Below are positions 1-63,877 of a stretch of DNA of 63,877 bases, one piece after another. Made by a program: the position numbers and the translations under genes. The first letter of the stretch is position 1. Each line of letters starts with the position of its first letter. The stretch covers positions 124,001 through 187,877 of the forward strand of contig NW_027142279.1 in assembly GCF_036365525.1 (NCBI RefSeq), written 5' to 3'. The DNA is from Heterodontus francisci. Lineage: Eukaryota. Under the pieces are notes generated by a model that searched no databases, was not told the DNA's origin, and saw only the letters and a list, made by a program, of their open reading frames with translations.

Positions 1-513
1 TCCTATGTGGTTCTCAGTTTCTCCAGCTCCCTCTTTCACCTCACTCTGTCTCCCACTCTCTCTGATGTTCTGTCTCCCTGTCTGTCTCTCTGACTCTCAC
101 TTTCTCTTTCTCTGTCTCTCTCACAGATGCTCTTTGTCTGTCTCTCTGTCTTTGTCTTTGTCAGAGGGACAGAGAGCATCAGAGAGAGAGAGAGAGTGAG
201 AGTGATCGACAGAGACAGAGAAAAGGGCAGTGAGACCGGAGTAAACACGGAATGCAAATGATCCTGGGAGATGGAACAAGAGGCAACAGAGAAGAGAGTG
301 CAGGATAGAGGATGATAACACAGGGAGGGCAGATTAGAGGCAAGACGAGTTGAGATAGAGAGAATAACAGAGACTGATGAACAAACGAGTGGATGACAAA
401 CTGGAGGAAAGAGAGTTTAAATTAGAGAGGAGAGATCATTCGAAATACGTCCCGTGCCCTGTGCTAAACTCTGGGTGTGTTCAACCTGTTGATGTTGTGA
501 CTGTTGTGTTTAG

Positions 514-599
514 ATACCAAATACAAGAGGATTAATGTGAAGATCACTTCAATGACTGATCTGGATGATGAAACTGCAAAGAGAATCGTTGTGGAGAGG
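514..599 (+). CDS. Penultimate coding exon of an upstream gene (DTKYKRINVKITSMTDLDDETAKRIVVER), possibly the C-terminal tail of a fish-type C-type lectin
   Basis: Acceptor ttgtgtttag (AG 512-513), donor GTAAGA at 600, open frame, phase 1 to 0. The K-x-K-R-I-x-V-K-I-x-S-x-x-D-L-D-D pattern recalls the tail of fish multi-CTLD lectins (recall, not searched). Confidence 0.55.
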
Positions 600-744
600 G
601 TAAGAGACTGCACTGTACTGAGGAGAAACACGGGAGACAACAGATCCTCCCTCTCACTGTCTGTATTCACTGAATGGGAACTCCAGGTCATTATTTAAAC
701 AGCTCTAATTCCCCCTCTGCTTATCTTCTGGTCCCCCAGATCAG

Positions 745-915
745 GCTTGTGAGGGGTTGAATGGGCTTCCTCCTGAGCCTGTGTGAAAGGCTGGAGAGGG
801 GGTGAGGGGGCTGAATGGCCTTCTCCTGTTCCTGTGCATTAACTCGAAAGAGGGGCTGAATGGCCTCCTCCTGTTCCTGTGTAACAGACTCGAGGGGATG
901 AATGGCCTCCTCGTT
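745..915 (+). repeat. Short tandem array of CR1 3'-tail-like units (gaggggctgaatggcctcctcctgttcctgtg)
   Basis: About 4 imperfect copies; a reverse-orientation counterpart lies at about 43940-44240. Confidence 0.55.
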
Positions 916-1303
916 GTACGGTAACCTCTCTCTGGTCTTCCCTCTCACTCTCCCCATTCTCTCTTTATGTCCTTTCTATCTCTGTCTCTTTCTCTGCCTC
1001 GCTCACCCACTCTGTATTTCTCTTTCTTTGTCTTTCTTTCTGTCTGTGTCTGTCTCTCCCTCACTGCATCTCTGACGACCTCTCGCTCTCACGCACTCTG
1101 TTTCTCTACCTCTGTCTCAATCCCTGTAGCTCTCCCACCCTCTCTCTCCTTCTCTCCCTCTATCTGAGTATCTTTGCCTCACCCTGTCTCTCACTGTCTT
1201 GCCCCCACCCTCTCTCCCGATCTCTGTCTGTATCCTCTCTGTCTCTTTCTATTCACTCCTCCCTTTGCAGTAATACTCATCGTTTCTCCTCTCTGTGATG
1301 CAG

Positions 1304-1399
1304 ATGAAGCACATGTTCCAGGATCAGTGTCCACACACGAAGCTCGAATTGGATCCAGAAGACGTTCAGTGCTCGGCTAGTGAGCCTGTGGAAGTGTGA
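1304..1399 (+). CDS. Terminal coding exon of the same gene (MKHMFQDQCPHTKLELDPEDVQCSASEPVEV*)
   Basis: Polypyrimidine tract plus CAG at 1301-1303; phase 0 matches the 514-599 exon; ends at TGA 1397-1399. Confidence 0.5.
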   Translation: MKHMFQDQCPHTKLELDPEDVQCSASEPVEV

Positions 1400-2024
1400 A
1401 GGTGTTTGGACATGTCAACAAGCACCCGACACGTGTGATCCAGTCTCTGTGTGTTTTACATCCTCACTCAATCACTGTACCATCTTATCTTCACCTTGTT
1501 TAACTCAAGGAAATTGTCAGCAAAGGGTTAATCTCCGACTAGAAGTATGCTAATGTTAAACTGTAATTGGTCTGTCTTTATACTGCAGGGGTGTGGGAGC
1601 TTTACGCTATTGCTTTGTTAAATAGAGAACTACGATCCCATTTGTGTACAGTGACCACTGGTCAGCTGAACCCAGACTAACCTGACAGCTCTGGCCAGTT
1701 TCAGGATGAAGTGATCTCAGGTTTAATGAGGGAGTTTCTTTAAAGATCTACCATTGAGTAGAGGTCCCTAAACTTCATGGAGCTGTCAGCACTGAGAATA
1801 GGGGCAAGGAAAACAGTTGGTCCTTGTCCAAGGAGGACCTCAGGGTAGATAACATCTTTTAAATTGAGGGTTCATGCAGAATGGGGGATTGGTTGATGCT
1901 GAACTTTGCAGAATCAAAATATATTGAAAAGGAAAGCTTTCATTGAGTACAAAGCATTTATGTGTGGCATATGTCAAATGTTTAATAACAAAGGAAGGGA
2001 GTTATACTGAGCTCAGGAACCTAA

Positions 2025-2550
2025 TGCTGACAACACTCCATCTCAATAACACCTCTGTGAATGCTTCCATTGTCTCTGCTCTGCCACACTGCTTGTCTAA
2101 CATCCAATACTGGATGAGCAGTTATTTTCTCCTACTAAATATTGGGAAGACTGAAGCCATTGTCTGTGATCCCCGACACAAATGTCATTCTTGGACCACC
2201 GACACCATCTCTGGTACCTGTCTGAAACTGATCAAGACAGTTTTTAGCCTTTGTTGTTGTGTTTGACCCCGAGATGAGTTTCCGACCACATATCCACACC
2301 ATCACCAAGACTGTCCATTTCCACCTCCACACCATCTCTCGACACCGCCCCTGCTTCAGCTCATCTGCTGCTGGAACCCTCATCCGTGCCTCTGTTACCT
2401 CCAGACTGGACTATTCCAATACTCTCCTGGCCAACCGCACATCCTTCACACTTCCTGATCTTTTACTCATACAAACATTTGCTGCCTGTGTCTTCACTCA
2501 CTCCGAACCCTGTTCACCCATAACCCCTGGAACTATTGCCATTCACTGAC
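2025..2550 (+). mobile_element. L2-like LINE ORF2 fragment
   Basis: Translations CLSNIQYWMSSYFLLLNIGKTEAIV and ASVTSRLDYSNTLLA match the L2-clade RT C-terminal region; frameshifted. Confidence 0.75.
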
Positions 2551-2587
2551 TCCCTGCTCCTCTCCAATTTCCCAATATTAACATCCT

Positions 2588-3111
2588 GATCAGTCTGTTG
2601 AACTGTTGTGAAATGACTCATTGGTCACAACTCTCTCGTGCAACAATGTAAAACGTCTGCAATAAGTGAACATGGCTGTGTATCTTCCATTGATGGACAT
2701 TCAAACAAGGAGAGCTGCAGCATGGAAAGGCCTTTTAACGTGTTTGACTCCCTGACCACCCAGTGTGATTGCAAATCTGATTGTAAACTGTGTGTTTAAA
2801 GTTTTATTGCATTCTCTGTCTGCTCAATATATCTATGAATATTGAACCTGACCGTCTCAAGAAGCTGATTGATTTTGCTGGAATGGCTTTCCCATCTGAT
2901 CATGGAAATCCAGTGTTTTTTTGTTCAGGGAGGGAACACTCACTGTTAAATGATTGCTGAGGGCTGAGATCATAAGGGATGTGACTGTACGTAGTGGGAC
3001 TGCCCAGCATTCCCCAAACCTTGTGCTACTCCATTCTATTCTGGTCTGTGCTTCCACCCTGGATAATCCAGCTCATTCAAGGCCTGACAGAGGAAAATGA
3101 GAAATCCTGGC
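2588..3111 (-). repeat. Copy A of a ~520-bp inverted duplicated segment
   Basis: Highly similar reverse complement of 10542-11063 along its length. Confidence 0.9.
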
Positions 3112-4715
3112 CTTTCAAAAGGCATTTGATACAGTTCCACGCATCAGACTTGTGAGCAAACATGTAGCTCTTGGAATACAGAGGACGGTAGCAACATGGA
3201 TTACGAAATTGGCTGAGTGACAGGAAACAGAGAATAGTGGTTAATGGATGTTTTTCGGGCTGGAGAAAGGTTTGTAGTGGAGTTCCCCAGGATCAGTGTT
3301 GGGACCCTTGCTTTTCCTGATATATATTAATGTCAAAGACCTCGGTGTACAGGGCACAATTTCAAAATTTGCAGATGATACGAAACTTGGAAGCATTGTG
3401 AACTGTGAGGAGGATAGTGTAGAACTTCACAAGGACAGAGACAAGTTGGTGGAATGGGCGGACAAGTGACAGATGAGGTTCAATGTGGAGAAATTTGAAG
3501 TGATTAATTTTGGTCGCAAGAACATGGAGAGACAATATCGAATCGAGGTTACAATTCTAAAGGGGGTGAAGGAGCAGAGAGACCTGTGTGTATCTGTGCA
3601 TCAGTCATTGAAGATGGCAGGACTGGTTGAGAGAGTGGTTGATAAAGCATACAGTATCCTGGGCTATATTAATAGGGGCATAGATTACAAGAGCAAGGAA
3701 GTTATGTTGAACCCGTATAAGACACTAGTTTGTCCTCAGCTGGAGTATTGACTCCAATTCTAGGTGTTGCACTTGAGAAAAGATGTGAGGGCATTTGAGA
3801 GAGTACAGACGAGATGCACAAGAATGGTTCCAGGGTTGAGGAATTTCAGTTATGAAGATAGATTGGAGAAGTTAGGACAGTTTTCCTTGGAGACGAGAAG
3901 GCTGGGAGGTGATTTGAGAGAGATATTCAAAATCATGAGGGGCCTGGACAGAGTAGACACTGTTTCCACTCGTGAAAGGATCGAGAACGAGAGGGCACAG
4001 ATTTAAAGTATTTGGTAAGAGAAGCAAAAGTGACATGAGGAAACAAGTTTTCATGCAGCGAGTGGTTAAGCTCTGGAATGCGCTGCTTGAGAACATGGTG
4101 GAGGCAGATTCATCTGAAACATTTAAAATAAAATTAGACAGTTACATAAAATGGAAGAATTTGCAGGGTTCCAGGAAGAGGCCGGGGGAGTGGAACTGAG
4201 GGAGTTGCACTTTCAGAGAGCCGGTGCAGACACGATGGGCCGAATGGCCTCCTTCTGCGTGGTCACAGTTCTGTGATTCTACGATTATTATGAGGAACGT
4301 TTGAAGAGGTTGGGCAGATACTCATTGCAGTTTAGAAAAATGAACCATGTAAGATTCTGACAGGGCTTGACTGGGTAGATGCTGAGTGGATGTTCCTCCT
4401 CGTGGGGGAATCTAGAACTTGGGGGCACAATTTCAGAATAAGGGGGTCTCCCATTTAAGACGGAGATGCGGAGGATATTTTTCTCTCAGAGAATTGTGAG
4501 TCTGTGGAACTCCGTTCCCTGGAGAGCAACGGAGGCTGGGTCATTGAATATATTCAAGCCTGAGTTTGACAGATTTTGATTCTACAAGGGTGTCATGGTT
4601 ATAGAGGGCAGAAAGGAAAGTGGAGTTAAAGCGACAATCAGATCATCCATGATCTTATAGAATGGCTGAGCAGGTTCGAGGGGCCGAATGGCCTACTCCT
4701 TGCTCCCATTTCGTA
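3112..4715 (+). mobile_element. CR1-type LINE 3' fragments (two adjacent copies)
   Basis: SGVPQ, KFADDTKL and YKTLVxPQLEY motifs; CR1 3' tails gggccgaatggcctccttct (~4237) and gggccgaatggcctactcct (~4681). Confidence 0.85.
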
Positions 4716-5119
4716 TAATCTTACTGACTGCCCAATTCAATATCGGGGTAGTTAAAGTCTCAAATCATCACATAATTTTTTTCACCCTCAGTTATTTCTT
4801 TTCAGCTCTGCTCCTCTGTGTCCTTCCTGCTCTATGGCAGCTGATAAAATACCTGCAAAGTAAAAATGTTTGTCAGAAGATGCTCACAGTCGTAGAACAG
4901 TGGACTGTTCATATCAGAGGCACAGATAAGATCTCCCACAGGCCACAGGTACACATTCAGCAACATATGCAAACAACAATGAGCAAAGCCAGAGAGCTGG
5001 GAGAAGGCTTGTGTAGGCAGTACACACGACACTGTGAGGCCCCTGAGCAGATATCAATGTCCCTGCTGCGGCCACCAGTGGTTGAACGATTAAGGTCGGG
5101 GTTGCTCAAAAGCCCAGTA

Positions 5120-6098
5120 TTAGAGGAGTGCAGAGATTGCGGGAGGTTGTCGGGGCTGGAGGACGTTACAGAGGGAGGGAGGGATTTAGGTGCAGGTGGA
5201 GGTTACAGAAATAGGGAGGGCTCGAGGTGCTGGAGGTGGTAAAAGATATGGAGGGCTCTAGGGACTGGAGGAGGTTTCAGAGATAGGGGGGCTGTTGGGG
5301 CTGGAGGCAGATACAGAGATAGGGAGGGTTTTCGGGCTGGAGGCTGTTACAGAGTTAGGGAGGGTTGCAATGGGTGGAGGAGGTTACAGAGATAGGGACG
5401 GTTGTTGAGACTGCAGGAAGTTTCAGATATAAGGAGGGCTGTCAGGGCTGGAGGAAGTTAAAGAGATATCGAGAGTTGGAGGGACTGAAGGGGGTTACAT
5501 CGATAGGGAGTGTTGTCGGGCTGGAGGCAGTTACAGAGATAGGGAGGGTTGCAATAGCTGGAGTAGGTTATTGAGACAAGGGAGGGTTGTAGGTGCTGGA
5601 GGACGTTACAGAGGAAGCGAGGGCATTAGGGGATGGAGGCAGTTACAGAGATAGGGAGGGTTGTAGGAACTGGAGGTGGTTACAGCGATAGAGAATTTGC
5701 AGAGACTGGTGGAGGTTACAGAGATAGGGAGGTTTGCAGAGACTGGTGGAGGTTACAGAGATAGGGAGGGTTGTAGAGACTGGAGGAGGTTACAGAGATA
5801 GGGAGGGTTGTAGAGACTGGAGGAGGTTACAGAGATAGGGAGGGTTGTAGAGACTGGTGGAGGTTACAGAGATAGGGAGGGTTGTAGAGACTGGAGGAGG
5901 TTACAGAGATAGGGAGGGTTGTAGAGACTGGTGGAGGTTACAGAGATAGGGAGGGTTGTAGAGACTGGTGGAGGTTACAGAGATAGGGAGGGTTGCAGAG
6001 ACTGGTGGAGGTTACAGAGATAGGGAGGGTTGGAGAGACTGGTGGAGGTTACAGAGATAGGGAGGGTTGTAGAGACTGGTGGAGATTACAGAGATAGG
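5120..6098 (+). repeat. 37-bp minisatellite (gagatagggagggttgtagagactggtggaggttaca)
   Basis: Period 37 measured between 5761 and 5798; homogeneous from about 5700 to 6098 and degenerate upstream. Confidence 0.9.
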
Positions 6099-6560
6099 AA
6101 GGGGAAAGGCCATGGGGGGATTTGAGGACAAGGACGAGAATTTTAAAATGTGGATGTTGCTTGACCGGGAGCCAATGTCGGGCAGCGAGCACAGGAGTGA
6201 CAGGGGAACGGGACTTGGAGTAGCTGAAGACACAGGCAGAAGAGTTTTAGATTACCTCAGGTTTACAGAAAGTGGGAGAGCATCAGGAGTGTCTTGACAT
6301 TGTGAAGTCTAGAGCTGACAGAGGCGTGAATGAAGGTTTCAGCCGCAGATCAGCTGAAACAGGGGCGAGTTTGGGTGATGTTACAGAGGTGGAAATGGGC
6401 AGCGTTAGTGATGGTGCCTACATGAGGTCAGAAGCCCATTTCGGCATCAAATGTGACACCAGGCTTTCGAACAGACTGGCTTAAACTCAGACTGCTGCCA
6501 GGGAGAGGGATAGAGTCAGTAGTTAAAGAGTGGAGTTTGGAGCAGAAACTGGAAACAATA
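6075..6560 (-). mobile_element. L2-like LINE ORF2 fragment contiguous with the 37-bp minisatellite
   Basis: The reverse strand encodes FKILVLVLKSPHGLSPSYLCNL and SALDFTM-like L2 C-terminal motifs. Confidence 0.7.
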
Positions 6561-6574
6561 GCTTCAGTCATGAG

Positions 6575-7250
6575 GGCAGGACTGAGGGAGTGCTGCACTG
6601 TCAGAGGGTCAGTACTGAGGGCGTGTTGCACTGTCAGAGGGTCTGTACTGAGAGAGTGCTGCACTGTCAGAGGGTCTGTACTGAGAGAGTGCTGCACTGT
6701 CAGAGGGTCAGTACTGAGGGCGTGTTGCACTGTCAGAGGGTCTGTACTGAGAGAGTGCTGCACTGTCAGAGGGTCAGTACTGAGGGCGTGTTGCACTGTC
6801 AGAGGGTCTGTACTGAGTGAGTGCTGCACTGTCAGAGGGTCTGTACTGAGTGAGTGCTGCACTGTCAGAGGGGCAGTACTGAGTGAGTGCTGCACTGTCA
6901 GAGCGGCAGTACTGAGTGAGTGCTGCACTGTCAGGATGCCCTCTTTCAGATGTCACATTAAACAGAGACTCCATCCTCTTACTCCCGTGGATATAAACAG
7001 TCCCATTGGACTATTTTGAAGAAACACAGGGGAGTTCTCCCTGGTGTCCTGGCCAATAATTATCCCTCCATCAACGTCATTAAAACAGATCACCTGGTCA
7101 TTCTCACATTGCTGTTTGTGGGAGCTTGCTGTGCACAAATCAGCTGCCATGATTCTTACATTACAACAGTGACTACACTGCAGCAAAACAAGCATTTCAT
7201 TGGCTGTGACGCACTTTGGCAGGTGGTCGTGAGGGACGATATAAAATAGC
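6575..7250 (+). mobile_element. DeuSINE/SacSINE1-like SINE with an internally amplified 33-bp tandem repeat (6575-6935)
   Basis: About 11 copies of gtgctgcactgtcagagggtctgtactgagaga, followed by the SINE body ttgctgtttgtgggagcttgctgtgcacaaat...acattacaacagtgactacact; a shorter copy lies at about 31290-31510. Confidence 0.65.
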
Positions 7251-8109
7251 CTGTCAATAACTCCCTCTTTCTATTTGAAATTGAAATTCCAAGTGAATCG
7301 CTGTTTAACCTGGAAGGAGAGTTTGGGGTCCTGGACGGTTGCTGACATATTGAAGCAATTTATCATGAGAATGATCTGTCTGGGACACTCAGTGTCCATT
7401 TATGATCTAATATAAACAGCCTATTGCTCAATACTGACACATTACTGATATGGGAGGTATTTATCCTGTGAATATTTTCTGTCGGATACTCAGTGTCCAT
7501 TAATCTGAGAGGATACAGAGCACATTGCCCCAATATGACCCAGTACTGATGTCGTGCTTGTCAGATGAGTCTCACAGACTGAGGACAATGGACTGTTTCG
7601 ATCAGAGGCACAGAGAGGATCTCCCGAAAAGGCACCGGTACATATTCAGGGACATAGGCAAACAAGAGTGAAGACAGCCAGAGAGAGAGAGAGAGAGGGA
7701 GAGAGCTGTGAGAGTCTCTGTGTAACCAGGAAACGTGACATTGTGAAGCCTCTGCCCAGCTATCAATGGACCAGAGACTGACTGCTGGTCACACCCTAAC
7801 ATTGGGACAGTGATGGGACTGCGATGGGCTCTGTATTTAAATGTCAAGTCAAACATTGCCAAGGGTGTATTTCTCGAAGCATTAGTCTGTATATCTGAGG
7901 GAGTTATTGACAGGCTATTGTCAAATACTGACCCATTACTGATATGGCTGGGATTAATATCAGAACCATAGCAAGGGGCTGATGGATTCAAACATGGAAT
8001 TCTAGGAAAGCTGGGCACAGCTTGTTCCAGGATTTCGGAGAGGAAAGGGAGGTTGGAGATGGGACAGTATTTTGTAAGGACAGAAGAGTCAAGGGTTGCT
8101 TCTTTTGAA

Positions 8110-8965
8110 GGAGTCATCGAGTCATTTACGGCACTGAAGAAGGCCATTCGGACCATCGGGTCCATGCTGGCTCTTCACGGTGCTGTGCAGTCAGTCCACT
8201 CCCCTGGCTCGATCCCTGTAGCCCTGCAAGTCTGTTTCTCTCAGGTGGCTATCCGACTATCTCTTGAAGTCATTGATCATCTCCGCTTCCACCATCCTGT
8301 GGGCAGTGAGTTCCAGGTCATTAACACCCTCAGTGCAAGGAAAGTTCTTCCTCATATTTCCCTGCATCTCTTACCCAAACCTTCAACCTCCTGATTGTAC
8401 CATTAGTTAATGGGAACCGTTTTTCCTTGTCTGAGTTATCTGTACCCGGTGCCTTTATTTATGAAGCCCAAGATCCCACATGCTTTCCTAACCAAGCTCT
8501 CACTATGTCCTGCCACCTTCAAAGATGTGTGCACATACACCCCTAGGTCCCTCTGTCCCTGCACACTCTTTACAACTGTGCCATTAAGTATATATTGTCA
8601 TAATCTTGCACATTTCTGTTAAACCTCCTTTGTTCTAAGGAGGACAACCCCAGCTTTTTCAACCTAACCTTGCAAATAAAATCCCCCATCACTGGAACCA
8701 TTCTGGTAAACCTTCTCTGCACACTCTCAAGGAGCCTCACATCTTTCCTGAAGTGTGGTGACAAGAACTGGACACAACTCTCCATTTGGGGCCTAACCAG
8801 AGCTTTATAAAGTTTCAGCATAGCTTCACTGCTTCTGCACCCGATGCCTTTATTTATGAAGCCCAAGATCCCACATGTTTTCCTAACCACTCTCTCACTA
8901 TGTCCTGCCACCTTCAAAGATGTGTGCACATACACCCCCAGGTCTATCTGTCCCTGCACACTCTT
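8110..8965 (-). mobile_element. CR1-type LINE fragments
   Basis: ORF 8570-8959(-) LYKALVRPQMESCVQF...LESVQRRFTRMVP; internal duplication of 8450-8570 at 8845-8965. Confidence 0.85.
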
Positions 8966-9269
8966 TCAGCCTCCAGTTCCTTCGGGAACACTGATACAAA
9001 GTTCTCATTAAGTATATTAGCTTTGCCCTGTGCCTCAAAGCACATATTACACTCTCCGTCCTTACTTGACCCCTCTTTACCTCTTACTACTCACTTACTA
9101 TTTACGTGCTGGTAGAAGATCTTTGAGCCCCTTTTATGAATCTCCCTCTCCCCTTTCCACATTGAGGCTGAAATGGGCTTTGTTTGCAACGATTACATCA
9201 TCCAGGTCTGATCAGATACTCGGAGCTTTTGTGAACGAATTCCCATCAACCTCAACAAGTTGTACTATT

Positions 9270-9720
9270 TCCCCATTTGTCAGTGTTTTACCCCCTTCTG
9301 ATGTTGTTCAATTTGTTAGTGTTTTTCCCCTGCTGAAGTTGTTGCTGTATTTATTGTCTTTTTTTCACTGAAGTTGTTGTTGAACTTGTTGGTGTCTTTG
9401 CCCAGCTGAAGTTGCTGCTGCATTGCTTGATGTACTTCCCTAAAGTTGTTGGTGAAGTTGTAGGTGTTTCCCCTGCTGACGTTGTGAGAATATTAGTTGT
9501 TTTTTTAACTCCCCCCTTCCCCTAAAGTTGCAGGATTTGTTGGTGATTGCTTCCTGAAGTTGTTGTTGAATTTGTTGGTGTAATTTTCCTGTTGAAGTTG
9601 TTGTGATGTTTGTTTTTAATTCTCCTGAAGAAGTTGTTGAATTTGTTGGTGTCTTTCTGCTCCTGAAGTTGTTGTATTTGTTGTTCTTTTTCCCCCTCCT
9701 GAAGTTGTTGTTGAATTCCC
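9270..9720 (-). repeat. AAC-rich degenerate ~35-bp satellite
   Basis: Reverse complement of the 13950-14975 unit caacaacttcagcaggagaaaaacaccaacaaatt. Confidence 0.75.
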
Positions 9721-10541
9721 CTGTTCCTCCTGAACATGTTACACTCACCACCCCTCATGACTCAGCTTACACTATAAGTGTATCCCTGAGTGAAATCTCT
9801 CTAATGTGCAGGTAATATCTGCTTCCAGCGTCTCCCTGGGACCCTGTTCCACAGAGCGACCTCCTGCTCATTGAAATAACCTTTCTGCAGGTTCGTTTCC
9901 AGGTCAAATAATTAAAAAATTAAGTAACTATTACAACAAAGAGTATTGTCCCTTTTCCCTCAAGGGGGCTGGAATAGAAAGCGCTGGATGTTGTGTTACT
10001 GTTGTATGCAGCTCGGATTAGTCCCCTTCTGGAGAAACCATCTTCAGTTCTGTGCATCAAAACTCAGGAAGGATGTCTCAGCCTTGGAGGTAATGACACC
10101 AGGTCTGAAAGGGTTAAATTAGCTTCACAGTTTGCATGGCCTAATGTCATATTCTCTTAAGTATAGGAGATTAAAGGGTGATCTCATTGAAATATTTAGG
10201 ACGATTAAAGGATTCGATGGTGTTAATGGACAGAAACAATTTCCTCTGCTGGGGGAGTCCAGGGCAAGGTGGGGTGGGGCTGTTCAGGAGTGATGTCAGG
10301 AAACGCTGGTTCACACAGCAGGTAGTGGAAATCTGGAACTCTCGCCCTCAAAAAGCTCTACAGATGGGGGTGTGAGGGGGGTTAATCAGACATTACAAAG
10401 CAGAGCTTGCTAGATTGATGTTAGGTGAGGGTATTAAATGATATGGAACCCAGATGGGCAAATGGAAATAAGTTGTAGATGATCCATGATCTCCCTGAAT
10501 GGCGGAGCGAGCTCGAACGGGGCGAATGGCCCACTCCTGTT

Positions 10542-11063
10542 GCCAGGATTTCTCATTTTCCTCTGTCAGGCCTTGAGTGAGCTGGATTATCCAGGGTGGA
10601 AGCACTGACCAGAATAGAATGGAGCAGCACGAGGTTTGGGGAATGCTGGGCAGACCCACCATGCACAGTCACATCCCTTCTGATCCCAGCCCTCAGCAAT
10701 CATTTAACAGTGAGTGTTCCCTCCCAGAACAAAAACACTGGATTTCCATGATCATATGGGAAAGCCATTCCAGCAAAATCAATAAACTTCTTGAGACGGT
10801 CATGGTCAGCGTTCATGGATGTATTGAGCAGACAGAGAATGCAATAAAACTTTAAACACACAGTTTACAATCAGATTTACAATCACACTGGATGGTCAGG
10901 GAGTCAAACACGTTAAAAGCCCTTTCCAAACTGCAGCTCTCCTTGTCTGAATGTCCATCAATGGACGATACCCAGCCATGTTCACTTATTGCAGACGTTT
11001 GACATCGTTACACTAGAGAGTTGTGACCAATGAGTCATTTCACAACAGTTCAACTGACTGATC
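10542..11063 (+). repeat. Copy B of the ~520-bp inverted duplicated segment
   Basis: Reverse complement of 2588-3111; contains an acceptor-like ttttcctctgtcag and two AATAAA hexamers. Confidence 0.9.
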
Positions 11064-11639
11064 TGGGTGGAGATGTAAACATGTGCTTTTCACTTCCTCA
11101 GGAATACAATTCCGTGTCAGGAGAATCTCATCGGGCTCGCTGCTGATCAGTAACGTCAATTAATAAAGCTGGTCCCCTTACTTTTTCCGTTACACCAACA
11201 ACAACTTACATTTAAATAGCACACTTAATGCAGCAAAATGTCCCAAGGTGCTTAGCAGCAGTGATACCAATAAGAACATTTCTGACGTTTTTGGAAATCG
11301 AGCCACAGAACGATATTTCGGGCGAGATAACCAGAGGCTTGATCAAAGAGAGAGTTTTTAACGGAGCATTTTAAAAGAGGAGAGAGGGAGGTCGAGAGGT
11401 GGAGAGGGTTAGTGAGATAATTCAGGATCTTAATACCAAGTCAGCTTAAAGCATGACCGCCAATGGTGGAGTGTTAAAATCGGGGATACACAAGAGGCCA
11501 GGAATTGGATGAACACAGAAGATGTCAATGTCTTGTGGGGCTGGAGGAGGCAACAGAGATAGGGAGGGGTGAGGCCATGGAGGGATTTGAGAACAAGTCT
11601 GAGGAAGTTAATATTGGGAAATTGGAGAGGAGCAGGGAG

Positions 11640-12045
11640 TCATTGGATGTGGGTGTCACTGGCTAGGCTAGGCCAGCATGTATTATTTTTCGTTAATTGA
11701 CCTCTGAGAAGGTGGTGGTGAGCTGCCTTCTTGAACCGCTGCAGTCCATGTGGGGTATGTACACCCACAGTGCTGTTAGGAAGGGAGTTCCAGGATTTTG
11801 ACCCAGCGACAGTGAAGAAACGGCCGATATAGTTTCAAGTCAGGATGGTGTGTGGCTTGGAGGGGAACTTGCATGCAGTGGTTTCCCCATGCGTCTGCTG
11901 CCCTTATCCTTCTAGTTGGTAGAGTTCGTGGGTTTGGAAGGTGCTGTCAAAGGAACCTTGGTGCATTACTGCTGTACATCTTGTAGCTGGTACACACTGC
12001 TGCCAATGTGCGTCGGTGGCGGAGGGAGTAAATATTTAAGGTGGT
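11640..12045 (-). mobile_element. CR1-like LINE 3' end
   Basis: Reverse complement of the 22075-22600 element; a further partial copy lies at about 17410-17590. Confidence 0.7.
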
Positions 12046-12202
12046 GCTTGTTTGGTTTGATTATCCCAGCTGCTGTGGTGGGATTTGAGCTCCAGTGCTC
12101 TGCATCATTCGGTCGAAGCCTCTGGATTACTAGTCCCAGTAACATAACAGCTATGCTACCGTACCCCCAGAGACTGGGGTAAGATGTATTACACAATTCC
12201 CA

Positions 12203-12241
12203 AGTTTTTGCCCTGTTTCCTTCCATTCTAGTTACACTGTG
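12203..12241 (-). other. 23-RSS of the inverted pseudo-V
   Basis: CACAGTG - 23 nt - GCAAAAACT on the minus strand. Confidence 0.9.
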
Positions 12242-12530
12242 TGTATCCTTGTGAGCCCTGCAGTAGTAAGCGCTGTTGTCTTGGACCCAGGAGCTTTTCA
12301 ACGACAGAGGGAAAGTGTTGGCCTGAGTCTCGTGCTGGGTTTCAATCCATTTCCTGTTGTTAGATGCAGAAAGTGCACTCCATCTGATCCATCCCAGGCA
12401 GTCACCAATCTGCAAGTACCAGTCCAAACAACACTCAGTCATGTTGCTCTGCCCAATTCTGCTGTGGAACGTGGTTTCCTCCCCAGGAACCAGGGCGTTG
12501 GCCGCCGGGGACTGGAGAACCATCTAACAT
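12242..12530 (-). pseudogene. Divergent inverted V-segment pseudogene (TCR V-like, family unassigned)
   Basis: VLQSP...WYLQ...LGWI...DNSAYYC. The first Cys is replaced by Ser (TFHS); the acceptor at 12531-12532 is out of frame with an in-frame TAG before VLQSP; no clear leader. Confidence 0.85.
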
Positions 12531-13949
12531 CTGACAAGATTCTTCATACAGGATGGCAGATCAATGGGGAGAGAACGATAGAGGGTTACAGGGAGGGACA
12601 GAGGCAAAAGCAGAGGAGACAAATTATTTTCCTCCAGTCACGCTGCTACCTTCACGCTTATATTTGCTCCATAGGTTAAGCCCAATTATAAATCAGATTT
12701 TTGACAGTGGTAAAACTATAAAAGCGCCAAACTCGGAAGGATGAATGCAAACCAGCTCAGTCTGCATCTGAGCAAAAGGAAAATAGGTAATGTTTAAGGA
12801 TGATACTCTGTTAAAATAATCCTAACTGCTGTTCCGATCAAGCAGCAGTGAATTATTTCAGTTTGGTTGACGAGGTGATTACATATAACAATGCAGAAAG
12901 TAACTATTATGAACATTAATTTCATCAACAATGGTACCAAATGGGGACAGTGGTGTTTCCTGTCTTAAAGGTGGAAAGCAGGAATATGGAAAGGGAAGGA
13001 ATTGTGACCAGTATCTCCGAATAACACTTCAGTATCTTCTGTCAGCAGATCTTTAACTACTTTGAGATTCTTTTCAGAGGAGGAGGCTCGTTGTAAGCAG
13101 TGTGATCAAACCGCCCCTGCTGCTGTGGAAACTGCAGACAGGGCGAGTAATCACTGTCTCTGGCGTTGTATTCCTTACGGAGCACCCTCTGACCAGATCA
13201 TACCAACAAAAGCTTAGCAGGGATCAGCGCCGTACAGGCAGAGGCCATCCCAGGGATCCCTGCATAGGTAAAAATAAAGAGAAAATGAGAGAGAGAGAGA
13301 ACAGCTGAGAGGGAGCAAGGGAGAGGTAGAGTGAGGCAGAGACAGAGAGAAAGAGAGACAGACTGATCGACAAAGCCACTGAGAGATGGAATTATTCAGG
13401 CAAAATAAGTTAGACAGAGAGAGAGAGAGAGAATGAGAGACATCGTGACAGATAGAGAGAATGAAGCAGTAGGAGGTGTAGAGACAGACAAGGAGAGACA
13501 GAGCGACACAGAGACAGGAAATGAGAGGAGATTGTCAGAATTAATGAGAGAGAGAGAGAGAAAAATGAGTGAGTGTGTGTGAGAGAGAAATAGAGACAGA
13601 CAGCAAGAGTAAGTGAGAAAATGAGAGGCGAGAAAGAGAGGGGAAGGATAGAAGACAGTGAGATAAAGAGAGAGAATGAGAATGTGTGTGTGTGTGAGAG
13701 ACAGAAAGAGCAACAGAGCAGAGAGGAACTGAGAGAAGGAAAGACAGACAGGGATAAAGAAAGAGAATGAGAGTGAGTGTGTGTGAGAGAGGAAAGATAA
13801 CAAGGGCAACAGAGACAAAGAAACAGACATGAAGAGAGAGAAAGGAAACAATTTTACAGAACAATGAAAACCATGTTTTTTTAATCAATATTGGTGAAGT
13901 CTGATGGGTTTCCTGGTCCTAGCTCGCCCTCTGCTGTCCCCCTGGAGGA

Positions 13950-14975
13950 GAAAACCCCCAAAAAGACAAAAACAACTGCAGCAGAAAAAAACACTCACAA
14001 ATTCAACAACAACCTCAACAGGGAAAACGCCAACAAATTCAACAACAACTTTAACAGAAGAAAAACACCAACAAATTCAACGACAACCTCAACAGGAAAA
14101 ACACCAACAAATTCAACAACAACCTCAACAGGAAAAACGCCAACAAATTCAATAACAACTTCAGCAGGAGAAAAACACCAACAAAGTCAACAACAACTTC
14201 ATCAGGAGAAAAACACCAACAAAGTCAACAACAACTTCAACAGGAGAAAAACACCAACAAATTCAACAACTTCAACAGGAAAAACACCAACAAATTCAAA
14301 AACAACTTCAGGAGAAAAACACCAACAAATTCAATAACAACGTCAGCAGGTGGAAAAAACACCAATAAATTTAACAACAACTTCAACAGGAAAAACAACA
14401 ATAAATTCAACAACAACATCGAGAAAAAACACCAATAGATTCAACAACAACTTTATCAGGAGGCAAACAGGAAAAAATACAAAAATAACTGAAGCAGAAA
14501 AATAACCCACTAACAAGCTCAGCAATAACTTCAACAGGAGAAATATAAAATACTAATAAAATCAACAACAACTTCAACAGGAGAAAAACACCAACAAAGT
14601 CTACAACAACTTTAGCAGGAGAAAAACACCAACAAAGTCAACAACAACCTCAAGAGGAAAAGCACCAACAAATTCAACAACAAGAAAAACACCAACAAAT
14701 TCACCAGCAACTTCAGCAGGAGAAAACAACAACAAATTCAATAACAACCTCAACAGGGAAAACGCCATCAAATTCAACAACAACTTCAACAGGAAAAACT
14801 CGAACAAAGTCAACAACAACTTCAGCAGGAGAAAAACACCAACAATTTCAACAACAACCTCAGCAGGAAAAACAGCAACAAATGCAACAACAACTTCAAC
14901 AGGAAAAACACCAACAAAGTCAACAACAACTTCAGCAGGAGAAAAAAACCAACAAATTCAACAACAACTTCAGCA
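13950..14975 (+). repeat. AAC-rich degenerate ~35-bp satellite
   Basis: Tandem caacaacttca(a/g)caggagaaaaacaccaacaaatt; relatives at about 16790-16925, 17245-17395 and 45995-46170. Confidence 0.85.
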
Positions 14976-15084
14976 GGATCTGCACATTGTCTGTTCGTGG
15001 GATCTTGCCTTGTAGAAACTGGCTGCCACACTTCCTGCATTACAGCAGTGGCTGTACTTCGAAACAGTAGCAAAGAGTATGGGA

Positions 15085-15422
15085 ATAGCAAAACATATGA
15101 GATTAGCAAAACTGTGAGATCTTGGGCTTCATAAATAGAGGCACTGCCTACAAAATATGGGAAGTTATGCTGAATCTTTATAAAGCTCTAGTTAGGCCAC
15201 AACTGGACAATTGCATCCAGTTCTGCGCACCACACTTTAGGAAGGAGGTGAGTTTCCTTGAGAGGGTGTAGAGGAGATTTACCAATATGATTCCGGGGAT
15301 AGGGGATTTTAATTACAAGGTTAGGTTGGAAAACCTGGAGAAAATGAGATTGAGTGGAGACCTGATAGAGGTGTACAAGATTGTGACAGGTTTAGATGAG
15401 GATCACAAAGAAAAGCTGCTCC
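15085..15422 (+). mobile_element. CR1 LINE fragment
   Basis: Contains a LYKALVRPQL-coding region. Confidence 0.75.
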
Positions 15423-16095
15423 TCACCCAGGAGTCAGTTCCCCAGCTCCACTGACTAGTCCCACAGTGTTGGTGTTCCTGCTCCTCGCTCCAGCTGCAGG
15501 GAAGTTACAGCACAGAAATAGATCATTCGGCCAGACACGTCCATGCAGGCCTTTTTGGTCCACACGAACGTCGTTCCACGCCCACTTCATCTCGCCACAA
15601 GCCACATCTCCTTCTGTTCCTCTCTCCCTCATGTCCTATGCAGCTTCCCCACCCCCACCCCCCAGCTTAAATACATCTTGCCTATTCCCCTCAGCCTGTG
15701 GTAATGAGTTCCACATTCTCCCCACTCTCTGGGTGAAGATGTTTCTCCCGAATTCCCAATTGGATTTATTGGTGACTGTCTTATATTGATGACCCCTCCC
15801 CCTTTTTCTGGACTCACCCGCAAATGGAAAAAATCTTCTCTACATTTATCTGATCAAAACCACTTTCATAATCTTAAAGAGCTCTATCAGGTCACTCCTC
15901 AGCCTTCTCTTTTTTGGAGAAAAGAGCCCCAGTCTGTTCAGTCTTTTCCTGATCATTATAACCTCTCAGTTCTGATATCATCCTTGAACATCTTTCTGTG
16001 TCTTCTTCATGTCGAAGACATGTTCACACTGCAATAGATAAACCAAACAGGATACAGAGCTGCGGGCTTTTATCTGAAACAGGTGTTTCTGTTGG

Positions 16096-16134
16096 TGTTT
16101 TTGTTGAACTGCTCCGTCTCTCTGAGTCACTGTG
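16096..16134 (-). other. 23-RSS
   Basis: CACAGTG - 23 nt - ACAAAAACA. Confidence 0.95.
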
Positions 16135-16627
16135 CTGACTCCAGGCACAGAAATACAGGGCCGAATGATTCTCCCGCAGGCTGGTGGACTCCAGGTTGAA
16201 GTGGGAGCCAGTCGGTCGCTTGGCTGTGAAACCCTCCACAGTTCCCTCTGAGTTCACACTTGGTGTAGCTGCGGAGTAAAACATCAGCCGCGGCTCCTTC
16301 CCCGGGTCCTGTCTGTACCAGAACATGGAACCGCTGCTCTCACCCTCCACACGGCACTCCAGTCCCACTCCCTCCCCAGGAAATCTGGAGACGGCGGTGG
16401 GAGCCTGGCGGACCCTTGCTGAGATTGCGCCTGGGGGAAGAGACCGGGAGAGAAGAAGGTCAGTGAACAGGGACAATCTGGGATGTGAAGAATGAAACAA
16501 GGAGAGAAAGATAGAGAGAAAGAAAATAAGAAAGACAGCTGTTAACACAAATAATGGGGGTGTGGGGTGGTGGTGAGAAAGATCCCTTACTTTGAAATAA
16601 GACCATGAGACTCAGTAACAGATACAT
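16135..16627 (-). CDS. TRBV: TCR beta V segment, inverted, TRBV30-like family; leader 16627-16591, V exon 16430-16135; apparently intact
   Basis: Leader MYLLLSLMVLFQ with GTAAG donor; in-frame acceptor; ...LECRVEG...WYRQ...HSALYFCAWSQ. Confidence 0.92.
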
Positions 16628-16924
16628 CTTTCACTGGAAGCTGAACCTGCAATTGGGAAATCAGTGGAAAGAAGAGAGTTGAGTCTTGTGAGAAGCCACA
16701 TGAAGACTCAAGCAAGTGATTGAGGTTTGCCCAACACCTCCCTCCCTGATGGGGAACCCACGCCCCTCTCTCTACCATTGGCTGCCAGTAGTTGCTGTTG
16801 CATTTGTTGGTATCATTCTGCTGCTGAAGTTGTTGTTGTATTTGTTGTTGTATTTGCTGGTGTTTTTCTCCGACTGAGGTTGTTGGATTTGTTGTTGCTT
16901 GAATCTCCTTCTGAGGTAGTTGTT

Positions 16925-17245
16925 GTAATAAAAGCAAAATACTGCGGATGCTGGAAATCTGAAATAAAAACAAGAAATGCTGGAACCACTCAGCAGGTCT
17001 GGCAGCATCTGTGAAAAGAGAAGCAGGATTAACGTTTCGGGTCAGTGACCCTTCATCGGAACTGACAAATATTAGAAAAGTCACAGGTTATAAGCAAGTG
17101 AGGTGGGGGTGGGGCTAGAGGTAACAAAGGAGGTCTAGATTGGACCAGGCCACATAGCTGACCAAAAGGGCACGGAGCAAAGGCAAACAATATGTTAATA
17201 GTGTGTTGAAAGACAAAGCATTAGTACAGATTAGGTGTTAATACA
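16925..17245. mobile_element. Retroelement terminal fragment (Penelope-like end common in sharks) inserted in the AAC satellite
   Basis: aaaatactgcggatgctggaaatctgaaataaaaacaagaaatgctgg...aacgtttcgggtc; a related fragment lies at about 24040-24610. Family call is from recall. Confidence 0.5.
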
Positions 17246-18660
17246 CTGGTGGAGGTAGTTGTTGTGTTTGTTGGTGTTTTCCCTGCTGAGGTTTTAGTTG
17301 TACTTGGTTCCTTCCCTGCTTAAGTTGTTGTTCAATTTGGTTTTTGCATGTTGAGGTTGTTGTTGTATTTTTTGGAGTTTGTTTTCCCCTGCTGAGTTTA
17401 TTTTCTCTTTTTCAATTCATTCATGAGATTTTGGTTGAGGCCAGCATTTATTGTCCATCCCTAATCACCTAATTGAGAAGGTGGTGCTGAGCTGCCTTCT
17501 TGAACCGCTGCAGTCACGTGGGGTAGGTAAACCCACAGTGCTGTTAGGAAGGGAGTTTCAGGATTTTGACCCAGTGACAGTGAAGAAACTGTCTTGGCCC
17601 CAAAACAAGGCAGCAGGTTGACGGGTCTTATTGGGTCATAGTGTCATGCAGGTCAAATCCAGGCCATTCAGCCCATCGATCCTAGCCTGGCAGCTCGAAA
17701 GAGCGACCTCCTCCCAGCTTTCTTCATCTTACCCTATCAACAGATTCTTCTATTCCTTTCTCACTCATGTATTTATTCAGCTCCCCTTTAACTGCATCGT
17801 CTCTATTCGACCTCAACCCATTCCATTTGGTCTGTAATTCCACATTCTCACCGCTCCCTGGGTTAAAGAACCTCCTCCTGAATTCCCAATTGGATTTATT
17901 AAGTACTACCTTACATTTATGATCCCTGGTTTCATCTTCCCTGTCCAATTACTCCCACTCCCTGTTCTTTCTGAATGACCCTGCACTTGATCTTGCAGCT
18001 TGTCTGCCTCCTTCCCGACATTACAACACTTCAAAATGTATTTGACTGGTTGAGGCTTGAGTGAAGCAGAGAGCTGTCGGGCCGAATGGCGCGGATGTAT
18101 GCATCAACTTCCATCTAGTTCTGGGCCACAAGCGCCAACACGAGTCGAGTAGGAGAATATAACTGATGACTGAAACAGGTTCAGGGTCTGACACTGAAAC
18201 GCCTGCAGAATCGGTGCTTGCAGTTGCAGCTGGAGCCACTAGGTGCCAGTGGTACTCCACTGCATCCGCTGCCCAGCACATGCTCAGACAGAGTGAGCTT
18301 TACCCACAGCAGCTCCACAGGTCAACTCGACTGCTTCTGAAATGTTTCACTTCTCAACTATTTCACCCACACAGAAAAACGCAGTTAGACTGCATCATGT
18401 TTGGTCTTTAATATTGACCAGAGGCCCCCCGGATTCCCCTGAGGCCTCCTTAGCTCAGCCCCGGGAATGACCTGTCAACATGTCAACATGTGGGAGCCAA
18501 TGAACCATCAGGAATTTGCACCCCCTCCCTCCCACCAATGGGAACATGAAACAGTGGGGAGGAGGAGACAGTAAATGTCACTCAGAACATTGAGATATTC
18601 TGCAATAAACCAGCTCAGTGATTTCACACAATGAACACATGGATCTGTCTCCCTCCAGAG

Positions 18661-19542
18661 ATGACTGTGTCTCACCTCTGGGTTGTGTTGCTGGTGTTAA
18701 GGGGTAAGGTGGAACTCGACTGAGAGATGTCAGTCATCTTCACTGCTCTTTCCCTGTGTGACCCCATTGGGGGTTTACCCCCTTACAAGGCACCGTCACT
18801 GTGATTGTTAATTTAGCTGCTCTCTTTCTCGTTTTGTATCCCTTTCTCTATCTCTCTTTCTCTCTGTCTAACAATATATGTTCCTCTATGTCTGTCCCTC
18901 CCACTCTCCCTTTCTCTCTGTCTCTCTTGCTCTCTCTCCCTGTCCTCTTAGCTCCTTCATGTCTGTTGCTCATGTCTAGAATGTTGCTGTTTTTCTCCCT
19001 CTGTCTGTGCTTCCCTCTCTCTTTCTCTCTGTCTCTGCTTCTCTCCTTTTCTATCACTCTTTTTCACTCTATGTCTCTCTCGCTCTTTGCAGCTCCCCGT
19101 CTCCCACCTCTCCCTTCTTACATAGAAACACGGGACATTTAGGGCACACAGTAGGTCATTCAGCCCATCGTGCCTCTCCCCTCTTCGTGGCCGATGTCAA
19201 TTTAAACATTGCCCCTGGGTTTATCTCTCTCTCTGTTTTACAGATGTGGGGGCCGTGTTGATCCAACAGATTCCCGCTTCCTTATCCCATTCCCCAGGCT
19301 CTCCAGTCAGTATCCAGTGTATTTACACAAAGGCAGATGCTGGCTCCGATGTCTACTGGTACCCGTGGCATCCGGACCCTGAGCCCGAGAACCTTTTCTA
19401 TTCCACCTCTGCCGGAACGGTCATTCCCTCCAGAGAGGTGGACGGTTTCACCGCCAGAAGACCAAACAACACCCATTTTTACCTGGAGTCCACCAGCCTG
19501 TGGGTGAATCAATCAGCCGTGTTTTACTGTGCCTCGAGTCTG
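18661..19542 (+). CDS. TRBV: TCR beta V segment; leader 18661-18703, V exon 19244-19542; open frame with atypical WYPW
   Basis: Leader MTVSHLWVVLLVLR with GTAAG donor; IQQIPAS...IQC...WYPW...NQSAVFYCASSL. Confidence 0.88.
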
Positions 19543-19581
19543 CACAGTGACTCAGAAAGGTGCCAGATTTCAGCAAAAACT
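19543..19581 (+). other. 23-RSS
   Basis: CACAGTG - 23 nt - GCAAAAACT. Confidence 0.95.
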
Positions 19582-19694
19582 CTAAAGGGGGAGGAAAGCA
19601 CTTGTGGGAGATAAACCCGTCTGTCTATCTCAGTGTCTTTCTGTCTCTCTGACTATCTGCAGGTTTCTGTGTCGCTTTGTGCGTCTCTGCATCC

Positions 19695-19761
<67 letters not shown>

Positions 19762-20865
19762 CATGTGTCTGTCTGTCTATTTTTCTATCTNNNNNNNNNN
19801 NNNNNNNNNNNNNNNNNNNNNNNNNNNNNNNNNNNNNNNNNNNNNNNNNNNNNNNNNNNNNNNNNNNNNNNNNNNNNNNNNNNNNNNNNNNNNNNNNNNN
19901 NNNNNNNNNNNNNNNNNNGGTTATTTGCACTATTTATCTATCTATTTATCTTGATTATATATATATTTGTCATTGATTTATCTCTCCGTCTCTCACCTCT
20001 CTAAATATGCATCCACCATATATTTGACGTTTATCATCTATCTAACACCATTATTTGCACCATACCAGTTTAATTATTGATATATCATGATTTGTATTTT
20101 ACTGATAGTTTCACCTTCTTGCTCTCCTTCGACTCAGAGTACATCAATACATTATGAATTATTAAAAATGCTGCAGCAATGTGATCAGATCCTACTCGTT
20201 CAGGCAGCCTCTATCTGCAAAGAACAGATTCCGAGGTGGGGTAAATGGGTTCATGGTCCTGTTGAATGAGCTGTCTGTGGTTTATGACAAGAGTTACACA
20301 TAGCTCCCTGTTGTACATGTCCCCAATGATTCATACAATGCAAAAGTGAGACACCTCCCCAGAGAGGTCTCTCACTGGAACACCTGCCTCCTGACGGCGG
20401 TTTGAGCATCTGTTTAAAACAGTTAACCCACTTCTTCATGACACTGTCGCTTTTCAAAGTATCTAAGATTTCACCCCAATGTAAAACATAACCCTTGAAT
20501 TGTCGTTTAGCCCAGGGGAAATAAATCTTTATCTGCCTAATACAAAGAAGCAACTTGATGTGTCTTATATATTTATAAAATCAAACAGCAGAGCCGAGGC
20601 CATTCAGCCTATCGAGCCTGGCCCGTCTGTTCGAAAGAGCTACCCTATACAACACCAATCAGACACAAGCAACGAGAGCCTGATGCAGACGGGAAGCAGT
20701 TCCTTGTTCAAGCTCCTTCCGACCAGTGGGTGTTATTATTCTGTCATACCCAGAAGTGAGGGGTCAGAAGGAAACCCTGCTTCCAGTGCTGTCATTTCCG
20801 CTCTCTGCTTTATCTTCAGCCGCCTGATATTGGTTCATGAACAGAGTCAGCCTTCAGTCTGCAGG

Positions 20866-21681
20866 ATGCAGTTTGCCAAACTCTTCCTAATCGTCTGTTC
20901 ACTTCTTCCATGTAGGTATTCATCCTTCATAAAGATACCTGTGCTAAAATACATGCTGTGTTTTCATTCACTACTAACTTCTATCAAACTAGATTGATAA
21001 AACATCATTGCAGTCGATTTTCTGTCATTTCTTAAACTACATACTTTACTTTCACTGTAAATAATATTTACTTAATGAAATTATTGACTGAATGAAAGTT
21101 ACTTATATATTCGTGACGCTACTATAGCTATCTTTAACCGATAAGTTTGCCCTAATTCTGGGTTAATTTGTCTCTCTCATATCACTTGCTACATTATTTT
21201 TCAATCTCTATATCTATCTGTTTATTATCTATATATCTACAAATATATCATTTAACTATATATTGTCTGCCTATATAGTTATCTAGTATTATCTACCTAT
21301 CTATTTGGATAGTTATAGTTGGTTATCATATGTCACAATATGTTCTAAACTTTTTAAACTATTCTCCTTATTTCTCAAGACAAAACTCTAGCAGAGATGA
21401 TACACCAGTGGCCATCTCTGGTGGCAGTGAAGGGAGGCGAACCAGCAGAATTAAACTGTTACCAGAATGACAGTAGTAAGAACGTTATGCTGTGGTATCG
21501 GCAGTATGCCGGGCAGGGGCTCACCCTAATGGGCTATTCTTTCATTGGAAGCTCACCCACGTACGAAGGAAAATTTGAAGAGGAGGTGAAGATTATAAGG
21601 CCCGAGGACAAACGATGCAGCCTGAGGGTCCTCAAGGTTAAGGCTGCGGATGCGGCGGTGTATTACTGTGCAGCCAGGGAG
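20866..21681 (+). CDS. TRBV: TCR beta V segment of a different family; leader 20866-20911, V exon 21380-21681; intact ORF with a non-canonical heptamer
   Basis: Leader MQFAKLFLIVCSLLP with GTAGG donor; IHQWP...LNCYQND...WYRQYAGQGL...DAAVYYCAARE. Confidence 0.9.
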
Positions 21682-21720
21682 CAAAGCGCTGCAGACTGCC
21701 TTAGTGCCAGTGCAAAAACC
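21682..21720 (+). other. 23-RSS with defective heptamer (CAAAGCG)
   Basis: CAAAGCG - 23 nt - GCAAAAACC. Confidence 0.85.
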
Positions 21721-22074
21721 AACAGGGTGAACAACACAACTGACAGACATGCAGGAGCAGTGACAATGGTTAATGTCTCTCCCTGCCTCACCGGCCGTTT
21801 TCCAAGCTGGTGATTCCCGGATTCCTGAACCTTCATCATGGGCTGAATGACAGGGAATAGCAGAAGGTCCGAGGAAGAGAGAGAGAAGGAAAGAGAGAGA
21901 TGTGTCTCAGATCCCCTGCAAAATTTCAAAGTCCTCGTCTACACCGTTTAATTTCTGGCACTGAGTATGTTAAAACTGAGTCACAGTCTCTGTCCTATAC
22001 TTGATTAATTAAAAGGTTAATTAATGATGTAAATAAGACAGATAGTTTACATCACCATTGTGAAGTGATGGATA

Positions 22075-22600
22075 GAGTATCAATCATCTACAAGGTACAA
22101 GTCAGGAGTGTGATGGAATACTCTCCACTTGCCTGGATGGGTGCAGCTCCAACAACACTCAGGAAGCTCAACACGATCGAGGACATAGCAGCCCGGTTGT
22201 TCAGTACCCCATCTACCACCTTCAACACTCACTCCCTTTACCACAGTGGCAGCAGTGTGTACCATCTACAAGATGCACTGCAGCAAAGCATTGAGTGCCC
22301 TTAGACAGCACCTTCCAAACCCACCAACTCTACCACCAGAAGGACAAGGGCAGTAGACTCATGGGAACACCACCACCTGCAAGTTCCCCTCCAAGCAACA
22401 CACCATCCTGACTTGGAACTATATCGCCGTTTCTTCACTGTCGCTGGGTCAAAATCCTGGAACTCCCTTCCTAACAGCACTGTGGGTGTACCTCCCCCAC
22501 ATGGACTGCAATGTTTCAAAAAGGCAGCTCTTCACCACCTTCTCAAAGGCAAATAATTGCTGGTCTTGCAAAAGAAATTCACGTCCCATGAACGAATAAG
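22075..22600 (+). mobile_element. CR1-like LINE 3' fragment
   Basis: Encodes IYKVQVRSVMEYSPLAWMGAAPTTL. Confidence 0.75.
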
Positions 22601-23296
22601 AAAAACAAATTATATCAGGTCTTCCACGACTTCAAGACGCCCCAAAACAGTTAACAGCCAATTAAGAACTGGAAAATGATGGTCAGATCCTCTGCTACTT
22701 CTTCTCTTGCTTTGATTTTTTTTAATTCATTCTGGGGACCTGGGTCCCTCTGAGAAAGTCAGCAGTTATTCATCGTCACTCATTGCCCTGGAGAAGGTTT
22801 GTGCTGCCTTGTTGGTAACTGAAGGGTTTGCTAGGGCATTTCAGAGAGCAGTGTACTTGAAACACGGAAGCCAATTGGTGTACAGCACCATGCCATAGGC
22901 AGCATTAACAGACAGATAGATAGATAGGAAGGCAGACAGACAGACATTAGTTAGATAGATAGATAGATCGATAGATCGATAGATAGATAGATCGAAAAAT
23001 CGAGCGATCGATCTCCTGGCTTCGCTGTGAAAGCGAGCTCACAAAGAGATAGGAATGAAGATATTTACAGTGGAGCAGAAAGTGGCGAGGGGGGAGGCAA
23101 GGGGAGAGAAGAAAGAAGGAAACGGGGGCATAAGGAAGCAAACAAAAGAATGGAGGACAACTTAAAAAGTAGGGGCAGGGATCATTGCCTTGAGATAACT
23201 TCCTCTTATGACGAACCGCTCTGCTGACACCTCATCTCTCTCCCTCCCTTTAAACCCAGAGTAACCAGCAGAAAGTCTCTCAGATCCACCGCAAAC

Positions 23297-23807
23297 ATGC
23301 CTTTCAGTTTCATCGTCTTTGTTATTTCCCTTCTGGCGCTGAGTAGGTTAAAATTCTGTCCCAATCACTCTTCTACATTTGTTTAACTGAAAGGGATGAT
23401 TAATGATCTCAATAAAACTGAGCAGCGGTGACTTGTGAAATCAGTAATCGATTATTTCATATCAGACAGTGAACTCATTCATCTGTCCCCTAGTTTGGGA
23501 AGACAAGTGTTATTAATATGATGTTAACTCTTTAATGTTTGCACCCACTTGCAAACTTGTGGATTCCACAATTCTATTTTACAGTTGTAAAGATCCAGGT
23601 TCTTGTCGGAAATTGGGACACAGACCGAATTTCCGTCGTTAATTCGGTGCAACACCGACGCCCATCGTCGCAATTGTAACTCCATCGATACTAGTTCATT
23701 CCCTCTAATTTCTCTTTCTAGGTGTTTGCCGGGGTGATGTGATACATCAATGGCCTCAGTCACTGGCTGTTAAACAACCAGTACCCGTGGAAATGAGTAT
23801 TCACTGA
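23297..23807 (+). pseudogene. TRBV: Truncated V relic: leader 23297-23342 and FR1 only (23722-23807)
   Basis: Leader MPFSFIVFVISLLAL with GTAGG donor; exon VCRGDVIHQWPQSLAVKQPVPVEMSIH*; no Cys, Trp or RSS; runs directly into the post-V conserved element. Confidence 0.8.
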
Positions 23808-25214
23808 CAGTGTTGTCTTTCTCCAAAGGGACAGCAGAGGGCGGTGTAGGACCGTGATAAGTATCAGATTATTGATGATGTTTCAATAGGGACTTTGAAA
23901 CTTGTCCATGAACCGCTCCTGATAATTATAGAACTACATCCCGGTTACAGTCTGGTGAACTGAACACAAGGTACCGCAGATGCTGGATGGTTTAGGTTCT
24001 GGATGGTTTAGGTCACTATATTGGAGCTTAATGCGTTTCTGGGGTATAAATAAATAAGGATGGAAATACTAATCAGGTCAGACAGCCTCTGTGGAGAGAG
24101 ACAAAACATTAACATATCAGGTCGTAGACCTTTCAACAGAACTGGAAGGATTTAGTGATCTATCAGCTATTAAGCAGCAGAGAGCCAGGGAGAGGGAGAA
24201 TGGGAGGAATGCAGGAGAGACTTAATAACAAAACTGAGGCTGGTGCAAGACAAAGGAGATGTTAATGGGTCAAGTAAAGAACAAGAGATGGGTCTAGAGG
24301 AGGTGAAAGTAGCAGAAACACAATTATTACCAACAAACCTCTGCCCATATAAACCGGAGCAGTTGTTACGATCAGAAATTGTTTAACTCACTGTTGAGCC
24401 CAGAAAGCTGCAAAGTATTCAATTGAAAGATGATGTGCTTTTCTTCGAGTTTCTGTTGAGCTTCACTGGAGCAGAGAAGGAGGTCGAGGACAAAGAGGTG
24501 GGAGTGGGAATGAGAATTAAAAGTATCCGCTAACCGGAATCTCAGGGTCACACTTGCAGCCTGAATGCAGGATGTTCCACAATGCTGTTAGCCTGTTGCT
24601 GTACTTGGTCTCTGCAGCTAGTCCCACTCCCCCTGCCCTTTCTAAATAACACTGCATATTTTCCTTACACATAATTATTCAAATTTCCTTTTGAAAGCGA
24701 TGATTGAAACTGCCTCCCCCGCACTCTCAGGTAGTGCATTCCAGATCCTAACCATTCACTGTGTCAAAACGTTTCCTCAGTTCACCTTTGGATCTTCTGC
24801 CAATTACCATCAATAAGTGACCTCTGGTTCTCAATCAATCCGGTGATGAAACATAGAGACAGAGAGGGTGAATCAGGGAGACGTCGTGAGGAAAAGCTCA
24901 GTGGAAATGAACGGGACAGAGGGACACAGAGACAGAAAGATGCACACACACACAAACACACACAGATGCAGAGAGAGAAAGAGAGTGAAAGAGTTGTAGA
25001 CATAAAGCTGGATGTATGCAAATAGAGAGAGAGAGAGACATTGTCAACCTACTCCACTCTGACTTGTCTACCTGGGCGTCACCATCTCTGCATCACTTCC
25101 TAATGCTCTTCCTTTTCCTCCCAATGATTTGTAAAGAGTGGGTTGGTTATTAACAACACTCATCACTCCTGCTCTCTCCCCTTTGCTGATTCAGAGGGCA
25201 GCTTAAAGTAAATG

Positions 25215-25688
25215 ATGTATCTGTTACTGACTCTGATCAACCTGTTTCACCGTAAGGCATTTTATTGAAACAATAATACTACTTAACATTTCTTTAGGTG
25301 ATGTTTTTATTTATTTATTTCTCTCTTTCTCTCTCCCACTGGACTGAAGTTCCCTGTTTACTGATCTCCTCCTCTCCCTGTCTCTTTCCCAGATGTGAAC
25401 TCACAGAATATCCACCAGACTCCCGCCGCTGTCTCCAAATTTTCTGAGGAGCAGGTGAAGCTAAAATGCACCATGCAGGGCAGCAGTAACCCTGACATGT
25501 TCTGGTACAGACAATACCCGGGGAAGGAGCCACAGTTTATGTTTTACTCCACAGGTACTGATCACATAAATCCGGAGAAGGCGGTGGACGGTGTCACCGC
25601 CGAGAGACCGACTAGCTCCCAGTTCAATCTGGAGCCCTCCAGCCTGCGGGAGAATCACACGGCCGTGTATTTCTGTGCCTGGAGAGAT
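25215..25688 (+). CDS. TRBV: TCR beta V segment, TRBV30-like; leader 25215-25251, V exon 25393-25688
   Basis: GTAAGG donor, in-frame acceptor, C-W-C landmarks, ends YFCAWRD. Confidence 0.93.
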
Positions 25689-25727
25689 CACAGTGACTCA
25701 GAGAGTTGGAGCAGTTCAACAAAAACC
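25689..25727 (+). other. 23-RSS
   Basis: CACAGTG - 23 nt - ACAAAAACC (full consensus). Confidence 0.97.
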
Positions 25728-27487
25728 CCAAAGGCAGCAGGAAACACCTGTGGAGGGTAAAACTGCCCGAAGCCTCGAATTTCTTTCGTTTTGCAGAGCG
25801 AAAGTGTTTATGATAACAAGAAGAGATGGGTCAGAGTGGTAGTGAGTGATTAGATATACAGGTAGTAGAGAATGTGCTAAGAACAATTGACAAGGATAAC
25901 ACGAAATCTGAGATTCTAACTATCAGGAAAGATCAACTATAAAACGACTTGAGTTCTTCTGCATTGACACTGAGTTTTCCTCCTCTGTAGGGTTAACAGA
26001 AAGTGCTCCAGGACCATGAATACACAATGGCCTGGCAAACATTTAATAGGAAAACAGAAAGAGGCAGAGATCATACAGCCCTCGAGCTTCATACACATTG
26101 ACAGGAGAAGCACATTCATCACCTTAGAGAGGGATATACACACACACAGTGAGAGAGACAAAGAGAGGGAGACCGAGTGTGTGAGAGAGGGATAGAACAA
26201 GATTGAGAGGAAAACTGACAGAGACAGAGAGACTGAGACAGAGAGACAGAGACTGAGACAGATAGACCGAGACAAAGAGACAGAGAGACTGAGACTGAGA
26301 CAGAGAGAGACTGAGAGAGACTGAGAGAGAGACTGAGAAAGAGAGATTGAGACAGAGAGGAGAAGAGAGAGGAGAGCGAGGAGGACAGAGAGGGGGAACA
26401 AGAAAGAGCGAGAGGGAAAACAAAAAACACAGAGGAAGAGACTGAGACAGAGACACTGAGACAGAGAGACAGTGAGAGAGACAGAGAGAGAGACTGAGAG
26501 ACAGAGAGAGACAGAGAGTGAGAGAGGGACAGAGAGAGAGAGCGATAGAGAGACTGAGAGAAAGCGACTGAGGGAAAGCGACTGAGACAGAGAGACAGAC
26601 AGAGGAGAGAGAGGAGGACAGAGAGGGGGAAGAAGGAAGTGCGAGAGAAAAGCAAAAAAAAACACAGAGGAAGAGAGTGAGACAGATTGGGAGACAGACA
26701 CACACACACACAGAATGAGACAGGGAGAGAAAGACAGAAAGCAGTAAAACAGAGGGAGACAGTGAATTAAAGACAGAGCGAGTGAAAAACACACGCACAC
26801 ACATGCACAGCTTTGTATCCGTGCCCATTCATCTTCCGGCTCATTGAATAAGAATATCCCGTGATCTCAGGATTGTAACTATCAGGAAAGAATAACAATA
26901 AAAGGACTGGGGCTGTTATAGACTGACACTGTTTATGTTTTCACCACAGGGACAGCTGAGGACGCTCTTGGACCATGTGATGTACAATGGCTTTTGAGAA
27001 GGAGTTCACAGGAAAACTGAAACAGTGAGAGAACGTACAGTCCTCCAGGTTGATATACATGACCAGGAGAAGGAAATCCACATCCTTAGAGAGAGAGAAG
27101 AGAGAGAGAGAGACACACACAGCGAGAGAGACAGAGAGACAAACAAAGAGAGAGAGAGAGACCTAATGTGTGTGTATCTGTGAGAGAGAGACTGAAATAA
27201 ACAGACTGAGACATATTGGGAGGCACAGAAGAGAGACAGAGAGGAAGAAAGGAGCATCACAAGTAAAGGACAGGGAGAGACAGAGAGAGAGAGAGAAAGT
27301 GGGTCATTGGCAACCAACTGGATTCTCATTTGTTGATGTGGGAAATGAACGTCACCATCTCTGCATCACTTCATAATGCTCTCCCTGTTCCTCCCAATGA
27401 TTTGTAAAGAGTGGGTTGGTTATTGACAACACTCATCACTCCTGCTCTCTCCCCTTTGCAGATTCAGAAGGCAGCTTAAAGTAAAAG

Positions 27488-27972
27488 ATGTATCTGTTAC
27501 TGACTCTGATCACCCTGTTTCACCGTAAGGAATTTTATTGAAACAATAATTCTACTTAACATTTCTTTAGGATATGGTTTTATTTATTTCGTTCTCTCCT
27601 TCTCTCTCTTTCTCTCTCCCCACTGGACTGAATTTCCCTGTTTATTGATCTCCTCCTCTCCCTGTCTCTTTCCCAGATGTGAACTCACAGACTATCCACC
27701 AGACTCCCGCCTCTGTCTCCAAATTTTCTGAGGAGCAGGTGAAGCTGAAATGCACCGTGGATGGCACCAGTAACCCTTACATGTACTGGTACAGACAATA
27801 CCCGGGGAAGGAGCCACAGCTGATGTTTTACTCCCTAACTGCACAAAGGGTGAACTCAGAGGGGACGGTGGAGGGTTTCACCGCCGAGAGACCGACTGAC
27901 TCCGAGTTCAACCTGCAGTCCTCCAGCCTGCGGGAGAATCACTCGGCCGTGTATTTCTGTGCCTGGAGAGAT
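27488..27972 (+). CDS. TRBV: TCR beta V segment, TRBV30-like; leader 27488-27524, V exon 27677-27972
   Basis: SQTIHQTP...KCTVDGTSNPYMYWYRQ...HSAVYFCAWRD; canonical splice sites. Confidence 0.93.
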
Positions 27973-28011
27973 CACAGTGACTCAGAGAGATGGAGCAGTT
28001 CAACAAAAACC
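27973..28011 (+). other. 23-RSS
   Basis: CACAGTG - 23 nt - ACAAAAACC. Confidence 0.97.
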
Positions 28012-29093
28012 CTAAAGGCAGCAGGAAACACCTGTGGAGGGTAAAACCGTTTGGTGCCTCCAGCTGTTGTTTCCTTATTCAGAGTGACAGTGTTTGTTAC
28101 AATAAAAAGAGTTGAGTTATGATTATAGTGACACACTAGATTTACAGGTACTGCCGAGGGTGCAATGAACGATTAATGAGGATGTCACGAGATCTCAGAA
28201 TGTAACTATCAGGAATCAATGACAATAATCTGGGTTTTTATGCACTGACCCTGTGTTTACCTTCTCCACAGGGACAGCAGAGGGGGATCCAGGACCATGG
28301 ACCAGACAATGGCTTTGAGAAGGATTTAGTGAGAAAACTAAGAGAGCAGGAGATCATGTCGATCCAGCTTAATATACATCAACAGGACAAGGACACCCAC
28401 TACTTTAGAGAGAGAAAGAGAGTGTATGTGTGTGAAAGAGAGAGCGAGATCTAGTGAGAGAGAGGAAAAACGACAGGCAGAGTTAAAGAGACTGAGACAG
28501 AGAGGGAGACAGAGATAGAGGCAAAGACAGTGAGACAGCAAGAGACACATAATGAGAGAGAGAGAGACACTGAGATAAAGAGCTTGTGACAGATAGGGAG
28601 ATAGATCTAGAGAGAGACAGAGACAGGGAAATAACTGAAGAGATAACAAGATTAAGAGAGAGGGAGAGTCAGAGAGAAGGAGAGAATGGGAGACATAACC
28701 TTAGATACATGAGGAGAGAGAGAGTCAGAGAGAGAAAGTGAGCGAAGATAGACTGAGTTAGAGAGGGAGAGAGAGTCTGAGAAAGGAAGAGAGTGGGAGA
28801 CATAAACCTAGACACATGAGGAGAGAGAGAGAGAGAGACAGAGAGAGAGTGCAAGAGAGCGGAAGGTAAACTGAGATAGAGATAGATAGAGAGAGAGAGA
28901 GAGAAGCAGAATGGCAGCCAATTCAATTCTGATTTGTTGACCTGGGTGAATGGGCGTCTCCAACATTGTATCACTTCCTAATGCTCTTCATGTTCCTCCC
29001 AATGATTTGTAAAGAGTGGATTTGGACCTTCACAAGACTCTAAGCTCCTGATCTCACTCCTGTGTCTATTAAGAGAACAAGTTGAAGTGAAAG

Positions 29094-29549
29094 ATGTATC
29101 AGTTACTGGGTCTGATAATCCTGTTTCATTGTAAGTGAGTGTGAAATACAAAGATTATCGGTAATAACTTTCCTCTCTTCTCCCTGTCTCCCTTTCATTC
29201 AGAGATGTTCCCTGTTTACTGATCTCCTCCTCTCTCCATCTCTCTCCCAGATGTGAACTCACAGACTATCCACCAGACTCCCGCCGCTGTCTCCAGATTT
29301 CCCGGGAAAGGAGTGGAACTGAGGTGCACTGTGGAGGGGAGCAGCAGTAACATCTACATGTACTGGTACAGACAAGAGCCGGGGAAGGAGCCGCTGTTGA
29401 TGTTTTACTCCAGTATTGCTAAATATGTGGATCCAGAGGGGACGGTGGACGGTTTTACCGCCAAGAGACTGAATAAGTACGAGTTCAAACTGGAGTCCTC
29501 CAGCCTGCGGGAGAATCACTCGGCCGTGTATTTCTGTGCCTGGAGTCTT
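29094..29549 (+). CDS. TRBV: TCR beta V segment, TRBV30-like; leader 29094-29130, V exon 29251-29549
   Basis: Leader MYQLLGLIILFH with GTAAGT donor; ...RCTVEG...WYRQ...YFCAWSL. Confidence 0.93.
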
Positions 29550-29588
29550 CACAGTGACTCAGAGAGATGGAGCCGTTCAACAAAAACC
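29550..29588 (+). other. 23-RSS
   Basis: CACAGTG - 23 nt - ACAAAAACC. Confidence 0.97.
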
Positions 29589-30534
29589 CCAAAGGCAGCA
29601 GGAAACACCTGTTTCAGATAAAACCAGGCGGTGCTGCTTCCTGTTGGTTGTTTGTTTTTATCATTGGTAACATGTTTTTCACAAGACAGGGCGGATTTAA
29701 ATAGAAAGTGACAGGTTAGATATCGAAGCACAGGGGAATTGTGGAACAGACTTTACAGGAATGATATCAGAACACAGAGGTTAAAGTTATCAAGAAAGTT
29801 TGAACATCGGGGATCAGAAACTGAAGGGTAAACATTCAACGGTCTTAGAGAGATTATTACAGATTTTAATATGTGAAATGAAGATCAGATAAACACAGTT
29901 AGATAGAGAGAGAGATAGATAGATAGAGAGAGAGAGAGAGATACATCCGTTGTCGTTGGATGTCACAGTGTTTTCTTTCTCCAAAGGGACAGCAGAGTGA
30001 GCTGTTGGACCATGATAAACATCAGAGTCTGGAACACACTTTAACAGCGACCTGGGAACACAAGGAGAACATTCATCACCTCGGAAACACTCCGCCCTTC
30101 AATGAGATCATGACTGATCAGTAACGTCCTGTCGCTCCCTCTCTCCATCCCTCTCTCTCCCTCTCTCCATCCCTCTCTCTCCATCCCTCTCTCTCCCTCT
30201 CTCTCCCTCTCTCCATCCCTCTCCCTCCAAACCTCTCCCTCTCTCTAGCCCTCACTACACGGTGGCAAACAACCCCACAATGTATAGGAACTAACTCAGC
30301 TCGGAACCCTTATCCATCTGAGCGCTGTTTCACACTGTTCAAAGGTGACACCCCTCTCCAGATACCTTCATCTCCGGGACTGGGACGTCTGCCTCCTGAC
30401 GGCGAGTTCAGAAGCTGCTGAAAACTGTTTACCCACTTCCATCTCGGGCTCGAGTCACATTTGATGTGTTCTTCAAAGAAACTAGCAGTTCAGACCAGTA
30501 AACAATTTAACCCCTTTAACTCCCATTCAGCAAA

Positions 30535-30895
30535 GAAGTACGGTAGCAGAGCAGTTATGTTACTGGACTAGTAATCCAGAGGCCTGGGCTAATGATCCCC
30601 AGACTTGAGTTCAATTCTCAGCAGGGGCAGAAATGGAATTTAAATTCAATTAAATAAATAAAAATCTATCAGAGAAAGCATGAGTAATCCTGAACATGGA
30701 GTGTCGTAAAAACCCAACGTATTCATTGATAACCTTCAGGGAAGGAAATCTGCCGTCCTTACCCGGTCTGGCCTATATGTGACTGCAGACCCACAGCAAT
30801 GTGGTTTACTATTAACTGCCCTCTGATATGGCCCAGCAGGTATTCCCGAAGATGGTTCACCAACACCTTCTCAGGGGCAATAAGGGATGGGCACA
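30535..30895 (+). mobile_element. tRNA-derived SINE-like repeat
   Basis: Head gttactggactagtaatccagagg...gagttcaattc with a B-box-like motif; a partial reverse copy lies at about 12060-12165. Confidence 0.55.
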
Positions 30896-31181
30896 CTCTC
30901 TGGGTATAGAGGGTTGTATCCCTGAATTCTACTCTATCAAATCCCTTTGTGAAATGTGAACACCTCTATTCAATCTCCCCCTATCCTCCTGTGTTGTATC
31001 ATTCAACAACATTGCTATGTAAAGTAATGGGGTGCAGCAGAGTGTCACAGTAAGTGACTGCCAATCACAATGACAACCGGATGCTGGGTATTTAATTGAA
31101 CACAATATAGAAACCGCCTGCAAGTGTGTTGTTGAAAACTCCACACGTTCACACATCGAGTTAGTATCGAATGAAGAAATC

Positions 31182-31882
31182 ATGTTGCTTGAAGTTCTCT
31201 GTCTAATCTTGATGCCTGCCCTGTTCCCACGTAAGTCAAAGTCTGAAACTGTAGAATAATGTATTGCAATGTCAGCGGTGATTCTGTTCCGTAACACTCC
31301 TGTGTCAGAGTCTCACTCCAGAACACTTGAGCTCAAAGTCAAGGCTAACACCCCAGGTGTCAGGACTGAGGGAGTGCTGCGCTGTCACAGAGGCAGTACT
31401 GAGGGGCTGCTGCACTGTCGCAGAGGCAGTACTGAGGGAGTAACTACATTGGTTGCCAAGCCCTTTCTGATGTCCTGAGGTCCTGAACGGCGCTATATTA
31501 ATGTAAGCCCTTTCTATCTTGCAATGCAGCTCCTGCTCCAATCCATTATTGACAGAAATAATAAGCTAATCGATGTTCCATCCCACAGGAATACTCTCCT
31601 CCTATGTGGAACAGTCGCCCTCTATCCTATCGATTGCAGCTGGAGATTCGACAACACTCAGATGCACGCTGACCAATACTGGCTATACATTAATGTACTG
31701 GTACAGACAACAACCAGACAGGGCACTGGAAGCTCTGTTCTATTCTGCTGGTCAAGGGTCTGTTACCAATTACACGTCCGAATCATTTAAGGCAGTCAGA
31801 ACCAGCGATACACTGTTTACTTTGGCACTGAGAGACGCCGCTCCATCTCACACCGCTGTCTATTTCTGCGCTTGTAGTATCG
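31182..31882 (+). CDS. TRBV: TCR beta V segment of a distinct family; leader 31182-31230, V exon 31589-31882
   Basis: Leader MLLEVLCLILMPALFP with GTAAGT donor; VEQSPS...LRCTLTNTGYTLMYWYRQQ...HTAVYFCACSI; SINE fragment in the intron. Confidence 0.92.
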
Positions 31883-31921
31883 CACAGTGTTTGAGAAAGC
31901 GGATCAGCAGCTGCAAAAACC
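31883..31921 (+). other. 23-RSS
   Basis: CACAGTG - 23 nt - GCAAAAACC. Confidence 0.96.
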
Positions 31922-31940
31922 TGCAGCGGATGAACAGGAT

Positions 31941-32520
31941 TTCAGTGCTCATCATCCACCGGCAGGGGGCAGCAGTAGATTGAATCTCAGTGCTCATCTT
32001 CCCCCGGCAGGGGGCAGCAGAGAATGAATCTCAGTGCTCATCTTCCCCCAGCAGGGGGCAGCAGTAGATTGAATCTCAGTGCTCATCTTCCCCCGGCAGG
32101 GGGCAGCAGTAGATTGAATCTCAGTGCTCATCTTCCCCCGGCAGGGGGCAGCAGTAGATTGAATCTCAGTGCTCATCTTCCCCCGGCAGGGGGCAGCAGT
32201 AGATTGAATCTCAGTGCTCATCTTCCCCCGGCAGGGGGCAGCAGAGAATGAATCTCAGTGCTCATCTTCCCCCAGCAGGGGGCAGCAGTAGATTGAATCT
32301 CAGTGCTCATCTTCCCCCAGCAGGGGGCAGCAGTAGATTGAATCTCAGTGCTCATCTTCCCCCGGCAGGGGGCAGCAGTAGATTGAATCTCTGTGCTCAT
32401 CTTCCCCCAGCAGGGGGCAGCAGAGAATGAATCTCAGTGCTCATCTTCCCCCAGCAGGGGGCAGCAGTAGATTGAATCTCAGTGCTCATTTTCCCCCGGC
32501 ACTGGGCAGCAGTAGATTTG
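31941..32520 (+). repeat. 44/45-bp tandem array (12 intact + 1 degenerate units), each with a CTCF-like core CC(G/A)GCAGGGGGCAG
   Basis: Unit ttgaatctcagtgctcatcttcccccggcagggggcagcagtaga, counted directly. The CTCF role is inferred from motif match. Confidence 0.9.
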
Positions 32521-33445
32521 ATCCTCCCTGATGTTGGTGGGCACAGTAATGAGCACAGACCAAGCTGTAGAATAGATCAGCAGCCCAGTATGACCCAGAT
32601 ATTGTTCCACCTACATCCCTCGGGCCAGTGTTGCAGAAAACGTTTGCCAGGAGTCCCACCTGACTATTTGAGAATCAACATCTGGCTATTTTTCTGAATT
32701 CGTTCATGGGATGTGGGCCTCGCTGGCCAGGCCAGCATTTATTGCCCATCCCTAATTGCCCTTGAACTGAGTGGCTTGCTAGGCCATTACAGAGGGCATT
32801 TAATAGTCAGCCACATTGTGTGGATCTGAAGTCACATGCAGGCCAGACCAGGTGAAGGCAGCAGATTTCCTTCCATAACTGACATCAGTGAACTAGATGG
32901 ATTGTTGCAATAATGGTCACCATTAGACGAGATTCTTTTGAAAATGTAGATTTATAAATGACATTAAAATTTCATGATCTGTATTGGTGGGATTCACCCC
33001 CACGTCCCTAAAACACTAGCTGGGGCGGTGGTTTAGGAGTCAAATTACCAACACACTAAAACATCCCCTACAGGAGCAGATCATTTGGAATGCAGATGTC
33101 TATAATTGGAAATCTACATGTGGCTAATTTGGGAATGCCGATGAGGTTCATTGGGAATCTGGATCTGTACAATTGGAGATTTCTAATCAGTAAATTAGAA
33201 ACTGAACAACAGAGACACTTGTTGGGGATTTTAACAACACTTACTCCAGTCACTCAACCAAAATAAGCAACCACGTCCAATCTGATTGGTTGGGTGGTAT
33301 AAGGGGGCGTGTCCAATACTGCATCACTTCCTCATGCCCTTCATGTTTTCCTCAATGATTTGTAAAGAGCGGATTGGTTAGTCACAGAATTGATCCCCTC
33401 TGTTCCACTGCCTTTGCTGTTTGGTAGGGCAGTGTCAAGTGGGAG

Positions 33446-33897
33446 ATGTATCTGTTCCTGGGTCTGATAATCCTGGTTCAAGGTGAGTGCCAAATATAAA
33501 GATTATCATTCAGAACCTTCCTCTCCTCTCCCTGTCTTCCTTTCATTCCCAGAAATTCCCTGTTTACTGATCTCCTCCTCTCTCCATCTCTCTCCCAGAT
33601 GTGAACTCACAGACTATCCACCAGATTCCCGCCGCTGTCTCCAGATTTCCCGGGAAAGGAGTGGAACTGAGGTGCACTGTGGAGGGGAGCAGCAGTAGCA
33701 TCTACATGTACTGGTACAGACAATACCCGGGGAAGGAGCCGCTGTTGATGTTTTTCTCCAGCACTGCTAACTATGTGGATCCAGAGGGGACGGTGGACGG
33801 TTTCACCGCCGAGAGACCGACTAGCTCCCAGTTCAACCTGGAGTCCTCCAGCCTGTGGGAGAATCACTCGGCCGTGTATTTCTGTGCCTGGAGTCTT
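33446..33897 (+). CDS. TRBV: TCR beta V segment, TRBV30-like; leader 33446-33482, V exon 33599-33897
   Basis: Leader MYLFLGLIILVQ with GTGAGT donor; ends YFCAWSL. Confidence 0.93.
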
Positions 33898-33936
33898 CAC
33901 AGTGACTCAGACAGATGGAGCTGTTCAACAAAAACC
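33898..33936 (+). other. 23-RSS
   Basis: CACAGTG - 23 nt - ACAAAAACC. Confidence 0.97.
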
Positions 33937-36098
33937 CCAAAAGCAGCAGGAAACACCTGTTTCAGATAAAACCAGGCGGTGCTGCGTCTTGTTGGGTGTT
34001 TTTATCATTGGGAACATGTTTCTCACAAGAAGACAGGGCGGATTTCAATAGAAAGTGACAGGATAGATATAGAAGCACAGGGGAATTGTGAAATAGACTT
34101 TACAGAAATGATATCAGAACACAGAGGTTAAAGTTATCAACAGAATTTGAACTTCGGGAATCTTTGCTCCAGAAAGGAGAAGACTGAAGGGTGAACTTTC
34201 AGCGGTCTTAGAGAGATTATTAAAGATTTTAAAATGTGAANNNNNNNNNNNNNNNNNNNNNNNNNNNNNNNNNNNNNNNNNNNNNNNNNNNNNNNNNNNN
34301 NNNNNNNNNNNNNNNNNNNNNNNNNNNNNNNNNNNNNNNNNNNNNNNNNNNNNNNNNNNNNNNNNNNNNNNNNNNNNNNNNNNNNNNNNNNNNNNNNNNN
34401 NNNNNNNNNNNNNNNNNNNNNNNNNNNNNNNNNNNNNNNNNNNNNNNNNNNNNNNNNNNNNNNNNNNNNNNNNNNNNNNNNNNNNNNNNNNNNNNNNNNN
34501 NNNNNNNNNNNNNNNNNNNAGGGAGGTAACTAGATAGAGATATAGACAGATAGGTAGAGAGATAGAAAGGTAGACAGATAGATGGATGGATGGATGGATG
34601 GATGGATGGATGGATAGATAGATAGGGACGTAGATAGATAGGGAGGTAACTAGATAGAGATATAGACAGATAGGTCGAGAGATAGAAAGGTAGATAGATA
34701 GTTGGATGGATGGATGGATGGATAGATAGATAGGTAGATAGATAGATAGGGAGGTAGATAGATAGGGAGGTAACTAGATAGAGATATAGACAGATAGGTA
34801 GAGAGATAGAAAGGTAGATAGTTAGATGGATGGATGGATGGATGGATATGGTGTGGTTTTATTTCACTGCGTTTTCTTTCTCCAAAGGGACAGTAGAGTG
34901 CGCTGTAGGACCATGATAAACATTAGAGTCTGGAACAAACTTTAACAGTGACCTGGGAACACAAGGAGACCATTCATCACCTCGAAAACAGACCGACCTT
35001 CAATGAGATCATGACTGATCAATGGATTCCCATCGCTCCCTCTCTCTCTCTCCCTCTCTCTCCATCTGTCTGCATCCCTATCTCTCCCCCTTTCCCCATC
35101 CTGCTCTCTCCCACTCTCTTCATCCCTCCTTCTCCATCTCTCTCTATTCCTCCCTCTCCCTCTCTCTCCATCCCTCTCTCACCCACTAGCTACCAAGCTG
35201 GTGTAAAATGAGAGAATGCCAATTAACATTCCTATCTTTTACAGGGGCATGGACTGTCTCTCTATCTAGCTCGCTATTTCTCTACCGATCTGACTTTCCC
35301 TCTATCTCTCTATTTCTCTACCTCTGTATCTATCTGTCTACCTGACTGTCTCTCTATCTATCTATCTCTCTACCTGGTTATCTATCTCTCTGTCCCTCTA
35401 TCTATCCATCTCTGTACCTGGTTGTCTATCTCTCTATCTATCTCTCTACCTGGTTTTATATCTCTCTGTCTCTCTGTCTATCTATCTCTCAAACTGGTTA
35501 TCTATCTCTCTATCTATCTAACTCTATCTTTAGGTGATTACACTTTGTATGAACTAATTAAACATATTGCAATAATGTAATGAATGACCATCTTTTCCTC
35601 GATTTTCTATTTATTGACCAGTCGATGATGAGGTGTGTCATCAATTATTTATCAAAATCCTCTATGATCTTGAATATCTGTATCACATCGAACATTAACC
35701 TTCTGTGCTCGAAGGAGAGAAACCCCCAGCTTCTCCAGTCTCTCCACAGTAACTGAAGTCCCTCATCCCTGGTACCAGTCTGGTTAATCTCCCTCTAACC
35801 TTCACTACACAGAGGAAAACAACCCCCAATGCACAGGAGCTCAATACATTCGGTGATGAAACACAGAGACCAGGGTGATTCAGGGAGACATAGAGAGGAA
35901 AAAATGAATGGAACAGAGGGAGACAGAGACAGAAAGATGCACACAAACACACACACACACACACACACACAGACACACACGCACACACAGATACAGAGAG
36001 AGAAAGAGAGTGAACGAACGGGAGACATAAAGCTGGATACATGCAGAAAGATCGAGAGTGAGAAACAAAGAGTAAGAACGAGAGAGGAAGGCGGATTG

Positions 36099-36161
<63 letters not shown>

Positions 36162-36347
36162 GAGAGCGGCATTGTCTACCTACTCCACTCTAACTTGTTG
36201 ACCTGGGCGTCACCATCTCTGCATCACTTCCTACTGATTTCCCTGTTCCCTTTACAATGATTTGTAAAGAGTGGGGTGGTTGTTGACAACACTAATCACT
36301 CCTGCTCTCTCCCCTTTGCTGATTCTGAGGGCAGCTTAAAGTGAAAG

Positions 36348-36834
36348 ATGTATCTGTTACTGACTCTGATCAGCCTGTTTCACCGGAAGGGATTTTATTG
36401 AAACAATAATTCTACTTAACATTTCTTTTGGATATGTTTTTATTTCTCCCATTCTCTCTTTCTTTCTCTCTTTCTCTCTCCCCACTAGACTGAAGTTCCC
36501 TGTTTACTGATCTCCTCCTTTCCCTGTCTCTTTCCCAGATGTGAACTCACAGACTATCCGCCAGACTCCCGCCGCTCTCTCCAAATCTCCTGGCGGGCAG
36601 GTGAAGCTGAAATGCACCGTGGATGGTAGCAGTAACCCTTACATATACTGGTACAGACTACACCCGGGGAAGGAGCTGCAGCTGATGTTTTATTCCCTAA
36701 CTGCACAAAGGGTGAACTCAGAGGGGACGGTAGAGGGTTTCACCACTGAAAGACCAACTGACTCCGAGTTCAACCTGGAGTCCTCCAGCCTGCGGGAGAA
36801 TCACTCGGCCGTGTATTTCTGTGCCTGCAGTCTT
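36348..36834 (+). pseudogene. TRBV: TRBV30-like V segment with intact exon and RSS but a mutated leader splice donor; leader 36348-36384, V exon 36539-36834
   Basis: Donor reads GGAAGG at 36385 versus GTAAGG in the paralogues; WYRL; ends YFCACSL. Confidence 0.8.
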
Positions 36835-36873
36835 CACAGTGACTCAGAGAGATGGAGCAGTTCAACAAAAACC
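36835..36873 (+). other. 23-RSS
   Basis: CACAGTG - 23 nt - ACAAAAACC. Confidence 0.97.
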
Positions 36874-37464
36874 CCAAAGGCAGCAGGAAACACCTGTGGA
36901 GGGAAAAACCGTTCGGTGCCTCGACCGACTGTTCCTTTATGCAGAGTGAAAGTGTTTATTACAATAAAAAGAGTTGAGTTATGATTGTAGTGACACACTA
37001 GATTTACAGGTACTGCCGAGGGTGCAAAGAACGATTAATAAGATAGCACGAGATCTCAGAATGTAACCAGCAGGAATCAATGACAATAATCTGTTTTTTT
37101 ATGCACTGACACTGTGTTTACCTTCTCCACAGGGACAGCAGAAAGGGATCCAGTACCATGGACTGGACAATGGCTTTGAGAAGGATTTAGTGAGAAAACT
37201 GAAAGAGCAGGTGATCATGTAGATCCAGCTTGATACACATCAACAGGACAAGGACGCCCACTTCGTTGGAGAGAGAAAGAGAGTGTATGTGTGTGTGAAA
37301 GTGAGAGTGATCTAGTGAGAGCGAGAGGAGAGTGAGACGAAAAACGACAGGTAGAGTTAAAGAGACTGAGACAGAGAGGGGGACAGAGATAGAGACAATG
37401 AGGTAAAATTACTGGGATACATCTGGAGAATGAAGGATTATTATAGGGATTGATCTGGGAGATT

Positions 37465-37940
37465 GAGTGGGGTCAGTGAGTGGAGTCAATGAGTGGAGTC
37501 AGTGAGTGGGATCAGTGAGTGGGGTCAGTCAGTGGGGTCAGTGAGTGGGGTCAGAGAGCGGAGGCAGTGGGTGGAGTCCGTGAGTGGAGTCAGTGACAGA
37601 GGCAGTGAGTGGAGTCTGTAAGTGGAGTCCGTGATTGGGGTCAGTGTGCGGGGCCAGTGAGTGGAGTTAGTGTGCCGGGTTAGTGAGCGGGGTTAGTGAA
37701 CGGGGTCAGTGAGGAGTCAGTGAGTGGGATCAGTAAGTGGTGTCAGTGAGAGGGGTCAAAGAGAGGAGTCAGTGAGTGGTGTCAGTGGGTGCGGTCAGTG
37801 AGAGGGGTCAGTGTGTGGGGTCAGTGTGTGGGGTCAGTAAGCGGGGTCAGTGAGAGGGGTCAGTGAGAGGAGTCAGTGAGTGGTGTCAGTGAGGTGGGTC
37901 AGTGACAGGAGTCAGTGAGTGGAGTCAGTGATTGGGGTCG
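37465..37940 (+). repeat. 13-bp minisatellite (cagtgagtggggt)
   Basis: Imperfect tandem copies running into an assembly gap. Confidence 0.85.
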
Positions 37941-39019
37941 ANNNNNNNNNNNNNNNNNNNNNNNNNNNNNNNNNNNNNNNNNNNNNNNNNNNNNNNNNNN
38001 NNNNNNNNNNNNNNNNNNNNNNNNNNNNNNNNNNNNNNNNNNNNNNNNNNNNNNNNNNNNNNNNNNNNNNNNNNNNNNNNNNNNNNNNNNNNNNNNNNNN
38101 NNNNNNNNNNNNNNNNNNNNNNNNNNNNNNNNNNNNNNNNNNNNNNNNNNNNNNNNNNNNNNNNNNNNNNNNNNNNNNNNNNNNNNNNNNNNNNNTCTAT
38201 CTATTGTTCCTTTTGTCTATCCATCCATCGCTCTATCGATCCCTCCAGCTATCGATACATATCTCTGTTTATCTATTTATCTCTATTTAATCTGTCATCT
38301 ATATATATTTGTCATCGATCAATTTATCTGGCTCTTATCTGTCTAAGTGTATATTCATCCCTCTGTTGTTTATCATATATCTAACGTCATTGTTTACATC
38401 TCGCAGTTCCATCAGTGATATATCATGGTTTGCTATTTTGTTGATATTGTTGCATCTTCTTGTTCTCCTTCGATTCAGATTATATCAATACAATATTAAT
38501 GATTAAAATACTCCATCCATGTGATAAGGCTCTTTTCGTGAAGGTAGCCTCTACATTTTAAGAACAGATTACGAGGCAGGGTAAATGGGTTCATGATACA
38601 GTTGAAAGAATGGACGGAGGATTCTGACAAGGAGTTGTACAGACCTCCCTATTCTACATGCCCCTGATGATTCATACAATGCAAATACGAGAGACCTCCC
38701 CAGATAGGTCTCTCACTGGAACAGATTCCTAATTTGGCGGTTTTGAGCAACTGTTGACAATTGTTCACCAACTTGTCTTTCAGACACTCGGTGTCTTCTG
38801 AAGAACTTTCAAAGCATCTGGGAGTTAGGCCCAGGCAAGAATTTAACCCTTCAATTCTCGTTTAGGAGACAGGGAAAATAAATCTTTCTCTGCCTAAAAC
38901 AAATAAGCCCCTTGATGCATCTCAGATAGTTATAGAATCAAACAGCACTAACCATGGTCATTCGATCAATCGAGCCTGGCCTGGCTGTTCGAAACAGTTA
39001 CCCAAAATAAACAACATCA

Positions 39020-39790
39020 TCCCTTGGCCATGGGCTGCAAGAAGTACAGAATCTGTTACAAACTGCTGGATAGCACATGAACTAAAGTAACCTAAGCTCA
39101 GACACTGGCCTGTGCTGGTAAAAACCAGTTTGAACTAATTAATTTATGTGACAGACAAGGGAGAAATCACAGGAATAGAGCCTTATTTGGAAACGGTGAT
39201 ATACCGGGGTCTTTGGGCCTGGGCCAATAAGGAGAAGATGCGAACGAGGTGAGCAGGCCTAAACCAACAGGAAAGAGACAGCACAGTTTTGAAGAGATAA
39301 GAAAGAGAATAAGTATGGAGAATCTCAGGCATAGTGCCAGCGGGAAACTCCAGAGACCAACCATCGTGGAAGTGGAAGACCCTGCGTGAGCAACGCGGTG
39401 ACGACATAAGAGAGAGACAGATCGGAACGTCTGGCCAGCATCAGCTCTCCCCTTTCTGGGAATTATCGTTTGTTTTCTGTGACGAGGTCAGGGAAAGGTC
39501 AGAGTAACCTAGTGGGTGTGCTTATCAATTCTAGCTAGCTTTGTTATTAACTGTATAACCCAGTTTGAGTTGCATGCTTTTGTCTAACCAAGTGTATAAG
39601 CCTTATTCTTACATTGTACAACAACATGAATAAAATAACTTGATAGTTAAAGAAAGGACTGAGTTTTCTCCTCTTTGTGCTAAGCCATTAACTGTAGCTG
39701 GTGGATTAGTTGGAGGGTGGCTCTCCTGTAACCCCAATATCCCAAACACCCAGCCTGAGTCTGAATTAAGAGGACTTAGTCCCACGCAAC
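39020..39790. mobile_element. Possible solo LTR or unclassified insertion
   Basis: Interrupts the paralogy with 19900-20650; contains AATAAA near its 3' end. No target-site duplication confirmed. Confidence 0.3.
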
Positions 39791-40019
39791 GGCCAGGATT
39801 AAGTGGGTGAAGGGAATAAAGGGGCCAAGGGGGAGTTGACTCCGCGCCATGGTTTACAATCCTGTTCCCATCTCTCTGCATTTCAGCCCATCAGCACCTC
39901 CTTCTATTCCTTACTCCCTCATGTCCTGATTTAATCTCCCCCTTAAATGCATCTCCATTATTGGCCTTAACTTACTCGCTGTGGTAGCGAAATTGTGCCC
40001 ACTGGTTGTAGTCTTCCCA

Positions 40020-41780
40020 ACCACAGAATCACAGAATTGTTCCAGTGCAGAAGGAGGTCATTCGGCCAATCGTGCCCGCACTGTCTCTCTGGAAGAGAAA
40101 TTCCCTCAGTCCCATTCCCCTGCCTTCTCCCCATAACCCTGCACATCCTTCCTTTCCATATAACTGTCCAATTCCCTTTTGAATGCTTCAATTGAAGCTG
40201 CCTCCACCACGTTCTCAGGCAGTGCATTCCAGACCTTCATCACTCGCTGCGTGAAAAAGCTTTTCCTCATGTCACTTTTGCTTCTCTCACCAAATATTTT
40301 AAATCTGTGCCCCTTCGTTCTTGATCCTTTCAGGAGCGGGAACATTTTCTCTCCATCTACTCTGTCCAGCCCCCTCATGATTTAGAATACCTACACAAAA
40401 TCGACTCTCAGCCTTCTCTTCTCCAAGAAAAACAGTCCCAACCTATCCTGCCACTTTTAATGACTTCTCCAAATATACACAAAAGCCCTTCTTCTCCTGC
40501 ACCCCCTTTCGAATTGTGCCCTTTATTCTATATTGTTCATCCGACCAAAATGAATCACTTCACATTTCTCTGCATTGAACCTCATCTGCCACCTGTCTGT
40601 CCATTCCACCAACATGTCTATGTCCTTTTCAAGTTCGACATTATCCTCCTCACAGTTCACAATGCTTCCAAGTTTCGTATCATCGGCAATATTTGAAACT
40701 GTGCCCTGTACACCAAGGTCTAGGTCATTAATATATATGAGGAAAAGCGAGGGTCCTAATACTGATCCCTGGGGAACTCCACTAAAAGCCTTCCTCCAGC
40801 CCGAAAAAACATCCATTAACCACTGCTCTTTGTTTTCTGTCACTAAACCAATTTCGTATCCATGTTGATACCGTCCCTTTTATTCCACGAGTGACAAGTT
40901 TTCTCACAAGTTTGTTGTGTGGCATTGTATCAAACGCCTTTTGAAAGTCCATGTACACCACGTCCACAGCATTGCCCTCATCAACCCTCTCTGTTGCCTT
41001 CTCAAATGAATTCTAGCAAGTTAGTTAAACATGATTTTCCCTTATGGAATCCATGCTGTCTTTCATTAATTAACTCGTCCATGTGACTATTGATTTTGTC
41101 CCGAATTATTTTTTCTAGAAGTTTCCCCACCATCAAAGTTAAACTGACTGGCCTGTAGTTGCTGGGCTTATCTTTACCCCTTTTTTGAATAAGGGTGTAA
41201 CGTTTAAAATTCTCCAGCCCTCTGGCACCAGCCCTGAGTCTAAGGAAGACTGAAAAATTATGGCCAACGCCTCTGCGATTTCCAACCTCACTTCCCTCAG
41301 TATCCTTGGATGCATCTCATCTGGTGCTGGTGCTTTATCCACTTTATGTTCAGAAAGCCAATCTAATCCTTTCTCTTTACCCATTTTAAACACTCTAGTG
41401 TCTGAATTATCTCCCTTTTCAACCAGAGCAAACTACTTAACTGCATCTACACTGTCTATACCTTTAAGGACTTTGTAGGTTTCAATGAGATCACCTCTCA
41501 TTCTTTGAAACTCTGGAGAATAAAGGCCCAGTTTCCCCAATCTCTCTTCATAGGACAGTCCCGCTATCCCGGGAACAAGTCTGGTGAACCTTCTTAGCAC
41601 TCGCTCTATGTGAATAATATCCTTCCGAAGGTCAGGGGACCAAAACTGCACACAGCACTCCAGGTGCGGTCTAACCATGGTTCTATACAATTGAAGAAAG
41701 ACTTCATTACTCCTGTACTCAAATCCTCTTGTGATAAAGGCTAACATAACATTAACCTTCCTAATTGCCTGTTGATGCTA
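40020..41780 (-). mobile_element. CR1-type LINE ORF2 fragments
   Basis: DVVYMDFQKAFD, SGVPQGSVLGP, ADDTKL and DKAPAPDEMHPRILRE motifs; frameshifted. Confidence 0.9.
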
Positions 41781-42632
41781 TATGTGAAGTTTCTACCTTC
41801 CGAAGCTCCTGCCAGGGGATATCATTTCTCCCTAACTACTCTATCGAACGGCTGTACCTACAGGGTTAAAACGTCCCATTAGCTTGCTCTGATCCAGGAA
41901 AACTGTCCCAGCTTCTCCAGTCTCTCCACATAACAACTGTCTCTCAACCATGGCACCATTCTGGTAAATGTTATTTGAACCGTCCCAGGTTCAAGGATAA
42001 CGATGGCATAGTTGCAATGTCACTGCGATAATAAGCCAGAGGCCTCGGCTCATGCCCTGGTTACACGGGTTCAGGCACCGGCACACCCAGTGCAATTTAA
42101 ACATGCCAAGGGCCCAGTAATGTGCATAGCCCTGCTGTAGAATAGGTAAGGAGCCCAGTGCCACACAGATGGTGTTGCACCTACTTGCCTCAGGCCACTG
42201 TTGCTTACAACGTTTGCCAGGAGACACACGGCATCGACATCTGGCTATTCGGGGATGAAGGTGTGGATAATCTGGAATCCAGATGTCTATAAATTTGAAA
42301 TCTACATGTGGCTAATGTGGGAATGCCGATGAGGTTCGTTGGGAATCTGGATATTTTCAATTGGAGATTTCTAATCAGTAAATTAGAAATTGAGTAACAG
42401 GCACCCTTGTTGGGGATGTTGACAACAGTTACTCCAGTCACTCAACCATAACAAGCAACCACGTCCATTCTGATTGGTTGAGTGGTGGAAGGGGGCGTGT
42501 CCAACACTGCATCACTTCCTCATGCTCTTCATATTGTCCTCAATGATTTGTAAAGAGCAGGTTTGGACCATCACAAGGCTTACACTCCGGTTCTCGCTGC
42601 TTTGTTTATTTCTAAACAGCTTCAAGAGGAAG

Positions 42633-43086
42633 ATGTATCAGTCATTGGCTCTGATAATCCTTTTGCACTGTGAGTGAGTCTGAAATACCAACGTTTTCTC
42701 CAATAACATTCCTATACTCATTCCCTCTTCCTTTCATTTCCTAGAAATCCCCTGTTCACTGACCTCTTCCTCTTCCCCACTCTCACCCAGGTGTGAACTC
42801 ACAGACTATCCTCCAGACTCCTGCCACTGTCTCCAGAGTTGTGGGGGAGGAAGTGGAACTGAAGTGTACTGTGGAGGGGAGCAGTACTCTTACCTTGTTC
42901 TGGTACAGACAATACCCGGGGAAGGAGCCTCAGGTTATGTTTTACTCAACGGGTACTAATCACAAAAATCCAGAGAAGGCGGTGGACGGTTTCACTGCCG
43001 AGAGACCGACTGGCACCCAGTTCAACCTGGAGTCCTCCAGCCTGTGGGAAAATCACTCGGCCGTGTATTTCTGTGCCTGGAGTCTT
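42633..43086 (+). CDS. TRBV: TCR beta V segment, TRBV30-like; leader 42633-42669, V exon 42791-43086
   Basis: Leader MYQSLALIILLH with GTGAGT donor; ...KCTVEGSSTLTLFWYRQ...YFCAWSL. Confidence 0.93.
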
Positions 43087-43125
43087 CACAGTGACTCAGA
43101 GAGATGGAGCAGTTCAACAAAAACC
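43087..43125 (+). other. 23-RSS
   Basis: CACAGTG - 23 nt - ACAAAAACC. Confidence 0.97.
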
Positions 43126-43499
43126 CCAAAGGCAGCAGGAAACACCTGTTGGACATACAATTGCGCGGTATTTCCACTTGAATTGATGCAGGGCGATGAT
43201 ATTTTTGACAATATGAGACGGGTGAGAATAAAATTGAGAGCACAGGTGCAGAGGCGAAGAGTCTGGCCTCTTTCTGTGCTGATAAGTTTTCGATCTTTCT
43301 ATGAAAGATTAAGAAGGGTGGCAGCACACTGAGGTTTTAACTATCAGGAGAGAATATCAGGAAAGCGATTGGGGTTTTATCCACTAACACGGTGTCTTCT
43401 TTCACTCAGATGATCAAACACACAACTCTCTTTGTTAGGAACAAAGGAAGAGGAGTGGGCCATTCAGCCCCCTTGTCCCGTTGCATAGAAACAGGAGGA

Positions 43500-43830
43500 G
43501 ATCTTTCAGCAAATCTCGTAAATCTGCTCTGCACCCTAATAAGGAGCATCACATTCTCCCTTAAGTGTGGTGGCCAGAACTGGATGCAATACTCCAGCTG
43601 GAGCCTAACCAGAGCTTTACAACGGTTCACTGCTTTTGTACTCAATACCTCCATTTATGAAGGTCAGGATCCCATCTGCTTTACTAACCACTCTCTCAAC
43701 ATGCCCTGCCACCTTCAAAGATCGATGCACATGCAGCCTCAGGTCCACTGTTCTGTGCAAACTCTTTCGAAATCTGCCTTTTGGTCTATATTGCCTTTGC
43801 CTATCCCTTCAGCCAAAATGCATCACAGCG
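43500..43830 (-). mobile_element. CR1 LINE fragment
   Basis: Encodes KALVRLQLEYCIQFWPPHLR. Confidence 0.75.
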
Positions 43831-44477
43831 AATTTCTCCAAGAAGAGGGCCTTTTAGGACCAGTAACACACAACTGCCTGGAAAACTGTTTATGAAGAAT
43901 TCAGGAGGAGGTCTCTCAGTTTTTTAGAGCCTCTTACAAAGGAACATGAGGAGGCCAATTACTCCCCTGCCTCATTGCGCACAAACAGGAGGAGGCTATT
44001 GAGCAATGTAGAGCTTGTTAGCAGGAATTGGAGAAGGGTACTTAGTCCCCCTTGAGCCGATTGGTATGAACAGGAGTAAGCCATTCAGCCCCATTGAGCC
44101 TGTTGCACAGGAGCAAGAGGAGGCCAATTCAGTTCCCCGCTCAGTCTGCACAGGTACAGGAGGAGGCCCATTCAGCCCTTCGAATCTGTTAAATAGGTAA
44201 TGGGTGAGGCCATTCAGCCCCATCGAGCCTGTTACATCTGAAGAGCCATCCACATGTGACAGTTCCGCTCAGGCTCTTGTATCCAATTGGGAAATCCAGA
44301 TGTGGAGATCCGCGTTTCTGATTGGCAAATACAAAAAGAGCAATTGCGAATTTACAACTATGCTAATTCCGATTGGTTGAATGAGAGAAGGGGGCGTGAC
44401 CAAACGTCCCTCACTACCTTGCTTTCCTCAATGGTTTGTAAAGATGAATTGATGAATAGGGAAATGTCCAGTTAAAG

Positions 44478-44703
44478 ATGTATCTGTTACTGGGTCTGAT
44501 GATCATCTCCCACCATAAGGAACTTTATGAAAAATAATGCTGCTTAATAATTTTCTTTACTTTATAATTTCCTTCTCTCCTTGACGCTTTCATTCCTCCC
44601 TTCCATCCTTCTTCCTCGATAATCCAGAGTGTCCTGGCGTCATTTTCGACCCATCTCTTTCCCAGATGTGAACTCACAGACTGTCTTCCAGAGTCCCACC
44701 ACT
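44478..44703 (+). pseudogene. TRBV: TRBV30-like relic with the V body and RSS deleted
   Basis: Leader MYLLLGLMIISH with donor GT>AT (44515); exon from 44666 encodes only VNSQTVFQSPTT, then joins the post-nonamer flank acctgtgggagataaa. Confidence 0.85.
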
Positions 44704-45049
44704 ACCTGTGGGAGATAAAGTTGCGCTGTGCAGAGACTTGATTTTTGTGCAGGGCGATGGTGTTTGTGACAATAAGAAGGTACCCGTGAGAATAAAAGTG
44801 AGAGAATAAATATAGAGGCACTGGTAAAGATGTCACTAATAGCCTGCTTATGTTCCCTAAAACCTTCTGTCTGTCTATGAATGATTAACGGGGATGTGAC
44901 CCAAATTGAGAAGATGTAAATATCAGGAAGGAATGATCACTAAAAACATTTAGGTTTCATCTCCTGACACTATCTTCATTCTCCACAGGGACAGCAGAGA
45001 GCGCTCTAGGACCGTCAAGCACACAACAGCCTGCCCCCTGCTTATTCAG

Positions 45050-45715
45050 GACACAACATAGGGAATAGGAGAAGGAGTAGGCCATTCGGCACATCGAACC
45101 GACTCATGGCTGATCATCTACCTCTGAGTCATTTCCCCCCCCACGATCCCCATCTCCCTTGATGTCATTAGTATCTAGAAATCTATCGCTTTCTGTCTCG
45201 AACATGCTCATTGCAGTCAGCTTACAAAGACATCTTTGGTAGAGAATTCCAAAGATTCACAACTCTCTTAGTTAAAGAAATTCCTCCTCATCTCAGTCTT
45301 CAATGGCCTGCACCTTATTCGGAGACAGTGTATCCTGATTCCAGACTGAACACGCTATCGACATTCGTCGTGTCATGTCTTGTCAGAATTTTGTAAGTTT
45401 CAATGCGATCACCTCTTATTCTTTGGAACTCCAGAGAATACAGACCCAGTTTCTGTAATCGCTCTTCCTAAGACAAACCCACCCTGCCAGGGATTATTTT
45501 GGTGAATCTCTGCTGCATTCTCTCTTTGGCAAGTATATCCTTCCTTCGATAAGGAGAACAAAACTGTAAACAATACTAGAGGTGCTGTCGCATCAAGGTT
45601 CTATACAATTGCAACAAGACATTTTTACCCCTGTACTGAAATCCCATTGCAATGAAGGCCAGCATACCATTCGCCTTCGGAATTGCTTGCTGCACCTGCA
45701 TATTAGCTGTTAGTG
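45050..45715 (-). mobile_element. CR1 LINE 3' fragment
   Basis: Encodes KANGMLAFIAxGFQYRxKNVLLQLYRTL and carries a CR1 tail. Confidence 0.8.
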
Positions 45716-46330
45716 TTGTGAGTTCATAATGTTGTGTGATGCAACATAAATGAGAAGCGTGGAGTCCAGTTGGTTGACGATCACAAACAAGTCTATTTAC
45801 AGCTGAACTATCATACACTGTACTGAGCTAACTATTTACAGGACCCGACTGTTGGTGTTCCAGTTACAGAGTGACACTGGCTACGAGTCACGTGACTACG
45901 TGCTGGAATTTAGCTCATTAGCATCCTAAGATCTTAAAGGGACATGAGAGAGAAATGGAGAGACGGACAGAGAAAGACAGAGGGAGAGAGAAAGATTAAC
46001 ACTAACGAATACAATAACAACTTGAGGAAAAAACACCAACAAATGCAGCAGCAACTTCAGCAGGTGACGAGCACCAAAAAATGCAACAACTTCAGCTGGA
46101 GACTACCAGCAACAAATGCAGCAACAACTTCAGCAGGAGACTAATAGCAACAAACGCAACAACAACTTATACTTGCAGCCAAACAGAGAGACAGGGACGT
46201 GGCTTCCAATCAGGGAGGTAGGAGTTGTGAAAACCAAATCACTTACTTCAGTCTTCATGTAGCTTCTCACCGGACTCAAAGCTCTTGTTTCCACTGATTT
46301 ACAGATTACAAACACAGCTTCCAGTAGAAG

Positions 46331-46367
46331 ATGTATCTGTTACTGAATCTGATAGCATTATTTCAAT
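46331..46367 (+). pseudogene. Orphan V leader exon (MYLLLNLIALFQ) with no V exon
   Basis: 37-nt leader with GTAAGG donor; the upstream ~130 bp is paralogous to the promoter of the inverted V at 16627. Confidence 0.8.
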
Positions 46368-46439
46368 GTAAGGGATCTTTTTCCCACGGAACTGTTTGTG
46401 TTGACAATCAACATTGATCTTTTCGCAGTACCCGTTTCC

Positions 46440-46735
46440 CGCAATTAGGGGGAGCAGTTGCTGGAGGTGCAGCTGTCATTGCCCACCAACAGGAGGCAGC
46501 AGTAGATGGAGGTTCAGCTCGCATTGCCAACCAACAGGGGGCAGCAGTAGATGGAGGTTCAGCTCGTATTGCCCACCAAAAGGGGGCAGCAGTAGCTGGA
46601 GGTGCAGCTCTCTTTGTCTACCAACAGAGGGCAGCAGTAGACGGAGGTGCAGCTCTCTGCCCACCAACAGGGAGCAGCAGTCGATGGAGGTGCAGCTGTC
46701 ATTGCCCACCAACAGGCGGCAGCAGCAGATGGCAT
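46440..46735 (+). repeat. Second 45-bp tandem array (about 7 diverged units) with CTCF-like cores CCAACAGGGGGCAG
   Basis: Unit approximately ggaggtgcagctgtcattgcccaccaacagggggcagcagtagat. Confidence 0.85.
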
Positions 46736-46904
46736 TTCAGCAACAAGAACACTAAATGTTAGATATCCTCAGTGCATCAGGCAGGATCTGCAGAGAGTAA
46801 AACAGAGCTACCACTTCACATCAGAACCGGCAAACATGAGAAGCGTTTTGAGCAACTTAAATGGATGTTTGAGCGTGAAGAAATGCAAAAGAGACAGTCT
46901 GTGA

Positions 46905-49158
46905 TAGGGTGGGGAGGGGAGGGATAGATAGAGAGATAGAGGGAGACAGGGAGAGATAGAGAGACAGAGAGAGAGAAAGGCGGAGAAAGAGATACATAGA
47001 GAGAGGAACATAGAGACAAAGACCCACAGAGACAGAGAGAGAGACAGATAGATGGAGATCGAGTAATATAGCGTTTGAAAAACAGAGACAGAGTGAGGCA
47101 GAGAGACAGAGATGGAGTGACTGCGAGAGACTGAGAGAGAGAGATGGAGACAAAGAGAGAGAGACTGAGAGAGAGAAAGGCAGAGAAAGAGACATATATA
47201 GAGAGAAACACAGAGACAGAGACCCACATCGACAGAGAGAGAGACAGATAGACGGAGTTCGAGTAATATAGCGTTTGAAAAAGAGAGACAGAGTGAGGCA
47301 GAGAGACAGAGATGGANNNNNNNNNNNNNNNNNNNNNNNNNNNNNNNNNNNNNNNNNNNNNNNNNNNNNNNNNNNNNNNNNNNNNNNNNNNNNNNNNNNN
47401 NNNNNNNNNNNNNNNNNNNNNNNNNNNNNNNNNNNNNNNNNNNNNAGAGAAAGTAGACAGAGAGAGAAAGTAGACAGAGATAGAGTGAGATAGTATTAGG
47501 CACAGAAAGAGAGACAGAGTGAGGTAATGAGACAGATGGAGAGACAGAGAGAAAGAGAGAGACAGAGACAGTGAGAGGCTGATAGCCAGAGTGAGAAAAA
47601 AGAAGAACGTCAGAGACAGGCAAAGAAAGAGGAGGAAAAGGAGGGAAAGAGTAAAGGGCGGAAGGAAAACATAGAACAATACAAAGAGGCAGAGAGAGAG
47701 AGAGGGACAGAGCGAGAGTGAAAGGAAGAGAGAGAGAGAGAGACAAACAGAGAGACAGAGGGAGGGAGAGACAGAGAAAGACAGTAGACAGAGACCGAGT
47801 GAAATAGTGTTCGGCACAGAAAGGGAGACAGATGAGGTAGTGAGACAGATGGAGAGATAGAGACAAAGAGAGAAACAGAGAGAGAGGCAGACAGAGACAG
47901 TGAGAGAGTGAGAGGCAGAGAGAAGTTAGAATGTCAGAGACAGGCAAAGATACAGAGAGAGAAAGGAGCGAAAGAGTAAAGGAAGGAAGGGAAACCGAGA
48001 ACAAGACAAAGAGACAGAGANNNNNNNNNNNNNNNNNNNNNNNNNNNNNNNNNNNNNNNNNNNNNNNNNNNNNNNNNNNNNNNNNNNNNNNNNNNNNNNN
48101 NNNNNNNNNNNNNNNNNNNNNNNNNNNNNNNNNNNNNNNNNNNNNNNNNNNNNNNNGTAGACAGAGATAGAGTGAGATTGTGTCAGGCTCAGAAAGAGAA
48201 ACAGTTGAGGTAGTGCGACAGATGGAGAGACAGAGAGAAAGAAAGAAACAGAGAGAGAGGCAGACAGAGACAGTGAGAGAGTGAGAGGCAGAGAGAAGTT
48301 AGAAAGTCAGAGACAGGCAACGATAGAGAGAGAGAAAGGAGAGAAAGAGTAAAGGAAGGAAGGGAAACCGAGAACAAGACAAAGAGACAGAGAGAGACAG
48401 GGGCGAAGAGAGAGAAAAGAAAGAGAGAGGGGGGGGGGCAGACAGAGAGACAGAGGGAGAGAGAGACAGAGAGAGAGAGGTAGAGAGAGAGAGAGAGAGA
48501 GATGCAGATAGACAGAGCGAGACAGTAGACAGAGATAGAGTGAGATTGTGTCAGGCACAGAAAGAGAAACCGTTGAGGTAGTGCGACAGATGGAGAGACA
48601 GGGAGAAAGAGAGAGACAGAGACAGTGAGAGGCTGATAGCCAGAGTGAGAAAAAAGAAGAACGTCAGAGACAGGCAAAGAAAGAGGAGGAAAAGGAGGGA
48701 AAGAGTAAAGGGCAGAAGGAAAACATAGAACAAGACAAAGAGGCAGAGAGAGAGAGGGACAGAGCGAGAGTGAAAGGAAGAGAGAGAGAGAGAGACAAAC
48801 AGAGAGACAGAGGGAGGGAGAGACAGAGAAAGACAGTAGACAGAGACCGAGTGAAATAGTGTTAGGCACAGAAAGGGAGACAGATGAGGTAGTGAGACAG
48901 ATGGAGAGATAGAGACAAAGAGAGAAACAGAGAGAGAGGCAGACAGAGACAGTGAGAGAGTGAGAGGCAGAGAGAAGTTAGAATGTCAGAGACAGGCAAA
49001 GATACAGAGAGAGAAAGGAGCGAAAGAGTAAAGGAAGGAAGGGAAACCGAGAACAAGACAAAGAGACAGAGAGAGACAGGGGCGAAGAGAGAGAAAAGAA
49101 AGAGAGGGGGGGGGTCAGACAGAGAGACAGAGAGAGACAGAGAGACAGAAAGAGAGGT

Positions 49159-49189
<31 letters not shown>

Positions 49190-51345
49190 TACAGATAGAC
49201 AGAGAGAGACAGTAGACAGAGATAGAGTGAGATTGTGTCAGGCTCAGAAAGAGAAACAGTTGAGGTAGTGCGACAGATGGACAGACAGAGAGAAAGAAAG
49301 AAACAGAGAGAGAGGCAGACAGAGACAGTGAGAGAGTGAGAGGCAGAGAGAAGTTAGAAAGTCAGAGACAGGCAACGATAGAGAGAGAGAAAGGAGAGAA
49401 AGAGTAAAGGAAGGAAGGGAAACCGAGAACAAGACAAAGAGACAGAGAGAGACGGGAGAAGAGAGAGAAAAGAAAGAGAGAGGGGGGGCAGACAGAGAGA
49501 CAGAGGGAGAGAGAGACAGAGAGAGAGAGGTAGAGAGAGAGAGAGAGAGAGAGATGCAGATAGACAGAGCGAGACAGTAGACAGAGATAGAGTGAGATTG
49601 TGTCAGGCACAGAAAGAAAAACCGTTGAGGTAGTGCGACAGATGGAGAGACAGGGAGAAAGAAAGAAATCGAGAGCGAGGCAGACAGAGACAGTGAGAGA
49701 GTGAGAGGCAGAGAGGAGAAGGAAGAACGTCAGAGACAGGCCGAGATAGAGAGAGAGAAAGGGAGAGAAAGACTAAAGGGAAGGAGGAATACAACAAGAC
49801 AGAGAGTCAGAAAGAGAGATGGGGCAGAGAGAGAGAGAGTGGCAAAGAGTGAGAGGCAGACAGAGAGCGAGCGAGAGAGAGAGACAGAGAGAAAGAGATA
49901 GAGAGAGGCAGAGAGAGAGTGAGAGAGAGGCATAGGGAGAGAGAAAGAGAGACATAGAGAGAGACTGACAGACAGAGAGAGAGGCAGACAGAGAGACAAA
50001 GGGAGAGAGAGAGACAGAGAGACAGAGGGAGGGAGAGACAGCGAGAGAGAGACAGATAGACGGAGAGAGACAGAGATACAGAGAGAGGGAGAGGCGGAGA
50101 GAGGGGCAGACAGAGACAGTGAGAGTCTAAGAGGCAGAGAGGGGAAAAAAGAACGTCAGAGACAGGCAAAGATAGAGTGAGAGAAAGGGAGAGAAAGAGT
50201 AAAGGGAGGAAGGATACAGAGAACAAGACAAAGAGGCAGAGAGAGTCAGAGAGAGAGAGACAGGGAGAGACAGAGAGAGAGACCGAGAGAGACAGCAGAC
50301 AGAGATCGAGTGAAATAGCGTGAGGCCGAGAAAGAGAGACAAAGGGAGAGAGAGAGAGACAGAGAGACAGAGGGAGGGAGAGACAGCGAGAGAGAGAGAC
50401 AGATAGACGGAGAGAGACAGAGATACAGAGAGAGGGAGAGGTGGAGAGAGGGGCAGACAGAGACAGTGAGAGTCTAAGAGGCAGAGAGGAGAAAAAAGAA
50501 CGTCAGAGACAGGCAAAGATAGAGTGAGAGAAAGGGAGTGAAAGAGTAAAGGGAGGAAGGATACAGAGAACAAGACAAAGAGCCAGAGAGAGTCAGAGAG
50601 AGAGAGACAGGGAGAGACAGAGAGAGAGACCGAGAGAGACAGCAGACAGAGATCGAGTGAAATAGCGTGAGGCCGAGAAAGAGAGACGGAGTGAGGTAGT
50701 GAGACGGATGGAGAGACAGAGCGAAAGAGAGAGACAGAGAGAGAGGCAGACAGAGACAGTGAGAGAGTGAGAGGCAGAGAGAAGAAAGAAGAACGTCAGA
50801 GACAGGCAAAGATAGAGAGAGAGAGAAAGGGAGAGAAGGAGTAAAGGTAAACAGAGAACAAGACAAAGAAGCAGAGGGAGAGACAGGGACAGAGAGAGAG
50901 AGAGAGGCCGACAGAGAGATGGAGAGGGAGAAAGAGAGACAGGCAAACAGAGAGACAGAGGGAGAAACAGACAGACAGCCAGACAGAGAGAGACAGACAG
51001 ACAGACAGACAGTCAGAGACAGATAGACAGAGATATAGTGTGATAGTTTTAGACACAGAAAGAGAGACAGAGTGAAATAGCGAGACAGAGATGGAGAGAC
51101 TGGGAGAGACAGAAAGAGACAAAGAGAGGCAGAGAACGAGAGACAGTGAGAGATGTGATGCTGAGAGAGAAAAGGAAGAACATCAGAGACAGGCAAAGAT
51201 AGAGAGAGAGAAAGGGAGAAAATGAATAAATGGAAGAAGCAAAACAGAGATCAAGACAAAGAGATTGAGAGACACAGAGAGAGAGAGAGAAAGACAGACA
51301 GAGACAGGAATGGAGTCACAGAGAGAGAAAGACTTGTCGAGAGAC
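46905..51345 (+). repeat. GA-rich degenerate simple-sequence tract with internal block duplications and gaps
   Basis: (GA)n and (GACA)n composition; blocks such as 47540-48020 recur at 48620-49070. Confidence 0.9.
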
Positions 51346-51546
51346 TTATACAGGGAGAAGAAGATTAGAATATGGAGGAGAGAAAGTGTTTATGGAAACA
51401 GGAGACTTCCAATGGGATAATAACTCGGAAAAGGGAAGGACACGTGATTAATAGGGAAATTTGAAGTGAGAGATAAAGGGACAGAAAAATGAGAGAGAGA
51501 GAGAGAGGGGGGGAGAGGTTTTATTGAACTGCTTTGTAACATCGTG

Positions 51547-51560
51547 GGAGGTCAGTATAG
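51547..51560 (+). other. TRBD: D segment GGAGGTCAGTATAG flanked by a 5' 12-type RSS and a 3' 23-RSS
   Basis: 5' heptamer CATCGTG 51540-51546 with a degenerate nonamer (TTTTATTGA at 12 nt or GGTTTTATT at 14 nt); 3' CACCGTG 51561-51567 - 23 nt - GCAAGAACT 51591-51599. Confidence 0.8.
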
Positions 51561-51829
51561 CACCGTGTTACATTCCTGTGCTCACCCCGTGCAAGAACTC
51601 CACCGTCCTCTTGCCCTTCTCACAGGCTGCCCGACTGCCTGCCCCAGTGCCCAGGAAATCCCCACCCCTGCAGCAAGGTACCTCCACTGTCAGGACAGGC
51701 AGGAGCAGACTGAATCCTGAGTTGACCATCTCATGGGGCACATGCCCCCTGAAGAGATAGCAAACTGCCCAGGCAAGGCGAGAGGCTTGCTGGGGGAGGG
51801 GGGTTTCAATGGTGGGTTCACTCTCTGTG

Positions 51830-51878
51830 GTGAACGATCCAGCTACCTTCGGAGGTAGGACCCGACTCACCGTACTGG
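51830..51878 (+). other. TRBJ: J segment 1 (VNDPATFGGRTRLTVL), FGxG motif altered
   Basis: GGTTTCAAT (51802-51810) - 12 nt - CTCTGTG (51823-51829); phase-1 donor GTAAGT at 51879. Confidence 0.88.
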
Positions 51879-52029
51879 GTAAGTAATGCTCGAGTCCAGG
51901 TGCTGGAGGTTGAGTTGGGGGGCAAAAGGAGCCGGTACGCACAATAACATCTCTGAGTTTACCGTGTCTGACCAGATGGAATCTTATTATTGTGTTGGAA
52001 GAGGCCATTTGATCATTGTGTCTCTTTGG

Positions 52030-52271
52030 TGCAGAGAGGGGGAAATAAACAGAAAAGGAAATAAGCAGAGAAAAATGTGAGATAGAAAAAATTGCGAGAA
52101 AAAAATGGAACCAGAGAGAGAGAAAGATGCAGAAAGAGAGGGAAAGAAACAGAGAGAGAGGGAAAGGAGCACAGAGAGAGTGATGACACAGAGATAGATG
52201 GAAAGAAACAGAGAGAAAGAGAGAGGGAAGAGAGAGAGAGAGAGAAAGAAACGGAGAGAGAAAATAAACAG

Positions 52272-52307
<36 letters not shown>

Positions 52308-53120
52308 CAGGCAGTAGAGAGGCAGACAGAAAGCCAGTGAGATAAACACAGAGAGAGAATCACACATTGAGAGAGAAACACTCCGAGAGAGAATGAGAGG
52401 CAGAGAGAGAGAATTTTTTTCAGAAAGAGAGAGAGAGTGATTTCGAGAGAGGGGGAGATATTCAGAGAGAGAGAGAGGCAGAGAGAGAGAGAGGGTGTGG
52501 GAGTGATTCAGAGGGAAGGGGTGTGTTTCAGAGAGATAGAGAGAGAGACTTAGAGAGAGAGAGCAATTCAGAGAGAGAGAGGCAGAGTGAAAGAGAGTGG
52601 GAGCGATTCAGAGGGTGGGGGGTGTTTCAGAGAGGGAGAGAGATTTAGAGAGAGAGAGAGAGAGAGCAATTCAGAGAGAGAGAGGCAGAAAGAGAGAGAG
52701 TGGGGGCGATTCAGAGTGGGGGGGTGTTTCAGACAGAGAGAGAGAGAGATTTAGAGAGAGAGAGAGAGCAATTCAGAGAGAGCGGGAGAGATTCAGGGAG
52801 AGAGGGAGAGAACCCAAGAGAGACAGAGATTTACAGAGATTGAGAGACTAAAGGAGAGAGAGATTCAGGCAGAGAGAGGGCGAGAGATTCAGTCAGAGAG
52901 AGAGCAATTCAGAGAGAGAGGGAGAGATTCAGGGAGAGAGGGAGAGAACCCAAGAGAGAGAGGGGGAGAGATTCAGAGAGAGAGAGTGGGACCGATTCAG
53001 AGAGAGAGGGAGAGATTCAGGGAGAGAGGGAGAGAATCAGCGAGGGAGAGATTTATCGAGATTGAGAGAGAAAAGGAGAGAGAGATTCAGGTAGAGAGAG
53101 ATTCAGTCAGAGAGAGCAAT
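52030..53120 (+). repeat. GA-rich simple-sequence tract
   Basis: (GA)n and gattcagagagagag repeats. Confidence 0.85.
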
Positions 53121-53855
53121 ACAGTTCTGGACCATTGACCATGGTGCCCGGGTTGGCTCTTTTCTACAGCTGTCTGATTGATCCCAGTTCCCTCCCACCC
53201 TATCGCTATAGACCTGCAATTCCTCCCTTCAGCTGTTGACCCAATTCTCTTTGTAATACTGTGAGTCAATCCCACCGCCCTTTCAGGCAGTGCATTCCAC
53301 ATCACAACAGCTCACTGCTTTGTGTCACGGGAAACAGTTTTGCATCATTTCCTCTGTCAAAACGATGACCGATTGCAAACGTCTCTGCTAATTCTCCCCT
53401 GAACTTTCTCTTCAGGAGAACAATCCCAGCTCCTCCAGTCTCTCCACATTAACTGAAGTCTCTCATCCTTGGTGTCATCTTGTGTGAACTCACTTTATTT
53501 CTCTTTCGTTCACAGTTTCTGCCACTAAGTTCCTCATCCTCATTATTTCTTATCCTTATCTCTCTCTCTACTTGCCCTCTTCCCTTTCCCTGTTGTTTGT
53601 CTCTGCTTGCCCCCTCTCTCCTTGCCATCCTTCGTTTGTGTTCAATCAACTACCTCTCCCTCGCTTTCCTACACACTCCTGTTCTAAGTCTCCTTTTCTC
53701 TCAGTCCTGGTGGTAGTGTTGCCCTGGATGATCGGCTTGCAGCTCTGGACTGGGACTCGGGCAATGAGAGTCAGAGAGGGTTCTGTCTCAGAGGCGGCTC
53801 ATAACTGACAGAGTAATGGTTTAAAGGCCTTTTGCGTGAGCAATGTGGTGGCGTG

Positions 53856-53913
53856 AATACGGGAAATTATAACCACGTGTACTTTGGAAACGGAAGTGGA
53901 TTAACAGTGTAAG
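53856..53913 (+). pseudogene. TRBJ: J segment 2 pseudogene (NTGNYNHVYFGNGSGLTV*)
   Basis: FGNG motif; TAA at 53910-53912; donor position reads ATCAGT; degenerate RSS gccttttgc...tggcgtg (53827-53855). Confidence 0.75.
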
Positions 53914-53939
53914 ATCAGTGCAAAATGCAACCCCACGCG

Positions 53940-56900
53940 AACCCTCCCTATCTCTGTAACCTCCTCCAGCCCCTACAACCCTCTCTATCTCTGTAACCTC
54001 CTCCAGCCCCTACAACCCTCCCTATCTCTGTAACCTCCTCCATCCCCTACAACCCTCCCTATCTCTGTAACCTCCTCCAGCCCCTACAACCCTCCCTATC
54101 TCTGTAACATCCTCCAGCCCCAACACCCATCCCTACCTCTGCAACCTCCTCCAGCCCCTACCACCCTCCATTTCTCTGTAACCTCCTTCAGCCCCGACAC
54201 CCCTCCCTATCTCTGTAACCTCCACCAGTCCCTACAACCCTCCCTATCTCAGTAACCTCCTCCAGCCCCGACAGCTCTCCTGATCTCAGTAACCTCCCCC
54301 AGCTCCTACACACCTCCCTATCTCTGCAACCTCCTCCAGCCCCTACAACACTCCCTATCTCTGCAACATCCTCCAGCCCTTGCACCCCTCCATAACTCTG
54401 TAACATCCTGTAGCCCCGACAGCTCTCCCTATCTCATTTACCTCCTCCAGCCCCTACACTCATCCCTAACTCTGTTACCTCCTCCAGCCCCTACAACACT
54501 TCCTACCTCTGTAACCTCCACCAGCCCCTGCAACCCTCCCCATCTATGTAACCTCCTTCAGCCATTAAAACCCACCCTATCGCTGTAACCTCCTCTAGCT
54601 CCTACACCCATCCCTAACTCTGTTATCTCCTCCAGCCCCTACAGCTCTCCCTATCTCTGTTACCTCCTCTAGCCCCTACACCCGTCCCTATCTCTGTAAC
54701 CTCCTTCAGCCACTGGACCCCTCCCCATCTCTGTAACCTGCTTTAGCTCCGACAGCTCTCTCTATCTCTGTTACCAGCTCCAGACCCTTCAACCCTCCCT
54801 ATCTCTGTAACCTCCACCAGTCCCTACAACCCTCCCTATCTCAGTAACCTCCTCCAGCCCCGACAGCTCTCCTGATCTCTGTAACCTCCTCCAGCTTCTA
54901 CACACCTCCCTATCTCTGCAACCTCCTCCAGCCCCGACAACACTCCCTATATCTGCAACATCCTCCAGCCCTTGCACCCCTCCATAACTCTGTAACATCC
55001 TGTAGCCCCGACAGCTCTCCCTATCTCATTTACCTCCTCCAGCCCCTACACTCATCCCGAACTCTGTTACCTCCTCCAGCCCCTACAACACTCCCTATAT
55101 CTGCAACATCCTCCAGCCCTTGCACCCCTCCATAACTCTGTAACATCCTGTAGCCCCGACAGCTCTCCCTATCTCATTTACCTCCTCCAGCCCCTACACC
55201 CATCCCTAACTCTGTTACCTCCTCCAGCCCCTACAACACTTCCTACCTCTGTAACCTCCACCAGCCCCTACAACCCTGCCCATCTATGTAACCTCCTTCA
55301 GCCATTACAACCCACCCTATCGCTGTAACCTCCTCTAGCTCCTACACCCATCTCTAACTCTGTTATCTCCTCCAGCCCCTACAGCTCTCCCTATCTCTGT
55401 TACCTCCTCTAGCCCCTACACCCGTCCCTATCTCTGTAACCTCCTTCAGCCACTGGACCCCTCCCCATCTCTGTAACCTGCTTTAGATCCTACAGCTCTC
55501 TCTATCTCTGTTACCAGCTCCAGACCCTTCAACCCTCCCTATCTCTGTAACCTCCACCAGTCCCTACAACCCTCCCTATCTCAGTAACCTCCTCCAGCCC
55601 CGACAGCTCTCCTGATCTCTGTAACCTCCTCCAGCTTCTACACACCTCCCTATCTCTGCAACCTCCTCCAGCCCCGACAACACTCCCTATATCTGCAACA
55701 TCCTCCAGCCCTTGCACCCCTCCATAACTCTGTAACATCCTGTAGCCCCGACAGCTCTCCCTATCTCATTTACCTCCTCCAGCCCCTACACTCATCCCTA
55801 ACTCTGTTACCTCCTCCAGCCCCTGCAACACTCCCTATATCTGCAACATCCTCCAGCCCTTGCACCCCTCCATAACTCTGTAACATCCTGTAGCCCCGAC
55901 AGCTCTCCCTATCTCATTTACCTCCTCCAGCCCCTACACCCATCCCTAACTCTGTTACCTCCTCCAGCCCCTACAACACTTCCTACCTCTGTAACCTCCA
56001 CCAGCCCCTACAACCCTCCCCATCTATGTAACCTCCTTCAGCCATTACAACCCACCCTATCGCTGTAACCTCCTCTAGCTCCTACACCCATCCCTAACTC
56101 TGTTATCTCCTCCAGCCCCTACAGCTCTCCCTATCTCTGTTACCTCCTCTAGCCCCTACACCCGTCCCTATCACTGTAAACTCCTTCAGCCGCTAGACCC
56201 CTCCCCATCTCTGTAACCTGCTTTAGCTCCTGCAGACCTCCCTTTCTCTGTTACCTCCCCCAACCCCTACAGCTCTCTCTATCTCTGTTACCAGCTCCAG
56301 ACCCTTCAACCCTCCCTATCTCTGTAATCTCCTCCAGTGCCTACAACCCTCCATATCTCTGTTACCTCCTCCAGCCCCTACAACCCTCCCTAACTCTGTA
56401 ACCTCCTCCAGCCGCTAGACCCCTCCCTATATCTGTAAACTCTACCAGCCTCTACAACCCTCCCTATCTCTGTTACCTCCCCCAGCCCCTCCAGCCCTCC
56501 CTATCTCTGTAACCACCTCCAGCCTCTACACCCCTCCCTATCCCTGTAACCTCTTCCTAGTCCCTAAAACCCTCCCTATCTCAGTAACCTCCTCCAGCCT
56601 CTACACCCATCCCTATCTCTGTAATCTCTTCCAGCCCCTGCAACCCTCCCTATCTCTGTAACCTCTTCCAGCTCCGACAACACTCCCTATCTCTGTTATC
56701 TCCTCCAGGCCCTGCACCCATCCCTATCTCTGTAACGTCTTCCAGCCCCTACAACCCACCCTATCACTGTTACCTCCTCCAGCCCCTACAGCACTCCCTA
56801 ACTCTGTAACCTCTTCCTGCCCCTAAACCCCTCCCTATATCTGTAAACTCTACCAGCCCCTACAAGACTCCCTATCTCTGTTACCTCCTCCAGCCACTAC

Positions 56901-59492
56901 AGCACTCCCTTTCTCTATTACCTCCTCCAGTCACTACAACCCTCCCTATCTCTGTAACCTCCTCCAGCCACTACAACCCTCCCTATCTCTTTAACCTCCT
57001 CCAACCCCTACACCCCACCCTATCTCTGTAACCTCCTCCAGCCCCTGCAACCCTCCCTATCTCTGTAACCTCTTCCAGCTCCGACAACACTCCCTATCAC
57101 TGTTATCTCCTCCAGGCCCTGCACCCATCCCTATCTCTGTAACGTCTTCCAGCCCCTACAACCCTCCCTATTACTGTTACCTCCTCCAGCCCCTACAGCA
57201 CTCCCTAACTCTGTAACCTCATCCTGCCCCTAAAGCCCTCCCTATACCTGTTAGCTCTACCAGCCCCTACAAGACTCCCTATCTCTGTTACCTCCTCCAG
57301 CCCCAACAGCACTCCCTATCTCTATTACCTCCTCCAGCCACGACAGCCCTCCCTATCTCTGTAACCTCCTCCAGCCACTACAACCCTCCCTATCTCTGTA
57401 ACCTCCTCCAGCCCCTGCACCCCACCCTATCTCTGTAACTTCCTCCAGCCCCTACAACCCTCCCTAACTCTGTAACCTCATCCTGCCCCTAAATCCCTCC
57501 CTATATCTGTAAACTCTACCAGCCCCTACAAGACTCCCTATCTCTGTAACCTCCTCCAGCCACTACAACCCTCCCTATCTCTGTAACCTCCTCCAACCAC
57601 TACACCCCACCCTATCTCTGTAACCTCCTCCAGCCCCTCCAACCTTCCCTTTCTCTGTTACCTCCTCCAGCCCCTAAAGCCCTCCCTATACCTGTAAACT
57701 CTACCAGCCCCTACAGCCCTCCCTATCTCTGTTACCTCCTCCAGCCCCCACAGCACTCCCTATCTCTATTACCTCCTCCAGCCACGACAGCCCTCCCTAT
57801 CTCTGTAACCTCCTCCAGCCACTACAACCCTCCCTATCTCTGTAACCTCCTCCAGCCCCTGCACCCCACCCTATCTCTGTAACTTCCTCCAGCCCCTACA
57901 ACCCTCCCTAACTCTGTAACCTCCTCCAGCCCCGACAACCCTCCCTATCTCTGTAACCTCCTCCAGCCCCTAAACCCCTCCCTATATCTGTAAACTCTAC
58001 CAGCCCCTACAGCCCTCCGTATCTCTGTTACCTCCCCCAGCCCCTACAGCTCTCCCTATCTCTGATAACTCTACCAGCCCCAACAACCCTCCCTAACTCT
58101 ATAGCCTCCTCCAGCCTCTACAACCCACCCTATCTCTGAAACCTCTTGCAACCCTGATAACCCTCCCTATCTCTGTAACCTCTTCCAACCTCGATTCCCC
58201 TTGCTATCTCTGTAACATCTTCCAGCCGCTACAACCCTCCCTATCTCTGTTACCACCTCCAGCCCCTACAGCCCTCCCTATCACTGTAAACTCCAGCCTC
58301 CACACTCCTCCCTATCCCTGTAACCTCTTCCTAGTCCCTAAAACCCGTCCTATCTCAGTAACATCCTCCAGCCTCTACACCCACCCCTATCTCTGTAATC
58401 TCTTCCAGCCCCTACAACCCTCCCTATCTCTGTAACCTCCTCCATCCCCTAAAGCCCCCTATCTCTGTAACCTCTTCCAGCCCCGACACCACTCCCTATC
58501 TCTGTTATCTCCTCCAGCCCCTGCACCCCTCCCTATCTCTGTAACGTCTTCCAGCCCCTACAAACCTCCCTATCTCTGTTACCTCCTCCAGTCCCTAACG
58601 CACTCCCTATCTCTATTACCTCCTCCAGCCACTACACCCCACCCCATCTCTGTAACTTCCTCCAGCCCCTACAACCCTCCCAAACTCTGTAACCTCCTCC
58701 AGCCCCTACAATCCTCCCTATCTCTGTTACCTCCTCCAGCCCCTAATCCCCTCCCTATATCTGTAAACTCTACCAGCCCCTACAACACTCCCTATCTCTG
58801 TTACCTCCTCCAGCCCCATCAGCACTCCCTATCTCTATTACTTCCTCCAGTCACTACAACCCTCCCTGTCTCTGTAACCTCCTCCAGCCACCACAACCCT
58901 CCCTATCTCTGTAACCTCCTCCAGCCCCTACAACCCTCCCTATCTCTGTTACCTCCCCCAGTCCCTACAGCTCTCCCTAGCTCTGTAACTCAACCAGCCC
59001 CTACAACCCTCCCTATCTCTGTAACCTCTTTAGCCCCTGCAACCCTCAGTGGCTCAGTGGCGAGCACCGCAGCCTCACAGCTCCAGCGACCCGGGTTCAA
59101 TGCTGGGTACTGCCTGTGTGGAGTTTGCAATTTCTCTCTGTGTCCATTTGGGTTTCCTCCGGGTGCTCTGGTTTCCTGCCACGTGCCAAAGACTTGCAGG
59201 GTGATAAGTAAATTGGCCATTATGTATTGCCCCTAGTATAGGTAGGTGCAGGTGGGGATGTGGTAGGAATATGGAATTAGTGTAGGGTTAGTATAAATGG
59301 GTGGTTGATGGTCGGCACAGATTCGGTGGGCCGAAGGGCCTGTTTCAGTGCTGTATAACTAAATTGAATCCTCCCTATTTCTGTTACATCCTCCAGCCTC
59401 TACAACCCTCCCTATCTCTGTAACCCCCTCCAGCCCCTGCAACACTCCTTATCTCTGTAACCTCTTCCAGCCCCGATAACCCTCCCTATCTC
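53940..59492 (-). repeat. 5.5-kb 37-bp minisatellite in the J-C intron, with a 740-bp higher-order duplication
   Basis: Reverse complement of the 5120-6098 unit; identical blocks start at 54789 and 55529. Confidence 0.92.
59047..59365 (+). mobile_element. HE1/V-SINE inserted in the minisatellite
   Basis: tRNA-like head (ggctcagtgg...gggttcaa), V-domain gtgtggagtttgca...gggtttcctccgggtgctc, and CR1-shared tail gggccgaagggcctgtttcagtgctgta. Confidence 0.85.
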
Positions 59493-59754
59493 TGTTCTGT
59501 TATCACATCCTTTATAATAGTCTCCAGCATTTTCCCCACTACTGATGTAAGGCTAACTGGTCTGTAATTCCCTGTTTTTTCCCCTCCCTCCTTTCTTTTA
59601 CAGAGTCTACAACAAACTGTCGAAGTTGTGGTGAAGGAGAATGAACGCTGGGGTAAACACACGCCCCACCCCTCGCCACAACCCCCCCCCCCACCCCACC
59701 CCACCCCGCTTCCATCCCCACCGTTCCTAACACTCATGTTTTGCTCTCCCACAG

Positions 59755-60092
59755 AGGCAGACCAAGAGGTTAACCATCCCACTGTGACCGTTTTTGAGCT
59801 GTCGGATGAAGAAATCAGGGCCCCTATGAAAGCCACTATTGTCTGCCTGGCCAGTGGCTTCTTCTCGGACTACGTTAAGTTCTCCTGGGCGGGGGGCAAC
59901 GAGGAGATCGAGACGAAGGATGTGCTGACTGACAGGCAGGTAAAGGATGATGCAGGCCGCTACAGCGTGGACCAGTAGGGTGAGGGTTCTCATGGCCGAA
60001 TGGGGCCCGCAAGCAGTATTCCTGCAAAGTGACCCATTACAGTAAAGCCGGCGCAGAGATTTCTCAAGATGCCAAGATCAGCAGTAAGGCAG
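59755..60092 (+). pseudogene. TRBC: TCR beta-like constant-region exon 1 (C1-set Ig domain), doubly frameshifted
   Basis: Acceptor ctctcccacag and donor GTGAGT at 60093. Reconstructed EADQEVNHPTVTVFELSDEEIRAPMKATIVCLASGFFSDYVKFSW...VLTD...YSV/TSRVRVLMAEW../KQYSCKVTHY, with shifts near 59970 and 60004-60010. The exon is 338 nt, not a multiple of 3. Confidence 0.85.
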
Positions 60093-60434
60093 GTGAGTGT
60101 CTGCAATGCCTGGAATCACCTCCGCTCCACCCGAGCCCAAAGCAAGGAAGCTATACTGAACCTTTATCAATGCAGCCTTGAGGGAGGATGTGAAGGCGTT
60201 AGAGAGGGTGCACAAAATATTCACGGCAATGGTTCCAGGGATGAGGGAATTCATAGCTTGGGGAAGTCTACATAATAGGTGAGACTGAAGAACACAGGAA
60301 GAGGCCGAGGCCATTCAGCCGTTCAAGCTTGTTCCACCATTCTGTTATATAAATCTAAATCTCTACCATTACTCTATTTTACGCCTCGGTTCAGTAACCA
60401 TCAATAACCTTATGTTCACCCAAATGGTTAGCAC

Positions 60435-63400
60435 TCAGAGACAGACATGAGGGAGAAAGAGAGAGAGACAGAGAGAGAGACCGAGAACGAGATAGATTGA
60501 GAGAGAGAGAAATAGAGAAAGAGACAGACAGAAAGAGAAAGAGACAGACAGACAGACAGAGAGATAGAGACAGAGAGAGATACANNNNNNNNNNNNNNNN
60601 NNNNNNNNNNNNNNNNNNNNNNNNNNNNNNNNNNNNNNNNNNNNNNNNNNNNNNNNNNNNNNNNNNNNNNNNNNNNNNNNNNNNNNNNNNNNNNNNNNNN
60701 NNNNNNNNNNNNNNNNGAGAGGGAGAGAAAGAAATAGAGAAAGAGGCAGACAGANNNNNNNNNNNNNNNNNNNNNNNNNNNNNNNNNNNNNNNNNNNNNN
60801 NNNNNNNNNNNNNNNNNNNNNNNNNNNNNNNNNNNNNNNNNNNNNNNNNNNNNNNNNNNNNNNNNNNNNNNNNNNNNNNNNNNNNNNNNNNNNNNNNNNN
60901 NNNNNNNNNNNNNNNNNNNNNNNNNNNNNNNNNNNNNNNNNNNNCAGATGAGTGACAGATCGAGAGAAGCAGAGACAACGGGAAAGNNNNNNNNNNNNNN
61001 NNNNNNNNNNNNNNNNNNNNNNNNNNNNNNNNNNNNNNNNNNNNNNNNNNNNNNNNNNNNNNNNNNNNNNNNNNNNNNNNNNNNNNNNNNNNNNNNNNNN
61101 NNNNNNNNNNNNNNACACATGGTCAAAGAGAGAGAGACTGAGAGAGAGACAGAGAGAGAGAGACAGGAAATGAAAGAGAGGGACAGAGAGAGAGAGGCAG
61201 AGAGACAGTGGGAAAGACAGAGACAGTGAGAGGGAGAAGCAGAGACAGAGACCGAGAGACACACAGAGAGACAGGGAAACAGAGACAGAGAGAAAATGAG
61301 AGAAATAGAAAGAGAGAAAGAGACAGAGAGAGACACACAGAGAAACAGAAAGACAGAGACAGAGACAGAGAGAAAAGGAGAGAAATATAGAGAGATAGAG
61401 AGAGACAGAGACAGAGAGAGAGACTGAGAGTGAGACAGGAAGAGAAACAGAGACAGAGAGTGGTGACAGAGACAAAGAGAGACACACAGATAGACATGAA
61501 AACAGAGACAGAGAGAAAAGGAGAAAGAGAGACAGACAGACAGACAGAGAGCGTAAGACAGACAGCGAAAGACAGGCAGAGACAGTGAGAGAGACACAGA
61601 CCGAGAGAAAGAGAAACAGAGAGAGGCAGAGAGACAGCGCGAAAGACAGAGAGAGAGAGAGAAAGAGATTGAGAGAGACAGAGAGAGAGACGTGATAGAG
61701 AGACAGAGAGAGACAGTGACAGAGAGACAGAAACAGAGAGAAAGAGAGGCAGAGACAGGGAAAGCCAGAGACAGAAAGACAGAGAGACAGAGAGAAAGAG
61801 AGAAAGATAGATAGATAGAGAGAGAAACAGACAGACAGAGAAAGAGATACAGAGAGAGAGAGACCGAGACAGAGAGAGAGAAACAAAGAGAGAGACAGAG
61901 AGACAAGGAGAGAGAGAGAGACAGGAAGAGAGATAGAGACAAATGTGTGACAGATCGAGAGAGGCAGAGACAACAGGAAAGACANNNNNNNNNNNNNNNN
62001 NNNNNNNNNNNNNNNNNNNNNNNNNNNNNNNNNNNNNNNNNNNNNNNNNNNNNNNNNNNNNNNNNNNNNNNNNNNNNNNNNNNNNNNNNNNNNNNNNNNN
62101 NNNNNNNNNNNNNNNNNNNNNNNNNNNNNNNNNNNNNNNNNNNNNNNNNNNAGGCAGAGAGACAGTGGGAAAGACAGAGACAGGGAGAGAGAGAAGCAGA
62201 GACAGAGACAGAGAGACACACAGAGAAATAGAAAAACAGAGACAGAGACAGACAGAAAAGGAGAGAAATAAAGTGAGATAGACAGAGACAGAGACGGAGA
62301 CAGAGAGAAAGAGAGACACGGACAGAGAGATAGAGAGAAAGACAGAGACAGAGGGAGAGACACATACACAGAGAAATAGAGATAGAGAGAGAGACTGAAA
62401 GAGAGACAGGAAGAGAAATAGAGACAGAGAGATTGACAGAGGCAGAGAGAGACACACAGATAGACATGGAAACAGAGACAGAGAGAAAAGGAGAAAGAGA
62501 GACAGACAGACAGACAGAGTAAGACAGACAGAGAAAGACAGGCAGAGACAGTGAGAGAGACACAGAACGAGAGAAAGAGAGAAAGACAGAGACAGAGAGA
62601 GGCAGAGAGACAGCGCGAAAGACAGAGAGAAAGAGAGAAAGCGATTGAGAGAGACAGAGAGAGACGAGATAGAGAGACAGAGATAGACAGTGACAGAGAG
62701 ACAGAAACAGAGAGAAAGAGAGGCAGAGACAGGGAAAGCCAGAGACAGAAAGACAGAGAGACAGAGCGAAAGAGAGACTAAGAGAGAGAGAAACAAAGAG
62801 AGAGACAGAGAGACAAGGGGAGAGAGAGAGACAGAGACAGGAAGAGAGATAGAGACAAATGTGTGACAGATCGAGAGAGGCAGAGACAACGGGAAAGACA
62901 GAGACAGTGAATGAGAGAGAGTGAGGCAGAGAGAGACAGAAACAGAGAGACAGAAACAGAGACAGAGAGAAAAGGAGAGAAAGAGAGAGACACATGCAGA
63001 GAGNNNNNNNNNNNNNNNNNNNNNNNNNNNNNNNNNNNNNNNNNNNNNNNNNNNNNNNNNNNNNNNNNNNNNNNNNNNNNNNNNNNNNNNNNNNNNNNNN
63101 NNNNNNNNNNNNNNNNNNNNNNNNNNNNNNNNNNNNNNNNNNNNNNNNNNNNNNNNNNNNNNNNNNNNNNNNNNNNNNNAGAACAGGAGAGATAGAGAGA
63201 GACACATAAAGAGAGAGACTCATGGTCAAAGAGAGAGCGACTGAGAGAGAGACACTGAGTGAGAGAGAGACAGGATAGGCAGGAGAGAGAAAGAGAGAGA
63301 GGCAGAAAGACAGTGCGAAAGACAGAGACAGTGAGAGAGAGAAGCAGAGACAGAGACAGAGAGACACACATAGAGACAGGGAAACAGAGACAGAGNNNNN

Positions 63401-63877
63401 NNNNNNNNNNNNNNNNNNNNNNNNNNNNNNNNNNNNNNNNNNNNNNNNNNNNNNNNNNNNNNNNNNNNNNNNNNNNNNNNNNNNNNNNNNNNNNNNNNNN
63501 NNNNNNNNNNNNNNNNNNNNNNNNNNNNNNNNNNNNNNNNNNNNNNNNNNNNNNNNNNNNNNNNNNNNNNNNNNNNNNNNNNNNNNNNNNNNNNNNNNNN
63601 NNNNNNNNNNNNNNNNNNNNNNNNNNNNNNNNNNNNNNNNNNNATGCAAACTGAGACAGAGAGAAAAGGAGAAAGAGAGACAGACAGACAGACAGACAGA
63701 GAAAGACAGACAGAGAAAGACATGCAGAGACAGTGAGAGAGACACAGACCGAGAGAAAGAGAGACAGAGAGTGGCAGGGAGACAGTGGGAAAGACAGAGA
63801 GAAAGAAAGAGATTGAGAGATTCAGAGAGAAACGAGATAGAGAGACAGAGAGAGACAGTGACAGAGAGACGGAAACA
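60435..63877 (+). repeat. GA-rich simple-sequence tract with many assembly gaps
   Basis: (GA)n/(GACA)n composition; no downstream C exons detectable. Confidence 0.9.

Follow-up and report, generated by a model that had tools for sequence, protein, structure and literature searches.

In mammals, a single TRBV gene (TRBV30 in human, Trbv31 in mouse, TRBV28 in opossum) lies inverted 3′ of TRBC, carries a 23-RSS and ends in CAW (PMC2275272, PMC10772921), and mouse Trbv31 was shown to rearrange by inversion (PMC10772921). In amniotes, a clade of 3′-inverted TRBV genes has been described, with five members in tuatara, under a model in which V genes alone moved to the inverted position, and shark V genes are not placed in this clade in the text of that study, whose trees and supplements include nurse shark V genes (PMC11754216). 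Among fishes, salmonids and pike contain opposite-sense V-D-J-C pairs, and the lone inverted V genes of trout were proposed to be the remnant of a lost unit (PMC10464911).

The window analysed here, which comprises 63,877 nucleotides of the Heterodontus francisci contig NW_027142279.1 (positions 124,001 to 187,877), contains a cassette made of a V array, a D, a J and a frameshifted constant gene of a second isotype (psiC2). This cassette lies tail-to-tail with an intact C1, located on the minus strand 13.6 kb past the window end. Our main reading, to which we assign a probability of roughly 0.78, is that the window holds TCR-beta V genes, likely of the TRBV30 clade, in a V-D-J-pseudo-C2 cassette. 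Because this cassette is tail-to-tail with the intact D-J-C1 unit, its V genes likely join C1 by inversion.

The shark family resembles the mammalian genes in its CAW ending, its 23-RSS and its inverted position 3′ of TRBC, with the differences that it comprises hundreds of copies rather than one, is found in the C1 sense too and has a D-J-psiC2 between its V genes and C1. Similarly, in the squamate TRE locus a related V family heads its own D-J-C; in contrast to the model of V genes moving alone, the shark cassette includes D-J-psiC2 (PMC11754216). The layout is reminiscent of the bamboo shark (C. punctatum), in which arrays of 15 V genes are inverted 3′ of each C, the V-array-to-C gaps being 34 and 46 kb there and 34 kb here; the supplementary table lists two C genes only, leaves the gaps without annotation and gives no V family identity (PMC10322711 supplement 16). 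Several complete units are also found in salmonids and in bichir, where five are in tandem (PMC10322711 supplement 16). However, the salmonid pairs are head-to-head and have similar C genes (PMC10464911), whereas the shark pair is tail-to-tail, has a second C only about 41% identical (catshark C2 compared with C1) and is repeated 13 to 21 times.

Literature searches, which covered journals outside subscription, listed no study of TRBV30-like genes in sharks or of an inverted D-J-psiC2 layout. Rast and Litman (1994) reportedly described a multicluster TCR-beta in the horned shark, which would fit the large number of C1 units, and Pettinello et al. (2017) reportedly found two TCR-beta genes in catshark, which would match the second C isotype; in both studies, the units are said to have been neither mapped nor linked to TRBV30.

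V genes of the window

The seven full V copies and the relics reported by the first-pass annotation were all recovered at their positions, and its quoted V27677 peptide is exact. Each of the seven TRBV30-like exons has an open frame, both cysteines, the tryptophan and a 23-spacer RSS, which reads CACAGTG/ACAAAAACC in six copies and has one nonamer mismatch in V16430. This divergent gene (16096..16627), with its leader at 16627-16591 and its V exon at 16430-16135, lies on the minus strand, in the C1 sense and head-to-head with the cassette, while the remaining six are on the plus strand. V25393 (25212..25727; V exon 25393-25688; CDR1 GSSNPD), V27677 (27488..28011; leader 27488-27524, V exon 27677-27972; CDR1 GTSNPY), V29251 (29094..29588; V exon 29251-29549; CDR1 GSSSNIY), V33599 (33446..33936; V exon 33599-33897; CDR1 GSSSSIY) and V42791 (42633..43125; V exon 42791-43086; CDR1 GSSTLT) all have a leader and a perfect RSS, V27677 being the closest to human TRBV30. 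The anatomy of a functional TRBV, i.e., a leader with GT donor, an AG acceptor, an open Cys-Trp-Cys exon and a 23-spacer RSS, is present in six of the seven copies. The exception is V36539 (36539..36873), with an open exon and a perfect RSS, which is probably non-functional because its leader donor is GG instead of GT and its exon ends in CAC, not CAW. Leader-V splice joints of the family are present in contigs of one run guessed to be RNA (X5); they were recorded for V27677 and for V42791 and are not assignable to one copy.

Two plus-strand relics accompany these genes, a leader with the 5′ part of a truncated family V (44470..44703) and a leader region only (46267..46382). Four V genes of other families lie between or beside the TRBV30-like copies, at 12242 on the minus strand and at 19244, 21400 and about 31590 on the plus strand. 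They are a degenerate V that lacks the first cysteine and has a 23-RSS (12242..12523), famD, from a shark sub-branch close to the TRBV30-like family, with an RSS and no leader within 330 bp upstream (19244..19581), famC, of an unrelated TRBV family, whose RSS heptamer is without CAC here (21394..21680), and the nurse-shark-like famB, with a CAC end and a 23-RSS (31586..31921, start approximate), whose placement relative to the TRBV30 clade is unstable.

The cassette and the opposed C1 unit

The cassette D (51547..51560, plus strand), diverged from the conserved TRBD sequence, is flanked by a degenerate 12-RSS and a 23-RSS (CACCGTG/GCAAGAACT). The single J (53848..53908, plus strand) retains an FGNG motif; its splice donor and the C exon differ in phase, which makes it a pseudo-J. 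The J-C intron contains an unstranded tandem array of about 5 kb with a period near 37 bp (53940..59047). psiC2 (59755..60092, plus strand) is the Ig exon of a second TRBC isotype, disrupted by a frameshift. Its TM exon follows 1.5 kb beyond the window end, and the orthologous C of catshark has an open frame in two database gene models. The catshark C2 and C1 are about 41% identical, and C2 falls, unresolved, at the base of the TRBC tree. A kinship of shark C2 with a bony-vertebrate C or with squamate TRE was considered and found no support in the tree, where C2 did not group with the squamate sequences. Neither the D-J-psiC2 of the window nor the multi-unit nature of the locus had appeared in the earlier annotation.

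The map, which covers C2233:1-457877, gives the order D-J7-D-J15-C1-TM at 14-39 kb beyond the window end. The window V genes are thereby linked to TRBD with 12/23 RSS, to TRBJ and to TRBC with a TM exon. They are shark TCR-beta V genes; a TCR-alpha/delta or Ig identity was ruled out, since the D, J, C and TM to which they are linked belong to the TRB type. Because the cassette is tail-to-tail with C1, the six plus-strand copies are located 3′ of C1 and inverted relative to it.

The RSS geometry permits rearrangement by inversion. Since the 23-RSS of the V genes has the same orientation as the 5′ 12-RSS of a D-J rearranged at C1, their joining would invert 50-84 kb, whereas copies in the C1 sense could join C1 by deletion, and joins to the cassette's own D-J would be dead ends. 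Among the matches listed when the runs were compared with the J region, none was a V-D-J junction.

Repeated units and probable kinship with TRBV30

The genome contains 21 C1 exons, all open, and 24 C2 exons, none of which is open. An opposite-strand C2 lies 16-20 kb from 18 of the 21 C1, and of the three unpaired C1, two are no more than 11 kb from the start of a contig and one is 5 kb from a contig end. Exact matches to the family 3′ end with its RSS number 263 in the genome, on unplaced contigs, against 0 for the reversed control. Among the first 100 matches listed, 27 are in the C1 sense, 59 in the C2 sense and 14 have no downstream C; as copies also occur in the C1 sense, the inverted position is not exclusive to the family. 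Both mapped units possess separate V, D and J arrays, and each C1 comes with 2 D, 21-22 J and many V. With 21 C1 exons, the locus is not a single translocon (one V array and one to few D-J-C), and it is not composed of miniclusters of the shark Ig type (one V, one to three D and one J per C) either. The double unit may have been amplified recently, after C2 broke, by segmental duplication, inversion and unequal exchange. The contig depth of about 50 in the DNA run X1, which comes without a single-copy control, should not be read as a copy number. EPHB6 (3′) and trypsinogen (5′) neighbour the TRBV30-bearing locus elsewhere; here, no Eph exon (0/17 and 0/13 Eph matches) and no trypsin (0/16 matches) was found on the seven TRB contigs, all unplaced, and a Pfam search of 103 of the 449 candidate flank ORFs (480 kb of flank sampled) returned only LINE-type RT/endonuclease domains and one SNAD1.

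The closest named relatives of the window genes, P0003 and P0004, have the same V type joined to TRB J-C-TM. Among the window family copies, V27677 and V16430 were searched against the PDB. The best single-domain match of V27677 is human TRBV30 (75.8 bits). The next score, 48.4 bits, is that of the V-alpha domain in the highest-scoring single-chain TCR, whose V-beta domain reaches 44.1 bits; the TCR MEL5 uses TRBV30 (PMC5887915). The aligned PDB chains agree with the human TRBV30 motifs that the first-pass annotation had given. At E 1e-15, TRBV30 is not among the matches of V16430, nor among those of the control family famC. The turtle V P0002_226 scores 87.6 bits against TRBV30, and the bamboo shark P0003 scores 157 against TRBV30 and 130.5 against the next TCR-beta chain. 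The ESM Atlas returned generic V-set clusters only. Three trees, built on only 95 columns, group the shark family with TRBV30-like V genes of turtle and salamander (Andrias), with supports of 98/96, 88/72 (mixture model) and 96/87 (after omitting three rows, famB and famD). The link to mammals passes through these turtle and salamander sequences, as homologue searches with V-length queries gave no matches and the tree rows hence exclude human and mouse TRBV30. The proposed resemblance to TRBV30 thus stands on the PDB best hits, the trees and the 3′-inverted position relative to C1, and falls short in that the AU test did not reject the alternative topology (p 0.315) and the trees have no human or mouse row. 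Taken together, these comparisons suggest that the shark family likely belongs to the same ancient clade as human TRBV30. Strict single-copy orthology does not hold, given the 263 matches, and the relation to the mammalian gene is many-to-one at best.

The likeness could instead be a shared ancestral character or convergence, with the inverted position acquired independently in sharks and bony vertebrates. The AU result and the place of the clade near the base of TRBV are consistent with this possibility, as is the lability of orientation, seen in the opposite-sense units of salmonids (PMC10464911), the mixed strands of bamboo shark and bichir (PMC10322711 supplement 16) and the presence of the shark family in both senses. 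However, the 27-bit margin of V27677 over the next V domain among the matches listed, the agreement of the three trees and the 3′-inverted position shared by the repeated units make it unlikely. That assembly errors, i.e., haplotigs or mis-joins arising from a locus that has one to three C genes, account for most of the units is very improbable. Every unit is on seven unplaced contigs of 0.3-2.0 Mb, 10 of the 210 pairs of C1 loci differ by 0.3% or less, one pair being identical over 3.3 kb, and C1317:1-10000 is 99.8% identical to C2233. On the other hand, C407 alone carries six C1, and C2233 and C779 carry four each; C1 loci differ from one another by a median of 2.2%, and 13 groups persist after merging near-identical loci. 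Furthermore, a C779 cassette with a C2 nearly identical to that of the window drops to 87-91% identity within 30 kb and has a different V set. Haplotype duplicates could nevertheless reduce the 21 C1 to about 13.

It had also been proposed that the CDR1 is near-identical from shark to human through conserved ligand binding or a special pairing role. GTSNP is indeed found in V27677 and the bamboo shark as well as in turtle and human TRBV30, the forms in Andrias are GYANPN and GYASPY, and near-copies of V27677 (97-99%) are present on five other contigs. However, the near-identity applies to only one of the seven window copies (G[TS]SNP is found in three), and the 25 captured family copies display 16 CDR1 forms of two lengths, GTSNPY occurring in 3. 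In addition, pN/pS, obtained from 24 open copies by uncorrected pairwise counts, is 0.61 in CDR1, equal to the framework (0.63), and 0.99 in CDR2. The V-alpha-type sequence P0088 also has SNPY at its CDR1 end and the 42F3 V-alpha has SATPY, which suggests that this ending is an old structural motif. The ligand or pairing role is therefore highly doubtful, and a constraint may at most act on the single GTSNPY sub-lineage. Under our main reading, the family would be an ordinary diversifying part of the repertoire, in which one sub-lineage would have retained G[TS]SNP as the ancestral state.

A possible origin of the inverted V and implications

A tentative scenario, which we consider possible rather than probable, is that the ancestral jawed-vertebrate TRB locus consisted of a V-D-J-C1 unit tail-to-tail with a V-D-J-C2 unit whose V genes were of the TRBV30 clan. 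The lone mammalian TRBV30/Trbv31 would then be the last remnant of the second unit. Bony vertebrates would have lost D-J-C2 and retained the V owing to its ability to reach C1 through inversional joining, while Heterodontus francisci would have kept psiC2 as a pseudogene in every unit. In the catshark gene model P0004, a TRBV30-like V stands ahead of an open C2. Under this scenario, remnants of C2 should be present in the unannotated gaps of 34 and 46 kb in the bamboo shark table, and catsharks should have a second TCR-beta isotype that preferentially uses TRBV30-like V genes. A back-to-front V heading its own broken D-J-C may explain the source of the mammalian inverted gene, and an inverted D-J-C2 behind C1 would offer a concrete, testable origin for the conserved and unexplained inverted TRBV of tetrapods.

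Reviews describe the TCR loci of cartilaginous fish as translocons (PMC6795676). In contrast, Heterodontus francisci has 13-21 self-contained TRB units with a few hundred V genes, and the allelic-exclusion problem of the shark Ig clusters is therefore raised for TCR-beta too.

Inverted V genes heading a cassette opposite C1

The seven V exons listed by the first-pass annotation (window positions 16430, 25393, 27677, 29251, 33599, 36539 and 42791) were confirmed, with open frames, conserved Cys and Trp and a 23-spacer RSS. Six lie on the plus strand and one, V16430, on the minus strand. The leader donor is canonical in six of the seven; that of V36539, whose exon terminates in CAC, is GG. Family relics are present at 44470-44703 and 46267-46382, four V genes from other families lie near the family copies, and the nearest named relatives are all shark and ray proteins. 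At 16135-19542, the divergent minus-strand V16430 stands head-to-head with a V gene of another family (famD), marking the 5′ edge of the cassette; this pair is found again at contig positions 338890-342662.

On the mapped part of the contig (C2233:1-457877), the minus strand carries V arrays followed by D-J7-D-J15-C1-TM, C1 being the intact TCR-beta constant gene; the first unit was found with one J fewer. At contig positions 206221-226914, a single C1 is supplied by two D-J blocks, one with 7 J and the other with 15 J, and no C separates the blocks; both D segments start with GGGACAG or GGGACAA, resembling conserved TRBD. Each mapped C1 is faced tail-to-tail by a plus-strand cassette. The window, C2233:124001-187877, is one such cassette, comprising the V array, a D (51547), a single J (53848) with an out-of-phase donor, a 5 kb tandem array (53940-59047) that repeats about every 37 bp within the intron between J and psiC2, and the frameshifted exon of this second-isotype constant gene, psiC2 (59755-60092). 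The psiC2 TM exon follows at contig position 189354 and the minus-strand C1 lies at 201450. A tandem array of about 37 bp period was likewise found in a cassette on contig C779.

Because of this arrangement, the six plus-strand family copies are 3′ of C1 and inverted, matching the position of mammalian TRBV30 and mouse Trbv31 (PMC2275272, PMC10772921). They also head a dead unit of their own, with J out of phase and C frameshifted.

TCR-beta identity and kinship with TRBV30

The family consists of TCR-beta V genes. V domains of this type are joined to J, C1-set and TM regions in bamboo shark P0003 and catshark P0004, and in the PDB P0003 scores highest against a TCR beta chain, at 157 bits. 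P0003, a genome-derived model from Chiloscyllium plagiosum, resembles an already rearranged V-D-J-C1 chain whose V is TRBV30-like; germline joining of the gene or an artefact of modelling could account for this.

The top single-domain PDB matches of V27677 are 5xov (75.8 bits) and 3hg1 (75.7 bits), the other chains listed being multi-domain constructs; in the alignments displayed, V-alpha domains reached at most 48.4 and V-beta domains other than this pair at most 44.1. 3hg1 is MEL5, which uses TRBV30 according to PMC5887915. At E 1e-15, the 5xov/3hg1 chains were absent from the list of a control family in the window (famC) and likewise from that of the divergent V16430, the search having covered V27677 and V16430 among the seven copies. 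For turtle P0002_226, this pair is the best single-domain match (87.6 bits). Since the tree rows do not include mammalian TRBV30, the link passes through this turtle protein and the giant salamander cDNA P0017.

All V trees rest on 95 columns. In the first (LG+G4; 81 rows picked from 124 database and 42 genomic V domains, plus four hand-cut), the shark family, famB (another window family), famD, turtle and salamander form a 98/96 branch, the bootstrap being not fully settled, that leaves out every sampled mammalian V gene. The core of the clade was recovered at 88/72 in a 43-row mixture-model tree, from which famB drops out, and at 96/87 without the three famB and famD rows. However, an AU test did not reject moving the tetrapod rows beside other TRBV (p 0.315). 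Hence, a single clade of the shark family and TRBV30-like tetrapod V genes is likely but not proven. Bootstrap values for the amniote inverted V clade itself are low in PMC11754216.

The first-pass annotation further read CDR1 similarity as an ancient constrained ligand or pairing role. A motif search of 528 kb, which missed some copies, recovered 25; among these, CDR1 takes 16 sequences and two lengths, with GTSNPY in three. Uncorrected pN/pS over the 24 open copies is 0.61 in CDR1, 0.99 in CDR2 and 0.63 in framework. A ligand constraint across the whole family is not supported. The GTSNPY-type motif is common to human, turtle and bamboo shark and is therefore probably ancestral, although V-alpha sequences carry a similar CDR1 ending.

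A second constant isotype and its copies

In the C tree, psiC2 and the C of catshark P0004, which is open, form a 100/100 group; psiC2 falls outside both the shark-and-ray C1 clade (96/94) and the bony-vertebrate clade (97/86), its placement at the base being unresolved and on a long branch. This suggests, with the long-branch caveat, that the C2/C1 duplication predates the shark-ray split. The P0004 gene model carries a TRBV30-like V, J and C2 on one strand, and in P0118, another catshark model, the V ahead of the same C2 is a different one. P0142, a Varanus komodoensis gene model joining a VH-like domain to a divergent TRBC-like C, groups with lepidosaur TRBC and is possibly TRE or a chimeric model. 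In bamboo shark, supplement 16 of PMC10322711 places an inverted array of 15 V genes behind each C, at distances of 34 and 46 kb, and lists no feature in the gaps; the corresponding gap on contig C2233 is 34 kb.

All 21 C1 exons in the genome have an open frame; of the 24 C2 exons, not one does. An opposite-strand C2 lies 16-20 kb from 18 of the 21 C1, the other three being close to contig ends. Four psiC2 copies without a paired C1 (C2233:402300, C407:320492, C407:1362502 and C1675:395747) were attributed to tandem duplication of the cassette alone; that at C2233:402300 keeps D and TM, and no J was found. An exact pattern (family 3′ end plus RSS) gave 263 genomic matches against 0 for its reversed control, a count that may take in famD copies and that variants escape. 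The protein hits fall on seven unplaced contigs with a combined length of 8.5 Mb, which include non-TRB stretches. Among the first 100 pattern matches listed, 59 are followed first by a C2 and 27 by a C1, each in the same sense as the match, and 14 have no C downstream.

Some units are possibly haplotype duplicates, as two contigs share a 10 kb stretch at 99.8% identity. The median difference between C1 loci is 2.2% across 3.3 kb. In ten pairs it does not exceed 0.3%, and collapsing these pairs reduces the loci to 13 groups; one contig alone carries six C1. Against haplotype duplication, a cassette whose C2 is near-identical drops within 30 kb to 87-91% identity and a V set that differs.

Proposed rearrangement and relation to known loci

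From RSS geometry and mouse precedent, plus-strand family V genes would reach D-J-C1 by inversional joining across 50-84 kb, copies in C1 sense would join by deletion, and joining to the cassette's own D-J would be a dead end. Leader-V splice joints (27524/27677 and 42669/42791) were found in contigs of a run guessed to be RNA, the source copy being ambiguous. Sequence divergence suggests that C2 was already broken when the double unit was recently amplified.

Of 16 genomic matches to SNAD1 (PF18744), a secreted AID/APOBEC-like deaminase, six are located on TRB contigs, each as one open frame of roughly 250 aa (C2233:95358-95951 and 616351-616944; C407:159849-160439 and 789755-790348; C779:669308-669901 and 1207161-1207754). 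The frame at 95 kb on C2233 is located between V genes, where rearrangement of an upstream V would delete it.

The horned shark is said to have multicluster TCR-beta, and the catshark reportedly has two TCR-beta genes. An ancient inverted TRBV clade and several inverted V genes outside mammals (PMC11754216), opposite-sense TRB units in salmonids (PMC10464911) and five TRB units in bichir (PMC10322711 supplement 16) are already published, and reviews give cartilaginous-fish TCR loci as translocons (PMC6795676). No description of a tail-to-tail V30-D-J-C2 cassette, the main architectural result, was found in the open-access literature searched.

What the first reader, a model, noticed from the sequence alone, without database searches (positions are those of the whole stretch)
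46440..46735. Second CTCF-like 45-bp array at the V-to-D boundary
Seen: about 7 diverged units with TGCAG/TTCAG 18 nt before CCAACAGGGGGCAG-type cores, the same period and orientation as the 32-kb array and sharing GGCAGCAGTAGAT. It lies after the last V remnant and 4.8 kb before D. Known: CTCF elements between V and D/J (IGCR1 in Igh, Cer/Sis in Igk) regulate rearrangement. Inferred: an analogous boundary element in a cartilaginous fish.
Basis: partly seen in the sequence, partly recalled or inferred. Interest (0 to 1): 0.7.

Follow-up and report, generated by a model that had tools for sequence, protein, structure and literature searches.

The report
CTCF-site array flanking shark TCR-beta units
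A short DNA repeat made of likely docking sites for the genome-folding protein CTCF sits at the same spot in every copy of a shark's multiplied T-cell-receptor-beta gene unit; the D-J-C right behind it is broken, so the repeat likely fences off the far end of the working gene and not its V-to-D border, and binding is untested.

Summary
The array is real: six 45-bp units plus one worn unit, each a CTCF-like core (12-13 of 14 consensus positions), four with the upstream TGCAG, all pointing toward D. It is not an IGCR1/Cer equivalent. The D-J-C behind it is a pseudogene cassette (C exon broken in 24 of 24 copies, though transcribed and spliced). The intact TCR-beta D-J-C lies tail-to-tail 31 kb further on the opposite strand and has its own V-D CTCF-like sites. 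Seen from the intact gene, the array lies 3' of C, points back, and borders an inverted V cluster: the position and orientation of mouse Tcrb CBE3, with the tandem build of the 3'Igh CBEs. It recurs in 24 of 24 cassettes and behind 17 of 17 evaluable intact C genes, but these are recent duplicates, and substitutions show no clear sparing of the motif. It likely arose as a deletion scar: a V promoter and leader fused to an RSS-side CTCF unit that then expanded. No binding data exist here. Earlier scan notes describe the sister arrays, the V-D sites and the multiplied units; none shown describes this array or the pseudo cassette.

The parts
46461..46735 (+). Six full 45-bp units (type A): upstream TGCAG/TTCAG, 6-bp linker, CTCF-like core, all pointing toward D-J-C
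   Evidence: PWM scores 16.0, 19.4, 17.2, 18.5, 13.1, 14.3 of a maximum 27.9 (recalled matrix)
46422..46460 (+). Worn first unit; in several paralogues it has the spacer of the 32-kb (type B) unit, likely the founder of the array
   Evidence: L015, L020, L021, L023, L024; score 7.3
46046..46387 (+). V promoter and leader remnant (leader exon 46331-46367, MYLLLNLIALFQ, GT donor) with no V exon or RSS behind it
   Evidence: 77% identical over 359 bp to the 5' region of the V at window 16134(-); ATG and open leader in 24 of 24, donor in 23 of 24 paralogues
31942..32518 (+). Sister array (type B, 13 units) starting just 3' of the 23-RSS (31883) of a V of the CACS family
51519..51599 (+). Non-canonical D (51547-51560) with degenerate 12- and 23-RSS; part of the pseudo cassette
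51830..51878 (+). J1 of the pseudo cassette (FGGR in place of FGXG); spliced to C in RNA contigs that also cover the unrearranged D-J interval
53848..53911 (+). Second J-like segment (approximate limits), poor RSS
59604..59652 (+). Short J-like exon spliced to C in one RNA contig
   Evidence: joint 59651-59754, GT..AG
59755..60092 (+). Divergent TCR-beta-like C exon 1, frameshifted with a premature stop
   Evidence: frame confirmed without gaps by DNA and RNA contigs
19200..43125 (+). Eight V segments with open V exons and 23-RSS; inverted relative to the intact D-J-C beyond the window
44988..45006 (+). Single weaker CTCF-like site of a V-region family, same orientation
   Evidence: score 12.4

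Best explanation
The array is a tandem set of likely CTCF sites that likely serves as the 3' loop anchor and insulator of the intact TCR-beta unit lying tail-to-tail beyond the window, and is not a V-D barrier for the broken D-J-C next to it. Shown: its units all face the broken D-J-C, the intact C (31 kb away) and a strong oppositely oriented CTCF-like site in the intact unit's V-D interval (61 kb away), and it stands between that block and an inverted V cluster. Inferred: CTCF and cohesin would close a loop of about 50-80 kb around both D-J-C cassettes and the enhancer, keep enhancer and RAG activity inside, and set how often the inverted V genes are reached by inversion, as mouse CBE3 does for Trbv31. 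Inferred origin: a deletion joined a V promoter and leader to the RSS-side CTCF unit of another V family; the unit then expanded and was carried through the amplification of the whole locus.
For: Motif far above chance. 7 of 106 tandem arrays in 464 kb score >=15, and all 7 belong to this 45-bp family. The upstream motif with a 6-bp linker, tandem copies, and a core facing the enhancer side are the configuration reported for strong insulators (PMC12885311 passages). 24 arrays pair one-to-one with 24 pseudo D-J units at 2.9-6.4 kb. 17 of 21 intact-type C genes have an array 22.6-34.4 kb 3', pointing back; the other 4 lie 3-20 kb from a contig end. All 21 have the V-D element 25-46 kb 5'. Mouse CBE3 lies between E-beta and inverted Trbv31, faces the upstream V CBEs, and its loss raises Trbv31 use about 2-fold. 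Ten same-direction CBEs end Igh. Bamboo shark has V arrays inverted 34-46 kb 3' of both C genes. Skate TAD borders show the CTCF orientation code. The pseudo cassette is transcribed and spliced in one sample, so open chromatin reaches within 5 kb of the array. Every array keeps at least 2 units scoring >=15 (24 of 24).
Against: No binding or contact data. Among paralogues the array diverges as fast as or faster than its flanks (85.5-100% against 87-100%). Substitutions are not depleted in the core (12 of 38, expected 10.1, p=0.47), and their effect on the score equals random (p=0.98). Mean score of 41 distinct units equals neutral decay (p=0.70), and fewer units than expected stay >=15 (0.41 against 0.61). 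All units carry a non-consensus A in the core. The 24 copies are recent duplicates of one unit, so fixed position is not independent evidence. An unrelated CTCF-like minisatellite has 8289 exact matches genome-wide, so such repeats occur in this genome outside receptor loci. The enhancer was not located.
Confidence: 0.5

Rival explanations
1. Neutral scar: a leftover RSS-side CTCF unit expanded by slippage into a minisatellite after a V deletion and rode along with locus amplification. It may bind CTCF but does no selected job.
For: No excess conservation over flanks; no core sparing; unit number varies 4-8; the neighbouring cassette is broken in every copy; the genome is rich in minisatellites, one of them CTCF-like with 8289 matches.
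Against: No array among 24 has lost all good units. A and B consensus units share 17 of 19 core positions against 16 of 26 outside (p=0.046, marginal). The four most informative 5' core positions never vary among 41 distinct units, and 98% stay >=11 against 82% simulated (biased by how units were picked and by shared ancestry).
Confidence: 0.28
2. Relic V-D element of a second TCR-beta unit that once worked.
For: Lies between V genes and a 12/23-flanked D-like segment in 24 of 24 cassettes; CBE2 faces D-J; the cassette still makes germline J-C transcripts and one copy has a recognisable TM exon.
Against: No V-facing partner site between 43.2 and 51.5 kb at score >=11; the V-facing site is the dominant one in IGCR1; C is broken in all copies and the only database relative is the same truncated reading.
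Confidence: 0.12
3. Headless-V tether: the kept V promoter loads cohesin and the multiplied CTCF sites anchor extrusion toward the intact D, pulling the inverted V cluster next to the D 12-RSS and raising inversional joining, as the Trbv1 promoter plus CBE does in mouse.
For: Promoter and leader sit directly 5' of the array in 24 of 24 copies; the convergent site is 5 kb from the intact D1; Trbv1 needs both promoter and CBE for extrusion and can join by inversion (abstract); all four intact-type C genes on this 1.1-Mb contig are on the minus strand, so its plus-strand V genes have no intact same-strand partner there.
Against: A 37-bp leader would often survive 5-10% divergence by chance; promoter activity is not shown; mouse CBE3, the positional analogue, lowers use of the inverted V.
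Confidence: 0.1

Closest known systems
Mouse Tcrb CBE3 (PMC10772921 passages; bioRxiv 10.1101/2024.10.13.618029 sections 6-7; PMC5859386 passages)
   Same: 3' of C, between the D-J-C block and inverted V, facing back toward D-J and the upstream V genes.
   Different: CBE3 is one site beside one V; here 4-8 tandem units guard a whole inverted V cluster, and a transcribed pseudo D-J-C lies inside the fenced block. Binding is shown in mouse, not here.
3'Igh CBE cluster (ten consecutive CBEs; PMC10293834 passages)
   Same: Many same-direction sites 3' of the constant region, convergent with a site in the V-D interval.
   Different: The Igh cluster ends the locus; this one is a 0.3-kb 45-bp minisatellite inside a locus of repeated units, with more V genes beyond it.
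IGCR1 (Igh), Cer/Sis (Igk), 5'PC/CBE1 (Tcrb)
   Same: CTCF-like sites between V and a D-like segment.
   Different: No V-facing site; not a divergent pair; the adjacent D-J-C is broken. The sites at C2233:229383-231794, in the intact unit's V-D gap, fit this role better.
RSS-associated CBEs of proximal VH genes (PMC6746451 passages)
   Same: The homologous type-B unit sits at a fixed distance (core 37 bp) behind the RSS nonamer of one V family and is co-oriented with it.
   Different: Type A has lost its V exon and RSS; tandem expansion of such units is not described in the passages read.
Bamboo shark TRB layout (PMC10322711, supplementary file 16, sheet 2)
   Same: V arrays inverted 3' of C, gap of 34 kb as here.
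   Different: Two units, no D-J-C annotated in the gap, no CTCF annotation; here at least 21 intact-type C and 24 pseudo cassettes on 7 contigs.

Membership tests
CTCF binding site with upstream (ZF9-11) motif | Core matches the CTCF consensus | tested here: met
   12-13 of 14 positions of CCASYAGRKGGCRS in 6 of 6 full units; consensus PWM 19.5, 3 of 20000 shuffles as high (recalled matrix)
CTCF binding site with upstream (ZF9-11) motif | TGCAG-type motif at a 2-7 bp linker (usually 5-6) | tested here: met
   6-bp linker in 3 units, 4-bp in 1, TTCAG in 2
CTCF binding site with upstream (ZF9-11) motif | Bound by CTCF in vitro or in vivo | not testable with these tools
   none of the 12 runs listed is labelled ChIP
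CTCF binding site with upstream (ZF9-11) motif | Motif positions under purifying selection | tested here: inconclusive
   no core depletion among paralogues; marginal core excess between A and B (p=0.046)
IGCR1 / Cer / 5'PC-CBE1 V-D(J) boundary | At least one site facing the V genes (divergent pair in IGCR1) | tested here: not met
   all units face D; no reverse site >=11 between 43.2 and 51.5 kb; reference orientations
IGCR1 / Cer / 5'PC-CBE1 V-D(J) boundary | Borders a functional D-J-C recombination centre on its V side | tested here: not met
   C exon 1 broken in 24 of 24 copies; degenerate D and J RSSs
Tcrb CBE3 / 3'Igh CBE anchor | 3' of the functional C, pointing back toward D-J | tested here: met
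   17 of 17 evaluable intact-type C genes; C exon open in 3 of 3 translated
Tcrb CBE3 / 3'Igh CBE anchor | Convergent partner site on the V side of D | tested here: met
   C2233:231794(-), score 21.2; 23 copies of the element
Tcrb CBE3 / 3'Igh CBE anchor | Enhancer lies between C and the anchor | tested here: inconclusive
   motif scan of the 17.5-kb interval shows no clear peak
Tcrb CBE3 / 3'Igh CBE anchor | Forms loops, insulates, or alters V usage | not testable with these tools
   needs Hi-C, 4C or genetics
RSS-associated CBE | Fixed short distance behind an RSS | tested here: not met
   no RSS near the A array (none between 43388 and 51561 on +); met for the type-B sister at 7 RSSs in 464 kb

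The most novel reading that the evidence does not exclude
A V gene stripped to its architectural parts (promoter plus a multiplied RSS-side CTCF site) was co-opted as a CBE3/super-anchor that partitions at least 21 repeated TCR-beta units into self-contained loop domains, each enclosing an intact and a tail-to-tail transcribed pseudo D-J-C, and meters inversional use of a whole 3' V cluster. This would carry loop-anchored control of V(D)J recombination back to cartilaginous fish and show how a multi-unit TCR locus can avoid cross-unit joining.
Probability: 0.25. Interest if true: 0.8.

Novelty: new variant of a known kind. Interest (0 to 1): 0.5.

Why it matters
CTCF control of V(D)J recombination is known almost only from mouse. 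This locus offers the mouse Tcrb set of parts (V-side sites, V-D sites, a 3' anchor next to inverted V genes) in a shark, repeated about two dozen times, with natural variation in unit number (4-8) and in the presence of the intact partner. That makes the anchor model testable by comparing V usage across units. If the array is neutral, it is still a clear case of how CTCF clusters arise from a V-gene deletion scar.

Tried and rejected
Sequencing runs: 12 listed, 4 DNA holders from one sample and one study, no RNA holder listed by the index, none labelled ChIP, no other organism; so no binding test and no cross-species test. In the D-J lay no contig joined J1 to a V or to non-germline 5' sequence in X5 (9 contigs laid), and X6 and X7 had none laid; this absence is not evidence. 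Protein search for full-length relatives of the divergent C found none (weak search); the near-length search found one truncated model. Sequence look-up in earlier scan notes found nothing, nor did a word search for a tail-to-tail pseudo constant. I first took the 51-55-bp CTCF-like array at C2233:98.4-99.5 kb as a second, independent locus-specific array; one search showed it is a genome-wide minisatellite, so I dropped it as support and count it against. TRF missed that array as a full-period consensus, so the 7 of 106 count leaves it out. An enhancer motif scan was uninformative. Substitution tests dropped 9 of 50 distinct units with indels and did not count the worn first unit. A Pfam call failed on a frame slip and was not needed. 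An early horn shark TCR-beta paper, which I recall as reporting multiple clusters, was not held and is not used. Literature searches listed no paper on CTCF sites in elasmobranch TCR loci or on a pseudo D-J-C in this position; subscription papers are mostly outside the library, and bioRxiv supplements were closed.

Full report
Observation. Window 46422-46735 holds six full 45-bp units and one worn unit. Each full unit reads upstream motif, linker, core. The cores match the published consensus CCASYAGRKGGCRS (PMC6746451, passages) at 12-13 of 14 positions and all carry a non-consensus A. With a CTCF weight matrix recalled from memory they score 13.1-19.4 of 27.9; 3 of 20000 shuffles of the unit reach 19.4, and none combine a score of 15 with TGCAG. 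In 464 kb of the contig, 7 of 106 tandem arrays score 15 or more, all from this 45-bp family.

The locus. The window holds eight plus-strand V segments with open V exons and 23-RSS, then the array, a D-like segment, two J-like segments and a C exon whose best solved relatives are all TCR-beta chains. The only database protein found for that C is a 115-aa model labelled Heterodontus francisci, 97% identical, which ends in the same frameshifted tail. The genome has 24 copies of this C exon and all 24 are broken by stops and frameshifts. DNA and RNA contigs cross the broken stretch without gaps, so it is not an assembly error. The D lacks the GGGACAG core seen in the canonical D segments, and its signals are degenerate. 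The cassette is still transcribed in one sample: contigs cover the unrearranged D-J interval and splice J1, and a short J-like exon, to C.

The intact gene is elsewhere. Mapping C2233:4001-467877 shows a canonical TCR-beta unit on the minus strand, tail-to-tail with the broken one: C at 201.4-201.8 kb, about 20 J segments, D segments at 217.6 and 226.9 kb, then V genes. Its C exon is open in 3 of 3 copies translated, and a TM exon follows in the copy scanned. There are 21 such C copies. Its V-D interval has three single CTCF-like sites, at 229383(+), 231680(+) and 231794(-); the element has 23 copies, and every one of the 21 C genes has one 25-46 kb upstream. Earlier scan notes describe these sites too.

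Where the array stands. The genome has 24 close copies of the array, on 7 contigs totalling 8.5 Mb. Each lies 2.9-6.4 kb before one of exactly 24 pseudo D-J units. Seventeen of the 21 intact-type C genes have an array 22.6-34.4 kb on their 3' side pointing back; the other four are 3-20 kb from a contig end. Of the remaining seven arrays, four head an outer duplicate cassette, two are near contig ends and one has D-J but no C found behind it. An 18-mer shared by both array types has 463 exact matches against 0 for the reversed control; the first 100 listed are all on two of these contigs and, if the list is in contig order, none is on contigs 1-406 (363 not shown).

Origin. Directly 5' of the array is a V promoter and leader exon, 77% identical to those of the V at window 16134(-), with no V exon or RSS behind it. 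The type-B unit stands behind the RSS of one V family as 1-13 copies. A and B consensus units are colinear, 33 of 45 identical, and in five paralogues the worn first A unit has the B spacer. I infer a deletion that fused one V's promoter to another V's RSS-side CTCF unit, followed by expansion.

Comparison with known elements. IGCR1 is a divergent pair whose V-facing site dominates (PMC10293834 passages). Cer, 5'PC and CBE1 face the V genes (PMC5859386 and PMC10772921 passages). The array faces D only and precedes a broken cassette, so it fails as a member of that class. Mouse CBE3 lies between E-beta and the inverted Trbv31 and faces back; its loss raises Trbv31 use about 2-fold and lets E-beta reach the next gene (bioRxiv 10.1101/2024.10.13.618029, sections 6 and 7). 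Ten same-direction CBEs lie 3' of Igh. Relative to the intact shark gene the array has the place and direction of CBE3 and the tandem build of the Igh cluster. Bamboo shark also has V arrays inverted 34-46 kb 3' of C (PMC10322711 supplementary file 16, part 1), and skate TAD borders follow the CTCF orientation rule (PMC10115646 passages). Sites with the upstream motif, in tandem, with the core toward the enhancer are reported as the strongest insulators (PMC12885311 passages).

Results against function. The array is no better conserved than its flanks among the 24 paralogues. Of 38 distinct substitutions, 12 fall in the 12 core positions (expected 10.1, p=0.47), and their effect on the score equals random. 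Simulated neutral decay gives the same mean score (p=0.70), more units at 15 or above than observed (0.61 against 0.41) and fewer at 11 or above (0.82 against 0.98); the last is biased by unit picking, the dropping of 9 of 50 indel units and shared ancestry. A against B shows only a marginal core excess (p=0.046). An unrelated CTCF-like minisatellite has 8289 matches across the genome. The copies are recent duplicates, so 24 of 24 is one evolutionary observation. No binding data and no other species' DNA were available, and the enhancer was not located.

Verdict. A real, locus-restricted array of likely CTCF sites. Most likely a 3' anchor and insulator of the intact TCR-beta unit (0.5); a neutral expanded scar is the main rival (0.28). 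It is a new variant of a known kind. The searches run listed no paper describing it. Interest 0.5.

Noticed in passing
window 51519-60092 and 23 paralogues (L071-L094): A divergent TCR-beta-like D-J-C cassette lies tail-to-tail with the canonical one; C exon 1 is broken in all 24 copies yet germline J-C transcripts are spliced. Not annotated in the bamboo shark table and not in the scan notes shown.
   Followed up: partly
G000 contigs C2233, C1675, C779, C407, C1317, C761, C876 (8.5 Mb): At least 21 canonical TCR-beta C genes, 98-100% identical, in repeated V-D-J-C units of both orientations; a review read in passages calls shark TCR loci translocon. Earlier scan notes report multiplied units with a lower count.
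   Followed up: partly
G000:C2233:229383-231794 (L047): Three single CTCF-like sites in the canonical V-D interval, two facing the V genes and one facing D-J-C; the better candidate for a 5'PC/CBE1-like element; 23 copies.
   Followed up: partly
G000:C2233:98369-99470 (L040): A 51-55-bp minisatellite with a strong upstream CTCF motif and a CTCF-like core; 8289 exact matches genome-wide, dense on contig C21. A possible genome-scale source of CTCF sites.
   Followed up: partly
G000:C2233:194219(+), also 12820 and 455072: A single CTCF-like site with upstream motif (score 18.7) between the two C genes, facing the canonical C, in 3 of 3 units mapped; a second candidate for the CBE3 role.
   Followed up: no
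G000:C2233:192063-193395: A 1.3-kb non-coding block between the two C genes has 78-83% copies among the V genes (251.9 kb, 62.3 kb); possibly enhancer-like.
   Followed up: no
window 9275-9717, 13946-14978, 16788-17342, 46032-46168: A 35-38-bp CAA-rich repeat recurs, in two cases directly 5' of V promoters.
   Followed up: no
window 12241(-) and about 21.4-21.7 kb (+): V-like segments of other families: a pseudo V ending YYCRAHKDT, and one ending YYCAARE with no RSS found by the strict scan.
   Followed up: no
L023, L024: A SINE-like insertion of about 360 bp separates the leader from the array in two paralogues; the same element appears at window 59050-59370.
   Followed up: no
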